DNA from: Candidatus Obscuribacteraceae bacterium
GTDB taxonomy: Bacteria; Cyanobacteriota; Vampirovibrionia; Obscuribacterales; Obscuribacteraceae
Length of the DNA stretch: 64,000 nucleotides
Assembly (NCBI GenBank): GCA_044226015.1
Contig: JBGAHS010000008.1
Location: forward strand, 128,001 to 192,000
Direction of reading: 5' to 3'
In this document: one piece after another, positions 1 to 64,000 of the stretch
How the letters are laid out: every line of letters begins with the position of its first letter
Numbering within the stretch: the stretch's first letter is position 1
Position numbers and translations under genes: made by a program
The notes under the pieces: model-generated
What the model saw: the letters and a program-made list of their open reading frames with translations, nothing else
What the model was told of the DNA's origin: nothing
Database searches by the model: none

Positions 1-296
1 TTGAGCCTCGCGAGGAGCGACGGACCTAAGCTACCATGAATGCAAGCGCCGCAGCCTGAAAGCGATCTAAAGTACACAAGTGGCAAATTCCCATTGCTAA
101 ATTTATAACAAGGTTATTAAGTACTAAGACTTCTCCCTTCCCTTGCCAACAGCGGAACGTGGCGTCCAGTAGGCGATGCGAGACACAGTTTCATATACTG
201 CTTCCAATGAATTCAAGAGTCCTTCGTGCATAAATAGCTTGAATTTTGCTCCCGCAAGAAAAATTGCGCACCCAGTAACCCGAATCAGGAAAGCTC

Positions 297-3200
297 ATGC
301 CTCGGAATCCAGAAATCAACAAAGTCTTGGTACTCGGAGCCGGCCCAATTGTGATCGGGCAAGCTTGTGAGTTCGACTATTCAGGAACGCAAGCCTGCAA
401 ATCTCTCAGGGAAGAGGGCATTAAGGTCGTGCTGGTGAACTCTAATCCAGCGACGATAATGACAGATCCTGGTACTGCCGATGTCACCTACATTGAACCG
501 CTGACAGTGTCTGCGCTTACGAAGGTCATTGAAAAAGAACGGCCTGATTCTCTGTTGCCTACGATGGGAGGGCAAACAGCACTGAACCTCGCGGTGGAGC
601 TAGCCGAGAGTGGAGTGCTGGACAAATATGGCGTAAAACTAATCGGCGCAAATATAAGCGCAATCAAGCTTGCTGAAGATCGCGCCATGTTCAGAGATAA
701 GATGATTGAAATTGGCGTGCCGGTTCCAAAATCATGGATTATTCATAATGTTAAAGAACTGGAAAGTTTACGCAACGAGATAAAGTTTCCCCAAGTTGTT
801 AGACCCGCATTCACACTTGGTGGCACAGGCGGTGGCATAGCTTATAACATCGACGATTTACTGAGAATCTCTGCTGCAGGTTTAGCCGCAAGCCCTGTGA
901 GCGAAGTTCTTATTGAAACATATTTGAATGGATGGAAAGAACTTGAACTCGAAGTTGTACGAGATAAAGCAGACAATTTCATAGTCATTTGCCATATAGA
1001 GAATATAGATCCGATGGGTGTCCACACCGGTGACTCAATCACTGTGGCACCACTGCAAACAGTTACAGACCGCGAATATCAAGAGCTTCGTGATGCATCG
1101 AAGCGCATCATGAATGCCATTGGAGTTGATTGCGGTGGATCAAACGTGCAGTTTGCCATCGACCCAGTCACTGGCGAGTACGTTGTTATTGAAATGAACC
1201 CTCGCGTCTCGCGCTCGTCTGCGCTAGCAAGCAAAGCCACTGGTTATCCGATAGCAAAAGTCTCAGCAAAACTGGCAGTCGGCTTTACTCTCGATGAAGT
1301 AAAAAATGAAATTGCAGGTGGAATTTCGGCTTGCTTCGAACCTAGCATTGATTATGTAGTCACCAAAATTCCAAGATTTGATTTCGGCAAATTCGCTGGG
1401 GCCAATGAAACGCTCGGCACAGAAATGAAGTCGGTCGGCGAAGTTATGGCGATAGGCGCGACATTCCAGGAATCAATGCAGAAAGCCCTTCGCGGACTTG
1501 AGCTGGGTCTCAACGGCTATAGCCCGCAGTCAAGCCGCATCACTAGAGACCTGGAACTATGGAAACAAAGACTTGCAAGTCCTTCTCGCCATAGATTGAA
1601 CGACACTTGGGGTGCGTTCAAGGCTGGGTTCACTGTCGAAGAATTGAATCAAATTAGTGGAATAGACCACTGGTTTCTCGATAATCTTTATGAACTGTGG
1701 CAAGTTCAAGAAGCAATCACCCATCAGTGGGCGATAAGAGCTGAAAATGCGGCTGTGTGCGAACAAGAAGCAGAACGAATTTCCATCGAAGACATAGAGG
1801 AAAAGAACTGCGACTTAGAGACAGTCATCTACAAAGACGAACTCCTGCAGTTGAAGAAGATGGGCTTTGGAGACAAGCAAATTGCCAACATCGTTTCTAA
1901 GCTACCGGGCTTTGCCTGGGTAAGAGAAGACGACATTTTCGGATATCGTCGAGCACTAAATATGGTGCCTGGCTACAGCCGTATAGACACCTGCGCTGCT
2001 GAGTTTCCTGGCACAGGAAATTACTTGTATTCTAGCTATCACACATCTGCTGAGGGCGACCGAGAGTACGCCCCAGACAAGAAGCGTCGCGTGATGGTGT
2101 TGGGCTCTGGCCCCAACCGCATCGGACAGGGAATTGAATTCGACTATTGCTGCGTGCAATCAGTTCTCGAACTGCGTGACATGAACATCACCAGCATCAT
2201 GGTTAATTGCAACCCTGAAACAGTCTCGACTGATTACGATACTTCGGATGTATTGTATTTCGAATCGCTTACCTTAGAAGATGTAAGCGAAGTCGCAATG
2301 CTGGAAAAACCCGATGGCATTATCATTCAATTCGGCGGACAGACACCGCTAAAACTCGCTCATGGACTGGAAGCACGCGGCTTTAAGATTCTCGGAACAT
2401 CTCCAGACAGCACGGACTTAGCAGAGGACCGAGCCAGATTCGGCAGATTGGTCACACAGCTAGGCTTAAAACAAGCGGAAGGCGACACAGCCTTCAACAG
2501 CTTCGAAGCAGAGCGTATTGCTGAGAAACTTGGTTTCCCACTCTTAGTAAGACCAAGCTATGTATTGGGTGGCAGAGCAATGCACGTTGTTCAATCAATG
2601 GAACAGCTCAAGAGACTCATGAAGAGTGCTTTCTCCATCGAACCGGAAAAGCCGGTTTTGTTGGATAGATTCCTCGAAGGTGCAACAGAAGTAGATGTTG
2701 ATGTAGTATGCGATGGCAACGACACAGTCATTGCAGGCGTGATGGAACACGTTGAGGAAGCAGGCGTTCACTCCGGTGACAGTTCTTGCATTCTCCCACC
2801 GCAGAATTTGTCAGCACAAATCGTTGGCGAATTGAAAGAAGCAAGCATAAAACTTGCTACAGCGCTCAAAGTTGTGGGCGCATTGAATGTTCAGTGGGCA
2901 GTATATAAAAATGAAATCTACGTACTTGAAGCCAACCCGAGAGCAAGCCGCACTTTGCCTTTTGTTTGCAAAGCCACAGGCGTACCTTGGGTAAAAATTG
3001 CCACTCGCGCAATCATGGGCGAAAGCCTCAAGAGCATGTCGCACCTGTGGACTGACAAGCCGCAATTTACTTTCGTCAAATCAGTTGTGATTCCATTCAG
3101 CAGATTCCACGGAAGCAAGGTCTTCCTGGGTCCTGAAATGCGTTCAACAGGCGAAGTTATGGGTGTAGGCAAGAACTTTGAAATTGCGTACGCTAAGGCA

Positions 3201-3707
3201 CAGGCTGGTGCGGGTCTGCGAATTCCAGATGGTGGAAAAGTGCTGGTTTCTAGTTCTGACCACTGCTTACCTCGTGCATTGGAGGTGCTTGCTCAATATC
3301 AAGCTCTAGGTTTTGAAGCTATATTGACCCGATGGACTCCAGAATCTGACTTGAAAGATTTCAGCAGCGCAGAGCTTTTCTGCGCGAAAGACATGGACGA
3401 AGCCAGCCTGGCAAAGACATTGCAGAACAAAGGCGTGTCGCTTGCAGTAAGTGTTGGTGAACTTGGTGACATTTCCGAACTAGATCAAAAAGTACGCCGC
3501 GCCTGCATCAAGCAGAGAATTCCACTGCTGCTAACGGCTGAGTCAGCATTAGCTCTGGCTAAGTCAATCAGCGCAATTCGCACTGAAGAAGAGACTGTGC
3601 ACAGCATTCAATCTTTGCATGAAATGGCAGCGGAAACGCAAAAACTTGAGTTTGCACCAATGAACTTTGAACCAGCCGTCGACACTAGTATGGTTCAAAC
3701 AATCTAG
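297..3707 (+). CDS. carB: Carbamoyl-phosphate synthase large subunit
   Basis: Hallmark motifs [85 protein letters not shown]; duplicated ATP-grasp halves; AGGA upstream of the ATG. Confidence 0.98.
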
Positions 3708-3721
3708 CAAGAGAGTAGAAT

Positions 3722-6700
3722 GTGCTTGCCGGTTCTATGGAAAGCCAAGTGGCAGAATCAAGCACTAAGAGTTCCAACGCAAACACGGAAGCGCCGAAAT
3801 GGAGCATCTTCCTTGGGCTGACTTTACTGGCGATTGCCTGCGCCTTTTTCAAAAGCATCTTTCTGGCAGAGCCAATTTCGCGCTTTGATTTGATTACACA
3901 ACTAGATGTCCTCTTCAACCCCCAGTTGAATGGCTCAGGAATAACAGTTGCGCAAGATCCCAGCGCGTGCTTACAGAGCATTCCGCGAGAATTCCTGGTT
4001 CAAGAACAACTCAGACATTTCATCTTGCCGCTATGGAACAACCTCTCAGGGTGCGGGCAGCCAATTCTAGCTGACCCGGCAAATACAATCTTTGGACCAA
4101 TCGACGTCATTTTCTCTCCACTAAATCAGTCCGTTTACAACATCGGACTCATCGTTAAAATGCTGATTGGCGGTGCTCTGTCTTTCTGGTTATTCACCAG
4201 ATACGGTGCAGAACCCTGGGCAGCAAGCACAGTAGCGGTAGGTTTCGCACTGTGCGCGAGAGTACTGCGCGGCATCGAGCTTGCGACAGACTACGAAATA
4301 CTGCCGGCAATTTTTCTGGCATTCTCGTTTCTCACACCGAAGGCTAGCATGTCGCGCATCGCTGGCTGTTCTTTGATGCTGGCTTTTGCTTATGTGTCAC
4401 TGCATCCTGAAGTTTTTTTTGTTGGAGTTCTTTCAGCAAGTATAATATGGTTCTCAAACTTCTACTCCGCGTTGAAGGACAAGAAGCGGGTTTTGAAAAG
4501 AGCGTTCCGTAGCTTCATTTTATTCGGCATCATAACTGTTTTGATAGTCTCGCCATTTCTGGTTTCCTTCTTTGAGTACTTGAAGCTTGCTCAGAGCTAC
4601 AAATATCACGATGCAAGCATGCAGTTTATTCCGATTGACCAGTTGCTCAAACACCTATGTGATGCAAAGGTTGATGGAACACTCTTTCCAGGGTGGCTGG
4701 TCATCTTCGGTGCTCTGGCATCAATTTGTTTTAGGTGGAAACAAAAGTGGTCTGTGATGCTTGTAGCCACCTTGTGGATTTTATTTTCGTGCCGACCACT
4801 GGGTCTGATTCAGACGCTGGGAAAGCCGCCGCTTTCGTATTTGCTCCCGGAATATGGTCTAGGCTGCATCCTCTTAATGGTATGCACCATGGCAGCACTT
4901 GGGCTGACTAAACTACGCGAAACAGGGTCAAAAAAATGCCTGGCTGTTGGTGTAGCAGCTAGCATTGGCTCGCTAATACTCGCGTTAAGCGGGGGACTGA
5001 GCAGCGCCAGGCAGCTACTATTGCCGGCACTCACGATGGTCGCGGCTCTGGCGACCATATACATATCTAGAAAAACGAACTCAGAACAGGGAACGAAAAA
5101 CTTAGCAGAAGTTCCGGCTTCAGGTTCAGCATCACTAGTGGCTGCAAACCAAGGTCCCGATAATGATTCTGATTCAAAGGCCGATTCCACTAGTAATAAA
5201 GATGCGGACCCAAGTTCAACGACAGGTCCAACGAGACACCCTGAGGTGGATACTACTTCAACGAGCGATTCATCGACGAATACAAGTGCTGAATCCCGAA
5301 AGAAGGTGCTCAAAGCAGCCCTTGTTCTTTTGCCTGCTATCAATTCATTATTCATGCTCGCGCCAGCCCGACAGGAGCTTCCAGCCACACGACAGGTCGC
5401 GATTCCTCCATCAGGCGAAACCGAATTTATAAACAAGCTCAGATCTTACGGAAACGACAGAGTCACCGCATGTGGTGACCGCATCTTCCAACCGGAAACA
5501 AATTTGCTTTACGGCATTTCAGATTTGCGAACTTGCAGCCCACTAAACAACACGCGATACCTACGTTACATGGAGGCACTTGGAGCCAAACTAGGCTATT
5601 GCAATATGATACAGGTGCCAACCGAGCTAAACCATTTGCTCGACATGGCATCAGTCAAACACATAGTGTCCGACGAGCCACCAGTAGATATTCGAACCAT
5701 CAAAGAGAATTCGAAACAAGAAAAACCAATTGCTGCACAACCAAGCACGCAGCAGGAAGCGGGCAGTAAGAACTCCACAGAAGCAGATACTGTAAGCACC
5801 GAATCTTCGGAGACCCAGAGAACAGCTAGCACTGCAGTGCCATCGACAGCTTCCGACTCTACAGGTTCAAGCACATCTGCAAATTCAAAATCTATTACCA
5901 GCACAAAATCAGCTACCAGCAGCAGCTCAAGCTCATCAGTTGACTCAAGCTCTTCCGTTGACTCAAGCACAATCAATCCAGCATCAAGAGCAAGCACTGA
6001 AGGACGCATTATGCCAGGGTTACGGCTGCTAAAAGTAGACCTCTCTGGAGCACCAGGTCTTGCTTCGGTAAACTGCGAAATCATGCTGCGTGCGCACAAG
6101 CACTTAGGTTCGCGTTACGCCGTTCAACTCCTCATCAAAACAGACAGTGGAGAACTTCTTAGCAGCAAGGCTCAAACCATCAACACTCAAGGCGCGGCGG
6201 TCACAACTCAAACAGAGGCAATATCTAATAGTGATGAGAAAAGCATCGAGTTCGCTGGCGGTTCTGAAAAAGACATCCAAGCAAGCGCCCATAATTCCGA
6301 ACACACCTTTCATATGCCGCTCAATCTGAAGCGCAGCTCCAATCAGCTTCTGCTGCGCATTCTAGACACGTGGACCGGTTCGCGCATACAAGCTGATGGT
6401 AAGAATCTACAAGTCCAAGATAGCGAAATAGTTCTTGCCGACAAGAGTAAACTAAACTCGTTTTTTGATGTTAAAGGTTCCGGCAAAGATAGATTTAGCG
6501 TTGAGTTTGAAAGCCCAACTATGCATAGAATTTATGCGAATAACTCGGCACTTCCATCGGCGTACATTGTGCATCACCTTTTTCTGGCGAGCAATGGCAA
6601 CGAGGCATTGAAAAAGATTAGCGAGAATGACTTCGACTACCAGAATAGCGTCGTGCTGGAAACATACGGACAGCGAATGAATCTCGACCAGCTGAATAAC

Positions 6701-7027
6701 ACAAGCACAGATAAAGGCGACAGAGTTGAAACTCTGTCGAGCAATAGCATGTCGAAGACGTACAACTACACAAGCAAACAAGCTGGCATCTTCGTGCTAA
6801 CAGACTGTTACTACCCCGGATGGCGAGCGGAGGTCGACGGCAAGAGCACAGGCATCTATCGCAGTAATTTCCTTTTTCAATCAATTTTTGTGCCAGCAGG
6901 CACACATCAGGTCAAGTTCTACTACTCGCCATCGACCCTCATCGCATCCATTATTGTTTCAATCATGATCAGCGGGCTCTGCCTCTCATTGGTCATACAG
7001 GGAATGATGCGCCTCTCGCAGAAGTAG
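3722..7027 (+). CDS. YfhO-like GT-C membrane glycosyltransferase (paralog 1) with Ser/Thr-rich insertions
   Basis: PLWNNLSGCGQP near the N-terminus, many hydrophobic segments, C-terminal LTDCYYPGWRAEVDGK...VPAGTHQVKFYYSP plus final TM helix; starts 14 bp after the carB stop; true start may be ATG 3737. Confidence 0.85.
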   Translation: MLAGSMESQVAESSTKSSNANTEAPKWSIFLGLTLLAIACAFFKSIFLAEPISRFDLITQLDVLFNPQLNGSGITVAQDPSACLQSIPREFLVQEQLRHFILPLWNNLSGCGQPILADPANTIFGPIDVIFSPLNQSVYNIGLIVKMLIGGALSFWLFTRYGAEPWAASTVAVGFALCARVLRGIELATDYEILPAIFLAFSFLTPKASMSRIAGCSLMLAFAYVSLHPEVFFVGVLSASIIWFSNFYSALKDKKRVLKRAFRSFILFGIITVLIVSPFLVSFFEYLKLAQSYKYHDASMQFIPIDQLLKHLCDAKVDGTLFPGWLVIFGALASICFRWKQKWSVMLVATLWILFSCRPLGLIQTLGKPPLSYLLPEYGLGCILLMVCTMAALGLTKLRETGSKKCLAVGVAASIGSLILALSGGLSSARQLLLPALTMVAALATIYISRKTNSEQGTKNLAEVPASGSASLVAANQGPDNDSDSKADSTSNKDADPSSTTGPTRHPEVDTTSTSDSSTNTSAESRKKVLKAALVLLPAINSLFMLAPARQELPATRQVAIPPSGETEFINKLRSYGNDRVTACGDRIFQPETNLLYGISDLRTCSPLNNTRYLRYMEALGAKLGYCNMIQVPTELNHLLDMASVKHIVSDEPPVDIRTIKENSKQEKPIAAQPSTQQEAGSKNSTEADTVSTESSETQRTASTAVPSTASDSTGSSTSANSKSITSTKSATSSSSSSSVDSSSSVDSSTINPASRASTEGRIMPGLRLLKVDLSGAPGLASVNCEIMLRAHKHLGSRYAVQLLIKTDSGELLSSKAQTINTQGAAVTTQTEAISNSDEKSIEFAGGSEKDIQASAHNSEHTFHMPLNLKRSSNQLLLRILDTWTGSRIQADGKNLQVQDSEIVLADKSKLNSFFDVKGSGKDRFSVEFESPTMHRIYANNSALPSAYIVHHLFLASNGNEALKKISENDFDYQNSVVLETYGQRMNLDQLNNTSTDKGDRVETLSSNSMSKTYNYTSKQAGIFVLTDCYYPGWRAEVDGKSTGIYRSNFLFQSIFVPAGTHQVKFYYSPSTLIASIIVSIMISGLCLSLVIQGMMRLSQK
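5885..5968 (+). repeat. In-frame 18-bp degenerate tandem repeats (SKSITS/TKSATS; SSSSVD x2) in YfhO paralog 1
   Basis: tcaaaatctattaccagc/acaaaatcagctaccagc and tcaagctcatcagttgac/tcaagctcttccgttgac/tcaagc read directly. Confidence 0.8.
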
Positions 7028-7054
7028 TTTTCTTGAGCAGCTATACATTCGCAA

Positions 7055-8860
7055 TCAAGTGTCCTTCTGTTGGAACTCAAGAATTTTAGGCAACTCAGCC
7101 AACTTGTGAATCGGTTCGCAGTCACGGTAACGAATCAGGTCGGGAAGATTTTTATCTGGCTTTCCCAGCCTAACGCACTCCTCCAGTGCAGCTAAACAAA
7201 CATAATTGGCCGACAATTCAGGTTCGAATGTGGGGTAGTGCATCCCTAGATTTCGGCGCATCATTTCTTCCCACCGTTCCAAAGCCATCACGAATTCGCC
7301 AGTATCATGGTAATGCTTGGCTAACAAACGCAGCGCACCTACGTGCCCTTCGGATGCAACTTTCTCAAGTACTTTTTTACCGCGCTCTTTCAACTCAGCC
7401 GCAGGCCAGGGAAGTAAGTAGCGCCCCAGTAAATACTCGCTTTCCCGACAAGGAAACTCCTCTATCAACCTTTCAAAGTAACTTACCTTTCGATTACACA
7501 CATTGCTTATACGAATCAACGTAACTATGGCTCTTAAGTCTCCAGATGCGGCATTCTCCTCAATTTGAGCTAGCTTCTCTTTACTAATCTGCACATTCGG
7601 CTCGCACTTTGGATAGATATAGCTATCGATCTTCTCCAGCTCTAAATACGAAACGGCCACACTATGCCCTTTTTTGGCGGCGCCTGCTATCAGCTGGGCT
7701 CGCCGGTCGTTCCAAATTTCGAAATAATCCCCTCCTCGTTTTTCAACGTAATCTTGATTGGGGCAACGCAAACCCAAAAAAAACATCGCTCCAGCGTGCG
7801 CGTCCTCAACTAGATCAAAAATCGGCAATAGCTCATAGCCCAGCTTGTATTTTGTATATCTCAATTCTCCAAGCAGCAAGCAAAATTTGTATGCAGCTTC
7901 GCTTTCGTCCCTACCTTGAATACGGAACTTTTCGAGGGCTTCGTATATGAAGTCTGGACCCTGCTTAAGGCAAAGTTCAGGTGCTACTTCAAAAGGTGGA
8001 CTGATCCCATAAAACTCAGTTCGCAAATGCAGTGGAATCTCGGTATTGCTATCCCACGGAACATATTTATAGTTCGCTAAAACGACCTTCGCTGATTCCA
8101 CATCATAAGCACATTGCACAAGTTCGTGCAGTTCGGTGACGGCTTCCGCTAGTATTTTTGGTTTTTCCTTATTGTATTCTTCGAATGCTTTGTTGGCTGC
8201 CGTTACTACTCCGACAAATTTACCATGATAATATACGGCTGAATCGACATTACATTTTGTGAAAAAAAATTGATGCAAAATGAAGTGATATACGTCTTCC
8301 TCACTTTCAAAGAAAGTCGATTTGTCAGACTGATACCGATTTATAAACTCACGTATTGCGCATTTTGCCCTGTCAAAAAACTTTTGTCGAGTTTGTATGA
8401 TTTGCCGCCGAGCATGAACAAAATAGATCTCGGCATTTCCGGCAGATAATGAGTATCTCTCTTCAAAGGCTTTTCCTTTAACCGGATACTCACGTTCATT
8501 TTCTTTCCAGGATATCCCAGGACTCAACAAAAATGTGAACAGCTCAAAGAAATTGTTCCGTCGCATCAATCTTCTGGACAAAACTCTCAAAGTCAGTAAT
8601 AGCTGCAGCGTTGACTGAAGGTTAGCCTGAAACCGCGGTGAGAATGGATCAACTTCAGGAACAGCATTCTTCAACTCATCCATTATTCGCTTGGGTACAG
8701 CAATCTTCTTGTCGCCGAAGCTATAGCGAAAATCGTAGAAATCGTAGGGGCTCAGAATTTCGTCGAGCACTTCGAAATTATCATTTTTGGCCAGAAGGAA
8801 TTCAAAAAAGACATCCCCATCAAGAGTCTTATTTTCCTTCTGACTCGACTTTTTTGGCAT
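7055..8860 (-). CDS. Hypothetical protein with C-terminal Sel1/TPR-like helical repeats
   Basis: 601-aa ORF; AAKKGHSVAVSYL, AASGDLRAIVTL, VASEGHVGALRLLAKHY resemble Sel1 repeats; AGAGGAG just upstream of the ATG; overlaps the upstream giant gene by 32 bp. Confidence 0.6.
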   Translation of the reverse strand: MPKKSSQKENKTLDGDVFFEFLLAKNDNFEVLDEILSPYDFYDFRYSFGDKKIAVPKRIMDELKNAVPEVDPFSPRFQANLQSTLQLLLTLRVLSRRLMRRNNFFELFTFLLSPGISWKENEREYPVKGKAFEERYSLSAGNAEIYFVHARRQIIQTRQKFFDRAKCAIREFINRYQSDKSTFFESEEDVYHFILHQFFFTKCNVDSAVYYHGKFVGVVTAANKAFEEYNKEKPKILAEAVTELHELVQCAYDVESAKVVLANYKYVPWDSNTEIPLHLRTEFYGISPPFEVAPELCLKQGPDFIYEALEKFRIQGRDESEAAYKFCLLLGELRYTKYKLGYELLPIFDLVEDAHAGAMFFLGLRCPNQDYVEKRGGDYFEIWNDRRAQLIAGAAKKGHSVAVSYLELEKIDSYIYPKCEPNVQISKEKLAQIEENAASGDLRAIVTLIRISNVCNRKVSYFERLIEEFPCRESEYLLGRYLLPWPAAELKERGKKVLEKVASEGHVGALRLLAKHYHDTGEFVMALERWEEMMRRNLGMHYPTFEPELSANYVCLAALEECVRLGKPDKNLPDLIRYRDCEPIHKLAELPKILEFQQKDT

Positions 8861-11800
8861 AGGCTCCTCTGTTATTTGAAAGCATGGCTATGGCTGCCGC
8901 TGTTTTTAATACATGAGTCTTTAAATACTTGTTTTCTCTAACATTTAAGACTCTCCTCAAAGTCTTTTCTCCCATTAGAAGAGATGGAATACTCAACTCA
9001 GCGATATGTAAGTCGCCTTTGAGCGTTCGTTCCTGTCTAATAGAAGTCGAGCCACCTGGGGGCTTTGAGAACAACATGTGCCCAGGGTTTAGACAAACCT
9101 GCATTCCCCCTATCTTTACTTTTACACTGTCTCTAGATTGGTCAGCTAAATTACAAACTGAAATTCCGATTGGACTAGCACAAATTTGCAAAAAGCTGCC
9201 ACCTTTAACGGAGAGTTTTACCCTGCTGCCGACATAGATCTCCTGGTTTCTTTTTGCATAAAAGTAGAATGTGCCGTTTTCAAAGTGAGTGCCCTGACGC
9301 CGATGATGGAAAGCTCTTGCATGTAAATCCTCAGTCCAGATCTGGAGCCTATCATCGTCCAGATTATATAGCTTAGAATCATAAACGAATTCCGAAAATG
9401 CAATGGGGATTGCATCGAATGCACCAACTTGGCTTCCGTTTTTTAGAACAAATGATTGAAGCTGATTGGCATCAAAGACTACCTGCCTGTTGAGTCCATT
9501 CAGAAAATTTGTGCTCCCAACCCCGGTAACTACCGGCTTACTGTTCCCTTTCGAGTCTGTTTTGGTTCCCCATAAAACCGTTCCTTGAACCACGATGTTA
9601 TCTTGATTTGTAGCCAAGCTTGTATTTGAACCTTGCTGTCCAGCTATACCGAAATACACGTTCCCTTTGTTATCTTCGCCAGCTCCGACAGCATTGACGA
9701 CAGACGCATCCAAAGAAACTCTGGTGCCAGCGATAATTTCAAGATTACCTCGCACTGTATTGATCTGCGATTTCGAGGCGCTCAGAAGCGCAGCCGCAGA
9801 AATAACTGTATCTCCTCCCGCAAGAATGCTTCCATTAGCAAAACGAATGTTTCCGTTTAAGGAATCAATCACAGCCGGACCCGACAATGATACAGGTCCA
9901 GCAATCCTCATATCGCCAAAACCGGCGGATTCTAGCCTCAAAGATGCACCAGCATTGAGGCGGGCTACACTGCTGCTGCTACTTGTGTTATAGACATAAA
10001 CATTTCCTCCAGTACCAACACTGCCATCTTGAGAGAGTCCACCTCGACCGGTACTTACATCGATCACTTTCGCATCAACGACGTATGGAGCATAAAACGG
10101 CAAAGTCGTAAAGTCAAATTCGATGCCACCTAGAGTGCCCGACAAAGGAACATGAGCTAACGGTTGTCCGACCGTTAAGGTTCCGCCATGGACATTTCCT
10201 GAAGTGGAAGTTAAAATCAATCGCCCTGTTGATATGTAATTGCTTGCGTTGATAATGTCCCCACTCAATGCGGTTTCTATTTCAATGCTTGCTGATGACT
10301 TAATACCATTAGAAGTAATGGTAGTTTGCAGGACATCGGAAGCGCTCAAGGTCTTAAGAGAAACTTCCGACAGAGCATCCTTTGCTCCTGTTCCCAAAGG
10401 AAGGGGGAGATCAATTGATCCGTAAGAAACTAAATTCAACACGCCCACCACACCACCATTAGTCCGAAGCTCAGTATTTCCCTTGTTCTCAACATAAAAA
10501 ATTCCACTGAATGATACCTCCAATCTGAGAGCACTTCCTTCAGTTTGAATAGGGAAGCGGCCCAGTCCTATACTACCTTCAGCAGACAACGTGATTGAAT
10601 TGCTTTGTAACTGTGGCAATCTTGTAACCGGTCCATATTCAAGAATGTTTGTCTTAGCAGTGATGCTAATTGAATTTCCTTGAAGATTCGCACCGAATCT
10701 TACGGAGGGAGGGCGGCTCGTTCCATCCAAAGCACCTGTCTGATTTATGTCTAATTTTTGCGCTCTAACTGAAGTAAAATTAGAGCCAAGAGCACTGGAA
10801 GCGGCTGGCTCTTTGCCTGGCTGGAAGCCAAGATTTAAGCTGCCAGCTGACAGAGTAACCGTTCCAACTGAATCCAGCAAAACCTTGTTAGAAGAAGTTG
10901 GATCTGATACTAGATTAAGTGTGAATACAACCCCTTGCTGAGGTATCTCTGAAATCCTTATTTCATTGCTGCTAGCATGGGAAACATCAATAGAAGTGGC
11001 ATTTCCTCCAAACTCTAGATTTATTGAAGAGGGCGCGTCGACATATATCGAACCTATAATCCGTCCTTGAAGATTAGCTTTTAAACTCGAAGCACCATTG
11101 AGTTGCAGTTTTGCAGAATTGATGGTTTCATCTTTTGTATTTACCGATGCGCATTGAATTGTTGTTGAGTTAGCAAGAATTGCTCCATTTATATCAACCC
11201 GCCCTGACTGCAAAGGAGTATTCAATGTTATTTGTGCTCCTAGCGCGTCCTTATTGACCCCCCGAGCATTTAGAGAAGAGCCCACGTCTATAGTGATATT
11301 TCCTCCAGAATCTACATCTATCAATCCGTCATTACCGTTTGCCGAAATTTCTGAGGAATTAGTTACCAAATCAGCTCCTTTAGAAACAAGCTTGACCCAG
11401 CCACCTTTAGTTGCAGGACTGTTGTACTTAGACGAGCTTGAAATCGAAGACTGCCCAATGTCCAGTTTTCCTGCAGATTCAATTAGAATGCTAGGTTCCG
11501 TGCGATTAGTCCAGCCACCATCAGCGGTGACAATAAGATTCTTTCCTTCTCCACCTAAGTTGAGATCTTGTCCACTACTTAAGGAGCGAATTATGACTGT
11601 TCCGCCCGGGTTATTTGAAACGCTATCAGCAAAGATTTCAACTTGCCCGTCTTGCTGAATCGTAGACGCCTCAAGCTTAATAAAACCAAGCTTCGAAGAC
11701 TCAATTCTGAATCCATCAAGGGTTAGCTTGCCTTGAGGTGAGCTAATATTGACCTTGCCTCCTGTACCGGCTACACCAGTTATTGAACCATTCTTTAGCT

Positions 11801-14800
11801 CTAAATCGGCAGTTGATGAGATAGACACATCACCAGCGGTGCGTCGGTTTGTACTACTCACATCTACAACAAGATTGTGCACTATGATACCTTGCCCTGG
11901 AATTGACTCCTTCACAAGAACATTGCTTGTGCCACCACTACCATCAACGGCTCTCAATAATGTCGCCGCAAGGTCAAGATTCCGAACCAAGAGCGTTATG
12001 TTTCCACCTCCCAAGCTGGTTCCAGTGTAGTTGCTGTCTGCGGTGATACTGCCAACTCCCGTAGCACTCACCACTGCCATATCAACATTCTGCGCCGCAA
12101 GTATTAAGTTGCTATCTTGCTGATTTGCAATAACACTCTCGGTATTAAGCACTATTTTTCCTTGCTGACTTCCAGTCGAAATCAAATACTCTGAACCTAT
12201 AGAGATTGAACCTAAAAACGGATTTTCGCTTGAACCGGTAAGAAGCGAGACAGCAGCCCCCTCCGCACCCTTGCCGCTCTCAGCCCGAATTTCATTTAGG
12301 ATTACACCAGTAGACGCTGTTAAGAATTCAAGCAAAGGACTTGACAGAGTTATGTTTCCCGCGTTCGAATTCTTTCCAACTGCAGACGATATCAAGGAAC
12401 CTGAACTTAGTTCTATTTTTGCGGAGCCGTTCAGGTATATTGCACCACCATGTGCACCTATTAGCGACGCGCCGGCTTCTGTTGAAATCACACCATTTCT
12501 AATCACGGTTGAAGCCGTGCTTACATTCAGCTGACCACCATTACCACGTATACCACCCCTCAAAGAAATTACGAGATTCCCAATGCCTTCAACGCTCAAA
12601 GCGCTGGCTGTGATACTGAGTTCTCCACCGTTTCCCTTACTTGCAGGCGCCCCGCTCAAATCAAGTGCGGGCAGCTCGCCCGCCACAAAACTAACACTCT
12701 GCGTCGTGCTTAGGCGCACGTTGGTGCCACTGCCAGCAGTGACACCGTTGCCTCTAATCGCTGCAGACAAGATACGAATGTCTTGCGCAGATTGAATGTT
12801 GACGCCCTCAAGCACATTCGTTGAACTTGACTGAGCAGAAACCGAGATACAACCATTTTGAAATTGCCGGTTGTCTGCAAAGAGAATCTCTCCAGGCTCC
12901 GATTTATTCACGATCAAATTTGCATTTCCGCTACCGGCTTTGTTTCTACCGTCTATTTCCAAGTATAGATAGCCCAAGCTCATAGCAAGATCACCAACGC
13001 CAACTGTAATATTTCCGGCAAACTGTCCCGAGCCACTGCCAGAGGCTGAGAGTCTTACATATGATGACTCTGCGCTTGCACTGTCAGTGTTTTGCATGGT
13101 AGCCACATTAAAATCAATGCTTCCTCCCGATGCATTCTTATTTCCATCCACGATTGCACTCAGACTTCCAGATCCCACCCCTAGCGTCGTACTTGCACTC
13201 AAAGTAATTCGTCCGCCAACACCGCTATTCGAATCAGCAGACAAAATTAGATCACCATCCAGCATAATCTTATGAAAGTTAAAATGAATCGAATTGGAAC
13301 CGTCACCAGTCTTCGAATCGACAGTGATGATGCTGGTCTTCCCCTTTTCCAGAACATACTCAGAACCAGATATCACGACAGTTCCCCCTTGAGCTCCATC
13401 ACCATTAATGATGGCACCACCGCCGTCCACGATACGGTCCCCACTTATTGTAATAGTTCCACCGACTCCACCAATGGTGTTTTTGGCATTTATGGCACTA
13501 TCTACAAAAAATACCTGTGTTGTTCCGGTAATCGAAATCTGTCCTCCAAGACCTTTTGAAGAATTTGCATTAAATTGTGATTGATGAGTTGTTGAACCTA
13601 GCAACAACTCATTTGAATTTAGGGCAATTGCACCTCCAGACCCCGACTGCACAGCGTTAGCAGAAATGTCCCCTTTCATGGTCAATATTTCGCTAACCAC
13701 TAGCGAAACTTTTCCACCGGAACCGTCTACATCCGCTGAAGGCAAAGCACTCGCTTCAAGGATGGTTTGCTCTGACACCAGGAGGTTCATCTTTTCATTG
13801 ACAGACAGTGTTCCACCATTCTTTCCCGTCACACTAAACCGCGTCGGCGATAGTGCACCAAAATCGCTGGAACCAGAAGAATTGGCGATTGTAATTGTCC
13901 CGCCATTTCCGCCTCCAGCGCCTTTCGCAAAAAAGTTTCCATTTAGAAACATCACTGGATTGTTCTGAGTCTCTATTGGCAGCAGTTGCTCCGCTTGAAT
14001 GATGGAAATAGTACCTCCAGAACCGTCTAACCGCGCACTTGCATTGATAGAACTTGTTCTTAAATTGAGGCTTCCATTAGACCATATATCAATGTTGCCT
14101 CCATCTCCCTGTGCGGAGCCGCCGCGGGCGAACAACGAATACTTTGCAGTATCATCTCCTATGAAGATACTGGCGCTGCCATCAGGAGTGCCTGCCGGGA
14201 CTCTCTCAGCGCGTAAGTTGATTGTGCCTCCAGTCCCGTTAGTGCCAGCATCAGCAGTCACGTTACCATTCAGGTAAAGGCTTCCGTTGCTCGAAATCGG
14301 ACCTGAAAATGATGCAACGGACGCTAAGGCACCTATTCCGCCGCCATCATCTCCCTCGGTGAAATAGGAATTCAAGATGACACGACCGCCATCCCCAGCT
14401 CCCTTTCCATCGGCATGAAGACTACCATTAACAACAAGGTCTCCAGTGAAGGTTGAGTTAGCCATTTTTCCAGCAGACAGCACAAGTGTTCCACCAAGTC
14501 CTTGTTCGCCCCGCACACTTACGTTCAAGGCTGAACCGTTTATTATCAAATCACCTCCCGACTGAATAGCGATATTGCCACCATTTCCGCCGAGCAGACC
14601 GGACCTAGCATATACCTGCGAAACATTGGAACCGGCACCACCTACAGTGAATTGGCTTTTGCCGTTGATTAGAAAAATGCTGCCACCACTTCCCTCGCCT
14701 TTACCATCAACATTCAACGCACCTTTTACAGATAAGGTTCCATCAAATGTCGAATTATTACCATTTGGGTCACCTTGCATTCCAGCTACAAACACTAAAT

Positions 14801-17267
14801 TGCCACCATCACCGGTTTCGCCGCGGGCAGCAGCAGCTACAGCATTTGCATTTACAGTCAAACTGCCGCCAGATTCAACAAAAATACTTCCACCGTTTCC
14901 AGCACTATTGCCAGACTGAGCGCTAACGGAGGAAACACCTCCTAAAACACCCAACACGAAGTCATTCTGACCATTAACAAGAGTAATGGTACCGCCATTG
15001 CCATTACCATTTCCATCGGCATTCAGTGGGCCAACCACAACAAGTTTGTTGTTTGGGTCTAGCGAGCTTGCATCGAGGGTTATGGCACCACCATTACCGT
15101 TAATACCGGCAGTAACTGAAAATCTATCACTAGAGATAGACAATCCGGAACCAGATTTGATGAAAACTGCACCACCATCGCCAGATTCGCCACCATTTGC
15201 ACTTAATTGCACTTTAGATGTAGCAACAGCTAAACTTTCGTTGCCCACTAACTTAATTCCACCACCGCTTCCCGTTCCCAAGCCATTACAGCTTATTGCT
15301 AGTTCACTTGCAACCAAAGTCTGAGCGTAAATGTTAACCGAACCTCCTTGTCGATCGACATGCTCAGCATCTCCATTGACGGTTACGTTGCCTAGGTCAA
15401 TAGTGCCATTAGCCGCCGAAAGTTCTAGATAACCAGAAGAGCACGTTATCTGACCACCGGTATACGAAATATTTCCTGCAAGGGAAGTCGCGTTGAAATA
15501 GGAACCAAACCCCAGGGAATTTGGCGCCGAAATATTTCCAATATTTATGTTTCCAATCGAGAAGATTAAGGTTGAGGCTGAACTAACAACAATAGAACCA
15601 ATGGAAATAGTACTTCCCTGAATTCTATTATCAGATTGATAAAAACCATCAAACACCCTCCCTGCATTACTAATTGAACCAATCTTTACTCCGTCTTTGG
15701 CCAGAACCCACATTCGTCCGCCAGCTCCTAAGAGGCTATCTGCGGTTATTGAACCACCGCCTGCATCCAGCAAAGTGTCTCGGGCGCCAATAATACTAGC
15801 AATGTTTATATCGCCAGGGTTTGTCCCGGGTTGATGAAGATCACCAATAAGATCGCCGCCTGCTCTAACAGATACCGTTCCTTCAGGGCTCGAAATCGTA
15901 TTCGCAGTGACGCTATGCTTGGCGAACAATCCAACTGAAAAATCGATTAGCCCCTGTGCTTCTCCATTTGGTGGGAAATAGCTAGGTTTATAGCTAGAGG
16001 AAATGCTAGCAGGAACGACTAGATTACCACCATTCGCATCTAGCGAAATTGTTCCTTTGGAGGTGATCGAAGTGATACCACTCAGGTCAATATTTCGGCC
16101 TGCCTCATAAATTATGTCGCCAAAACCACCGACTATCTGGGTACACGAGATATTTATGATATCCCGCTCGGAAAGCACGATCAGTGGAGCGTTGGTGTTG
16201 CCAGTCTTTTCGTCTTTAATCAAAAACACGTCAAGACCGCTATGAATGATTGGGTCTCCGGTAAGTCTAAATTCTCCCAGGTTCAGGGAGCTATTTGCAG
16301 TTACAGCGACGTCCCCCCCGTATATGTCCAAAATGGGCAGGCTAATGTCATTAACGGAGACTGTAATAATGCCGTCGCCAGAATTGATCACCAGATTCTT
16401 AGCAAAGAAGTCACCACCGATAATATCAGTATTAAACTTATCGACAAAGGATGCATCTCTAAAATTGATGGCTCCGTTGAGCGCTTGTACTATTCCATTT
16501 GTGTTATTAAGTAAGATGGATTGGACCGAACCAGCACTTACGTTTGCGAATGTAACATTCGCCTGAGCACTACTGATGGTGCCTGAGTTAATCACTTCTG
16601 GAGCAAGAAAGTTAACCGACTGAATTGCTGAAATAGTCGGTCGAACATTAGGGCTGATACCATCCGGCAAGGCATTAATAATCCGCTGAGCAGTTAGGGA
16701 AAGAGCGCCTGAAGAGGAGATTGTTCCAGCATTTAATATGGAATTGGAGGCAATCAATGATAAGGACAGAGAACTATTATATGGAGTGCTTCCCGAAATC
16801 TCTGATGGAGGCAGATGAGTTGAAATGAGAGCGCCAGGAGCGTTGTAAATATTCTGAGCCTTAACAACGACATTGTGTATATTCTGATTTGAGCTTACAA
16901 AATAGAGCGATGATAGATTGACCAGGTTTGATGCGCCCAAGTTAAGTGTCGCATTAGAGAGACTGCTTACATCTATTATTGTGCTCGTCAAATTTGTGGA
17001 ATTGGCGCCGCTGAGAATAGACGCTATCACTGAAGCCGGTATCGTTCCCGGTGGCAGTGTCGTGCCCGCTGGCACCGATGGTGCAGCTTTGAGAATTCTA
17101 TAACTTGCAGGAGAAGGCGCAATAGCTCCTGGTCGAGGAGGTGAAATCGGCGCCGCTAGCGACACATTGTTCAGGAGAACGCTCTGCGCGAGAGATAAAA
17201 CTACAGTCCGTTTTCCCAAAATCCATAGGTTTCCAAATATATGAGCGACTGACCGACGTGCGAGCAT
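8829..17267 (-). CDS. Large secreted haemagglutinin-like / beta-helix repeat exoprotein (2812 aa) with a distinct C-terminal domain
   Basis: Signal-like N-terminus (...VLLNNVSLA|AP); long G/S/N/I-rich region with recurring G(N/D)GGx(I/V)x(I/L) turns; charged ~195-aa C-terminus. Confidence 0.85.
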   Translation of the reverse strand: MLARRSVAHIFGNLWILGKRTVVLSLAQSVLLNNVSLAAPISPPRPGAIAPSPASYRILKAAPSVPAGTTLPPGTIPASVIASILSGANSTNLTSTIIDVSSLSNATLNLGASNLVNLSSLYFVSSNQNIHNVVVKAQNIYNAPGALISTHLPPSEISGSTPYNSSLSLSLIASNSILNAGTISSSGALSLTAQRIINALPDGISPNVRPTISAIQSVNFLAPEVINSGTISSAQANVTFANVSAGSVQSILLNNTNGIVQALNGAINFRDASFVDKFNTDIIGGDFFAKNLVINSGDGIITVSVNDISLPILDIYGGDVAVTANSSLNLGEFRLTGDPIIHSGLDVFLIKDEKTGNTNAPLIVLSERDIINISCTQIVGGFGDIIYEAGRNIDLSGITSITSKGTISLDANGGNLVVPASISSSYKPSYFPPNGEAQGLIDFSVGLFAKHSVTANTISSPEGTVSVRAGGDLIGDLHQPGTNPGDINIASIIGARDTLLDAGGGSITADSLLGAGGRMWVLAKDGVKIGSISNAGRVFDGFYQSDNRIQGSTISIGSIVVSSASTLIFSIGNINIGNISAPNSLGFGSYFNATSLAGNISYTGGQITCSSGYLELSAANGTIDLGNVTVNGDAEHVDRQGGSVNIYAQTLVASELAISCNGLGTGSGGGIKLVGNESLAVATSKVQLSANGGESGDGGAVFIKSGSGLSISSDRFSVTAGINGNGGAITLDASSLDPNNKLVVVGPLNADGNGNGNGGTITLVNGQNDFVLGVLGGVSSVSAQSGNSAGNGGSIFVESGGSLTVNANAVAAAARGETGDGGNLVFVAGMQGDPNGNNSTFDGTLSVKGALNVDGKGEGSGGSIFLINGKSQFTVGGAGSNVSQVYARSGLLGGNGGNIAIQSGGDLIINGSALNVSVRGEQGLGGTLVLSAGKMANSTFTGDLVVNGSLHADGKGAGDGGRVILNSYFTEGDDGGGIGALASVASFSGPISSNGSLYLNGNVTADAGTNGTGGTINLRAERVPAGTPDGSASIFIGDDTAKYSLFARGGSAQGDGGNIDIWSNGSLNLRTSSINASARLDGSGGTISIIQAEQLLPIETQNNPVMFLNGNFFAKGAGGGNGGTITIANSSGSSDFGALSPTRFSVTGKNGGTLSVNEKMNLLVSEQTILEASALPSADVDGSGGKVSLVVSEILTMKGDISANAVQSGSGGAIALNSNELLLGSTTHQSQFNANSSKGLGGQISITGTTQVFFVDSAINAKNTIGGVGGTITISGDRIVDGGGAIINGDGAQGGTVVISGSEYVLEKGKTSIITVDSKTGDGSNSIHFNFHKIMLDGDLILSADSNSGVGGRITLSASTTLGVGSGSLSAIVDGNKNASGGSIDFNVATMQNTDSASAESSYVRLSASGSGSGQFAGNITVGVGDLAMSLGYLYLEIDGRNKAGSGNANLIVNKSEPGEILFADNRQFQNGCISVSAQSSSTNVLEGVNIQSAQDIRILSAAIRGNGVTAGSGTNVRLSTTQSVSFVAGELPALDLSGAPASKGNGGELSITASALSVEGIGNLVISLRGGIRGNGGQLNVSTASTVIRNGVISTEAGASLIGAHGGAIYLNGSAKIELSSGSLISSAVGKNSNAGNITLSSPLLEFLTASTGVILNEIRAESGKGAEGAAVSLLTGSSENPFLGSISIGSEYLISTGSQQGKIVLNTESVIANQQDSNLILAAQNVDMAVVSATGVGSITADSNYTGTSLGGGNITLLVRNLDLAATLLRAVDGSGGTSNVLVKESIPGQGIIVHNLVVDVSSTNRRTAGDVSISSTADLELKNGSITGVAGTGGKVNISSPQGKLTLDGFRIESSKLGFIKLEASTIQQDGQVEIFADSVSNNPGGTVIIRSLSSGQDLNLGGEGKNLIVTADGGWTNRTEPSILIESAGKLDIGQSSISSSSKYNSPATKGGWVKLVSKGADLVTNSSEISANGNDGLIDVDSGGNITIDVGSSLNARGVNKDALGAQITLNTPLQSGRVDINGAILANSTTIQCASVNTKDETINSAKLQLNGASSLKANLQGRIIGSIYVDAPSSINLEFGGNATSIDVSHASSNEIRISEIPQQGVVFTLNLVSDPTSSNKVLLDSVGTVTLSAGSLNLGFQPGKEPAASSALGSNFTSVRAQKLDINQTGALDGTSRPPSVRFGANLQGNSISITAKTNILEYGPVTRLPQLQSNSITLSAEGSIGLGRFPIQTEGSALRLEVSFSGIFYVENKGNTELRTNGGVVGVLNLVSYGSIDLPLPLGTGAKDALSEVSLKTLSASDVLQTTITSNGIKSSASIEIETALSGDIINASNYISTGRLILTSTSGNVHGGTLTVGQPLAHVPLSGTLGGIEFDFTTLPFYAPYVVDAKVIDVSTGRGGLSQDGSVGTGGNVYVYNTSSSSSVARLNAGASLRLESAGFGDMRIAGPVSLSGPAVIDSLNGNIRFANGSILAGGDTVISAAALLSASKSQINTVRGNLEIIAGTRVSLDASVVNAVGAGEDNKGNVYFGIAGQQGSNTSLATNQDNIVVQGTVLWGTKTDSKGNSKPVVTGVGSTNFLNGLNRQVVFDANQLQSFVLKNGSQVGAFDAIPIAFSEFVYDSKLYNLDDDRLQIWTEDLHARAFHHRRQGTHFENGTFYFYAKRNQEIYVGSRVKLSVKGGSFLQICASPIGISVCNLADQSRDSVKVKIGGMQVCLNPGHMLFSKPPGGSTSIRQERTLKGDLHIAELSIPSLLMGEKTLRRVLNVRENKYLKTHVLKTAAAIAMLSNNRGAYAKKVESEGK
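13900..15300 (-). repeat. About four degenerate ~100-aa internal repeats in the 2812-aa protein
   Basis: GDGGAVFIKSGSGLSI, GNGGSIFVESGGSLTV, GNGGNIAIQSGGDLII, GDGGNIDIWSNGSLNL, each followed by a G-x-(L/F)-x-(A/V)-(D/K)-G-x-G-x-G-x-GG motif; boundaries approximate. Confidence 0.7.
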
Positions 17268-17692
17268 TTGGCTGACCCCCGTTAACCAAAACTTGCCAAC
17301 AAAAGCTCCTGGAGCGCAACCCTACTTGGCTGACTCACAGGAAACATTCATAGTAAAAACATCATACCCTTTGAGTAGCTCGGAGCGTTTGACACTAAAC
17401 GTCTCCCAGCAGACTGAAATAAGTGTCCAGCAAAGGGAACACCAATTTTCGGCATCCCGAGAATTTTATGTGAAATTTTGAGGACTTGTCATTTCTTGAA
17501 GGTTAATACGCTATTTCGTGTAACTCTTACAATCATTCAAGTTTCCATTCCGCACTCAACGCAGGAGAAGAGAACAAAGGATAGATTTTAGGAAAATAAG
17601 ACTCTGGTTGTGCAACATGTTCCAGATAAAACCGACCTTGAGCAACCGATTTGGCGCCTATGAAACTTGAGCAAGAACCTTCATCAGAATGT

Positions 17693-20600
17693 TTATGCCA
17701 CATTCTGCAAGGCTGAGCGTGACTGAGTGCTGCCGTTGCTTTTTCTTCGCAAGGAAAGGAATTGTGCAACTATAACAAGCAGCAGTAAGAAAATAGAGCC
17801 AGCTAGAAGCTGGCAGCCTAATGCAAACAAGCGCGGTTTGTAGCTGAAGACGACTATGTGTTTACCGGCAGGCAATTCTATCGCGCGGAACATGTGATTA
17901 GCTGCATAGATTTTGCTCTCTTTGCCATCAACTTCAGCGTGCCAATCAGGATAGAACGTATCGTTCAACACAAGAACGCATGCTTGCTTATTTTCGGCGA
18001 TAATAGATACTGAATCAGCACTTGAATCGAGAATTCTAGCGCGACCAATACTCCTGTTCTGAATCGATTTCGATGAGCCTGAATTAGCTGAGCTTGTTTT
18101 AGCTGAGCTTGCTTTAGCCGAGCTTGCTTTAGCCGAGCTTGATTCAGCCGAACCGAATTCAACTGAGCCCGTAATTGCTGAACCTGATTTAGACAAGCCT
18201 GAATTAGATAAGCCCGTTTCAGCTGAGCTCGAATTTAGTGAGCCTGACTTAGTAGTTAATTTTCCTGTGGGATCTTCCAGGACTGTGACCATGACTCCTT
18301 GTTTCAGCCCCTTCTCCAACGCAGCCAGAGACTCATCGACAGTACGCACTACCTGAAACTCTTGTGACAAATAAACGCGTGGCAACGACCTCTCGTTCTC
18401 ATAAACAAACAAGGGACCCGGTAAGGTGGCTATTTTCTTGAACTGATCGCTGCGTCCCTCAACAAGTTCGCGAGGTACGACAATACCAGGAGTGCTGCCA
18501 GTCTTAGCGGCGTCGAGTACTTTAGCTGACCAGTTGTCTCTGACAAACAAGCGTGCTTCAGCATCAGGATTCACGGGCTCCGCAAGAGCAACATTGAAGT
18601 GCATGCGATACTTATGCTCACCACATTTGGTGCCGACTTCCTCTATACGATCGTTCAACCACCTGATTGGCTGTAAGACGATCCCAGCCTTATCGGTAAC
18701 AGCAAGAACTGCAGAGTAGTGACCTTCTGCGAATTTGTGGACTGTAAAGCTGGCGTCAACAAAATATTGCTTGCTCTGCGGTTCGTAGTAACCTCTAAGT
18801 TCATCAAGCCTGACACCGTCAGCTAGTTTAAATGGAACCGCCAGAGTGTTTTGCCCGGATGCGCTCAGCGCCGATTGCGAAGCGCTCTTAAGTCCATCAT
18901 CCTTGAGTTCCGAAGCAACCGGCTCACTTTTTGAAGAACCAGCAACTTGTTTCCTGCTTGCGATAGAATCGTCACGCTCGCTGCTTGCAGCAGAAGTTCC
19001 ATGTTTCCTGCTTGCGACAGAATCGCCATGCTTGCTGCTTGCAACAAGAGTTCCATGCTTGCTGCTTGCAACAAGAGTTCCATGCTTGCTGCTTGCAACA
19101 GGAGTTCCAGGCTTGCTTGCAGCAAGAGGCTTGAAAGATGAATTGGCCCGCTCCAGTGCGCGGTCGCTCAGAATGTACCTCACAGATGCAAGGTCAAAAA
19201 TCGCGTTCATTTCCACGGGCGACTCAGGAATGGTGCAGAACTTTGCTCCGGCATTTCCAAGTTTCAAATACTCAGTATAACGCGAGGGAAACAGTGGGGC
19301 TGTCGCACGAAAATCAGTTGTTCCATAAACCAGATTTGTATTCGGCTGAAATATATTGTAGCCAGTTGCAACTATGCGCCCATTCAGCGTTTGCAAATAC
19401 CTGGTCACTTCATTTTCTTGATATTGAAAGTGTTCGCGAGGTCCCATTTCAGTGGGAACAAGCGTAATCAACAAAATCGAATTTGACAGAACCAGCAATG
19501 TAGCAACGTAGAGACGAAAGCGCTCAAACCGTCCTACAACAAAAACAGCAGCGCACGCAAACGCGAGCACCGCTAGAGAGCCGAGCACAAAAGGTAGAGT
19601 CTGCAAGTTCTCAAAGAAATAGCTGGTCAATTTTGGCAGCAAGGTGTTAAGGGTAGGTAGCTGCCAAACGAGCACCAGAAGTGCATAGATAAGGGCAGCT
19701 CCAAACACCAGTCGTCGTCTGGACGCAGCCACATGCTTAGCAGAAACGAACTCATCCAGCCCGGCGGCGCCACAAAGACAAGCTAACAAAATTGCTGCAT
19801 ACAGAGTATATTCAGGCAACAAAAACGCAAACGGTTTTACGCTGAGCAATTGTTCCAGAAACAATGGGCGTACGCTGAACAAAGAGATCAGCACAAACAA
19901 CCCGAGCAATAAACGCTCCTTTTTCGCCCAGAGCGAAAGCCCAAGCGGCAACATGACACCAAGAACAAGACCTATGTATGCGCTTCCAGAGCCTGCTGGA
20001 ATGACCATGCTCAAAAGGTAATTGGACCACTGCATGTGTTCGATGTCATGGCTGGCAAACTTGTAAGAGGCACCATTACTAATGAATTCAACGAGCGGAA
20101 GCACCACAGGTGCAGCAGCGCAGAACGCCACTGTCGCAATGTAGCCAATCCACAAGCTGGCTTTGAGCACCGACTTCAGCGCACTTGTATTGCTCTGCTG
20201 CATCAGCTTTATGCCAGCTATAGCAGCAGCAAGCACTGCTCCGCAGGCGAAGGTTTCGGGATGCATATTGTATGCTGTTGCAGCTGTTAGAAGACCAGCA
20301 AGAGTGGCACGTAACAGGCTTGGTTTCGAGGCAAACCAAACGAATGAAAGTGAGAGCCATGGGTAAAAACAGTAGTTGTTTACCAGCTCGTTGAAGCGCA
20401 AACAGTGCGGACAAAGCGCAAAAGCCAGCGCAGCAGCCAGCGACGACATTCTGGAGAGCGACCAGGTGCGAGCTAAAAAGTAAGTGCCGGCAGCGCTGAT
20501 AAAGACTTTGAAGACAAGCCCGAGGTTGTACAGATATTCAGAATTGGCAGGAAAAACTTGGTGGAAGAAAGAGAATGGCAGCGTTTGGAATTCGGCGAGA

Positions 20601-20908
20601 AAGGGACGCCCAGCTCCATTAAGAGGGTTCCATAAAGGAAGGTCACCACTGTTTTGATATCGAGCGAAGTACTCATTAGGCACGTGTGCCATCGATGTAC
20701 TGAGGTCGTCGGTGATGCACCACGGGGCGCAGAGTTCGGGTGCCTGAACCGCATCCATGACCTTAAGCAGGCAGATTTTCGACACAGGCACGCCATCAAA
20801 GATGGTGCCATGAAACGGAATCAACACGAAAAAGGCAAGCAAGAAAAATACGGCTAAATCGACCGCAAATCCTCGATATTGGTCTCTTTCAAGCGCAGTT
20901 CCTTTCAC
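17693..20908 (-). CDS. YfhO-like GT-C membrane glycosyltransferase (paralog 2)
   Basis: PLWNPLNGAGRP, LLPEY, FQPNTNLVYG, C-terminal LNDTFYPDWHAEVDGK...LPAGKHIVVFSYKP; colinear with paralogs 1 and 3. Confidence 0.87.
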   Translation of the reverse strand: MKGTALERDQYRGFAVDLAVFFLLAFFVLIPFHGTIFDGVPVSKICLLKVMDAVQAPELCAPWCITDDLSTSMAHVPNEYFARYQNSGDLPLWNPLNGAGRPFLAEFQTLPFSFFHQVFPANSEYLYNLGLVFKVFISAAGTYFLARTWSLSRMSSLAAALAFALCPHCLRFNELVNNYCFYPWLSLSFVWFASKPSLLRATLAGLLTAATAYNMHPETFACGAVLAAAIAGIKLMQQSNTSALKSVLKASLWIGYIATVAFCAAAPVVLPLVEFISNGASYKFASHDIEHMQWSNYLLSMVIPAGSGSAYIGLVLGVMLPLGLSLWAKKERLLLGLFVLISLFSVRPLFLEQLLSVKPFAFLLPEYTLYAAILLACLCGAAGLDEFVSAKHVAASRRRLVFGAALIYALLVLVWQLPTLNTLLPKLTSYFFENLQTLPFVLGSLAVLAFACAAVFVVGRFERFRLYVATLLVLSNSILLITLVPTEMGPREHFQYQENEVTRYLQTLNGRIVATGYNIFQPNTNLVYGTTDFRATAPLFPSRYTEYLKLGNAGAKFCTIPESPVEMNAIFDLASVRYILSDRALERANSSFKPLAASKPGTPVASSKHGTLVASSKHGTLVASSKHGDSVASRKHGTSAASSERDDSIASRKQVAGSSKSEPVASELKDDGLKSASQSALSASGQNTLAVPFKLADGVRLDELRGYYEPQSKQYFVDASFTVHKFAEGHYSAVLAVTDKAGIVLQPIRWLNDRIEEVGTKCGEHKYRMHFNVALAEPVNPDAEARLFVRDNWSAKVLDAAKTGSTPGIVVPRELVEGRSDQFKKIATLPGPLFVYENERSLPRVYLSQEFQVVRTVDESLAALEKGLKQGVMVTVLEDPTGKLTTKSGSLNSSSAETGLSNSGLSKSGSAITGSVEFGSAESSSAKASSAKASSAKTSSANSGSSKSIQNRSIGRARILDSSADSVSIIAENKQACVLVLNDTFYPDWHAEVDGKESKIYAANHMFRAIELPAGKHIVVFSYKPRLFALGCQLLAGSIFLLLLVIVAQFLSLRRKSNGSTQSRSALQNVA
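18065..18244 (-). repeat. In-frame 15-bp tandem repeat, 12 degenerate units (GSLNS...SSAKA SSAKA SSAKT SSANS GSSKS)
   Basis: Near-identical core agctgagcttgtttt/agctgagcttgcttt/agccgagcttgcttt/agccgagcttgattc; the 5-aa periodicity continues on both sides. Confidence 0.85.
18935..19123 (-). repeat. In-frame 27-bp tandem repeat, 7 units (ASSKHGTLV-like)
   Basis: Units AASKPGTPV/ASSKHGTLV/ASSKHGTLV/ASSKHGDSV/ASRKHGTSA/ASSERDDSI/ASRKQVAGS; two are identical at DNA level. Confidence 0.9.
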
Positions 20909-20917
20909 AATGCCACA

Positions 20918-21775
20918 TCACATTAGTTCGGCTGGTGTAGAAAACACTTTCGGTACGACCTTGCCTGTCGTCATCAATTCCTTGTATTGAGGAATGACAT
21001 CAGAAGGCAATCCCTGACAAACAACCTGACCGCCGTTGAGCAAGACTGCGCGCTGGCAATGACTGGCCGCACTCAGGTCATGCGTCACGAGTATGACGGT
21101 GGTTCCACTGGCTTGAATTTCGTGCAATTTGCGGAAGCACTTTTCTTGGAAGCGAATATCACCTACAGCGAGTGCTTCGTCGATAATCAATATCGCAGGT
21201 TTGACCGCAGTAGCACAGGCGTAAGCTAGACGAACCAACATTCCGCTGGAATACGTCTTCACAGGCTGGTCTATAAAGTCACCGATTTCAGCGAATTCAA
21301 TAATGCTCGGCAAGTATTGTTGCATCTCGTCTTCGGTAATGCCCAGAAGCATGCCCGAGAGAATAGCGTTTTCGCGTCCGGAATATTCGGGCTGGAAACC
21401 AGCACCGAGTTCGAGAATGGCAGTGAGTCGCCCCTCTCTGCGAATCTCGCCCCAGGTAGGCTGCAAAGTTCCTGCAATTATTTGCAGCAAAGTTGACTTG
21501 CCCGAACCATTTGGTCCCAAGAGCGCAGTTGTGGTGCCTTTTGGAAACGCAACTGAAATATCGCGCAACGCCCAAAATTCTTTGTGGAAGCAGCGCTTAT
21601 TCTGGAGAAGAATTTCTTTCAGCCTGTCGACCGGCTTAGCATAAATGTTGTAGCGCTTTGACACGCTAACGACTTCCACGGCAGAAGGAAGTGAAGCACA
21701 GGGGTCTACCACCGCCAATGGTGGCGGTGCTTGTCCATTTTCCCAAAGGTCTGTTTCGAAACTCATGCTTGCCAC
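20918..21775 (-). CDS. wzt: Glycan-export ABC transporter ATP-binding subunit (Wzt/TagH-like), no C-terminal carbohydrate-binding domain
   Basis: EFWALRDIS, Walker A GPNGSGKST, ELGAGFQPEYSGRENA, signature YSSGM, Walker B ILIIDEALAVGD; only 285 aa. Confidence 0.93.
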   Translation of the reverse strand: MASMSFETDLWENGQAPPPLAVVDPCASLPSAVEVVSVSKRYNIYAKPVDRLKEILLQNKRCFHKEFWALRDISVAFPKGTTTALLGPNGSGKSTLLQIIAGTLQPTWGEIRREGRLTAILELGAGFQPEYSGRENAILSGMLLGITEDEMQQYLPSIIEFAEIGDFIDQPVKTYSSGMLVRLAYACATAVKPAILIIDEALAVGDIRFQEKCFRKLHEIQASGTTVILVTHDLSAASHCQRAVLLNGGQVVCQGLPSDVIPQYKELMTTGKVVPKVFSTPAELM

Positions 21776-21776
21776 C

Positions 21777-22742
21777 TCACATCACATCAGCGAACGACTT
21801 CTTCGTTTTGAGGAAGAAGGTCAGTCCGAAGAAACAAACCGCAGCCGAGATGGCTGTGTACAAACAATAATTGGACCAGAGTGGCATAACGCCTTCAAGC
21901 AAAATGCGTCTGAAATCATCAACAATTCCAGAAAGCGGATTGATAATCAAAATCCAGCGGTATTGCTCAGGAACAGAAGATGACGGGTAGAGAATGGGAG
22001 TCGCATACATGCCAGCTTGCAGAGCCAGACTCACCATGTGACGAGTGTCTCTGACGTACACCCCGAGACTAGCCAGAAACCAACTCACTCCAGAAGAGAA
22101 CATCAGCAAAGGCAGCGCCAGAACTGGCAGAAGCAGAAGCGTCGGATGAACCTGCCCGCCCAAGTAGAAGATGCTCGCGACAAGAAGCACACTGAAAGCA
22201 AGGGCTTGTGTGCAAAAGGCTGAGAACACATTATTCAATGGCAAAATTTCAGTCGGGAAAACAACTTTTGTGACCAGATTTGGATTGTCCAGAATGACAG
22301 TTGGCGCGCGAGATACAGACTCAGAAAAAATCGACCAGGCAATCAAGCCGGTCATAAAGTACACAGCAAAACTGCTGGTACCAGCCGATGCCCCGAATTT
22401 GATTTTCAACACAACAGAGAAAACGAAAGTGTAAATCAGGAGCTGCCCCATCGGATGCACCAGCGGCCACAATTTACCGAGCAAAGAACCTTTGTAGCGG
22501 CTCGCAATGTCGCGCTTCACCAAAATTGAAATGATTTTGCGGTGCGAAAAAAGACCCAACATCTCTTGGAGCAAACCAGGCTGCACAATAGCTTTCGGAC
22601 TTGCAGCTGATGGAGTCAGCAGGTTTGGCGAACCGCTAGCCTGCGCTGCCGCACGAGACTCGGCAACTGGTCTTGCAGACGTTCCAGTATTTTCTTGCAA
22701 TTGAGTTTCCGCCAAAATCGTTCCTCGAGAGATGAAACGCAA
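21777..22742 (-). CDS. wzm: Glycan-export ABC transporter permease (Wzm/TagG-like)
   Basis: LVKRDIASRYKGSLLGKLW, NPNLVTKVVFPTEILP, LGVYVRD, YATPILYP, NPL, KSFADVM; adjacent to wzt; true start probably somewhat downstream. Confidence 0.93.
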   Translation of the reverse strand: MRFISRGTILAETQLQENTGTSARPVAESRAAAQASGSPNLLTPSAASPKAIVQPGLLQEMLGLFSHRKIISILVKRDIASRYKGSLLGKLWPLVHPMGQLLIYTFVFSVVLKIKFGASAGTSSFAVYFMTGLIAWSIFSESVSRAPTVILDNPNLVTKVVFPTEILPLNNVFSAFCTQALAFSVLLVASIFYLGGQVHPTLLLLPVLALPLLMFSSGVSWFLASLGVYVRDTRHMVSLALQAGMYATPILYPSSSVPEQYRWILIINPLSGIVDDFRRILLEGVMPLWSNYCLYTAISAAVCFFGLTFFLKTKKSFADVM

Positions 22743-22881
22743 TACATCAAGATGCGCTTTATCAGCTCCTATATTACGTTATCAAGAACGATGTTAGCCT
22801 TATTATCTTGCCATCCTTAAGCAAACTTGAGCTGAGGTGTTTTCGAGACTGCAGCCGAAAACATTGGGAACTGAGTGATTC

Positions 22882-25821
22882 TCACGGTAATTTAGACTCC
22901 GCGGCAGTTCCTGAGTTTTCTTTATTTTTTCTCAGCTGCAATTTTCGCAGTTCGGAAACCAGCCCAACGACCAACAAAAGTAGGCTAATGCATACGCCTC
23001 CTTTGAAAAGTGTCAGCCCCAAACTGAAGGACTCTGGCTCGTAGCTGAATTTCACATAATGCGCCCCAGCTGGAACTTTCACAGCACGGAAGGCATGGTT
23101 GGCTGGGTAAATCTCTTGTTCTTTTCCATCAAGTTGGGCGACCCAACCAGGAAAGAAGGTGTCGGTCAAAATCAAAAATGCGGGAGCCTTTGATCGCACT
23201 TTCAGAAGAATAGAATCTGAATCACGATCAAGAATTTTGAGCTCATCGCTTTTTATTAAATCATCGTCTACTTTGTTGCGCATTTCTTCGTCAGAATGCG
23301 GGTCTTCAATAACAGCAAAGTTATGCCAATCGACATTTCTCTTTAAGGCAGCTAAAGAGGCTTCAGAGTTCTTAACCGTAATGCAGTTATGCACGAGATA
23401 TGCACGCGGTAGAGCAAGTTGGTTTTCGTAAAGAAAGAAACCATCGGCGGTATCAGAAATGCGCTTTAGCCCATTAACTGGAGAATTCGCAGCTTGAGGC
23501 AACTGGCTGGTGAATGAGCCGATTCTCAGTGCATTTCCCAAGCTAGTATTAGCGCAATGTTCGCCACTAATCTTCAGCGGCGCATCAGTCCAAGTATCCT
23601 TCACTATCAAATCAACATTCACCGCTTTGCCAGCAGGAAAATTGTGAGGAAGCGGCAAAGACATTTTTTGCACATACTTATGGTTTAGCAACGGCGTAGC
23701 ATCTTTGTCGATTGACTCGGAATTCCATTTACCCGCATAGATAGGGGTTCCTTTATCATCAGTTAGAACAGGACGAGAAATGTAGCGTGCCTGCATTGAT
23801 GGATCAAAGAAAAATTCCAAGGTCAAACTTAACGCGTTTTCTGAGGGGCTGTATGAAACAATTGCATTCTGGTATCTCAAGCCATCGCCTAGTTTGATAG
23901 GTCCACTGATAACAGAAATGGCTTTAGCATCGACAGCTCGCTGTGCCTCCCCCGCGGCCCCCTCCTCTTCAGCGCCACGCCGACTTATGGCTCGATCGCT
24001 AAGAATGTATTTGACACTCGCCAGATCAAATAATGGACCCAACGTGTCGGGACAGTTCTGCAAGAAACAGTATTTTGTTCCAACACCAGCTGCGGTGCAA
24101 AACTCCATAAATCTCGTTGGATGAATTGGCGCGTAAGCGCAAAAGTCATTAATGTTATATAGGAGATTTGTATTGGGCTGGAAAGTAGAGAATCCAGTTG
24201 CAACAATTCGGCTATCTATATTCTGCGCGAGCTTAAGCTTATCGACAGGTCGATAGGAAGCGCCCGGACCAGGTGTGAATTCTAGAGCTGTAGCATGAAG
24301 CAAGGTGAGACTGTTCAAGACAAGCAAAATAAACCTGCAAACTGCGGTGCCCTTTTTGCTCAAACGCATCGAGAAAAACAGTGCCACCAGAACACAGGTG
24401 GTAGCAGCAAGCACCCTTAAAGAAACGGGAACACTGGAGCTTCCATAGACGAACGCATCAGAGAAACGAGCGGCGAGTTCAGCGATTGCTGGTATTTGCC
24501 CCAAAACCACCAGGAGCCCAATCGAACAGGGAACTAAAACCCACCAATTCGGTTTGAATCTGCTAGCAAGCTTTCGGTTGTTTGCAAGAGAATCAAGCCC
24601 AGCAGCAGCAATGCAAGCCTGCAACAATGCAAGTGTTCCAAGAGGATACTCTGGCAATACGAAAATAAAAGGCTTATGGGAGAACAGAGTTTCAAAAATA
24701 CCCGGGCGCACACAAAACAACGCCGCAGCAAAGAATGACAGAGCAAGTGTCTTGCGCTCTCGAAAGAATTTTGCCAGACCAGGGAAGATTAAGAGCCCTA
24801 AGACAGCTCCTAAATAATAGTGCATTGTTCCAAGCGGAAGCACCATGTTTGCGATGTAATCTGCCCAGGGAATGAAAGCCACAACGTCAGTATCGAACTT
24901 ATACGAGGCACTATTCCTTACGAATTCGAGAAAAGGCAAAATCAAAGGGGCAGTCAAAAGAAGCGACAAAATAGCAATTAGTGATTGCCAACGAAACCAG
25001 TCAGCAATTGCAGCAAAGAAAGACCTTTGCCTCTTAAATGAGTTCCTAAAGTAATCGTCCAGAGAAATAATTGACCCGGCAACGACCGCGCAGGCAAACG
25101 TCTCTGGGTGTGTTTCATACGCAAAAGCCGCCACAATTGCAGAGCAGAGAACGGCTCTCAATATTGACGGCTTTGAGCCCACCCACAAAAAGCACAACAA
25201 CAAAACAGGAAAAGCGAAGTAGTTATTACAAAGTTCAACCCAGCGAAGCAAGCGAGGGCAGAGCATGAAAGCAGTGCCTGCCACAAATGAAGACAAGCCG
25301 CTGTTTCCGAGCCTTCGCGACACAAAGTAGCACGCAATACCAGCAAGCAAGAGTCGAATAAAAATTCCGAGATTGTAGAGCTGCCAATCACTGAATGGAA
25401 ACCACCTGCGATAGCTCGACCAATTCAGCGTTTGAAACTCGCCAGCAAAAGGCCGTCCAGCCCCAGACAGATCGTTCCAGAGAGGCGCAGCTACCGCGCC
25501 ATTATTTTGTGAATATAATTCGTTTGGAATATGCTCTAGAGCAGCGCTGGGGTCATCGCTCAAACGAAACGGGAGATCAGAGCCGCGATTTTGCCAGCGA
25601 TCAACTTCACGCAACAAATAGAACTTCGACAAACATTTCTTGCTTAGCTCCGGGCTTTTCTCAGTGAGCAGAGCGGCATCTCCAAATTGAAACAAAGCCA
25701 ATACGACAAGCAGAAAAATAAAGAAGCAGTTTGTGGCGAAAGCATTCTTCTCAAACATACGCACGCCTGAAAGCGACCCATTATTGGTCACGCTAAGAGT
25801 TGTCGTGTTGGAACTCATCAC
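22882..25821 (-). CDS. YfhO-like GT-C membrane glycosyltransferase (paralog 3)
   Basis: PLWNDLSGAGRP, VLPEY, FQPNTNLLY, LPRAYLV, LTDTFFPGWVAQLDGK...VPAGAHYVKFSYEP. Confidence 0.87.
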   Translation of the reverse strand: MMSSNTTTLSVTNNGSLSGVRMFEKNAFATNCFFIFLLVVLALFQFGDAALLTEKSPELSKKCLSKFYLLREVDRWQNRGSDLPFRLSDDPSAALEHIPNELYSQNNGAVAAPLWNDLSGAGRPFAGEFQTLNWSSYRRWFPFSDWQLYNLGIFIRLLLAGIACYFVSRRLGNSGLSSFVAGTAFMLCPRLLRWVELCNNYFAFPVLLLCFLWVGSKPSILRAVLCSAIVAAFAYETHPETFACAVVAGSIISLDDYFRNSFKRQRSFFAAIADWFRWQSLIAILSLLLTAPLILPFLEFVRNSASYKFDTDVVAFIPWADYIANMVLPLGTMHYYLGAVLGLLIFPGLAKFFRERKTLALSFFAAALFCVRPGIFETLFSHKPFIFVLPEYPLGTLALLQACIAAAGLDSLANNRKLASRFKPNWWVLVPCSIGLLVVLGQIPAIAELAARFSDAFVYGSSSVPVSLRVLAATTCVLVALFFSMRLSKKGTAVCRFILLVLNSLTLLHATALEFTPGPGASYRPVDKLKLAQNIDSRIVATGFSTFQPNTNLLYNINDFCAYAPIHPTRFMEFCTAAGVGTKYCFLQNCPDTLGPLFDLASVKYILSDRAISRRGAEEEGAAGEAQRAVDAKAISVISGPIKLGDGLRYQNAIVSYSPSENALSLTLEFFFDPSMQARYISRPVLTDDKGTPIYAGKWNSESIDKDATPLLNHKYVQKMSLPLPHNFPAGKAVNVDLIVKDTWTDAPLKISGEHCANTSLGNALRIGSFTSQLPQAANSPVNGLKRISDTADGFFLYENQLALPRAYLVHNCITVKNSEASLAALKRNVDWHNFAVIEDPHSDEEMRNKVDDDLIKSDELKILDRDSDSILLKVRSKAPAFLILTDTFFPGWVAQLDGKEQEIYPANHAFRAVKVPAGAHYVKFSYEPESFSLGLTLFKGGVCISLLLLVVGLVSELRKLQLRKNKENSGTAAESKLP

Positions 25822-25831
25822 AAAATCCGCT

Positions 25832-26344
25832 TCAAGACTTCCAGCAATAAACTCGTGTTACATGCGAATGGTCATCTTTCTTGTAATCTAGCTGAGCACA
25901 AAGCTTTCCGCCATTGAAATAGAAGTACTCAGTGGGCTTTTCGCAACCGGCAATATGCAATTCTTCCTCATCGTGTTCATCAGCAGGTGCAGTTCCAACA
26001 TCAAGAATGCTTCGAGCAATTTTTACTGACTCTTCTTTGCTTAAACCTGCCGGATAGGCGATTTCGACGGCATAAACCTTCCCGTCACGGCAATGAAGCG
26101 AACAGCTTCCTCCATGAGAATCTGGGTGTTTGGCTTCGTATTGAATTTTCTTGCCAAAATGCCCTGCCTCGTTATAAGCAAATGTTTTCCACGAGACACG
26201 GACGCGATTTGTATCCATTCCTACTCTTACGTCATCAGCCTTCAAAGAGCCTCTCATCGACCAGAGCCAAATTCCCGCTGCCACTACCAGCAATATCGCC
26301 AGGAGTAACTTCCAATTCATCAACTTCGCCTTCATACTCGACAT
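25832..26344 (-). CDS. Hypothetical membrane-anchored or exported protein (170 aa)
   Basis: N-terminal hydrophobic anchor (LLLAILLVVAAGIWLW); 8 and 10 bp gaps to the co-oriented GT-C genes on each side. Confidence 0.7.
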   Translation of the reverse strand: MSSMKAKLMNWKLLLAILLVVAAGIWLWSMRGSLKADDVRVGMDTNRVRVSWKTFAYNEAGHFGKKIQYEAKHPDSHGGSCSLHCRDGKVYAVEIAYPAGLSKEESVKIARSILDVGTAPADEHDEEELHIAGCEKPTEYFYFNGGKLCAQLDYKKDDHSHVTRVYCWKS

Positions 26345-26352
26345 GGTTCTGC

Positions 26353-28125
26353 CTATTTCTTCCGCTTAAGGGCAAGCACCTGACCGGGGAAAAGACTCTT
26401 AAAGGGATGCCGAGAGACCAGCTCGTAATCTGGAATCAATGACCACGCTACCAGATATTCTTCTCCATTAATCGGCCAGAAACGGAAAGCATGAAACTTG
26501 CCTCGATATTTCTGGGGATATTCACAAGCACCTTTCTCTGCCGACAATTTGGAAAACAAACTGTAATCAGTCATGAAATCGTACTGCCAACCAGCATCGA
26601 TGTCGCGTGGATTTGCACCAGCTGCTTCCAGAGACCTAATTGCCGCCGCTTGAGCCCGGTGAGTAGCCATAGAATCTTGCTGCACTATGAGGGTGTATGC
26701 GGCAGTGAGAATGAGAGGCAGTATTGAACAAAAAACAAATGACTTATTGCTCAATTTACGCGTATAAATTGCTATCGCCATTAGTACCGGAATGAAAGCC
26801 ATCAGGTAGTAGCGATCCATATCACGAACAGTCACCTGCAGTATGGTTGCACCGAGTCCCACCAGCGCGACAAGAGATGCAAACAAAGCAACGCGAGAAG
26901 TTTTGCTCAATACTGGACTGAACTTGTACTTCCACATACGACGCAGAGAAAGCAGCAGCGAATCGGTGAGTGCAGTTAGCGTTATGAATCCTGTAATAGC
27001 AACAAAACCGGTTAGCCAGGCTCCGATTTGAGCCTTTTGATCCATCAAAATTACAAGGGGTCTATTACCCAGGAAGATAGGTAAATTGAACCAGGGAAGC
27101 TGCACCATGTTCGTGTTAAACGGCATCAGCGAAGTTTGAACAATAACCAGCGTGTAGAGAGACCAGGTGACAATAGCAAAGGACGTTAGCATCGCGATTT
27201 TGGAAATCGCCTTTTTGACTTTCCACTCTTTCAACAGCAGCGGAACTATCGCTGGCATGCAAAACAGCGAGAGGTAAAAACTCAGCTGCCCAGTCATGGT
27301 GACTATGCGCGAAATCAAATTGCCAGGATGCACACGAGCATCATCAATAATTCCCTGCATTGTCACAGCATTGAATTGAAGCACGAGAGCGCACAGAGCA
27401 TCTTGCTTCATCAACGAAGTCAAAAGCAAAGCGAGCACTACAGGTAGCACCACTCCAAGCGCTTGAACGAGACGCTGTTTTTTCGAAACAAAAGGAAAAG
27501 ACACTAGATTCACAGCAGCGAATGCCGCATTGCTTTGCCTGACAGCAACGGAAGCGCAGAGGGAAAGAAGGGCAAGCCAGGTAAGGTTGCCTCGCTCAGG
27601 ATTTCGCAATGACTTTACAGAGAAAAGAAAGTAGAGCGTCAAGAACAGCTGCGAGGTGACATCGGTCATAAAAGTGAAAGAGAGCGCAAAGACGTAGGGG
27701 TTCAAGACAATCGCCATGGTCAGTGCCACTGACTTCACGCGACTGAGTCCTAGCTCAAGGAATAGATAATAAGCAGCGACTGCAGCGCTGAGACTTAAAA
27801 AGAGTTCCGTACAGCGCAAAACTTCAAAGTTTACGCCGAAGAGAGCGCAGCTCGCAGCACCAATGAGAATGTGCAAATAGCAGCTTGCTGTGCTGCCCTG
27901 CAAAAACAATTGTCCAGTTTGCAGAAAGTCTTTCACCGACTTCATATAGACGAAATCGTCGTTAATCGGGAAATCGCCTCGCACGCCGCCAACGATCAAG
28001 ACCGCCACAACTAAAATCGCGCCAATAGTAAGTAGTGCGGGCAGATCAGCCTTTGCAGAATGGCGCTCAGTCGAGCTACTGCTTGATGAAAATGTATTCA
28101 GTTTGCTCGCGTTTGCTGTCGTCAC
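26353..28125 (-). CDS. ArnT/PMT-like (GT39/GT83-type) GT-C glycosyltransferase (paralog A)
   Basis: GDFPINDD acidic motif after the first TM, LNPY, TFMTDV, VRQ, DRY, C-terminal RFWPINGEEY; polytopic membrane protein. Confidence 0.8.
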   Translation of the reverse strand: MTTANASKLNTFSSSSSSTERHSAKADLPALLTIGAILVVAVLIVGGVRGDFPINDDFVYMKSVKDFLQTGQLFLQGSTASCYLHILIGAASCALFGVNFEVLRCTELFLSLSAAVAAYYLFLELGLSRVKSVALTMAIVLNPYVFALSFTFMTDVTSQLFLTLYFLFSVKSLRNPERGNLTWLALLSLCASVAVRQSNAAFAAVNLVSFPFVSKKQRLVQALGVVLPVVLALLLTSLMKQDALCALVLQFNAVTMQGIIDDARVHPGNLISRIVTMTGQLSFYLSLFCMPAIVPLLLKEWKVKKAISKIAMLTSFAIVTWSLYTLVIVQTSLMPFNTNMVQLPWFNLPIFLGNRPLVILMDQKAQIGAWLTGFVAITGFITLTALTDSLLLSLRRMWKYKFSPVLSKTSRVALFASLVALVGLGATILQVTVRDMDRYYLMAFIPVLMAIAIYTRKLSNKSFVFCSILPLILTAAYTLIVQQDSMATHRAQAAAIRSLEAAGANPRDIDAGWQYDFMTDYSLFSKLSAEKGACEYPQKYRGKFHAFRFWPINGEEYLVAWSLIPDYELVSRHPFKSLFPGQVLALKRKK

Positions 28126-28377
28126 AACACTGCTCTCATACTAAGCAGATGATAGTTAGTATTTGCCAAGAGTTCATTAGGCGCATCTTACGGTCGTTTG
28201 AACAATAGGTCACAGGACTACTGATCCCAGGAATTCGGCTTTGCAGAACCCTTCAAGCGTGCACTTTTCATAGCAACGATTGTTCTGGCTGGGTCGTGTC
28301 CTTCAAAGTAATTTATTAGAGCTAATAAACACAGAGAGAAATTAGTTTCAGCTCGTCAACTGCATAATCGAAGACGC

Positions 28378-30168
28378 TCAAGGACTATCAAGCGGAAGCT
28401 CAGACTGAAGGACTAAGACGCTGCGAGAACGCCATCTCAGAGTATTCCAACACCTGAATTCAGCTATCGTTCTGTAACCTTTAATTGGTGAACAGGAAAT
28501 AATGTAGTAATCGCGGTTGACAGGCCACCAGCGTAATTTTGCTCTCTCTGGTCCACCGCATCGTGATTCCGGCCATTTCCTCGTCTTTAGATCTGCTCCA
28601 CTGATGCAGTCGTTGCCACCGTGTTCGAAGTTGTATTCCTGTCCACCGTCAACAAGTAGAGGGTCAACCCCTTTTTGCTCGAGAAATCGAAGAGCGTCCC
28701 ACTGTGCGCGGTTCAAATTCATTGTGTCATTTAAGCAGAGCACTGAATACACAGCCGAAGCAACAAGCAAAAGAGCAGAAACTGCTCGCACCAGACGCGA
28801 GCTGGCAAGCTGCTGATTCAGCCAGGCTACACTCAAACAGAGTGGGAACCAAACAATCGTCACGTATCTGTCGAGCCCGATAATGGAGAGCTGCACAAGC
28901 GTTGCAAGTGTTCCGAATAAAAACACGGCCGCGAGAAAATTCCCTTGCTTGCATTCCTTGGACGAGGTAACAGAATCATTTTGATTAGGTGTTCTCTTAG
29001 CGGCGAATAATGCTAAAGCGAAATAGCTCACTGAAAACGCGAGCATAAATGCAGCTGCAATTGATACATAAGCAAGCGTTTTAAGATGTTTGACAGGCCA
29101 GATCTGTTCTGCACCAATTATCTGATAGGTTCCCACGTAAGGCGGGGAGAATAGGTTTTGAAAAAACGGGAACGAGTGCCCATGCACAAACAAAAGCACC
29201 GAAAGTGGTATCACTGTTAATGTCAGAGAAACAAAAGCAGAAATCAAAACTCGTTGCCTGCTTAGCCCTTCAATTTTCAGGGCAAGCAGCAATAGAAGTG
29301 GCACAGTAAGCGGCACTGCCAACAAACCAAGAACCGCAAAAAATTCTGAAAGTGTAAACACAAAGGTAAGTGGTGAGAGCAAATTCAGCAGGCTCGGCAT
29401 CACACCATTTGTGTAATTCTCCAGACAAACCGTTCGTATCAAACAAGACTTCAACCAGCTCTGCATCACAAGATAAGCAGCGGCAGGTACCGTTACAGCG
29501 AACAGCGCAAATGCAACACGGCTTTGTAATCTCGGGAAGCTGGGCACAGCACATAGCAAAACCGCAGGCAAGAAAGCAAGAAAATTCTGCCTGGTAACAA
29601 TCGCGCAGACAAGGAAAGCAAGTCCTATGTACCAGTTTTTGCGTTGCTGTGACTTGATCGCACGCAAACAGAAAAAGAGAAACCAATTTGTGAAAGCTAG
29701 CGCGGGAATGTCTGACATGAAGGTGCTAGTTAGATTTAGAATAAACGGGCTTAGCATTGAGATAGCAGTAAACAATGCACTATCCAAAGGCTTGGAACCT
29801 AACTCGCGCAAGGAAAGATACATTGGTATCGTCCCGAATAATGCGAATCCAAAAGTGAGCAAGCGCAGATGGTCGTAGGAGAATCCGACTAAAGAACAAA
29901 CTGCTGCACCGAGGTGAAGAGGAATAAAATTAAAAGCATTGGTTACTAAAATCTTTGTGACGCCGGTCTCCACCAGGCTTCGCACGGCAGTTCCGTAAAT
30001 CATGTCATCATTGATGGGGAAGTCGCCCCAGGGACCAGCCAGAAAAAAACAAAAAGCGAAAAGCGCCAACGCAGAAGCGAGGTACAGCCAGTCGCCTGGG
30101 TGCCTTTCAGAAGCCAAAGAAGCTTTCGGCTCTGAACTTGCTGCTCTATTTTCTATGATCGAATCCAT
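28378..30168 (-). CDS. ArnT/PMT-like GT-C glycosyltransferase (paralog B)
   Basis: GDFPINDD, TFMSDIPAL, TRQ, GLDRY, GGPERAKLRWWPVNRDY. Confidence 0.8.
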   Translation of the reverse strand: MDSIIENRAASSEPKASLASERHPGDWLYLASALALFAFCFFLAGPWGDFPINDDMIYGTAVRSLVETGVTKILVTNAFNFIPLHLGAAVCSLVGFSYDHLRLLTFGFALFGTIPMYLSLRELGSKPLDSALFTAISMLSPFILNLTSTFMSDIPALAFTNWFLFFCLRAIKSQQRKNWYIGLAFLVCAIVTRQNFLAFLPAVLLCAVPSFPRLQSRVAFALFAVTVPAAAYLVMQSWLKSCLIRTVCLENYTNGVMPSLLNLLSPLTFVFTLSEFFAVLGLLAVPLTVPLLLLLALKIEGLSRQRVLISAFVSLTLTVIPLSVLLFVHGHSFPFFQNLFSPPYVGTYQIIGAEQIWPVKHLKTLAYVSIAAAFMLAFSVSYFALALFAAKRTPNQNDSVTSSKECKQGNFLAAVFLFGTLATLVQLSIIGLDRYVTIVWFPLCLSVAWLNQQLASSRLVRAVSALLLVASAVYSVLCLNDTMNLNRAQWDALRFLEQKGVDPLLVDGGQEYNFEHGGNDCISGADLKTRKWPESRCGGPERAKLRWWPVNRDYYIISCSPIKGYRTIAEFRCWNTLRWRSRSVLVLQSELPLDSP

Positions 30169-30380
30169 TACGTTCGTACCAATTAAGTCTCATATTCTAG
30201 AACATGAAGTCATTTTGACCCTTTATGTATTTTCACTCATTTCGCCAGAGGCTGAACGCGTGCGCCTCGCAGCCTGCATTTCCGGACGATCTAGATTACA
30301 GCTAACGCAAAAATGATTTAACCGAACGGTTTCTTATGGGAATTTAGCGTAATATTTACTCGGCTTCCCTACTGGTCATC

Positions 30381-31307
30381 GTGAGAAAACCAACAGTTTC
30401 AATAGTGCTACCAGTCTTTCGATGCGCTCCATTCGTCGAGCGCCTTGCGACTCGCGTCGAGAATACACTGGACTCCGAGAACTATCAATACGAATTGATT
30501 TTTGTCGATGATCGAGGCGACGACAGAGATTGGAGCATTTTGCAAGAACTTTCATCAAGTCACAAAAAACTGCGAGCCTTCAGACATCGTGCAAACAGTG
30601 GGCAGTCCGCTTCTATTGCCACGGGCGTCGCGAAAGCACAAGGCGAATACGTCGTAGTGATGGATGCAGACTTGCAAGATCCACCGGAGGAAATTCCGCG
30701 CTTTCTTCAATTCGCAATAAATGGCAAATACGATATTGTTTTGTCCGTAAGAAACGAGCGAAAGACGAGCGCATTTCGCTCTGTCGCCAGTACGCTCTAT
30801 CGAAAACTATTTCCAATTTACAGCAGAATTCCAAACGGAAATTACTACGGCATGTTTTCGGTGATGTCGCGAAAAGTGGTGCCTCAATACCTTGCGTGCG
30901 TTCCGCAAAATCGCAGTTCTTACATCAAAGTTTTAGATCGTCTTAGCAAAAACATCGGTCTCATTTATTATGCGCAAGAGGCTCGTATAGAAAACGAAAG
31001 CTCCTATTCGCTAATCAAGCTGTTAGCGGTGTCAGTAAATGGTATTGGTCAGGAGTTTTTCGCCAAGCTTCTCAAGACTAGCTTGCTGCTGATTTTGCTT
31101 GTCGTACTCGGTGCAGCTAATCAGTACGCCGCAAACCAAAGCATAACCGCCGCGCTTGCGCTGCCTCTATCTCTAGCGACGGTTTCAGCAGCATTCGCAT
31201 TTTACGCGCTAACTCTGATCAAAAAAGTTGTTCCAGACAGCAGTGTCGAGATAGTTGAAACCATTAATGCCTCGAAGTCTCCTTTCAAACAGAAATCTAA
31301 GGTCTGA
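30381..31307 (+). CDS. GT2 polyprenol-phosphate glycosyltransferase (GtrB/ArnC/DPM-like)
   Basis: VSIVLPVF, IFVDDRGDD, NSGQSASIATG, VVMDADLQDPPEEIP, two C-terminal TM helices. Confidence 0.88.
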   Translation: MRKPTVSIVLPVFRCAPFVERLATRVENTLDSENYQYELIFVDDRGDDRDWSILQELSSSHKKLRAFRHRANSGQSASIATGVAKAQGEYVVVMDADLQDPPEEIPRFLQFAINGKYDIVLSVRNERKTSAFRSVASTLYRKLFPIYSRIPNGNYYGMFSVMSRKVVPQYLACVPQNRSSYIKVLDRLSKNIGLIYYAQEARIENESSYSLIKLLAVSVNGIGQEFFAKLLKTSLLLILLVVLGAANQYAANQSITAALALPLSLATVSAAFAFYALTLIKKVVPDSSVEIVETINASKSPFKQKSKV

Positions 31308-31312
31308 TCGGA

Positions 31313-32038
31313 ATGCTGACCACTGTAATAACGCAATCCAATTACATTCCATGGAAGGGCTACTTCGATCAAATTGCAATGGCTGATGTATTCGTGCTGC
31401 TCGATTCTGTGCAATACACGAGGAGAGACTGGCGCAACCGTAATCTAATCAAGACACCGACAGGACCGCGGTGGTTGAGCGTGCCGCTTGAAACTAAAGG
31501 GCACTATAAATCAGAAATCAATAAAATGCGTGTTTCAGATCCTCACTGGTGGCAGAGTCATCTTTCAACACTGCGCTTTTACTATCGATCGGCACCTTAC
31601 TTCGAGCAATATGAACCGATAATACGCGGGTGGTATGAAGAAGTCGGAGATTTAGAGCTTCTAAGCGATATCAATCGAGTACTTTTGACGCGGATATGTG
31701 AGCATTTGGGAATTAAGACAGAGTTTCGCAGCGACAGCGAATTTGATCTCGTCGAAGGCAAATCAAAACGCCTTATTTCGATTTGCCAACAACTAAAAGC
31801 GACCCACTATTTGGCCGGTCCGCGGTCACAAGGTTACCTTGACGTGAAAGCGTTCGAAGATTGTGGCATTGGAGTTGGCTGGCTCGATTATTCAGATTAT
31901 CCAGCATACGAACAGCTCTTCGCGCCTTTTGAGCACGCGGTCTCCATCATGGATTTACTTTTCAGTGTTGGTCATGAGGCGCCTGGATTGATGAAATTCA
32001 AATCGCCGGGAAAGGCAATGATTAGCGCAGAAGCCTAG
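31313..32038 (+). CDS. wbqC: WbqC-family protein (proposed amino-sugar glycyltransferase)
   Basis: QSNYIPWKGYFDQIAMADVFVLLDSVQYTRRDWRNRNLIKT and SIMDLLF are typical of WbqC. Confidence 0.9.
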   Translation: MLTTVITQSNYIPWKGYFDQIAMADVFVLLDSVQYTRRDWRNRNLIKTPTGPRWLSVPLETKGHYKSEINKMRVSDPHWWQSHLSTLRFYYRSAPYFEQYEPIIRGWYEEVGDLELLSDINRVLLTRICEHLGIKTEFRSDSEFDLVEGKSKRLISICQQLKATHYLAGPRSQGYLDVKAFEDCGIGVGWLDYSDYPAYEQLFAPFEHAVSIMDLLFSVGHEAPGLMKFKSPGKAMISAEA

Positions 32039-32043
32039 AGACG

Positions 32044-32133
32044 AAGCACTGGGAGAAGCCGCACCGGAGCGCCACATTCGATTCAAGCACTGGGAGAAGC
32101 CGCCCGGGAGCGCCACATTCGATTCAAGCACTG
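32044..32133. repeat. 41-bp tandem direct repeat (2 full copies + 8 bp) between convergent genes
   Basis: aagcactgggagaagccgcaccggagcgccacattcgattc / aagcactgggagaagccgcccgggagcgccacattcgattc / aagcactg. Confidence 0.92.
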
Positions 32134-33362
32134 TAACTAGTTGGAGCAGATGTTGTCTTGATCACTTCAAATTTTTTCTTTGCTTGAAGGAAAGGTGTCT
32201 CAAAATATTTGTAGCTCAGACTGGCAACTATTGCGGTCGCCGCAAAAGTCAGTCCGTAAACCAGCAGATTTCCTGCTATTAAATTGGTTTGCGCACTCAG
32301 TGCGATGCCCGCTACAACGAACGGAATTAACAGCGGGTGATACATGTACATTCCATACGAAATCACTCCAAGCCGGTCAACTATGCCATCGAGTTTACCG
32401 AGTTTCACCGGCGTAAAAGTCAAATCGAGAACGAACAGCGCGAATGCAGTTGCGAGAACACGCTCTCTGCCAGGATATTCTACTCCGAAAGATACAGCTA
32501 GAACAGTTGCATAGATTGCCCTGAGCCACGGCGACTTCATAACTTTGCGCACCATATCTGGTGACTTGACTATCAACCAGGCAGCCAAAGCACCAAATGC
32601 GAAACATTCAAAGTCGCTATTGTTCACCATGTTGGAAAGCCCTTCAATCTGATGCTGAATAGCCTTCTGTGCGCCCCATGGAAAATAGAATGCGTAATAG
32701 GAGAGAACTGAATACAACACCGGCTTCACAGCAAACAGGGTGGCAATTGCCACCGGAACGATTCTTCTGCACAAGTAAAGCAAGAAGGGCCAGAAGAGAT
32801 AGAACTGTTCCTCCACGCCTAACGACCAACATTGACCGGCGCCAAGCACGAAGGGAAACTTCGCCAGACAAAGATTCGGAAGAAAGGCTATGTATAGCCC
32901 CAACTTTTCAAAGAAATGATTATGAGTCTGTGCCACGAAGCCAGAATAGGCAGACCAAGAGGTCGGGTGCAGAAGCGCAGGCATCGCAAAAAAGGCTAGT
33001 ACAACAACCAGATAATATAGAGGCCAGATGCGCAACATGCGTCGCGCATAGAATTTTTTGATATCAACCGAGTCGCTCTTCTGAATTTCCTTCAGCAGAA
33101 TAAAGCTGATCAAAAACCCACTCAATACAAAAAAGAGTCGCACACCTTCAATGCCCAAACTCTCGAAGAAAAATGCGTCATGCAAATTCGAGAATCCGCA
33201 ATAGTTTTTTGCACGCTCGATGTGATAGACAATAACTGCGCTAGCCGCAAGCATTCTGACCTGGTTCAAGCCAGGAAAGTACATCCGCTCAGCTGCTTTC
33301 TGCTCAGATTTTGCTGAGGCAGGTATTGTGTCTTGCAGAGTCGCGGAGTTAGCTGAATTCAT
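32124..33362 (-). CDS. Acyltransferase_3 (OafA/YrhL-like) membrane O-acyltransferase
   Basis: GVRLFFVLSGFLI, FYARRMLRIWPLYY, WSLGVEEQFYLFWP, ISYGMYMYH, SYKYFETPF; no SGNH domain. Confidence 0.92.
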   Translation of the reverse strand: MNSANSATLQDTIPASAKSEQKAAERMYFPGLNQVRMLAASAVIVYHIERAKNYCGFSNLHDAFFFESLGIEGVRLFFVLSGFLISFILLKEIQKSDSVDIKKFYARRMLRIWPLYYLVVVLAFFAMPALLHPTSWSAYSGFVAQTHNHFFEKLGLYIAFLPNLCLAKFPFVLGAGQCWSLGVEEQFYLFWPFLLYLCRRIVPVAIATLFAVKPVLYSVLSYYAFYFPWGAQKAIQHQIEGLSNMVNNSDFECFAFGALAAWLIVKSPDMVRKVMKSPWLRAIYATVLAVSFGVEYPGRERVLATAFALFVLDLTFTPVKLGKLDGIVDRLGVISYGMYMYHPLLIPFVVAGIALSAQTNLIAGNLLVYGLTFAATAIVASLSYKYFETPFLQAKKKFEVIKTTSAPTSYSA

Positions 33363-34042
33363 TGCATGGGTGCCGAATTCGCTGAAGAAGATTTTGTCTT
33401 GTTTGCTGGAGCTGGAGCAGTTGTCGTTGCGTTGGACTTTTCTTCATCCTTTAACAACTTAGCACTGACCGAAGTTTCGCCGCTGTGCTGAACGCGCTTC
33501 ATAAACCGCTCGTTGGTTTCCCATGGCTTTGGCGTTGTTCCGGTCAGCTTCAAAATATGATTACGAGCTGGCTTGTGTCTTTCTTCATCTTCGTAGAATT
33601 TTCCACCAACACCTGGCAAAGAAAGACCATGGAAGCTGGTTCCCTTTTCTTCACCATAATCATTTCTCAGTACGCTGAGCCACTCTCTCACAGCTGAGTT
33701 ATAGAGTTCAGCATCAGTTTCGCCGCCCATTTTGTACTTGCGTTCGTAAGCTTCAGCAAGAACCATATGAACTTCAGAGTTGTCCGGATCTAACTCAAGA
33801 GCTCTGTGCGCAAGCCTGATTGCCTGGTCAGGATGATCAGACTTCATCTGCCTGCTGGCTTGAACTGTCAAAGAGAATGCAGATGAGTCTTTGCTCACCA
33901 TCGACATATCACTGCTGACGACACCCTTTGGCAGCTGCGGCGCGCCATCGTTCATCCAATCAGAGCCATCACTTGCAATAGCAGCGCTGATGTTGCTTGC
34001 CAGGGCAAGCACGGTAACGAAACATACTCTCTTTAGCACCAC
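33359..34042 (-). CDS. Exported TPR-containing hypothetical protein
   Basis: Signal peptide (...NISAAIA|SD); QAIRLAHRALELDPDNSEVHMVLAEAYER is TPR-like; ATGA overlap with the acyltransferase. Confidence 0.7.
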   Translation of the reverse strand: MVLKRVCFVTVLALASNISAAIASDGSDWMNDGAPQLPKGVVSSDMSMVSKDSSAFSLTVQASRQMKSDHPDQAIRLAHRALELDPDNSEVHMVLAEAYERKYKMGGETDAELYNSAVREWLSVLRNDYGEEKGTSFHGLSLPGVGGKFYEDEERHKPARNHILKLTGTTPKPWETNERFMKRVQHSGETSVSAKLLKDEEKSNATTTAPAPANKTKSSSANSAPMQ

Positions 34043-34165
34043 TAACTCCTTGCGACGCGCGGATCTCGTTCAAGCATAATGCCAAGTGTAAGCCAAAACA
34101 TTAGTCTTCACTAAGAGGCTCCATTTGAGGCGCCTCTGGCTCATGAAAACCTTCTCATCGCTCAA

Positions 34166-34909
34166 TCAGGCTTTCCAGCAGGCGATTTCAACGCCATACT
34201 TTTCCTGCAATTGTTTATTTGGTTCTTCAAAATAACGATTCAAGAACGTAATAACATCAGAAGGAACTTTGTCTTCAGAATAGCCCGCGCTGTTTATTTT
34301 CTCTTCCAAACAAGCAGGAACAAACGAAGTATCCACGCCCAACCATTTGTACAAATCTTGAACTGCGTTGATTTTGCCCACCAGCTGATCTTGCACAACA
34401 AGCTTGATTTGCTCTTGCGGAAACACCTCAGCATAGTTATCGATGTACTCGATGTAGCAACCGCGGCGCAAATAGTCGAAAGGAGTGACAGAGAGATTTT
34501 TTTTGTAGGGTCGCTTTTGCGCTGATTCATCTACCAGCACAGATATGGATTGATCTTCAATTCCATTTGCAGTACTGAACCAGTAATTCGAAATTGCCCT
34601 GTGAACAGGATTTCGCAAATTGATGATTATCAAAGCATCGGGAAAGGCTCGTTTGATTCTTTCTGCTGCCTGCTTAGACTCTATGTAAGATGTCGATTTT
34701 TCGCCATAAATTAGAGGGGCATCCTTTCGCCCAAAATACTTAGCGAGATATTCGTCAACGCGATGCTCTGAGCCTTCTTCAAGGAAAAACTTGGGCTCTG
34801 GCTTGGGTGGAAACGCCATCTCTATCTGCGGATGCGCATCTAGAATATTTGAAAGATAGGTCGTCGCAGATCGCTGTGCACCAACAATGAAGAAGTGCTT
34901 ACGAGTCAT
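34166..34909 (-). CDS. PAPS-dependent sulfotransferase
   Basis: 5'-PSB-like GAQRSATTYL, EPKFF, GEKSTSY, 3'-PB-like LRNPVHRAISNY, YLRRGCY. Confidence 0.9.
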   Translation of the reverse strand: MTRKHFFIVGAQRSATTYLSNILDAHPQIEMAFPPKPEPKFFLEEGSEHRVDEYLAKYFGRKDAPLIYGEKSTSYIESKQAAERIKRAFPDALIIINLRNPVHRAISNYWFSTANGIEDQSISVLVDESAQKRPYKKNLSVTPFDYLRRGCYIEYIDNYAEVFPQEQIKLVVQDQLVGKINAVQDLYKWLGVDTSFVPACLEEKINSAGYSEDKVPSDVITFLNRYFEEPNKQLQEKYGVEIACWKA

Positions 34910-35903
34910 AATTCATTGTCTCTCGAACGTGATAACTACTTTCGTTAGAGGTGGTGTTGATAATGCGAATCAAGTATTCACCAACCATCGCGAACATCAT
35001 GGCAAATAGCCCGTTATAAAAGGACATCAAAACCATCAGTGAAGTCCAGCCAGGGACATGGGTGTTGCCCAGCATGGCTCTGAAAATAAGAAATATTCCA
35101 AACCAAAAACTCACTGTCGAAACAATAAAGCCTACGGTGCAGACGAATTTGAGGGGAAACGAGGAGTAGTTGAAGAGAATGGTCAATACAAGCTTGATTA
35201 TGCGGGTCAAGCTATAATTTGACTTGCCTTCTTTGCGTTCATGGTGCTCAACATCAACGTTTGCCATGCGACTTGCATTGTTCACGGCAATTCCATTGAT
35301 GTAAGGAAACGCCGTTTTGTACTGGCAAATTCTTTGGGTCAAGCGCCTATCCATCAGTCGGAAATTTGTTAGCGCGAAATCTTTTGGCTTGGCAAAAACA
35401 CGCTCATTGAGCAGCTGGATTATGCGGCTGCCCAGCTGACGGTAGACCGCATGTTTCTTATTCAAATAGCGACCGCAAACGAAATCATGATTGCCACCAA
35501 CAGCCTTGCTAATAAGCTGCATTATCAGCTCTGGTGGATTTTGCAAATCATCATCAATGGTAATAGTGTAGTCAGCATCACTGTGACGCAATCCACAAAG
35601 CAACGCTGCATGTTGACCGTAATTATGACCCAGGTCGATTGCAATTATGTTTTTGTCTTCTTCAGCTGCATTGCGAATCACCTGCCAGCTGCGATCTGAA
35701 CTTCCATCATTCACTGCAACTATGGTGTAGTTCAGATTGTTGTTTCTGCAAACAGCTTGTGTGCGCTTCAGCGTCTCGCCAATAATTTTCTCGCTGTTAA
35801 ATACCGGAATGACAATACAATACGAGTGCCGACTGATAAGTTCGTTCGACACGACTGCATTTGAACTGCTACACAATATTTCTGGCATAAAGACCCGAAA
35901 CAA
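34899..35903 (-). CDS. GT2 polyprenol-phosphate glycosyltransferase (ArnC/GtrB-like)
   Basis: IVIPVFNSE, VNDGSSDRSW, NYGQHAALLCGL, TIDDDLQNPPE, HHERKEGKSNY, two TMs with PGWTSL...GEY; overlaps the sulfotransferase start. Confidence 0.9.
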   Translation of the reverse strand: MFRVFMPEILCSSSNAVVSNELISRHSYCIVIPVFNSEKIIGETLKRTQAVCRNNNLNYTIVAVNDGSSDRSWQVIRNAAEEDKNIIAIDLGHNYGQHAALLCGLRHSDADYTITIDDDLQNPPELIMQLISKAVGGNHDFVCGRYLNKKHAVYRQLGSRIIQLLNERVFAKPKDFALTNFRLMDRRLTQRICQYKTAFPYINGIAVNNASRMANVDVEHHERKEGKSNYSLTRIIKLVLTILFNYSSFPLKFVCTVGFIVSTVSFWFGIFLIFRAMLGNTHVPGWTSLMVLMSFYNGLFAMMFAMVGEYLIRIINTTSNESSYHVRETMNYDS

Positions 35904-35987
35904 AAACAGACTTAATCATCTGCGCAAGCCTCTTGATTTTCAAGATAAGCGCTTTAATATTTCAAGCCTAGTTATATTTTTGCTAAT

Positions 35988-37826
35988 CTAAATGATGCCT
36001 TTGTCTTTTAGCATGTTCATCACCAATGCGACTTCATCATCAAGCGACATGCTGCTTGAATCTACCCGCAATTGAGGATGTTTCGGAATCTGATAGGGCT
36101 GGTCAAAACCGGTAAAGGACTGAACTTGACCCTTAGCGAAGCGTTCATACAAACCCTTCGGGTCACGTTTCTGGCAAGTTTCTAATGGACAGAATACGAA
36201 GACCTCTAAGAAGTCATCTTGCCCAATAATTTGAGCTGCCATTTGACGGTCACGTTCATAAGGAGAAATGACGGCGACTATACAGATTGAACCTGCATTA
36301 ATAAGGAACTTGGAGAGATGCGCAAGTCGGCGGACATTTTCCGAACGATCTTCCGGGGTAAATCCGAGGTCTGCGCAAAGCCCAAGGCGCATGTTGTCTG
36401 CATCGATGACCGAAACATTCTTTCCTTGATTGAAGAGGTCACGTTCAATTGCTTTTGCCAGACTGCTCTTACCTGCGCCAGAAAGACCAGTGAGCCAGAT
36501 GACTGCAGCCTTATGCTGCTGCCGCTTCTCTCGCTGCTCGCGCTCGATAAATCCGCGCTCTTGATGCACGTTCGGGTTCACAGTAATGGTGCGAATCAGA
36601 TGCGTGTCACGAGTGTCAATTAAGCCTGCAGCGACTGTTTCGTGTTCAGTACAGATAACCAATTTATTGAGAGCATCGGAGGCGGAACTCAAGTCAAAAG
36701 CGACAGGAGAACTTGCTTTCAACAAGACATCGGCGAAGTCACCCTTCTCCAATTTGTTGTTAGCAGTTTGCGCGGTGCCTTCATCGTCAACGACGGATTT
36801 TTTGATTTCGATGGAACAGTTAACTTGCTTGGTACCGAGCTTGAGAATGTAGCTCTGAGCTGGGTTGAACGGCACCGCACCAATCCAGACTAATCGCGCC
36901 ATAACTTGCGTATCCACATGTGGTTGCTGATCTGCGAGACTCACAACCTCGCCTCTTTCGACAAACAACTGATCAGCAAGACGCAACCCGACAGAACGAC
37001 CACGCTCTGCAGACTTGAGCCCTTCATTTGGCCAATCATCTATAGATTCTAATTTCGCAAGTTTTCCAGATGGAGAGAAACAAATATCAGAACCAGCAGG
37101 AAGCATTCCCGACACTACACGACCAGCGAAATAGCGATGGTCACCAAATTTGTAGATGTCCTGCAAAACCATTCTGAAAGGAGAACTAGAAGGTTCTGGC
37201 TTCTCCGTGCAAAGCTTGAACAGTACATCGAGCAGCACCTGCCCTTCGTACCATGGCATATTCTTCGAGCGATCCAAAATGTTCTCACCATGCAATGCCA
37301 CCATAGGTATCGAAGCAATGCACTCAATTCCTTCGTCAGAAATCGTTTTCTGCACGGCAGTTGCGGTGGTATCAAAAACGTCCTTGTCGTAGCCGACTTT
37401 GTCCATTTTGTTTATGGCAATAATGACTTTGCTAACGCCAAGAATTCCAAGAATACGAAGATGACGTGTTGTTTGCGCTCGAATACCTTCCTTAGCGTCA
37501 ACGACGATTACGCCACAATCAGCAAGAGACGCACCAGATGCCATGTTTTTCAAGAAATCGATGTGTCCAGGTGCATCAATAAGAAAGAAGCGCTCACCTT
37601 TATGTTCAAACTTGATTGAAGTGGTATCAATACTGATGCCTTGAGCTTGTTCTTCTTCAAGCGCATCCAGGAAGAATGCGGGCTCAAGCGCTATTCCTTT
37701 GGACGCACAAATGCTCTTTACGCGTTCTATTTTGTCTTGCTTAAGTTGCCCTGTCTCCGAAAGCAAGCGACCAAGCAGTGTGGATTTACCATGGTCAACG
37801 TGACCAACAACTACGACATTATGCAT
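35988..37826 (-). CDS. cysNC: Bifunctional sulfate adenylyltransferase subunit 1 / APS kinase (CysNC, NodQ-like)
   Basis: GTPase motifs [19 protein letters not shown]-terminal APS kinase motifs [27 protein letters not shown]. Confidence 0.95.
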
Positions 37827-37835
37827 TTTCTACCA

Positions 37836-38636
37836 TCACATGTAACCGCTGGAACGAAGTTTTTGCATGGCGTAAGCATGCTCTAAATCTTGCGCTCTGC
37901 CAGCTCTTTCGCTGCTGGGAACGCTGCGCAATTCTTCAATTATCTCGTCAATATTTTTTGCTGTAGATTCAATTGTTCCTGTGCAAGGAGCGCAGCCAAG
38001 ACTTCTGTAGCGCTTGCCATTGTTTGTGAAATACAGTGGCATTACATCGAGATTCTCTTGCCTGATGTACTCCCAAACATCGAGTTCTGTCCACTGCAAA
38101 ATTGGATGAACTCTCAGATGGATATTTTCTGGAACATGCAAATTGTAGAAGTTCCACATCTCGGCTGGCTGATCTTTGTATGTCCAGGAGGCGTCAGTGC
38201 TGCGTGGTGAAACCACTCGCTCTTTGGCTCTTGAGCCTTCTTCATCACGGCGAATTCCCAGCAAAAGCCCTTGAATTTTATGCTCTTCAACTGTGTCTTG
38301 AAGTGCTTTAGTCTTCAGCGCACCACAACAAACCAGGCGTCCCTTTTCGTGGTTCATTCCTTCAGCGAGTGCTTGTTTGTTTTGCCCGATGATCAAACGC
38401 AAATTGTTGTTGCGCACGAAATCGTCGCGCCACGTGATCATTTCAGGAATTTTGTAACTGGTGTCTATATGCAAAAGGGGTATTGGAAAATGTCCAAAGA
38501 ACGCCTTGCGAACTAGATGCAGCAGAACGGTAGAATCTTTTCCCATCGACCAGAGAAGCGCGAGATTGCCTACATGCCGGTAAGCTTCGCGAATGATGTA
38601 AACACTTTCGTTCTCTAGATCTTTTAGATGACTCAT
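37836..38636 (-). CDS. cysD: Sulfate adenylyltransferase subunit 2 (CysD, NodP-like)
   Basis: LENESVYIIREA, WSMGKDSTV, LHIDT, GIRRDEEGSRAKERVVSPR, RVHPILQWTELDVW, RYRSLGC, ERAGR, GYM end. Confidence 0.96.
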   Translation of the reverse strand: MSHLKDLENESVYIIREAYRHVGNLALLWSMGKDSTVLLHLVRKAFFGHFPIPLLHIDTSYKIPEMITWRDDFVRNNNLRLIIGQNKQALAEGMNHEKGRLVCCGALKTKALQDTVEEHKIQGLLLGIRRDEEGSRAKERVVSPRSTDASWTYKDQPAEMWNFYNLHVPENIHLRVHPILQWTELDVWEYIRQENLDVMPLYFTNNGKRYRSLGCAPCTGTIESTAKNIDEIIEELRSVPSSERAGRAQDLEHAYAMQKLRSSGYM

Positions 38637-38855
38637 TTGAATTCCCTGAACTGCCGCTTATTTAGCCTGTCTCGCGGAACAATTCCTTCTTTAAGCGAAT
38701 GTCTTCAGTGCGTGTAATCAGCTTGGAGTCTGCCTGCGCGAATTGCATCGTAGCAGAGGGGCAAGATTCAATCATTAGTTTTTTTTCTGCGAATTCCAGT
38801 TTCCTCAGTTCAGCATTAGCAAAATGGACTTTTCTCATGCTGAATCTCCCCTATA

Positions 38856-39698
38856 ATGTCAACAGTAGGCAATGAGGCTACAGTGGACTTTCACGGACAA
38901 GAGTTCTCTCTATACCTTCTCACTGGGCTGGTCGCGCAGCTCATCGGCTCTCTCTTGGGCATGGGAAACGGGACAATATCCAGCGCAGTGCTGTTGATGA
39001 TGGGGTTACCACCAGCAGTGGCAAGCGCCAGCTCTAACACCGCCTCATTTGTCACCACGAGCTTGTCAAGCTGGTTTCACCATAAAGCTGGAAACATTGA
39101 CAAAACGCTGTTTCTCAACCTTGTGTTCACTGGAATTCTGGGGTCTCTGATTGGTTCAGCACTGCTAATTCACGTAAAGACTGAAATCGTGAAGCCTTTA
39201 TTCGGCACGTATCTGTTTGTGCTTTCATTAATGATTGCCTGGAAAACGTTTGCAAAACGTAAAGAAAACGGCTCAGGAAGTGAACGAAAAATTTCGGACA
39301 CGCGAGTACGCATCTTAGGACTGATTGGCGGATTGTTGGGCGCGCTCGGTGGCGGTGGCTGGGGTCCCTTCGTAAACGGCCAGCTCGTGGCTGACGGTGA
39401 GTCACCACGATTTTCAGTTGCATCGTCGAACGCTGCAAAATCAATTTCGACATTAGTGACTGCACTGACACTGGTGATTTTTGCGAAATCAGCAAACTGG
39501 ACTGCGATTGCGGGGCTGATTCTAGGTGGTGTCATAGCAGCACCAATCGGAGCGCCGGCTATCAAAAGAATGCCACCATTGATCTTGAAGGGCTGCATGG
39601 CTGCACTATTGCTCTTGTTAGCAGTGAAGATTATTCAGGATGACTTTCAAGCTCTTTCAGCCGCAGTAATTGCACAGGTTCAGGGAACCATTCTCTAG
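38856..39698 (+). CDS. TauE/SafE (TSUP) family sulfur-compound transporter
   Basis: AQLIGSLLGMGNG, GLPPAVASAS, HHKAGNID, GGGGWGP, GGVIAAPIGA; divergent from cysD. Confidence 0.88.
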   Translation: MSTVGNEATVDFHGQEFSLYLLTGLVAQLIGSLLGMGNGTISSAVLLMMGLPPAVASASSNTASFVTTSLSSWFHHKAGNIDKTLFLNLVFTGILGSLIGSALLIHVKTEIVKPLFGTYLFVLSLMIAWKTFAKRKENGSGSERKISDTRVRILGLIGGLLGALGGGGWGPFVNGQLVADGESPRFSVASSNAAKSISTLVTALTLVIFAKSANWTAIAGLILGGVIAAPIGAPAIKRMPPLILKGCMAALLLLLAVKIIQDDFQALSAAVIAQVQGTIL

Positions 39699-39731
39699 TA
39701 TTTGGATGTTCGAATCGAAAGATGGTAAGCA

Positions 39732-39860
39732 ATGACCAGGAAATTGCTAATAGCAGGCACGTTTTTTTTGGTCTTATTTTGCGCCGTATTCGACGATAAT
39801 TCGTTTGATATTCAAATGAAAAATGACAAAGTCGTTGGCTACAAGGTCTTCCAAAGATAG
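39732..39860 (+). CDS. Putative small single-TM protein, 42 aa (below the ORF-track cutoff)
   Basis: Own translation MTRKLLIAGTFFLVLFCAVFDDNSFDIQMKNDKVVGYKVFQR*; basic-then-hydrophobic N-terminus; 33 bp after the TauE stop; weak RBS. Confidence 0.4.
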   Translation: MTRKLLIAGTFFLVLFCAVFDDNSFDIQMKNDKVVGYKVFQR

Positions 39861-39979
39861 AAAGTGATTAGTCCATTAGCGGCCCGAGCCTGTCTTGCGA
39901 GCTTCAAAAGGAACTGAGAAAGAACCTCTCTGACGCTGGTTAGATTTAGCGTTCAGCAAAGAGAGAACAACGACGCTCT

Positions 39980-41251
39980 TTATTTGACGTACTTCACGCG
40001 CATATCTAGGAATGGTTTTTCGATTGTTGAATAAGTCAACCATGAGACCAAACATGTGACTGGCACCACCGCTAATGCAGTAAATCCGCAGGCAAGCCAG
40101 AACTGAGTGCCACCAGATGCAAGCGCTGGATGAAAATACTTTTCAATGTAAGGTTGGAACCAATAAATCATTGTTCGCGCAAAGAAATAGTGGGTCACAT
40201 AAACTGAGAAACTGAGGGTTCCAAGAAAGGCAAAGAAGCGCGAAATCGTCGGATTCATCTTGATGGAACAAGCACAATACGAGACGATAACGAAGCCCCA
40301 GAGAGAAGCTTCAATTGGCGAGAACACGATCCACAATGGGCTGCGTGAGGTGTATTCCCAACCGCCGAATTTGTGGAAAGTCAGCAAGCCAGCCAACAAA
40401 GTGGTTAATGATGTGAACAAGAAAATTGGATGTTTGACTGCCCGTGAAATACTATCAAACGAGAGCCCCAGCATCATTCCGATAAGGAACTGATCGATGC
40501 GTCCAAAGATAGTTCGATAGGCAAAATCATTGACGGTGCCAGCAGTGAAATAGACCAGGGCGCGAATCACCACTGCCAATGCAATAAACTTCCACAAGGC
40601 AATATTGCCACGCTCTCTCTGAAACTTCAGGAAGAATGGAAACAAAAGATAGAACTGGAATTCTACTGCAATGGTCCAGAGCTGAGATGTAATGGTTCGG
40701 TGATCAACACCACTCACGTTCTGAAGGCAGAGGACAGAAGAGAGAACCTTGAGCAAATCACGACAATCAGGGCTGACGTAAACTGCTAAGAGAATCGCAG
40801 ACATGAACAACGGATAAATGCGAAGGATGCGATTGAGCAAGAAGCCTTTGTACTCTATTTGCTTGGACTTACAAATTCTGGCGAACAAAAAACCACTCAG
40901 CGTCATGAAAAGGGCGACAGCGGTATGCCCTTCAAATGTCAGAGTTTGAGCCAAATAAGTGAGCCCACTGCAATTCCCCATAATCTGGTAGCAGGCCATC
41001 CAAGTGTTATCAACATTGTGCAGAACACAGAGAAAAGGACAGACAGCATGATGGAAAACAATGAGCAAAGCCGCGAAGAATCGCAAGTGATCGATTCTCT
41101 CGTTATACGCTGAGTTAAGGGAGTACCCACTTACTAATGCTCTTTCGAGCATCGTATGTGGTGCCTCAACTTTTTCCACTATGTTTTGTGTGGATACGTC
41201 CTGCATTTCTGCCTGCAAAAACCTGATTCGGCCTGACTTAGAAGGTAACAC
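39980..41251 (-). CDS. Acyltransferase_3 (OafA-like) membrane O-acyltransferase, second copy
   Basis: IDHLRFFAALLIVFHH, AVALFMTLSGFL, RILRIYPLF, WTIAVEFQFYLLFP, LSFSVYVTH, IEKPF; start may be ATG 41206. Confidence 0.9.
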   Translation of the reverse strand: MLPSKSGRIRFLQAEMQDVSTQNIVEKVEAPHTMLERALVSGYSLNSAYNERIDHLRFFAALLIVFHHAVCPFLCVLHNVDNTWMACYQIMGNCSGLTYLAQTLTFEGHTAVALFMTLSGFLFARICKSKQIEYKGFLLNRILRIYPLFMSAILLAVYVSPDCRDLLKVLSSVLCLQNVSGVDHRTITSQLWTIAVEFQFYLLFPFFLKFQRERGNIALWKFIALAVVIRALVYFTAGTVNDFAYRTIFGRIDQFLIGMMLGLSFDSISRAVKHPIFLFTSLTTLLAGLLTFHKFGGWEYTSRSPLWIVFSPIEASLWGFVIVSYCACSIKMNPTISRFFAFLGTLSFSVYVTHYFFARTMIYWFQPYIEKYFHPALASGGTQFWLACGFTALAVVPVTCLVSWLTYSTIEKPFLDMRVKYVK

Positions 41252-41478
41252 AGGCTAGTCAAGGGTATCTGAAAGCCGGTTAACTTACCGCTTCGCCAAC
41301 AAGCGACACGGGCATTCTAAACAAGGTCTAACTTAAGTTGGTGATAATCAACCGCTGGGTTCACTAATTTTGTAGTCAAGCATCACGTCCCCTCGGCAAT
41401 ACGCCTGGTTCGACTAGCTCCAAAGAATGGGCTTAAATTCAAATTTCTCTGAACTTAACTCAGCAGTCGGATTTGCAT

Positions 41479-42654
41479 CTAGCCTTGCGCAGCACTAAAC
41501 TCTGCGGCGTGGGCTGGCGTGTGTGTTTTGAAGAACGATTCAATCTTTCCAACCACGTAAGCAACAAGCTCTTCATTGAGACCAATCCACAATGGAAGAC
41601 GCAATAAACAATCGCCAGCCATTATCGTGTTTTCCAGGGAACTAGCAACACGTCCGTATTTCAGACCTGCAGGCGATTGATGCAAGGGCACATAGTGGAA
41701 CAGGCTCGCGATGCCATTTTCCTTAAGGTAAGAGCTCAGTTTTGTTCTGGTATCAAGAGAATCAACGAGAATGTAGTATAGATGCGCATTGTGAATGCAT
41801 GATTCTGGAACTACAGGACGACGCAAATAGCCTTTCTTCTCCAGTGCTTCAAGCATCTTGTGGTAGTTGTTCCACGAATCCATACGAGTTGCCTGAATAA
41901 AGTCATATGACTCTAATTGCGCCTTCAACACGGCAGACTGAAACTCGCTCGGCAAGAATGAAGAACCTTTGTCTTTCCATGTGTATTTATCAACTTCACC
42001 ACGGAAAAATTGTGAGCGGTTGGTTCCCTTTTCGCGCAGAATTTCAGCGCGGAATGCGAGATCCTGATTATCTGTCAGGAACGCACCACCTTCGCCCGAA
42101 ATGATGTTTTTCGTTTCATGGAAGCTAAATGCAGCCATATCACTCACCGTTCCAAGCTTTCTTCCTTTATAAAGAGCACCGATGGCGTGAGCGGCATCTT
42201 CAATAACGAGAATATTATTGGCTTTGCAGACTTCGTTTATCTTGTCCATTTCACAAGCAACGCCAGCATAATGGACTGGAAGCACAGCTCGGGTTTTCTT
42301 GGTGATGGCCTGCTCAATCAAATTCTCATCGACGTTAATCGTATCTTTGCGAATGTCGACAAAGACGGGAACTGCGCCCTGAAGCAGGAAGGAGTTAGCT
42401 GTCGAAGAAAATGTAAATGACGGAAGAATGACTTCGTCACCGGGTTTAAGATCTAGCAAAAGAGAGGCCATCTCTAGAGCAGCTGTGCCGGATGGCGTCA
42501 GTAACGCTTGCCTCACGCCGAGCATGTCTTTCAACTTGTTGTGGCACCACTTTGTCATTGCGCCATCACCGCTCCAGTGGCGGCTGTTCGCGACCTCAGC
42601 TAAATATTCAGCCGTGTTTTTGGCGTTATAAACGTTGTTGAAAGGGATCTTCAT
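41479..42654 (-). CDS. rffA: dTDP-4-amino-4,6-dideoxyhexose transaminase (RffA/WecE; DegT/DnrJ family)
   Basis: LLTPSGTAALEM, PSFTFSSTAN, VHYAGVACEMD, EDAAH, FSFHETKNIISGEGG (PLP Lys), REKGTNRSQFFRGEVDKYTW, FHYVPLH. Confidence 0.93.
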   Translation of the reverse strand: MKIPFNNVYNAKNTAEYLAEVANSRHWSGDGAMTKWCHNKLKDMLGVRQALLTPSGTAALEMASLLLDLKPGDEVILPSFTFSSTANSFLLQGAVPVFVDIRKDTINVDENLIEQAITKKTRAVLPVHYAGVACEMDKINEVCKANNILVIEDAAHAIGALYKGRKLGTVSDMAAFSFHETKNIISGEGGAFLTDNQDLAFRAEILREKGTNRSQFFRGEVDKYTWKDKGSSFLPSEFQSAVLKAQLESYDFIQATRMDSWNNYHKMLEALEKKGYLRRPVVPESCIHNAHLYYILVDSLDTRTKLSSYLKENGIASLFHYVPLHQSPAGLKYGRVASSLENTIMAGDCLLRLPLWIGLNEELVAYVVGKIESFFKTHTPAHAAEFSAAQG

Positions 42655-42860
42655 CGATAGAATCTCAGGAAAAGATAATGATAACGCGTAATTTGCTGCC
42701 GTGACACATACAAAGTTGAGAAGATGGCAATCTACAGGCGTTGAATGGGCGCGAAATTTAGCGCCATCGGGAAAAAACTCTTGTAAATGATGAAAAATCT
42801 ATGCTGGGAATTTTCCAGTTGATAACCTAGAATGCACGGGTACGGCTGCGGGAATTAACA

Positions 42861-44657
42861 TTGCTTAAGCAAGCGACATTGTCCACAAAAGACGAAAGCG
42901 GCAGCACGAGTGCCACAGTAACGACAAAGCGGCAGACTTTCTGGCCTCTTCTTTCTGTTATCTCGCTGTATTTTCTGAGCATCATCATCGCGAACCCTGC
43001 GGGCAATTTTCCGATCAATGACGATCTTATTTATGCAACTGCCGTAAAAAGCATTTTGAATACGGGCTCATTACACATTGTTGTTGGCAATGCGTTTGAC
43101 TATCTTCCTGTGATGACCGGTGTTCTGGTCTGCAAATTTGTCGGCTTCTCTTACGATGCGCTTCGTGGGGTCACAATTGCCTATCACGTATTAGGAATTG
43201 TGGGCATGTATCTAGCTCTAAAACAGCTAGACATGAAGAACAGAGATGCAGCGATTTTTACAGGATTGTATGGGCTCAATCCTTTTATGTTGTATTTGTC
43301 TTGCACATTCATGACAGATACCCCCGCACTTGCAATAACTAATTGGATGTTCTACTTCGCACTTCGTGCGATGAAAACAAAGAACCTGGGCACCTGGCTG
43401 GCAGCGATGGTCTGCCTGACTGCCGCTGTCTCCGTCAGGCAGTCAGCCTTGAGTTTCATGCCCGCACTAGTGCTCGCGGCTATCGTCAGCGTGCGAATGA
43501 CAAAAGAGCGCCTAATTTACTTAGCTTCGCTTGTGCTGCCGGCGGTCACATTCTTTGTATTGCAGCACTGGCTAAAATCAAACACAGAGTTGACTGAATG
43601 TTATGAGCACTTTCAAACAACTATTCCAGCAAAGATGCTGCAAATATTGAACCCTGCGAAGCTGATTACACCGCTTGCTCAACAATATTGTATGTATGGG
43701 CTGTTCTCAGCGCCACTGAATCTAGCAACGCTAGTTCTGGTCTTCAAAAAACTGAAAGAGCATAAGACACTAGCTGCGGTATCACTCATTGCTGCACTGG
43801 CGCTCACTGCGTTGCCAATCTACATTCTGCTGGGCGTAGAGAAGATCATCTTCATGCCGTTCTACCAGAATCTCTTTTCACCACCATATATTGGAACATA
43901 CCAGGCAATCGGCGCAGAGATGATCTGGCCGAAGAAACACTTACTCGCAATGGGACTTCCAGCCGGCATTGCAGGAACACTGTTCGCCTTCTGCCTTTAT
44001 TTTGTTTGCGCCTACAAGGTGAATCGGCAAGCACTAAACGACATCCCAGCCAAAGCAAAAGAATATTTGCAAAGCAAAGCCTCTTACGAGACTCAGCTGC
44101 AAATGTTCCTTGTTACATCGTTCGCTTTCACTTTGATGGCAACCCAAGCGCAGTTACTGACCAATGGGCTTGATCGTTACATGTGCGCACTTGTGGCGCC
44201 GGCCCTTTTGCTATTCGGCAAGTTTTGGCTCGATTTCTCAGCAGGATTGAGTTCGAAACTCATACTCTCAACGGGTGTCATTGCACTTATGGTTTATGGC
44301 ACCATGACGTTGAGCGACAGCATGAACTTCAATCGGGCGCAATGGACTGCAGCCCGCAAGGTCGAAGCCATGGGTGTCAGCCCACTAAAAATCGAAGCAG
44401 GACCAGAATACAATTACACCTACGGTGGCGCGAACTGCCTGCGTGGAATTCATCGTGCAACGAAGACCTGGCCGGTAGAACGCAGAGGTGGACCAGAGAG
44501 ATCAAAACTGCGCTGGTGGCCAATCAACGGCGAAGATTACATCATCTCGTGCGACCCTGTTAAGGACTACACGAAGATTGACGAAGTGCCGTACTTCCAA
44601 ACCGTTCGATGGAAATACAGACCTGTCTATATATTGAAGGCAGACAGGCTACCCTAG
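42861..44657 (+). CDS. ArnT/PMT-like GT-C glycosyltransferase (paralog C)
   Basis: GNFPINDD, TFMTDTPAL, VRQ, GLDRY, GGPERSKLRWWPINGEDY; shares QNLFSPPY(I/V)GTYQ with paralog B. Confidence 0.8.
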   Translation: MLKQATLSTKDESGSTSATVTTKRQTFWPLLSVISLYFLSIIIANPAGNFPINDDLIYATAVKSILNTGSLHIVVGNAFDYLPVMTGVLVCKFVGFSYDALRGVTIAYHVLGIVGMYLALKQLDMKNRDAAIFTGLYGLNPFMLYLSCTFMTDTPALAITNWMFYFALRAMKTKNLGTWLAAMVCLTAAVSVRQSALSFMPALVLAAIVSVRMTKERLIYLASLVLPAVTFFVLQHWLKSNTELTECYEHFQTTIPAKMLQILNPAKLITPLAQQYCMYGLFSAPLNLATLVLVFKKLKEHKTLAAVSLIAALALTALPIYILLGVEKIIFMPFYQNLFSPPYIGTYQAIGAEMIWPKKHLLAMGLPAGIAGTLFAFCLYFVCAYKVNRQALNDIPAKAKEYLQSKASYETQLQMFLVTSFAFTLMATQAQLLTNGLDRYMCALVAPALLLFGKFWLDFSAGLSSKLILSTGVIALMVYGTMTLSDSMNFNRAQWTAARKVEAMGVSPLKIEAGPEYNYTYGGANCLRGIHRATKTWPVERRGGPERSKLRWWPINGEDYIISCDPVKDYTKIDEVPYFQTVRWKYRPVYILKADRLP

Positions 44658-44693
44658 AACTGAGCGTAGAGCCTGAATCAGGGTGATTAGCCA

Positions 44694-44759
44694 GCAGCGC
44701 CATTGTCTGTATTTACTTCTATTTCGACGAGCATTTTCTCATCGATAAATCGGCGCTGC
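44694..44759. terminator. Imperfect long inverted repeat between convergent genes, possible bidirectional terminator
   Basis: gcagcgcc...ggcgctgc arms enclosing a second imperfect hairpin atttcgacgag...ctcatcgataaat; no clear U-tract. Confidence 0.35.
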
Positions 44760-44797
44760 GTTAAGAATTCACGACCGCAACTGAACCAACGCGAGCA

Positions 44798-45559
44798 TCA
44801 AGCTTTGACTGCGTCGACTGAACCATTGCAGCCGGAAACCCGTTGAATCTCAGAAGAGATTTCCAACAACGACAGACCACTTATGCGAATGGCATCCTCA
44901 AGCTCAGAGAGGTCTTTCACTGTATCAACAGCATGCCAGAAGTCCTTTGTACGATAAGACTTCAGCAGACCATCCTGCGCCAACCTGGGAAAAGTGAATT
45001 CCTCATGGTCTCCCTTCGAAGGTAGAAGTTCAACCATCTGAGGTTCAAGCAAATAGATTCCCGCATTTATCCAATAGGGCAGTACAGGCTTTTCACGAAA
45101 CGCTGACACAAAGCCATCTTCATTGTGTTCGATAATTCCGAATTGACTCTTAAATGGAACAGCAACTACAGTTGCTAACGCATGATACTTCCTGTGGTGC
45201 CTGACCAAGTCATCGACTCGCAACTTGGTCAAAACATCTCCATTCAGAGCAATTACAGGCTGGTGAGATCTGTCAAATTGCATCGCAAGCTTCAAGGCAC
45301 CACCACGACCGAGTGGTTCAGGCTCAATTTGGTAAGAGATTTCGACACCATATTCAGTACCATCACCAAAGTATTCAACTATCACATCATGAAGATAGCC
45401 ACAGCAAATCGTAATCTTTTTGCAGCCATGGGAGATAAGCCAATTCACGTTATACCAGAGAATTGGCCGCCCATTCAGCTCTACCATGCACTTAGGACGG
45501 CAATCGGTTAATGGACGAAGCCTTTCACCTTTGCCACCCGCAAGAACTATCGCGCGCAT
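44798..45559 (-). CDS. Sugar-phosphate nucleotidyltransferase (NTP_transferase family)
   Basis: MRAIVLAGGKGERLRPLTDCRPKCMV, EPEPLGRGGAL, LNGD, FREKP, WINAGIY; GGAGGT RBS favours ATG 45559 over the track's 45577. Confidence 0.9.
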   Translation of the reverse strand: MRAIVLAGGKGERLRPLTDCRPKCMVELNGRPILWYNVNWLISHGCKKITICCGYLHDVIVEYFGDGTEYGVEISYQIEPEPLGRGGALKLAMQFDRSHQPVIALNGDVLTKLRVDDLVRHHRKYHALATVVAVPFKSQFGIIEHNEDGFVSAFREKPVLPYWINAGIYLLEPQMVELLPSKGDHEEFTFPRLAQDGLLKSYRTKDFWHAVDTVKDLSELEDAIRISGLSLLEISSEIQRVSGCNGSVDAVKA

Positions 45560-46214
45560 ATTACCTCCACGATACACATAGTATATTGCAGAGAACTTTC
45601 GCTAGCCCTAAAAAGAACTAAATCAGAAAAACGCCAAAAATCTGAGAGCAAAATGACACCACCAGCAGTGCGGTTGACAATCCGGGTTAAGGAAGCTGAG
45701 AGAGCCGCCTGTCGACCATATCCAGCAATATCGCTCCAAAAATTGCGTCAAAGATCTTCACAATAGTGATTTAAGTGACAATGTTATCCATTTAACACTG
45801 GTCGATCGCACAAGTACCCCGAATTACATCGAATCGGATCCGCAATCATATACAGATCAAGGCTTTTACATGTCAACACAGATAGAACTCAGACATGAAG
45901 AGAATTCAGCATTTGTCGCACTTTTCATACCGCCAGAGACGCTCACTAGCGCGACGAAAGCGCTATGACTTTGTTCCCAGCAAAAGAAAAAATGTTTTTC
46001 GAGACAAAAAGGAGTTACCTCTCACGCCAGCTGGCGCTAGATCTAACCGCGATTTAGCTAAATTATTTTTATCCCCGATGACCGTAGTCTGCATGCCTTG
46101 CCACCCAACGGCAGCACCGTAGACACAGCGATATCCACCCCAGATATAACTTGCCAGTTGAGGTATAACCCCGGAGACTAGCAGTGAGTTCGAGTTGTCA
46201 GCAGGAGATATCGA

Positions 46215-49200
46215 ATGCGTATCCGACGTCGCAGAAAAATTGGTTCGGTGAAGAAGAGCGTTGTGCTTTTCGCTTCATCGATGATCTTGATTAATTCGTT
46301 CATGGCGACCCAGTCCGCCGTGGCGCAGAGCAGACCAGGTTCAGTTCCCACCAACATGAGTCAAGCGACTCCGATAGGCGGAACGACGAACCCAAATCCG
46401 AACACCAGACCTACGAATCTGGATTTGTCGGCTATGTCGGGAACGATAACTTCTGCGAACACCAGTCCGGTGAACATCCTCGTTGGAGGAGCCATGAATC
46501 ATGGCACTGTATCTGGTGGCACATCTCTGATCATCAATCCTGGAACCGCGGTAACTCCTGCACAATACGTCGCGGTCTTCGAAGCCATGCGTGGCAACCA
46601 GACTTTGTTGCTCAATGCACAAGGGGCTGCCACAGGCGGTTCATTCCGACTCAACTCAAACCAAGTCACAACTCTTTCAGGTCTCACTGTTCCAAGTGGC
46701 GTTACTGGGATTGCCACTGGTTACAATGCCAATTCTCCACTGCAAGTCGCTGGCAACGTAAACGTACTCGGTTCTCTCTACTCACTGCAAAATGCACCGA
46801 ACATGACATCGGTGTTGAACATGGACAACTTGTACATTGGTGCAGGCGGACTTCTCTCCGGTCGCATGCCTAATGGAATGGATCTGCCTGGGGTCTATTC
46901 GTCAGCTGGCATGTTGCTGAACGTCGCCAACTCCATGGTCAACCAGGGCGTAATCACAACACCTGGCGCGCTGAACATAACCACTGGTGGCAGCATCACA
47001 AACCAGAGTGTTAACAACGTTCAAGCGGTCATCAATGCACAGAATATCGTCCTCAATACTGGCACCGGCCAGATTGTGAACTCAGGCTTAATTCAGGCAA
47101 TGGATTCGTTGCGGGTCAATACTATTAATCCGACAACCAATCTCAACATCGACAATACTAAAGGTATACTTCAAGCGCTCGGCTCACTTAATTCAGTGAC
47201 CGGGCTTTTTGATAATAATGGGGTCATAACCCTCCGTGAGGATGGTGCCAACCTTGAGCTAGCTAATGTCAATGTCAGTGGCGGTCAACTTGACGCCGGC
47301 GGTGGCATCAATGCGTTCGGTAAGAACATCGAGATTCACACAGACAGCATCACAGGACCTTTGAGTTCAAAGGGTTCTGTTGCTCACGTGTCTGTGACAT
47401 CTGGCGATCTATATTTAGGTGACCAGATTCTTTCTGGCGACCCGACTTATTTCAACAACGCAGGCAATATCGTTATATCTAGCCTCACATCAGTGGCTGG
47501 AGACCTGGCAATCGTCGCATCTGGAAGCATCATCACCACCGGCGCGACAACAATTCAAACGACAGCCAACAACTTCAGTATCTTCCTTGGAGCAGGCTTC
47601 AATTTCACTACAGGTGGCGGCACAAACTCTCCGAGTTTCGCAACTAACGCACCGGGTGACACTACTAGCACACTTACGTTCGACGGAACTACGAATGCTG
47701 GAAAGTCCATCAACAGTTCCGGACAAATCCTCAATCTGCAGACAACCGGCACAGGTAGCATTACTCTGGCCAGCACCGGGTCAACAAATATCGGCGGCGG
47801 CACGATATCCAGTGAGAAAGGTGATGTCACAATCATCGCTGGAAGTGGGTTCACACAAACAGGTGGCAGCATAGGCACCACATCTGGCAATGTGACGATC
47901 GCATCAGCGGCTCCAGTCATCTCCAACACTTCTACGGTAGTGAACGGACTTGTTACGGGTTTACCTACAATAGGTACGAAGAATTCGAGCGCGATAACTG
48001 TACAGACCATCAACTCAAGCGGTGGTGGCAACGTTTCCATCCAGAGCAATGCTGGAGCACTCACGTTGGGTGGGGCAGTCACTACGGCTAGCGGCGGTAC
48101 CATCAGCATAGACACAGGTTCGATTACAAGCTCAGGAGTGAACATCGGTAGTGCGTCTGCGGGCGCCATAACGATCAATCCTGGCGCAGGCTCAATCAGC
48201 AGCCTCGGCTCTATCACGAGTGCCGCTGCCATTAACGTAGGCAGTGCCACTGCGACAGGCATCACTGTAGGCGCAGTCGACAACTCCGCTGGCACTGGCA
48301 ACCTCACTCTCCTGACTAAGACTGGAGGCGTGAGCGCTGGCGCTCTTACATCGATGGGTTCAATTGATGTGCAAGCAACAGATGGCAGCTCGAGCGGAAA
48401 TATTTCAACAGGAGCGGTCACGAACTCTGCTAGCGCTGCTGGTACTGTGAAGCTTTCCGCCGCATCCGGCTCTGTCACCACCAGTGGTGACATTTCAGCA
48501 AAAGGAAAAGTTGAAGCTGGCGACGGCAATGGTACGGGTCTGTCAGTCGGAAACGTAAGTAACTCTACAGGCGACATATTCCTTGCAAGCAACACCGGAT
48601 CTTTGACTGCTGGAACCGTCAACGCCGCAACTGGTTCAGTAGACGCCAGCAACAATAGCGGAGCAATCACTCTGTCCGACGTCACTGCTGGCGGAGCTGG
48701 TAAGCAAATCTCAGTGACTGCCAGTGGAACTACACAGGTGGGCAACCTGACAAACCTGGGTGGCTCCGTGAGTGTTGTTAACAGCAATTCTGGAACCAGT
48801 ACGACAACAGGTTCTATCACGACTACAGCAGCAGCTGGTGGTTCAGTTCTTGTACAAGGTGGCAACAGCATATCAACTGGTGCCATCGACACTCATGGAA
48901 CTGCTGGCGACGGTGGACTTGTTCTATTAGATGTGTCAGCAAACCCTAATGCTGACATTTCTGTGAGCGGTAACATTAATACCAGTGGTACCGCAAAAGG
49001 CGGGGACCTTTTCTTGCTTGCGAACAACGTAAGCTCAACAACTTCCGAAATAAGAGTCGACGGCTCTCTCAATGCCAGTGGTGGCACAGGCAAAGCCGGC
49101 TCCGTTGTAGTCGCTGAGTTCAACACATCAGCACTCAACATCAACAGCAACACAGCCAGCCCTGGCGCTAACACTATAGGACCTATCACCGCGACTTCTT

Positions 49201-52200
49201 CGGTAGCTAGCCCCGACATTCTAATCAGCAACAATGTCGGTGATGTTCACTTCGGCGGACCAGCCGGAAATGCCATCGATGCGAAGGGTCTTGTTCAGGT
49301 GACAGCTGGCGGCAGCATCACTGGTAGTGGCACCGGGAAGGGTGTCATCAAGTCTGCAACTAACGTCACGCTAATCGCTGGAACTGATGCAGGCAGTTTC
49401 GCCAGCAATGCAATTGAAACAAACACAACTAGCCTGAACGCAACCGCGACTACCGGCGAAATCTATGTTAACAACACCAATGCCGGTGTATTGAATGTAG
49501 ATGGCGTTGTGAGCGCTAAAGACGTCTACATCAAGACAAATAATGGAATTCAACTCAACACCAATATTGCCCCGACAGCCAATGGCGGCGTAACATTGGA
49601 AACCGCGGCAGGAGACATTAGCAGCCCTGGAAACAAGAGCATCAACACATCAACAGGAGTGGGTGATGGTGGGTATATCGTGTTGTTGGGCACCAATGTC
49701 GATTTGGGCACAGGCACTCTGACTTCCAACGGCAACGGCTCTAACAAGAATGCCGGCGGCATAGGTATCATAGCCCCGGGCGGCAACGTCACTACTGGTG
49801 CGATCAGTGCAAATGCGACCGGCTCTGGCAACTCTGATGGTATAGGTATAACAGCCAAGAATGTGCATATTCAGGGCAACCTGACAGCAACATCCGCCTC
49901 CGGCGCAGGGGGTGGCATCACTGTCGGCACAGTCGGTTCCGCAGGGGGTTCGATAAGTATTGATGGCAACATCGATGCTACCGGAGGAACTTCCGGTTCC
50001 GTCACACTGACGGAGAATTCATCGAGCCAGTTTGGCTTCAACGCAGGGATAACGGGAACCAACGTCATCCAGGGCACTGTCAGCGGCGGCGCGATAACAA
50101 TCAGAAATGACGGCACCGGAACTATATTCTTTGCCGATAATTCAGCAACGGCTGTCACAGGGACATCGATCACCGTCACCGCTGGTACTGCGGGAGTATC
50201 TACCGGAGCCATACTGGGTCTGGGCACCGGCACAGCCGGCACCAACAAAGGTGCTCTAGTTGCGACGACCGGCACAATAAGCCTGACATCATATTCGAAC
50301 GGAACTAGCAGTAGTTTCATCGGTACTCTTAACAGCCAGCTTGTCGTTGATCAACAAAGCGGCGGACTCGTCAGCTTTACAGCAGAAGGAACCAGCAGCA
50401 ATGTATTCCTTACCGATATAAATTCCGGCGATGTCACACTCGCAGCTAGCGGAAGCAACTTTGGTAACAACCTGAGTTACAACAAAGTGAACGGTGGCAA
50501 CATCACACTAGGAACTGTAAGCAGCACTAACAACGGCACCATAAGCGTCAGCATTTCTGGTGGTGTTGGCGGAGACATCATTCAAGGTGGAAGCGGATTG
50601 CTGTCCTCACCATCTGGCTCAGTCATCTTATCGACAAGCAACGGCAATATCGGAGCGTCCGGAACTGGCGGAATCGACATTCAGGCAGCGAACATTCAAG
50701 CTAACGCAGCCGGAACAGCGAAGAACGTCTTCATAGACGCCAACGCCAGCACAAGTGGTGCGGTAACAATCACAGGACCTGCGGCAGGTTCATCTGCTAC
50801 AGGTTCATTCAACCTTACCTTAGTCAACGATGGCAATCTGACGGTGCCATCTGGCAAGACTGTAAATGGTGCCTCTGTTGATCTTTCAACCTTCAACGGC
50901 GACATAAAACTCAATGGAGCCGTAACCGCATCGAACGGAACCCTCCATGTAGCAACAGGCACCGCAGGCGGTGACATCTACATAGGTGCTCAACTCACGG
51001 ATTTAGCAGGCGGCAACGTGCTGCTTGAGGCGAAGGCTCCAGCAAGCACCATATTCGTCACACAAACTCTAGGCACGACCATACTCGGCACCGGCGGCGA
51101 CATAATCCTCAAGAGCGGCTCTGGCGGCTTAAAGTCCAACGGCAACGACATTACTTTTTCAGCGATCGGTAAACTAGACGGCACAGGTCTGGGCGGAGAC
51201 GTTAACACAACCGGAACATCTACTGGTGGTGGCGTCAATTTCTTTGGCGCTACAGGAATTGACCTCGGCACAACCAAGATCGTGACAGACGGAGCCACAG
51301 GAGCAGCAGGCAACATAGCTCTCACCAACGCTACCGTTGGAACAGACATTAAGACCGGCGGAATCAGCGCGGTGGGCGGAACCAACAGCGTAGGTGGAAA
51401 CCTAACCGCCATTAGCAGCGGCAGCATATACATAGTCGGCGACATCAGCACCAACGGCAATGGCAGCGGCAATGCTGGCTTCATCTCACTACAGGGAACA
51501 AGTCCTTCAGGTGCCATCAGAGTGGATGGCAACTTGACAGCAACATCCACTGGTGGAGCAGCAGGCAGCGTTTCGCTCAGTGAAACTTCAAGTGCACCAT
51601 TCCAGTTCAATGTTGGTGGCTCAGGCGCAGCCAACTCCATTAAAGGAACAATTTCAGCCGGGGCAGTCACCATCTATAACTATGGTGGTGATGTAGTATT
51701 CAAAGGTGCCAACGCGCCTGGTGCGATTGCGCAGTCTAGTTCGATACAAGTGCAAGCAGGACAGCTTGGCACCACAGGTAGCATCACCTCCGACGGAACC
51801 GCCAACAGCGTGCTGAATTCGACAGGCGGCATAGCTCTAAGTGCCGTAGATGGCGGCACTATTGGTTCAAGCACTAATGCAGTCAAAGTGAAAACCGGAA
51901 GCGGACAGGGCGTTCAGTTGTACTCAGACAGTGCGACTGGCGACATGTTCGTGGAGGATTTGGGAACAGGTTCCACTTTCCTTCAGGTTTCGAACCTTGG
52001 TCATGACCTCACCTACACTAAGACAGCAGGTGGAGATCTAGTTCTCGGCTCAGACATCGACAGCGATAACAACGGAACTGTCAGCCTCAGCATCACTGGA
52101 ACCGGAAGCATCGACAATTCGGTCGGTCCATACACAATCACGGCAGGTGCTGTCGTTCTGAGCACCCAAACAGGTAGCGTAGGCTCGAACACGAAAGTGA

Positions 52201-55200
52201 TCTTGACAGATGTGGACAAAATCACAGCGAGCGCAACAGGCGGCTCTGTCTATATCACTGACATCGGCGCCGCTCAAATCGTCGGAACGAACAGCGCACA
52301 AAATGTTTACAGCGTGATCGAAAGCGGCGGAAACCTGACTCTAAACTCCGCCATCACAGCAGGAAGCATTGACCTCCAGGTGACTGGTGGCAACGACCTC
52401 GTAATGGGAACGACAGCAGGTACTCTCACCTCTACAAACACTGGCGTCACAATTTCTACAAGCTCTGGCAAAATCATCAGCGCAGGCGGAAACCTTAATG
52501 TTCACGCAAATGGACTGGCGAACATAAATCTGGCTGGTGGCAACATAGACATGACTGGCTCGACCGGCGCTAAGGTCACTGTCGAATCAGTAACCGACAA
52601 TGTCAATTTGAACAGCGCAACTGTCACCACTAAGGGCGGTGATGTTCTATTAAATGGCGGCGTCACTGGTTCCATCGTAAATGTCGCCGGAATCACTACA
52701 AACAACAGCACTGGAGACGCAGGCAGCATCACTCTCAACGCTGGCGGCAACATCACTGTTGGACCGTTGTCAGCGAACGCAACAAGCGCACCTGGTGCTG
52801 GTGGCGCTATAACGATCGATACTCCTGGGTCTTTGTATGTCACAGGCTCTATATCATCGGCAACTGTAGGACCAGCCAAGACAGGCGGCGCTATCAACAT
52901 CGGACAAGGTGTGTCGACTCAGCCAACATCCATACAAATAGATGGAACTATCAGCAGCACAGCAACCAGTGGTGGCACTGCTGGTGCCGTGAATATCAAG
53001 GCAGCTGATGGATCCGGAATAACGGTGAATGGAAGCAATGGTGCACACAACATCGGTGCAGTCACCGGTAATTCCGTCGCGATAGAAAACATCGCATCCG
53101 TCACGCTACTTGGCACGACTGATGCGATTATCGCTTCGACAAGCGCTTCGGTTAAGGGGACTTCTATTGATACTGATGCAGCTACGCACGGCGCAATCAA
53201 TGCCAAGTCCGTCACATTGACATCGACATCTGGGTCAATTGGAAGCACTGCTCCGATTTCGACAGAGGGCTCAACGTCAACGACGATAAGCGCGGCAACT
53301 TTCGCAAAGGTCACCAGTCAGACAGCAACAAACGTAGACCTTTCGGTCACGAGCTTGGGTACAAACCTGAATTTCGTCAACTCTAGTGGTAGCAACGTCA
53401 ATATCGCCAGCGATATTACAAGCAGCAGCAATGGCGATATCAATATCATTGTGCTAGGTACGGGCTCAATAACCTCAACCAGCAATAAGAATCTGTCGAC
53501 TTCAGCTGCCGCGGATGCAGATGGAGGCGATATCACCCTCACAACGTCTGATGGAGATATCAATCTCGGAACCGGCAGCCTCAACGCAAGCGGCACTGCA
53601 GGCGCTGGCAACAACGATTCAGGTTTCATCGTCCTCACGGCAGGAACGAATGGTGCAATCACAACGGGGTCCATTTCAGCTAATGCAGTAAACGCAGGAA
53701 ACTCCCAGGGCATCTCGCTTGCAGCAAAAGCGATTCACACAGGAGCGCTCTCTGCGAACTCCGACTCAGGCACAGCAGGCGACATTTCTGCACTTTCAGA
53801 TACAACTATTCAAGTCGACGGCAATATCTCGTCGCTCTCATCAGGAGCGAAGGGCATGGTTACCCTTACGGAAGACTCGGCTAGTGCATTCAACTTCAAT
53901 ACTGGCTCAGCCGCAGCGAACTCTGTGCAAGGCTCAATTTCCGCAGGCGATGTGAGCATCACAAACTTCGGGGGTGACGTCAACTTCACCGGTGGTGGTG
54001 CATCAGACGCTATCGCACAATCGACTTCAATAACCGTCGTCGCTGGCGTGGCGGGTACTGTCGCAGGCAGCATCACATCTGATGGAACAACCCACAGCCT
54101 CATCAACTCTAGTGGAACGATCGACCTAACAGCCTACAAGGGCGGCACAATCGGTTCTTCAACCAATGCAGTCAACCTGGCTACTGGAGCAGGAGACACC
54201 GTGCAATTGTTCACCGAAGGGGCGACCGGTGACATGTTTGTTAGTGATAAGGGCACTGGTTCTCCAACCAACTTAGTGGTCACAAGCCTCGGTAAAGACC
54301 TCACTTACACCAAGTCTTCGGGAACCCTGAATCTAGGTTCTAACATAACCAGTCTAAACTCCGGAACTGTCAAGATCAGCATCAGCGCTGCTGGCGACAT
54401 CGACAACTCTGGAAACAAGACGATTACTGCAGGTGCATTCAATCTAAGCACCACTAATGGCACTATAGGTACGAGTTCCAATCCGATCCTATCTGATGTA
54501 GATAAGATTTCTGCCAGCGCGGGTGGCGCAACAGGCAAGGTCTTCATCAACAACACCGGAGCTGCCCAAATCGTCGGCACTAACGGCGCAACAGGCACAT
54601 ACCAGTTGAAACAAACCACTGGAGACCTGACACTCAACTCGTCAATTTCCGCAGGAGATATTGACATACAATTGTTGACCAGCGGCAACGACTTCATCAT
54701 GGGAAGTACCGCAGGCACTCTGAGTTCTAACACTACTGGAGTGACCATCACCACCACAAATGGCGATGTACTCAGCAGCGGTGGAAGCTTCAAGATAAGC
54801 GCTACAGGTTCAGCTGATATCAACTTAGGTTCAGGCGTCATCGACCTCAGCGCGACTTCTGGCGCACAGGTCAACATTGCGTCTGGACTTGCAGGAAGCA
54901 TCAACCTTCATGGCTCGACAATAAAAACGCTTGGTGGTCTTGTGTCTCTGCAAGGCGGTGGAAGCATACTTAACGGAGCTGCTATCACTACCAGCAACAA
55001 TGCTGGTGATGCAGGAGCCATCACGCTCAAATCAGGTGCAAACATCACTGTCGGAGCACTCACTGCAGATGCCACTTCAGCAGCAGGAGCTGGCGGCGCT
55101 GTCAGCATAGATGCAACGGGTACAGTCCACGTGACTGGAGCGATATCTTCAGCAACGGTAGGACCGGCAACTACCGGTGGGGACATCAAGATTGGAAACA

Positions 55201-58200
55201 CACTTCAGCCTACTGGATTGCAAATCGACGGCACAATCTCAAGCACAGAATCAGCTAGTGGAACGGCCGGCTCCGTCAACATCAAGGCAGCCGTAGGTGG
55301 CGGACTTACTGTCAATGGTACTACCGGACCTGACAACATCGGGGCGATCCAGGGCAACACAGTCTCTATTGAGAATACGGGAGCAATTTCGCTTCAAGGC
55401 GCTTCTGAGTCCATAAAAGCAACAAGCTCAGCCTCAGTCAAAGCTGCATCTATTAACACGAACGCAGCAGGCAACGGTGCCATCGATGCGCTTTCCGTCA
55501 CACTACAAACCAATTCCGGTGACATTGGTGCCGCATTTGCAATTTCGACAAAGAACGCAACGTCAACAACTATTGACGCAGCAAGCTCTGCAAGTGTCAC
55601 AAGCTTGACGGCAACGAATGTGAATCTTTCGGTGACTAATCTCGGAAACAATCTAACTTTCGTGAATTCAAATGGCAGCAATGTCAATTTAGCTAGCGAT
55701 ATCACAAGCAACAATAACGGAAATGTTTCAATTTCTGTCGCGAATTTAGCGGGCGACATTAGCTCCACCGGAAACAAGAACATCTCGACCGCGGCATCGG
55801 CAATAGCTGATGGCGGAGATGTGATGCTGTCGACTCACACTGGCAATATCAATCTTGGAACTGGCTCAATAAATGCCAGTGGAACAGCAAGCAACTTCGG
55901 TTCAGGCACTATCCAACTACTTGCAGGCACAACTGGTGCAGGCAACATCACTACCGGTAATCTGACCGCGAATGCGTCAGGCACGGGCACATCGACCGGA
56001 ATACAGCTGACAGGAGACATAATAACTGTAGGTTCTATATCCGCAACCTCCGGCTCGGGCACAGCAGGAAACGTTGATATCGTTGCAACAGAAATTCACA
56101 CTGGAAGCATCACGACAACATCAAGTGGTGCAGCTGGACATGTCGACTTGAGCTCCACATCTACTATTCAGGTGGACGGCAATATCACAGCAACAGGTGC
56201 GTCTAGTGGCTACGTGAGTCTGGCTGAACAATCAGCAACTCCATTCTCGTTCAATTCAGCAACAACCGGCACCAACACAGTGTCTGGCACCATCGCCGGT
56301 GGAGCAGTGAGTATCACCAACACTGGTGGCGACATCTCGTTCGGAGGCAATGCTGCGTCCACTGTGTCTCAATCAACATCGATTGTCGTAACAGCAGGCA
56401 AGGCGGGCACAGCAGGGTCAATCGACTCATCTTCAACATCTGACAATTCTGCGCTCATCTCAACTGGCACTATCATTCTCAACGCAAAAGACGGCGGTGC
56501 GATTGGTGCTAGCAACGCAGTAAAAGTAACCACTGCAAACAATGGAGTCATTGAGATATCCACATCTGGTGCCACGGGCAATGCCAAAGTCCAGGATATA
56601 GGCACGGGAACAACCACCAAGCTTCAAGTAACTTCACTCGGAAACAACTTGAGTTTCACGAAGGTCAACGGTGGAGATCTTCAAATTGACTCTGGCATTA
56701 CTTCAGGCACCACCACCGGCACTATACAGTTGGGTGTAACAGGCGGCGCAGGTTCAATAAAGAATCCAAACAACTTCACACTAACCTCTTCAGGAGCTAC
56801 AGGTGCCGTAGTACTTTCGACGGCTGACGGCAACATTGGTACATTGGCGAACCCAATTCTGGTAGACACCCGCAATCTGAGTGCAGCTGCAGGTGGAGCT
56901 GGAACAAACGTCTATGTTTCTAGCACCGGCGACACCACAGTCACGGGAACCAACAGCGCAGGCGGTACATACCAGTTGGCGAACGCCGCTGGAGACCTGA
57001 TAATTGACACGGCGATAAGCGCAGGCGACGTCCTGCTGCAAACAACCACGGCTACCAAACAAATCATAATGGCCGCTTCGGCCGGAACAATACAATCTTC
57101 GTCTGGCGCAGTAACTCTTCAAACAAACAATGGAAACGTTTCCAGTTCAGGTGGCAACCTCACCGTATTAGCAGCGAACGGAGCAAACTTCGTATTAGGC
57201 AGCGGTGATGTAGCATTCACCAGCGCAGGAGCGAAGGTTTCAGCAACTGCGACCACAGGTAACGTAGACCTGAACGGCTCTGATATCTCGACCACTGGCG
57301 GCAACATCAATTTACAGGCGACTGCAGGTTCCATCTCGAATGGTGGAGCTATCTCATCCAACAATGCTGCAGGTGATGCAGGCTCCATCACGCTGAATGC
57401 GAATTCAAATATAACAGTAGGTGCCGTGACCGCTAGTGCTACATCTGCAGATGGAGCAGGTGGTGCCATCAGTATCGATGCCCTTGGCGCCATCACCATT
57501 GGCGGTGCAGTCAGCTCTGCCACCATCGGCGTTGGCAAAACGGGCGGCGACATCAAGATCGGTCAGAGTGCCATGCCAACGACAGGTCTACAGATAGACG
57601 GCGCTATAGCCAGCACAGCAAGCGCGAGCGGACTCGCTGGCGCAGCTCAAGTGAAAGCTGATAGACCACTTTTGACCGTAAACAACGGTACGGGCGCTGA
57701 TCACATAGGCGCAATCGCAGGTGAATCTGTAACGCTTACGAACACCGGAAATATCTCTCTTGAAGGCGGCACTAACGCCATCACATCAGGTTCTAGCGCA
57801 GTGATCACTGGAGCCGCTATTGACACGAATGGGGCTGGAAATGGAGCGATACAAGCACCATCGGTGACACTTCATTCGACTTCGGGAGATATTGGCGCAA
57901 GTTTTGCAATCTCTACAAAAAATGCGACAGCTGTAGATATTGATGCCGCAGGCTCCGCCAAGGTTACAAGCTTGACCGGCACAAACGTAGATTTAACAGT
58001 CAGCAAGCTCGGTAACAACCTGACGTACCTCAACAATGCAGGAGGAACACTCACCCTTGCTAGTGATATCTCCAGTTTGAATAATGGAAACATCACCATC
58101 ACAAATACCGGTGGTCACATCGTCTCGGCTGACAAAAACATCTACTCATCAGTGAAGTCGAACGCTGCTGGCGGCAATGTGAACCTCATCGCAACTGGCG

Positions 58201-61200
58201 GCAAGAACATCAACCTCGGTGCGGGCATTATCGATGTTAGCGGAAATGGACTGGGTAACAACGGCTCAGGCGGCGTCTACATCGAAGCCAAGGGTGGATT
58301 AGTAAAAACGGGCACAATCACAGCCAATGCTGTTAACGCTGGTCTTACAGCTGGTATTTGGATCGAATCCGACAACGTTTACACCGGAAGCCTGACAGCG
58401 AAAGCAGATGCGGGTGCAAGCTCCACAATAACCATTAAAGCTGTCACTGGAATTCAAGTTGACGGTGATATTAATGCCACAGCTACGAATCCATTAAACT
58501 CAGGAAGCATCTCTATCACAGAGAACTCAAGCTCCACACTAAACTTCAATGTTGCCACTGCTGCTCCAAATTCCATCATGGGCACAATCGCAGGCGGTGC
58601 GGTGACCATAACAAACAAAGGAAGCGGCGGAGTCAAATTCTTAGGTGAGGGCTCGACAAACGCGATAAGTCAATCAAACTCAATCACAGTCACTGCAGGA
58701 GACAATGGGGCTGTTTCAGGAAGCATAAGCTCTGACGGCAGCAACAAGAGCATGCTTGTCTCGACTGGTAATATCATTCTAGTGGCAAACTCTAGCGGAC
58801 CCGGCCTAGGTGGTTCGATCGGAGACTCGACAAACTCAATTATCATCCAGACCGCAACCGGTAAGAACGTAACTGTAGAAACCGATTTCGTAAACCATGG
58901 TGGCGATGTTTTTGTTGAGGACAGAGGAACCGGAACAACAAACCTGTTTATCGGATCTAGCGGCTTGGGTGGTGACCTCACCTACAAGAAGACTGCAGGT
59001 GGAGACCTCAAACTAAACACCAACATTGAAGGTGCTGGATTTGCCAGTGTAACCTTCAGCATAAGCGGCGGCACTGGTTCCATAGACAACAGCCTCGACA
59101 AGATCATAACTGCTAACAACAAACTTGATCTAAGCACGTCTGATGGTAGCATCGGCACGCTAGCCCACCCGATACTCAGCATCGCTGCTAATCTGCGTGC
59201 ATCAGCTGGCGGCACAAGCTCCAATGCTTATGTCAACAACGGCGCTGACGTCACTATCTATGGCAGCAACGGAGCTGGCTCAAACTACCAGGTAGTAAAC
59301 AGCACCGGAACTCTAACCATCGATGGCAGCATAACAGCTGGTAGTGTTCTTCTAAATAACCAGATCAACGGCGCTGCAATCATCATGGGCAGCAATGCAG
59401 GTACGATTCAATCGACCAGTGGCGGCGTTACCCTCATGGCGAACAATGCAGAAATCAATAACACTGCTGGTGGCAACCTCACCATAGATGCAAATACAGG
59501 AGCAAGCATTCAGCTTGGGACTGGTGACATCGCGCTCGGTGGCACAGGAAAAGTGAGCATCACAGCCAAGGGCGGCAACGTCGACCTGAATAACTCCGAC
59601 ATCTTCACCGAAGGCGGCTTGGTACTGCTTGATGCGAGCCCATCTGCAAGCGGATCCATAGTCAACGTCGGCATCATTCAAACGAATGCAGGCGCCACAA
59701 CTGATGGTGGCTCAGTCACCCTCAAGGCTGGAAGCAGCACCAGCGGCAACATCACAACAGGAACCATCACTGCCAGCGGCGGCAGCAGCAACGGCAAGGG
59801 TGGCGCGGTCAGCATAGACGGTGGTGGCACTATCACCATCCCATCGATCACATCCGACGGAACCGGAGGCAACAACGGCGGCGCGGTATCAATAGGTACA
59901 AATACTGCATTCACTTCTCTATCAATGACTGGAAACATCAGCACAAGAGGAGAAAGCTCAGGCGCTGGTAATACAGTAACACTCAAGGGATCAGCTTCAG
60001 GAGCGATCTCAATTCCCGGAGCCATTGACACCAGAGGCGGTAACACCGGTTTCGGTGGTGCGGGTGGCGATGTCACAATGAACGCCGGAGGCACCATATT
60101 TGTTGGTGCCATCACGACTGATGCCTACGGAGCTGGCGTCAATGGTACGAGCGGCAAATTGACTGTCGGCAATTCTCTAGCACCAAGTTCGTTCACCGCA
60201 GGGTCAATTTCTACCCAAGCTCAGACTCCAGACGGACTCGGCGTAGCTAAGGGCGGAGCCGTCACCATCACCGCCGCAGGAGTAATCAACGTTGCAGGCG
60301 GCATCGACAGCCACAGCAACATCTTCCTCGGCAGCACAGGCGGCGCTGTCACCCTCACCAACACCGATAATGTATCGGGAACAACCACCCTTGGACCAAT
60401 TAAGAGCTCTGGTTCAAGCGGCGGACAAATATCTATCAGTGGTGGCTTGAGCATCTCAGTAACTGGCAGTTTAGATGCCCGCGCAACTGCAACAGCAGGT
60501 CCAGGAACTGGCGGACAAGTCACAATCGACAACAGCTCGTCCGCTGGTGGCTCCATCAGCGTAAGCAACAATATATATAGTAAGGGTTCAGAATCAGGTT
60601 CTGGAAGCAAGATAACTTTGAGTGGATCTAGCACCGGCACGATTTCAGTGTTCGGCTCGCTCGATTCGCAGGGTGGAAACTCCGGCACTGGAGGAGCTGG
60701 TGGCGACATCAGCATTAACGCAGGCAGTACAGTCTTCGTTGGCGCAATAGCCACTGACGCTTACGGAGCGGGAGCAGCTGGCAAAGCTGGCTCAGTCACT
60801 GTAGGTGACATCCAGACACCGAGTTCGTTCACCACAACCGCTATCTCCACACAGGCACGAGGAGTTGGCGGTGTAAATGCAAGCGGAGCAGTCAGCATCA
60901 CTGCTGGCAATATCGCTATTGCTGGAGGCATCGCGACTAATGCAAACAGCGTAGCTGGTACCACTGGTGGCGCAATCACCGTAGTGAACAATGCAGCAGG
61001 CAGCACTTCGATAGGTCTCATCAACACAAGCGCTGCCACCGGCGGCACAGTGTCGATGACCGGCGGCTCTAGTATCAGTGCAACTAGCGACATCGACACA
61101 CACGGAACCAACGGCGCTGGTGGAGGAGTCACTCTAGACAACAGCGCTGTCATCGACGGAACAATCAGTGTTAGCGGCGGCATCAACGCAAACGGCACCA

Positions 61201-64000
61201 ATGGCGGTGGCGCAGTTGTTCTCAAAGCCAACAACGTCGCTTCGACCACGTCTACGATTCGCGTGACCAATGGCATCACCACTACAGGTGGCACCGGAGC
61301 GGCTGGCGCAGTCACGGTAGCAGTCAAGAACACCGCAAGCAACCTGATTGTGAACGCTAATACGTCTTTCATAGGCGCAAACATAATCGGCGGCATAACC
61401 AGCACTGGTGCTAGCGGAAACGCCGTCCAAGTTTCGAACTCTGGCGGAAACGTCGAATTTGACCAGGCCGGTAATGCAATAAATGCAACCGGTGCGATAT
61501 CTGTCGTAGCAGCTAACTCGATAATTGGTCACGGCATAGGATTTGGCACACTCAAGTCCGCCACTGGAGTTACACTCAACGCAGGCAATAGCGCGGGCAG
61601 CAATGCAGGAGATGCGATATCCACAAACACGGCATCGCTTACAGCTAATGCAACGCTCGGCTCGGTATTCGTAGACAACACTAACGCTAGTGTGCTGTCG
61701 CTCAAAGCTTCAAAGGCCGGAACAAACTTCACAGTTAGAACCAACAATGGCATTCAAATAGATGGAGACACTGGTTCTTCAGGCAACGGAAATGTATTCC
61801 TCACAACCAGTGCTGGCGATATCACACGCAACCTCGTGACACCATATACGGTGAGCACAGGCAACGGCAATATCACCATCACCGCGCCAGCTGGTAGCGT
61901 AGGTACCGCATTCGGCGGCAACAATGATGTGGCTACGTCCACAGGCTCCAGTGGCTCACTCACATTCCAGGCTGCTAACAGCGTGTTTGTCACCGAGTCT
62001 GGCAGCTCGACAATCGTTGGAACAAATAACGCAAATGGACCAAGTGGCAACGGCTACAATGTGACCTTCGCGACTGGCAACATGACCCTTGCAACAGCCA
62101 TCACCGGCAAGTCTGTTGCTCTGGTTACGCAGGAAGCGAACAAACAGATAGTTATGGGAACAGGCGCTGGAACGATAACATCGACCACGAGCTCAGTACT
62201 GCTCACCACTAATGGTGGCGGAATTATCTCGACAGGTGGTGACCTGAACATCAGCGCAGCCACCAATGCTACCCTGGCACTCAACACATCGACTAACACG
62301 GTTGGCAGCATAGACCTGAGCGGCGTAGCTGGCAAGACCGTGAACATCGTAGCTCCAAGCGGCATCGACCTCAAGGGCGGCGGCAACACAGGGGCCAACA
62401 TCACCACTCTCGGCGGACTCGTACTTCTTCAAGCGGTTGGCGGCGGAGCGACCATCACGAACGTTGGTTCGATAACAACAACCAACACGGCAGGCACCGG
62501 CGGAACTGTGACTGTAAACGCCAACGGTTCTGTCAGCATCGGCGGCGCGATCACCGCTAAAGGCACAGGTGGTGCGGCTAGTGGTGGCGTGATCGCCCTG
62601 ACAGCCGGAGGCGCTAACGGACTCTTTGTCAACGGAGCAATCGACAACACAACTACAGGAACCGGGGTAGGTGGACTTGTCACAGTTACAGATAACTCGC
62701 CGTCAGCACTGACCGTCAATGGTTCGAGTGGTACCAGCCATGTAATTCGTGGCTCAATCACAACCAACGGCACAGTTAACGTAGCAGCAACTGGCGTTGT
62801 CCTCGCAGGTGCCAGTAATGCAATCAACTCTACAGGGGCTTCCTCCGGCATCGGAATCAACGCCAAGACAGGCAGCATCACAGCTGATGCTGCTGGCAAT
62901 GGCGGCTTGAACTCACCTGTAATCGTTCTTACAGGTCAAGCTGGCGTCGGTTCAGTTAGCGGCAATATTCCAATCACGATCACGACCACTGGCACTACAA
63001 GCTTCGGCTCTCTCGCTTCTGGCACGGCGGCAGAAACGTTCATCAGAACAACAAACGGCGGATTGTCAGTTGCAGCGCCAACAGTCGGTGCGGTGCTCGC
63101 TACCGGAATCAGCGGAGACGGTGACATAAAAGTGAACGTCGCAGCCGGCGGCACACTAACGGTCAACACTGGTGACCCGATTATCGCAACAGGTTCAGGA
63201 CGCAGCATCACATTAGGTGCTGACACAATCAACCTAGTCAGCGGTGTGCTCATCAACGCAGGTGCAAACGGCACAGTCAACATCGCTCCGACAACGGCAG
63301 GCAACGCTATCACCGTAGGTGGTGGCGCAGGCTATTTGACTACAACCAACCTGACTACGCAAATTCTGACCAAAGATTTGACAATCGGCAACTTGAGCAC
63401 CTACAACGGAGCCATCACTCTGGGTGCAGCCATTGACACATCATCAGGCGCTGCAGGTTCAGCAGTAGGCAGATACAACCTGTCGATACTCACGCAGAAA
63501 TCAATTGATACCAACACATTCTCAATCACGACTGGTGTCAACAGTATTACATTGAATGCGACCGGCAGCTCACAAGCTGTTGATGTTGACCAGGTAAGCA
63601 GTACCAGTGGTGCGATCAACATTCTAGGTAATGGCATCAACCTCAACCAATCTATTAATGCTACGACTGGAGGCAAAATCACAATTGCTTCGACCGGCGG
63701 CGCAATCACGGGCAACGCTCAAGCGATTGGAAGCGTTGGCAGCGGCGACATCATCATCGACAACAACGGTGGTTCAATTAGCAACATTGGCGCAGTAAGC
63801 GGCGCAGGATTCGTTCGTATCGGCACATCGAATGGAACTAGCAGCACCGCAACTGGCGTTAGCATCAGCACAATCGACAACACCAGCGGGACCGGCGCAG
63901 TCGTCGTTCTAACTGATGTAGGCGGCATCACGACTGGCAAGATTGACTCCAATGGTGCAGTCACAATCAAGGCTACAAACAACAGCAACAGCGGAGCTGT
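46215..64000 (+). CDS. Giant secreted haemagglutinin-like / beta-helix repeat exoprotein, >5900 aa, truncated by the window end (not in the ORF track)
   Basis: AGGAG RBS at 46203-46207; ATG 46215 gives MRIRRRRKIGSVKKSVVLFASSMILINSFMATQSAVA|QS; the same frame reads ...TIKATNNSNSGA at the window end and in every block I spot-checked; the track lists no stop-terminated ORF in this frame; G/S/T/N/A/I-rich. Confidence 0.93.
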   Translation, partial: MRIRRRRKIGSVKKSVVLFASSMILINSFMATQSAVAQSRPGSVPTNMSQATPIGGTTNPNPNTRPTNLDLSAMSGTITSANTSPVNILVGGAMNHGTVSGGTSLIINPGTAVTPAQYVAVFEAMRGNQTLLLNAQGAATGGSFRLNSNQVTTLSGLTVPSGVTGIATGYNANSPLQVAGNVNVLGSLYSLQNAPNMTSVLNMDNLYIGAGGLLSGRMPNGMDLPGVYSSAGMLLNVANSMVNQGVITTPGALNITTGGSITNQSVNNVQAVINAQNIVLNTGTGQIVNSGLIQAMDSLRVNTINPTTNLNIDNTKGILQALGSLNSVTGLFDNNGVITLREDGANLELANVNVSGGQLDAGGGINAFGKNIEIHTDSITGPLSSKGSVAHVSVTSGDLYLGDQILSGDPTYFNNAGNIVISSLTSVAGDLAIVASGSIITTGATTIQTTANNFSIFLGAGFNFTTGGGTNSPSFATNAPGDTTSTLTFDGTTNAGKSINSSGQILNLQTTGTGSITLASTGSTNIGGGTISSEKGDVTIIAGSGFTQTGGSIGTTSGNVTIASAAPVISNTSTVVNGLVTGLPTIGTKNSSAITVQTINSSGGGNVSIQSNAGALTLGGAVTTASGGTISIDTGSITSSGVNIGSASAGAITINPGAGSISSLGSITSAAAINVGSATATGITVGAVDNSAGTGNLTLLTKTGGVSAGALTSMGSIDVQATDGSSSGNISTGAVTNSASAAGTVKLSAASGSVTTSGDISAKGKVEAGDGNGTGLSVGNVSNSTGDIFLASNTGSLTAGTVNAATGSVDASNNSGAITLSDVTAGGAGKQISVTASGTTQVGNLTNLGGSVSVVNSNSGTSTTTGSITTTAAAGGSVLVQGGNSISTGAIDTHGTAGDGGLVLLDVSANPNADISVSGNINTSGTAKGGDLFLLANNVSSTTSEIRVDGSLNASGGTGKAGSVVVAEFNTSALNINSNTASPGANTIGPITATSSVASPDILISNNVGDVHFGGPAGNAIDAKGLVQVTAGGSITGSGTGKGVIKSATNVTLIAGTDAGSFASNAIETNTTSLNATATTGEIYVNNTNAGVLNVDGVVSAKDVYIKTNNGIQLNTNIAPTANGGVTLETAAGDISSPGNKSINTSTGVGDGGYIVLLGTNVDLGTGTLTSNGNGSNKNAGGIGIIAPGGNVTTGAISANATGSGNSDGIGITAKNVHIQGNLTATSASGAGGGITVGTVGSAGGSISIDGNIDATGGTSGSVTLTENSSSQFGFNAGITGTNVIQGTVSGGAITIRNDGTGTIFFADNSATAVTGTSITVTAGTAGVSTGAILGLGTGTAGTNKGALVATTGTISLTSYSNGTSSSFIGTLNSQLVVDQQSGGLVSFTAEGTSSNVFLTDINSGDVTLAASGSNFGNNLSYNKVNGGNITLGTVSSTNNGTISVSISGGVGGDIIQGGSGLLSSPSGSVILSTSNGNIGASGTGGIDIQAANIQANAAGTAKNVFIDANASTSGAVTITGPAAGSSATGSFNLTLVNDGNLTVPSGKTVNGASVDLSTFNGDIKLNGAVTASNGTLHVATGTAGGDIYIGAQLTDLAGGNVLLEAKAPASTIFVTQTLGTTILGTGGDIILKSGSGGLKSNGNDITFSAIGKLDGTGLGGDVNTTGTSTGGGVNFFGATGIDLGTTKIVTDGATGAAGNIALTNATVGTDIKTGGISAVGGTNSVGGNLTAISSGSIYIVGDISTNGNGSGNAGFISLQGTSPSGAIRVDGNLTATSTGGAAGSVSLSETSSAPFQFNVGGSGAANSIKGTISAGAVTIYNYGGDVVFKGANAPGAIAQSSSIQVQAGQLGTTGSITSDGTANSVLNSTGGIALSAVDGGTIGSSTNAVKVKTGSGQGVQLYSDSATGDMFVEDLGTGSTFLQVSNLGHDLTYTKTAGGDLVLGSDIDSDNNGTVSLSITGTGSIDNSVGPYTITAGAVVLSTQTGSVGSNTKVILTDVDKITASATGGSVYITDIGAAQIVGTNSAQNVYSVIESGGNLTLNSAITAGSIDLQVTGGNDLVMGTTAGTLTSTNTGVTISTSSGKIISAGGNLNVHANGLANINLAGGNIDMTGSTGAKVTVESVTDNVNLNSATVTTKGGDVLLNGGVTGSIVNVAGITTNNSTGDAGSITLNAGGNITVGPLSANATSAPGAGGAITIDTPGSLYVTGSISSATVGPAKTGGAINIGQGVSTQPTSIQIDGTISSTATSGGTAGAVNIKAADGSGITVNGSNGAHNIGAVTGNSVAIENIASVTLLGTTDAIIASTSASVKGTSIDTDAATHGAINAKSVTLTSTSGSIGSTAPISTEGSTSTTISAATFAKVTSQTATNVDLSVTSLGTNLNFVNSSGSNVNIASDITSSSNGDINIIVLGTGSITSTSNKNLSTSAAADADGGDITLTTSDGDINLGTGSLNASGTAGAGNNDSGFIVLTAGTNGAITTGSISANAVNAGNSQGISLAAKAIHTGALSANSDSGTAGDISALSDTTIQVDGNISSLSSGAKGMVTLTEDSASAFNFNTGSAAANSVQGSISAGDVSITNFGGDVNFTGGGASDAIAQSTSITVVAGVAGTVAGSITSDGTTHSLINSSGTIDLTAYKGGTIGSSTNAVNLATGAGDTVQLFTEGATGDMFVSDKGTGSPTNLVVTSLGKDLTYTKSSGTLNLGSNITSLNSGTVKISISAAGDIDNSGNKTITAGAFNLSTTNGTIGTSSNPILSDVDKISASAGGATGKVFINNTGAAQIVGTNGATGTYQLKQTTGDLTLNSSISAGDIDIQLLTSGNDFIMGSTAGTLSSNTTGVTITTTNGDVLSSGGSFKISATGSADINLGSGVIDLSATSGAQVNIASGLAGSINLHGSTIKTLGGLVSLQGGGSILNGAAITTSNNAGDAGAITLKSGANITVGALTADATSAAGAGGAVSIDATGTVHVTGAISSATVGPATTGGDIKIGNTLQPTGLQIDGTISSTESASGTAGSVNIKAAVGGGLTVNGTTGPDNIGAIQGNTVSIENTGAISLQGASESIKATSSASVKAASINTNAAGNGAIDALSVTLQTNSGDIGAAFAISTKNATSTTIDAASSASVTSLTATNVNLSVTNLGNNLTFVNSNGSNVNLASDITSNNNGNVSISVANLAGDISSTGNKNISTAASAIADGGDVMLSTHTGNINLGTGSINASGTASNFGSGTIQLLAGTTGAGNITTGNLTANASGTGTSTGIQLTGDIITVGSISATSGSGTAGNVDIVATEIHTGSITTTSSGAAGHVDLSSTSTIQVDGNITATGASSGYVSLAEQSATPFSFNSATTGTNTVSGTIAGGAVSITNTGGDISFGGNAASTVSQSTSIVVTAGKAGTAGSIDSSSTSDNSALISTGTIILNAKDGGAIGASNAVKVTTANNGVIEISTSGATGNAKVQDIGTGTTTKLQVTSLGNNLSFTKVNGGDLQIDSGITSGTTTGTIQLGVTGGAGSIKNPNNFTLTSSGATGAVVLSTADGNIGTLANPILVDTRNLSAAAGGAGTNVYVSSTGDTTVTGTNSAGGTYQLANAAGDLIIDTAISAGDVLLQTTTATKQIIMAASAGTIQSSSGAVTLQTNNGNVSSSGGNLTVLAANGANFVLGSGDVAFTSAGAKVSATATTGNVDLNGSDISTTGGNINLQATAGSISNGGAISSNNAAGDAGSITLNANSNITVGAVTASATSADGAGGAISIDALGAITIGGAVSSATIGVGKTGGDIKIGQSAMPTTGLQIDGAIASTASASGLAGAAQVKADRPLLTVNNGTGADHIGAIAGESVTLTNTGNISLEGGTNAITSGSSAVITGAAIDTNGAGNGAIQAPSVTLHSTSGDIGASFAISTKNATAVDIDAAGSAKVTSLTGTNVDLTVSKLGNNLTYLNNAGGTLTLASDISSLNNGNITITNTGGHIVSADKNIYSSVKSNAAGGNVNLIATGGKNINLGAGIIDVSGNGLGNNGSGGVYIEAKGGLVKTGTITANAVNAGLTAGIWIESDNVYTGSLTAKADAGASSTITIKAVTGIQVDGDINATATNPLNSGSISITENSSSTLNFNVATAAPNSIMGTIAGGAVTITNKGSGGVKFLGEGSTNAISQSNSITVTAGDNGAVSGSISSDGSNKSMLVSTGNIILVANSSGPGLGGSIGDSTNSIIIQTATGKNVTVETDFVNHGGDVFVEDRGTGTTNLFIGSSGLGGDLTYKKTAGGDLKLNTNIEGAGFASVTFSISGGTGSIDNSLDKIITANNKLDLSTSDGSIGTLAHPILSIAANLRASAGGTSSNAYVNNGADVTIYGSNGAGSNYQVVNSTGTLTIDGSITAGSVLLNNQINGAAIIMGSNAGTIQSTSGGVTLMANNAEINNTAGGNLTIDANTGASIQLGTGDIALGGTGKVSITAKGGNVDLNNSDIFTEGGLVLLDASPSASGSIVNVGIIQTNAGATTDGGSVTLKAGSSTSGNITTGTITASGGSSNGKGGAVSIDGGGTITIPSITSDGTGGNNGGAVSIGTNTAFTSLSMTGNISTRGESSGAGNTVTLKGSASGAISIPGAIDTRGGNTGFGGAGGDVTMNAGGTIFVGAITTDAYGAGVNGTSGKLTVGNSLAPSSFTAGSISTQAQTPDGLGVAKGGAVTITAAGVINVAGGIDSHSNIFLGSTGGAVTLTNTDNVSGTTTLGPIKSSGSSGGQISISGGLSISVTGSLDARATATAGPGTGGQVTIDNSSSAGGSISVSNNIYSKGSESGSGSKITLSGSSTGTISVFGSLDSQGGNSGTGGAGGDISINAGSTVFVGAIATDAYGAGAAGKAGSVTVGDIQTPSSFTTTAISTQARGVGGVNASGAVSITAGNIAIAGGIATNANSVAGTTGGAITVVNNAAGSTSIGLINTSAATGGTVSMTGGSSISATSDIDTHGTNGAGGGVTLDNSAVIDGTISVSGGINANGTNGGGAVVLKANNVASTTSTIRVTNGITTTGGTGAAGAVTVAVKNTASNLIVNANTSFIGANIIGGITSTGASGNAVQVSNSGGNVEFDQAGNAINATGAISVVAANSIIGHGIGFGTLKSATGVTLNAGNSAGSNAGDAISTNTASLTANATLGSVFVDNTNASVLSLKASKAGTNFTVRTNNGIQIDGDTGSSGNGNVFLTTSAGDITRNLVTPYTVSTGNGNITITAPAGSVGTAFGGNNDVATSTGSSGSLTFQAANSVFVTESGSSTIVGTNNANGPSGNGYNVTFATGNMTLATAITGKSVALVTQEANKQIVMGTGAGTITSTTSSVLLTTNGGGIISTGGDLNISAATNATLALNTSTNTVGSIDLSGVAGKTVNIVAPSGIDLKGGGNTGANITTLGGLVLLQAVGGGATITNVGSITTTNTAGTGGTVTVNANGSVSIGGAITAKGTGGAASGGVIALTAGGANGLFVNGAIDNTTTGTGVGGLVTVTDNSPSALTVNGSSGTSHVIRGSITTNGTVNVAATGVVLAGASNAINSTGASSGIGINAKTGSITADAAGNGGLNSPVIVLTGQAGVGSVSGNIPITITTTGTTSFGSLASGTAAETFIRTTNGGLSVAAPTVGAVLATGISGDGDIKVNVAAGGTLTVNTGDPIIATGSGRSITLGADTINLVSGVLINAGANGTVNIAPTTAGNAITVGGGAGYLTTTNLTTQILTKDLTIGNLSTYNGAITLGAAIDTSSGAAGSAVGRYNLSILTQKSIDTNTFSITTGVNSITLNATGSSQAVDVDQVSSTSGAINILGNGINLNQSINATTGGKITIASTGGAITGNAQAIGSVGSGDIIIDNNGGSISNIGAVSGAGFVRIGTSNGTSSTATGVSISTIDNTSGTGAVVVLTDVGGITTGKIDSNGAVTIKATNNSNSGA
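51500..59800 (+). repeat. ~2.3-kb (~760-790 aa) degenerate super-repeat, about 3.5 copies, inside the giant gene
   Basis: Markers AIAQSSSIQV (51723), AIAQSTSITV (54009), TVSQSTSIVV (56361), AISQSNSITV (58662); QIDG(T/A)I(S/A)ST at ~52935, 55221, 57591; boundaries approximate. Confidence 0.85.
59900..60950 (+). repeat. ~212-aa tandem duplication inside the giant gene
   Basis: GGAGGD..(M/I)NAG.T(I/V)FVGAI.TDAYGAG...PSSFT...ISTQA occurs twice; DAYGAG at ~60120 and ~60756 (636 bp apart). Confidence 0.8.

Follow-up and report, generated by a model that had tools for sequence, protein, structure and literature searches.

Aminoarabinosylation of lipid A is carried out by the Arn pathway, composed of ArnB, ArnA, ArnC, ArnD, ArnEF and ArnT. 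Sulfated surface glycans are known in bacteria, in which PAPS is cytoplasmic. Three-component GT-C decoration has been established for ABC-exported O-polysaccharide and rhamnan (PMC11127046, PMC8035078). In the O-polysaccharide systems (GtrABC, Klebsiella ABC-exported O-polysaccharide, GT136 pentofuranose) side chains are added in the periplasm, according to the part of PMC11127046 used here. In the Gram-positive systems CsbB/GtcA/YfhO, GacIJKL and CsdAB, YfhO- and PMT_2-domain GT-Cs are paired with GT2s, and ABC-exported rhamnan backbones are decorated outside (PMC8035078, relevant sections). The pgf cluster of S. mutans (PgfS, PgfM1, PgfM2, PgfE) joins a GT2 and two YfhO-domain GT-Cs with Ser/Thr-rich adhesin targets (PMC12041528, relevant sections).

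Here we describe a locus of Candidatus Obscuribacteraceae bacterium, a non-photosynthetic relative of cyanobacteria, found in a 64,000-nt stretch of contig JBGAHS010000008.1 (128,001-192,000), called the window below. Like the Arn pathway, the locus has an aminotransferase, an ArnC-like Und-P synthase and GT-Cs, and distant copies of its sulfotransferase cassette add ArnE/F-like SMR pairs; it differs in that ArnB is replaced by a dTDP-4-amino-4,6-dideoxyhexose transaminase and ArnA/ArnD by a PAPS sulfotransferase with CysD/CysNC, in its lack of ArnE/F and in its many GT-Cs. Among the window proteins, the ArnC model gave 107 and 180 bits (cut-off 529) and the ArnB model 201 (cut-off 631), with no match to ArnA, ArnD or ArnT. 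With the O-polysaccharide systems the locus shares a polyprenol-phosphate sugar synthase and GT-C beside Wzm/Wzt; however, it contains ten GT-Cs in a single cluster and the genome about 30, versus one in the systems covered by the consulted part of PMC11127046, no GtrA or MATE flippase was found, and the donor is predicted to be sulfated or N-acylated. From the Gram-positive systems it is set apart by a diderm host with LPS, a Pfam YfhO match restricted to the C terminus, and no LTA/WTA context. The likeness to Pgf lies in a GT2 and YfhO-type GT-Cs clustered with large Ser/Thr-rich exoprotein genes, but the host proteins score 19-120 bits with the Pgf models, against cut-offs of 500-1500, and the putative targets belong to a dispersed family of 49 folded repeat proteins that shows no conserved linkage.

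Results

Profile searches (Pfam, NCBIfam) and the open reading frames of the window placed the gene content listed in an initial annotation where it had been reported: two ArnC/PgfS-like GT2s, Wzm, Wzt, RffA, WbqC, two Acyl_transf_3 proteins, Sulfotransfer_3, CysD, CysNC, TauE and an NTP transferase. The six predicted GT-Cs counted there in two paralogous triplets are indeed present, but the triplets hold for the window only, since the genome totals 12 YfhO-like and six FPINDD-family genes. The bracketing of the cluster by two giant exoprotein genes proved to be an artefact of the window. Genes to its left (C12:112972-127997) continue the glycan cluster and encode a further FPINDD-family GT-C (the fourth), one PMT_2 protein, two additional YfhO proteins and a carbamoyltransferase; given these four additional GT-C genes, giant 1 sits inside the cluster. 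The extended cluster comprises ten GT-Cs, and about 30 GT-C-like genes occur in the genome. No insertion repeats or mobile-element ends were found between window positions 1 and 46,300, and the cluster genes have GC3 values that lie in the genomic range.

Three YfhO-like, putative GT-Cs are encoded at 3722..7027 (+ strand, 1101 aa, about 11 TM segments), 17693..20908 (-, 1071 aa, assigned also by alignment) and 22882..25821 (-, 979 aa). They pass the PF09586 (YfhO) cut-off of 28.5 bits with 44, 36.8 and 33 bits, respectively, over only about 70-90 of the 835 profile positions, at the C terminus. The first and second bear long Ser/Thr-rich inserts, of low complexity in the first. FPINDD-family members are F1 (26353..28125, -, 590 aa), assigned by alignment and its GDFPINDD motif, with no Pfam match; F2 (28378..30168, -, 596 aa; GDFPINDD, PMT_2 30.6 bits), oriented divergently from GT2a-wbqC; and F3 (42861..44657, +, 598 aa; GNFPINDD, PMT_2 40.8 bits). 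In the acidic pair of this family, a GT-C feature of the first periplasmic loop, D54 is invariant and D55 nearly so (13 homologues). The AlphaFold model of F3 (pLDDT 84) has a GT-C fold whose best structural matches, which include STT3, are tied at Z 20.9-21.8: AglB (Z 21.8, rmsd 4.9, 399 residues aligned), ArnT (Z 21.5, rmsd 5.3, 399 aligned, 11% identity), Pmt2 (Z 21.0, rmsd 4.7, 378 aligned) and ALG12 (Z 20.9). By this predicted fold, modelled for F3 only, the FPINDD proteins are members of the GT-C superfamily, and F3 is equally near to protein-acceptor (AglB, STT3, Pmt) and lipid/glycan-acceptor (ArnT, ALG12) enzymes. Profile-profile comparison related the TM region of the YfhO-like proteins to the FPINDD family with a probability of 89.8%; the YfhO profile had no match among PDB sequences.

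A canonical N-oligosaccharyltransferase (STT3/PglB/AglB) was rejected as a candidate: PF02516 has no match in the genome (the control was positive in four archaea), and the WWDYG motif is absent from F1-F3. FPINDD loci were searched for with one protein as query, the family alignment being too divergent, and no giant-family gene was present at the 14 annotated loci of the 16 retrieved. One of the 16 carries a Gly/Ser-rich ORF of 1459 aa.

The new part of the locus is a cassette of a sulfotransferase and GT2b. The sulfotransferase (34166..34909, -) is PAPS-dependent and predicted to be cytoplasmic (PF13469 64 bits versus 27; no TM segment), and belongs to the heparan-sulfate N-/3-O-sulfotransferase fold family (PDB matches 3rnl, E 7e-20; HS3ST and NDST, E 1e-8 to 7e-6). 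Its gene overlaps by 11 bp the stop of the gene for GT2b (34899..35903, -), a predicted ArnC-like polyprenol-phosphate sugar synthase (NF007986, 180 bits, cut-off 529). Supply of PAPS is local, with cysNC (35988..37826, -; ATP sulfurylase large subunit and APS kinase, profile matches) and cysD (37836..38636, -; ATP sulfurylase small subunit, second copy on C11) upstream on the same strand. That the locus includes sulfation, as the initial annotation had it, is supported.

GT2b is encoded immediately upstream of the sulfotransferase at all eight family loci examined, and the two are adjacent in 34 of 44 distinct metagenomic homologue groups, a raw count for this type of sulfotransferase alone. 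Where at least 9 kb was available (19 groups), an RffA-like gene occurred in 9, any DegT gene in 15 and PAPS genes in 5. In 7 of the 44 groups the sulfotransferase gene is followed by genes for small ArnE/F-like proteins, as judged with a profile to which 11 of these proteins had contributed; the host locus has no small SMR-type gene. Among polytopic neighbours of the cassette, 8 of 35 match PMT/PMT_2/YfhO (three above cut-off), and in one relative (L155) GT2b, sulfotransferase and YfhO genes run on one strand. Genus g45 has the pair without rffA nearby, so an amino sugar is not required. No ORF longer than 1140 aa was found in 80 sulfo-cassette loci (flanks up to 6 kb), and neither plasmids nor a metagenome scan with the single sulfotransferase as query gave a match to this enzyme. 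Judged from sequence, the cassette implies that a sulfated sugar travels on a lipid carrier by an Arn-like route. In the literature searched, no route was described in which a lipid-carried donor is sulfated and then attached outside.

The other synthase, GT2a (30381..31307, +), is predicted to be of ArnC/GtrB type (NF007986 and NF047588 below cut-off); like GT2b, it has two C-terminal TM segments. The window combines two predicted polyprenol-phosphate sugar synthases with six GT-C-like genes, two of the components of a three-component system. The proposal of lipid-carrier (GT2 plus GT-C) extracytoplasmic decoration rather than a standard Wzy O-antigen cluster is supported. Sugar and substituent genes comprise an RffA/WecE dTDP-4-amino-4,6-dideoxyhexose transaminase (41479..42654, -; NF008687 531 > 375, TIGR02379 498 > 435), a sugar-1-phosphate nucleotidyltransferase (44798..45577, -; profile matches), two Acyltransferase_3 membrane acyltransferases (32124..33362 and 39980..41251, both -; profile matches) and a WbqC-family protein (31313..32038, +; PF08889, 244 bits). 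The WbqC family, present in 30 of 78 family genomes, presumably has a glycyl-transfer role, for which a literature search returned no paper. Also encoded are a TauE/SafE transporter (38856..39698, +; profile match), a secreted TPR-like protein of 227 aa (33359..34042, -; weak TPR matches) whose homologue adjoins F3 in G004, and a 170-aa membrane-anchored protein (25832..26344, -) with no Pfam family and only unnamed Atlas clusters, homologues of which travel with wzm or YfhO genes.

Wzt (20918..21775, -) is an ABC ATPase matching TagH/Wzt models below cut-off; its 285 aa leave no room for a C-terminal carbohydrate-binding module. The ABC-2 permease Wzm (21777..22742, -; profile match) is single-copy in the genome. 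Homologues of wzm were found in 71 of 78 family genomes, including G059, G079 and G013, which have no giant among the matches listed. Such conservation (42-72% identity, single-copy) is unusual for an O-antigen exporter and fits a flippase role as well. GT2-GtrB, epimerase, GT4, ~900-aa GT-C and MBOAT/SGNH genes accompany wzm in six of eight annotated neighbourhoods (G058, G059, G087, G098, G079 and G081, but not G041 or G061) and in G022.

The chain glycosyltransferases and ligase noted initially as missing were not found in the window here either: the Wzy, Wzx, WaaL and GT4 families had no match among the 25 window protein sequences scanned; GT4s and WaaL-family genes are nevertheless present elsewhere in the genome. 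A GT4 block lies at C1:648-657 kb, its GT4 orthologues adjoin wzm/wzt in relatives, and the rml genes are also on C1. LPS machinery is represented by lpxC, kdtA, lpxK, a GT9 and, in the Wzy_C/WaaL family, three matches of which two exceed the cut-off. Lipid A genes have also been reported for Melainabacteria (PMC4040986). The set for ABC-dependent O-antigen (Wzm/Wzt, phosphoglycosyl transferase, chain glycosyltransferases, WaaL, lipid A-core) is all in the genome, split over C12, C1, C4, C6 and C8, and its genes presumably act together. GtrA was found in none of the eight genomes of the genus, Wzx was not found in the host genome (92% complete), and no Wzz was found. Two weak SMR/EamA-like genes lie elsewhere in the genome, and ArnE/F-like genes occur in the distant cassette copies.

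Giant 1 (8829..17267, -, 2812 aa) is predicted to be secreted and has beta-helix-like repeats; giant 2 (46215..64000, +) is of the same family, carries a C-terminal FecR-like domain and extends 25 kb beyond the window, which holds the first 5928 of its 14,391 aa. They point outwards, as originally described. Their stated homology is real but distant, with 25% identity over 203 aa of the C-terminal domain (E 2e-10) and 26% in an N-terminal alignment, and they are two of 49 paralogues scattered over the genome. The description of the giants as mucin-like did not hold: 50-aa windows with at least 50% S+T+P number 0 of 56 in giant 1 and 0 of 287 in giant 2, Pro makes up 1-3% and I/L/V 22-25%, and the proteins are predicted from sequence to be beta-helix-like and not disordered. 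Their supposed richness in N-x-S/T amounts to a small excess (54 versus 41.6+/-5.1 and 394 versus 350+/-14 in shuffles, i.e. 2.4 and 3.1 SD), and over the 49 paralogues the median excess, 1.12, is close to that of the reversed motif, 1.13.

In the host genome 4 of 17 GT-C loci have a giant (expected 2.0, P 0.14), and the probability of at least two giants at a locus of the same size is 0.09; both of the two largest GT-C clusters contain one. In well-assembled relatives a giant lies within 10 kb of 1 of 34 GT-C loci (expected 1.8) and within 25 kb of 2 of 34 (expected 3.3). In fragmented relatives 2 of 27 FPINDD and 2 of 33 YfhO genes are within 10 kb of a giant (upper-bound expectations 1.5 and 1.8); this test is biased against linkage because contigs often break at giants, and it omitted G004, G017 and G018, of which G004 is a positive case with a C-terminal fragment of a giant. 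Full wzm/wzt and GT-C clusters are kept in G059 (one contig, no giant), G058 (one giant) and G087 (three), going by the matches listed; G013 keeps a GT-C/Rml cluster with no giant among the matches listed. In G061 and G068 about 50 giant-domain matches each were among those listed; each of the two genomes has a single full-length YfhO-like gene and lacks the FPINDD type. In G007, the contig with the syntenic carB-YfhO locus spans 78.6 kb and carries no giant. In G003, G004, G005 and the host a giant does lie no more than 3 kb from the F3-wbqC-rffA module, and giant and GT-C counts correlate over 33 genomes (rho 0.53), less so outside the own genus (0.33, p 0.09); these counts were tallied by hand and are approximate for G017, G060, G061, G068, G074 and G098.

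Linkage near chance in relatives and persistence of the clusters with no or one giant go against the giants as dedicated acceptors. Conserved linkage, the lack of which the initial annotation had named as counting against its model, is largely missing. The giants are probably bystanders rather than the dedicated target of the locus.

Discussion

The explanation that we favour, with a confidence approaching but not reaching even, is that the locus forms a strain-variable decorating arm of a surface-glycan pathway, in which single modified sugars, at least one of them likely sulfated, would be lipid-carried and added outside the cytoplasm to a Wzm/Wzt-exported backbone likely ligated to LPS, with the giants as likely bystanders. 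On family assignments, PAPS would be made by CysD/CysNC, and dTDP-4-amino-4,6-dideoxyhexose would be formed by RffA from an Rml intermediate. Their likeness to ArnC suggests that GT2b and GT2a produce undecaprenyl-phosphate sugars, and the pairing of the genes suggests that the GT2b donor is sulfated by the cytoplasmic sulfotransferase before flipping, either on a hydroxyl or on the 4-amino group. Other substituents may come from WbqC and the two acyltransferases. In the periplasm one sugar would then be added by each GT-C of the extended cluster, ten in all, to an acceptor that we infer; a backbone could come from a phosphoglycosyl transferase, a GT2 and two GT4s on C1, for which synteny of the GT4 orthologues was observed. 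A polysaccharide is the likeliest acceptor because LPS genes and WaaL-family ligases are present and chain GT4s adjoin wzm/wzt in relatives. Against the decorating arm speak the failure to find GtrA or Wzx for flipping of Und-P sugars, the ability of YfhO-family enzymes to glycosylate Ser/Thr-rich proteins (PMC12041528, relevant sections), the correlation of giant and GT-C counts with a giant in both largest GT-C clusters, and the fold of F3, equally near to enzymes of both acceptor types, which leaves the GT-C acceptor to inference.

Protein acceptors are the main competing idea. In the model of the initial annotation, a dedicated Pgf-like system O-glycosylates the neighbouring giants to give a sulfated glycoprotein coat. 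It draws on the composition of the S. mutans pgf cluster (PMC12041528, relevant sections), weak PgfM1/M2 and PgfS matches far below cut-off, the giants close to F3-wbqC-rffA, the count correlation and the sequon excess of the two giants. We nevertheless hold it to be very doubtful, as the 49 paralogues are dispersed, linkage is near chance in the own genome and in relatives, cluster-embedded giants are scattered on a quick tree, no STT3 match exists and the 80 sulfo-cassette loci lack long ORFs; moreover, the giants are beta-helix-like without mucin-like windows, while Pgf targets disordered regions, as far as the part of PMC12041528 used here goes. It is also unlikely, though less so, that some GT-Cs serve general O-glycosylation of many secreted or membrane proteins, possibly the giants among them, irrespective of gene position. 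PgtC2 and PgfM1, of the YfhO family, modify Ser/Thr-rich disordered regions of many proteins (PMC12041528, relevant sections), long Ser/Thr-rich inserts are found in YfhO 1 and 2 themselves, and Pmt and OST enzymes are among the tied structural matches of F3; other YfhO members, however, act on teichoic acids (PMC8035078, relevant sections). The acceptor can therefore not be read from YfhO membership. Wzm/Wzt, acyltransferase_3, MBOAT/SGNH and NodU-type genes are companions of polysaccharide type and argue against general protein glycosylation, as does the swapping of sugar modules between strains, which resembles serotype variation.

Two further readings were weighed. The GT-Cs might be an assembly line, in which Und-P monosaccharides are flipped by Wzm/Wzt and some 30 GT-Cs extend a short lipid anchor step by step into a branched glycan at the outer face, like ALG or mycobacterial Aft/Emb. 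The excess of 30 GT-C-like genes over few chain-building soluble glycosyltransferases, the lack of any GtrA, Wzx or Wzz found, a conserved single-copy Wzm across strains with differing sugar genes, a Wzt without a chain-recognition module and an F3 as near to ALG12 as to ArnT would fit, but known Wzm/Wzt substrates are Und-PP polymers (in the systems treated in the part of PMC11127046 used), GT4s and a phosphoglycosyl transferase exist, with GT4s linked to wzm in relatives, and MFS, LPG-synthase-TM or SMR proteins are possible flippases for the donors, which makes this improbable. Still harder to accept is that FPINDD enzymes act like ArnT, placing amino- or sulfo-sugars directly onto lipid A or LPS core and so adjusting surface charge: ArnT is one of the structures tied as best fold match, distant cassette copies mirror the arn operon (aminotransferase, ArnC-like GT2, ArnE/F-like pair, GT-C) and the genome has lipid A genes, yet identity to ArnT is 11% with no ArnT family match, lipid A offers few sites for ten GT-Cs, and sulfate would add negative charge instead of masking it.

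A bolder view, which we regard as speculative and somewhat improbable, would make the cassette part of a widespread undescribed Arn-like pathway. A 4-amino-4,6-dideoxyhexose would be N-sulfated in the cytoplasm by the heparan-sulfate-type sulfotransferase, cross the membrane bound to undecaprenyl phosphate and be attached outside by a GT-C, the Obscuribacterales glycan being finished by about 30 GT-Cs without GtrA or Wzx and, in the boldest form, the 49 giants being among the acceptors. If true, sulfate would be delivered to the cell surface without PAPS export. The cassette points to three enzymes, soluble or of simple membrane type, for which assays in E. coli are feasible, so the question is directly testable, and a bacterial sugar N-sulfotransferase would interest glycoengineers. 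The locus also offers an initial view of how the envelope glycan is assembled in a sister lineage of the photosynthetic cyanobacteria, a lineage that seems to depend on an unusually large number of GT-Cs, while the idea of a giant-glycoprotein coat receives no support from linkage.

The nature of the giants is a separate matter. They recall filamentous haemagglutinin/TpsA proteins in their signal-peptide-like N-terminus, their Gly/Ser/Thr/Asn repeats and a weak Atlas lead to Fil_haemagg (0.86), but differ in having no Pfam TPS domain and in their shared C-terminal FecR-like domain; a ShlB/TpsB search matched no genome, controls included. On the tree from a quick search, cluster-embedded giants do not group together and giant 1 is on a long branch. 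The 5.6-kaa giants of G003 and G005 form one pair there, and the 8.2-kaa giant of G004/G005 has its nearest own-genome kin at C12:494476, about 320 kb away. The FecR-like domain is also carried by small secreted proteins.

Results and Discussion

The locus is a real envelope-glycan decoration island, rich in GT-C enzymes and representing a variant of known three-component systems. Gene identities, the F3 fold, family sizes, linkage statistics and conserved gene pairings are observed directly; the chemistry, the acceptor and the flippase are inferences throughout. Gene calls and family profile searches recovered in the window every gene named in the initial annotation. The predicted structure of F3, an FPINDD-family protein (42861-44657, plus strand), is that of a GT-C (pLDDT 84), and because AglB, STT3, ArnT, Pmt and ALG12 tie as its matches at Z 21-22, the fold names no acceptor. 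Only the C-terminal part of the YfhO-like proteins brings them over the Pfam cut-off, and their transmembrane region matches the FPINDD profile with a probability of 89.8%. The cluster was previously thought to start at giant 1 (8829-17267, minus strand) and to be bracketed by two giant exoprotein genes. It extends leftwards out of the window, beyond giant 1, where another FPINDD-family GT-C, a PMT_2 protein, two YfhO proteins, a NodU-type carbamoyltransferase and carB are found; the extended cluster has ten GT-C-like genes across 60 kb. The supposed GT-C triplets are subsets of the 12 YfhO-like and 6 FPINDD-family genes included in the 30 GT-C-like genes of the genome.

Several features of these enzymes were observed in passing. 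YfhO 1 (3722-7027) bears long Ser/Thr-rich low-complexity inserts at about residues 480-520 and 680-760, and YfhO 2 (17693-20908) one at about residues 880-960, together with 15-nt repeats at 18051-18252; such inserts are the type of region glycosylated by streptococcal YfhO enzymes. The carbamoyltransferase and its DUF5989 membrane partner adjoin carB and YfhO 1 (C12:124051-131707 of the source genome; locus L058, window 297-3707) and are also grouped with carB and YfhO in the relative G007, which suggests that glycan carbamoylation might be supplied by carbamoyl-phosphate synthase. Polytopic proteins of ~800-970 aa form, with two GT4s, a conserved set that is the core of the family (C1:540891-657079, L061-L063; C8:437890). 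Some match PMT_2 weakly and most have no family label; one shows a DD...YRP pattern as in TMTC O-mannosyltransferases.

The source genome (8.19 Mb, 13 contigs, 92% complete; window at C12:128001-192000) belongs to a lineage which is a non-photosynthetic sister of cyanobacteria, and F3 has its nearest relatives among public sequences in Candidatus Obscuribacterales / Obscuribacteraceae. It contains LPS-type genes, namely lpxC, lpxK, kdtA, one GT9 and three WaaL-family matches. Of 78 family genomes, 71 carry a wzm homologue, with identities of 42-72% in about 63 of these, and in 6 of 8 annotated neighbourhoods wzm is accompanied by a GtrB-like GT2, an epimerase, GT4s, ~900-aa GT-Cs and MBOAT/SGNH genes. 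In the source genome this block is divided, its GT4 part lying on contig C1 near a phosphoglycosyl transferase, rml genes and a rhamnosyltransferase-like GT2. Sugar modules around the conserved core differ from strain to strain; the WbqC family is present in 30 of 78 genomes. PMC4040986 describes the lineage as diderms carrying lipid A genes, and ABC-exported backbones with periplasmic side-chain additions are described for O-polysaccharide and rhamnan in PMC11127046 and PMC8035078. By analogy with those systems, the anatomy of the locus is that of a putative ABC-exported backbone decorated by periplasmic side chains, although on a far larger scale.

No family match to GtrA, Wzx or Wzz was found in the genome, despite about 30 GT-Cs and several polyprenol-phosphate GT2s, and GtrA was found in none of 8 genomes of the genus; Wzm/Wzt itself may therefore flip lipid-linked donors. 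A 170-aa protein (25832-26344), a candidate accessory subunit, has homologues directly upstream of wzm in six relatives (G022, G058, G059, G081, G087, G098) and adjoining YfhO genes in G001 and G007; those in other genera are lipoprotein-like. Two tandem 41-nt copies, 95% alike, lie at 32044-32125, at the converging-gene junction between wbqC and acyltransferase 1.

The earlier reading of the locus as a periplasmic decoration pathway with GT-Cs is supported; the role of the giants as its dedicated acceptors was not borne out, their linkage being near chance. In the source genome a giant lies within 10 kb of 4 of 17 GT-C loci, compared with 2.0 expected (P 0.14), and the probability of a random 31-gene run containing at least two giants is 0.09. 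Conserved linkage in relatives had been suggested by the initial annotation as a check. In relatives assembled into at most 80 contigs, linkage was no closer than expected: of 34 GT-C loci, 1 lay within 10 kb of a giant against an expectation of 1.8, and 2 lay within 25 kb against 3.3. Complete wzm/wzt and GT-C clusters are kept in G058, in G087 and in G059, a single-contig genome where the search found no giant; G013 (no giant found) retains a GT-C/Rml cluster, and G007 has the same carB-YfhO-carbamoyltransferase-YfhO-YfhO block on 78.6 kb that contain no giant. In G061 and G068, a single full-length YfhO-like gene stands alongside some 50 matches to the giants. A system dedicated to glycosylating the neighbouring giants into glycoprotein would fit the presence of a giant in both large GT-C clusters of the source genome, and the giants found no more than 3 kb from F3-wbqC-rffA in G003, G004 and G005, which form two shared lineages unrelated to the window's two giants in a quick tree. 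Giant and GT-C counts also correlate (rho 0.53 over 33 genomes, kin being non-independent), the value dropping to 0.33 (p 0.09) outside the query-source genus. Despite G003-G005 and this correlation, near-expected linkage and full clusters in giant-poor relatives make a dedicated giant-GT-C link unlikely, and we consider such a glycoprotein system distinctly improbable.

Giant 2 (from 46215, plus strand) encodes 14,391 aa and is followed tail-to-tail by a 10,968-aa paralogue; an N-terminal profile search gave 49 family members in the genome (1,692-14,391 aa, 602 kb in total). The term mucin-like does not suit their bodies, Gly/Asn/Ser/Thr repeats with I/L/V 22-25%, Pro 1-3% and no mucin-like windows, the composition being similar to that of haemagglutinin-type beta-helices (a weak Atlas lead). 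Nor does the claimed richness in N-x-S/T hold generally: sequons in giants 1 and 2 are 2.4 and 3.1 SD above shuffles, yet across the whole family the reversed motif shows an equal excess. A search of the genome for STT3-family genes found none. The C-terminal domain common to the family models as FecR-like (4m0h, 6ovk; E about 0.01 despite a probability of 1.0). It is also carried by some 15 smaller proteins, most of them secreted, and might serve as a sorting or anchoring signal specific to the lineage. A search for a TpsB partner of the giants gave no match in any genome, controls included. All 49 share an N-terminal domain, with RPG within the first 80 aa in 29. Genomes of the bacterial family have between 0 and about 50 copies, and the largest giant has 25,007 codons (G098). 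A 601-aa gene without family match or paralogue (7055-8860) shares 32 bp with the end of giant 1 and was possibly inserted together with it.

The part of the locus deserving further study is the sulfo-donor cassette. The genes cysD, cysNC, GT2b (34899-35903) and the sulfotransferase (34166-34909) lie on one strand (minus), with an 11-bp overlap between GT2b and the sulfotransferase. The latter lacks transmembrane segments and is related to the 3-O- and N-sulfotransferases of heparan sulfate; among 103 family genomes searched, 11 others have close homologues (44-50%). At all 8 opened loci (7 genomes) GT2b lies directly upstream of the sulfotransferase gene; the flanking gene encodes a polytopic protein of ~500-535 aa at six loci, all from one genus, and is a YfhO gene at one. 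In the sequence library, 290 representatives match at E <= 1e-30. Eighty metagenomic loci fell into 44 groups at 70% identity, with an ArnC-like GT2 adjacent to the sulfotransferase in 34 and ArnE/F-like small proteins, all under family cut-offs, in 7. In the 19 groups spanning 9 kb or more, RffA-like genes were present in 9, DegT genes of any kind in 15 and PAPS genes in 5. After removal of near-duplicates, 35 of 42 polytopic neighbours were scanned, and 8 matched PMT, PMT_2 or YfhO (three above cut-off). Since the layout mirrors the arn operon, with the sulfotransferase in the place of ArnA/ArnD, we infer that the product would be a sulfated, possibly N-sulfated, 4-amino-4,6-dideoxyhexose on undecaprenyl phosphate. 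A literature search with thin coverage of subscription journals found no description of a sulfated lipid-carried donor route. At one locus (L152, G015:C612), three more sulfotransferase genes, a GNAT gene and two GT2s come after the GT2b-sulfotransferase pair.
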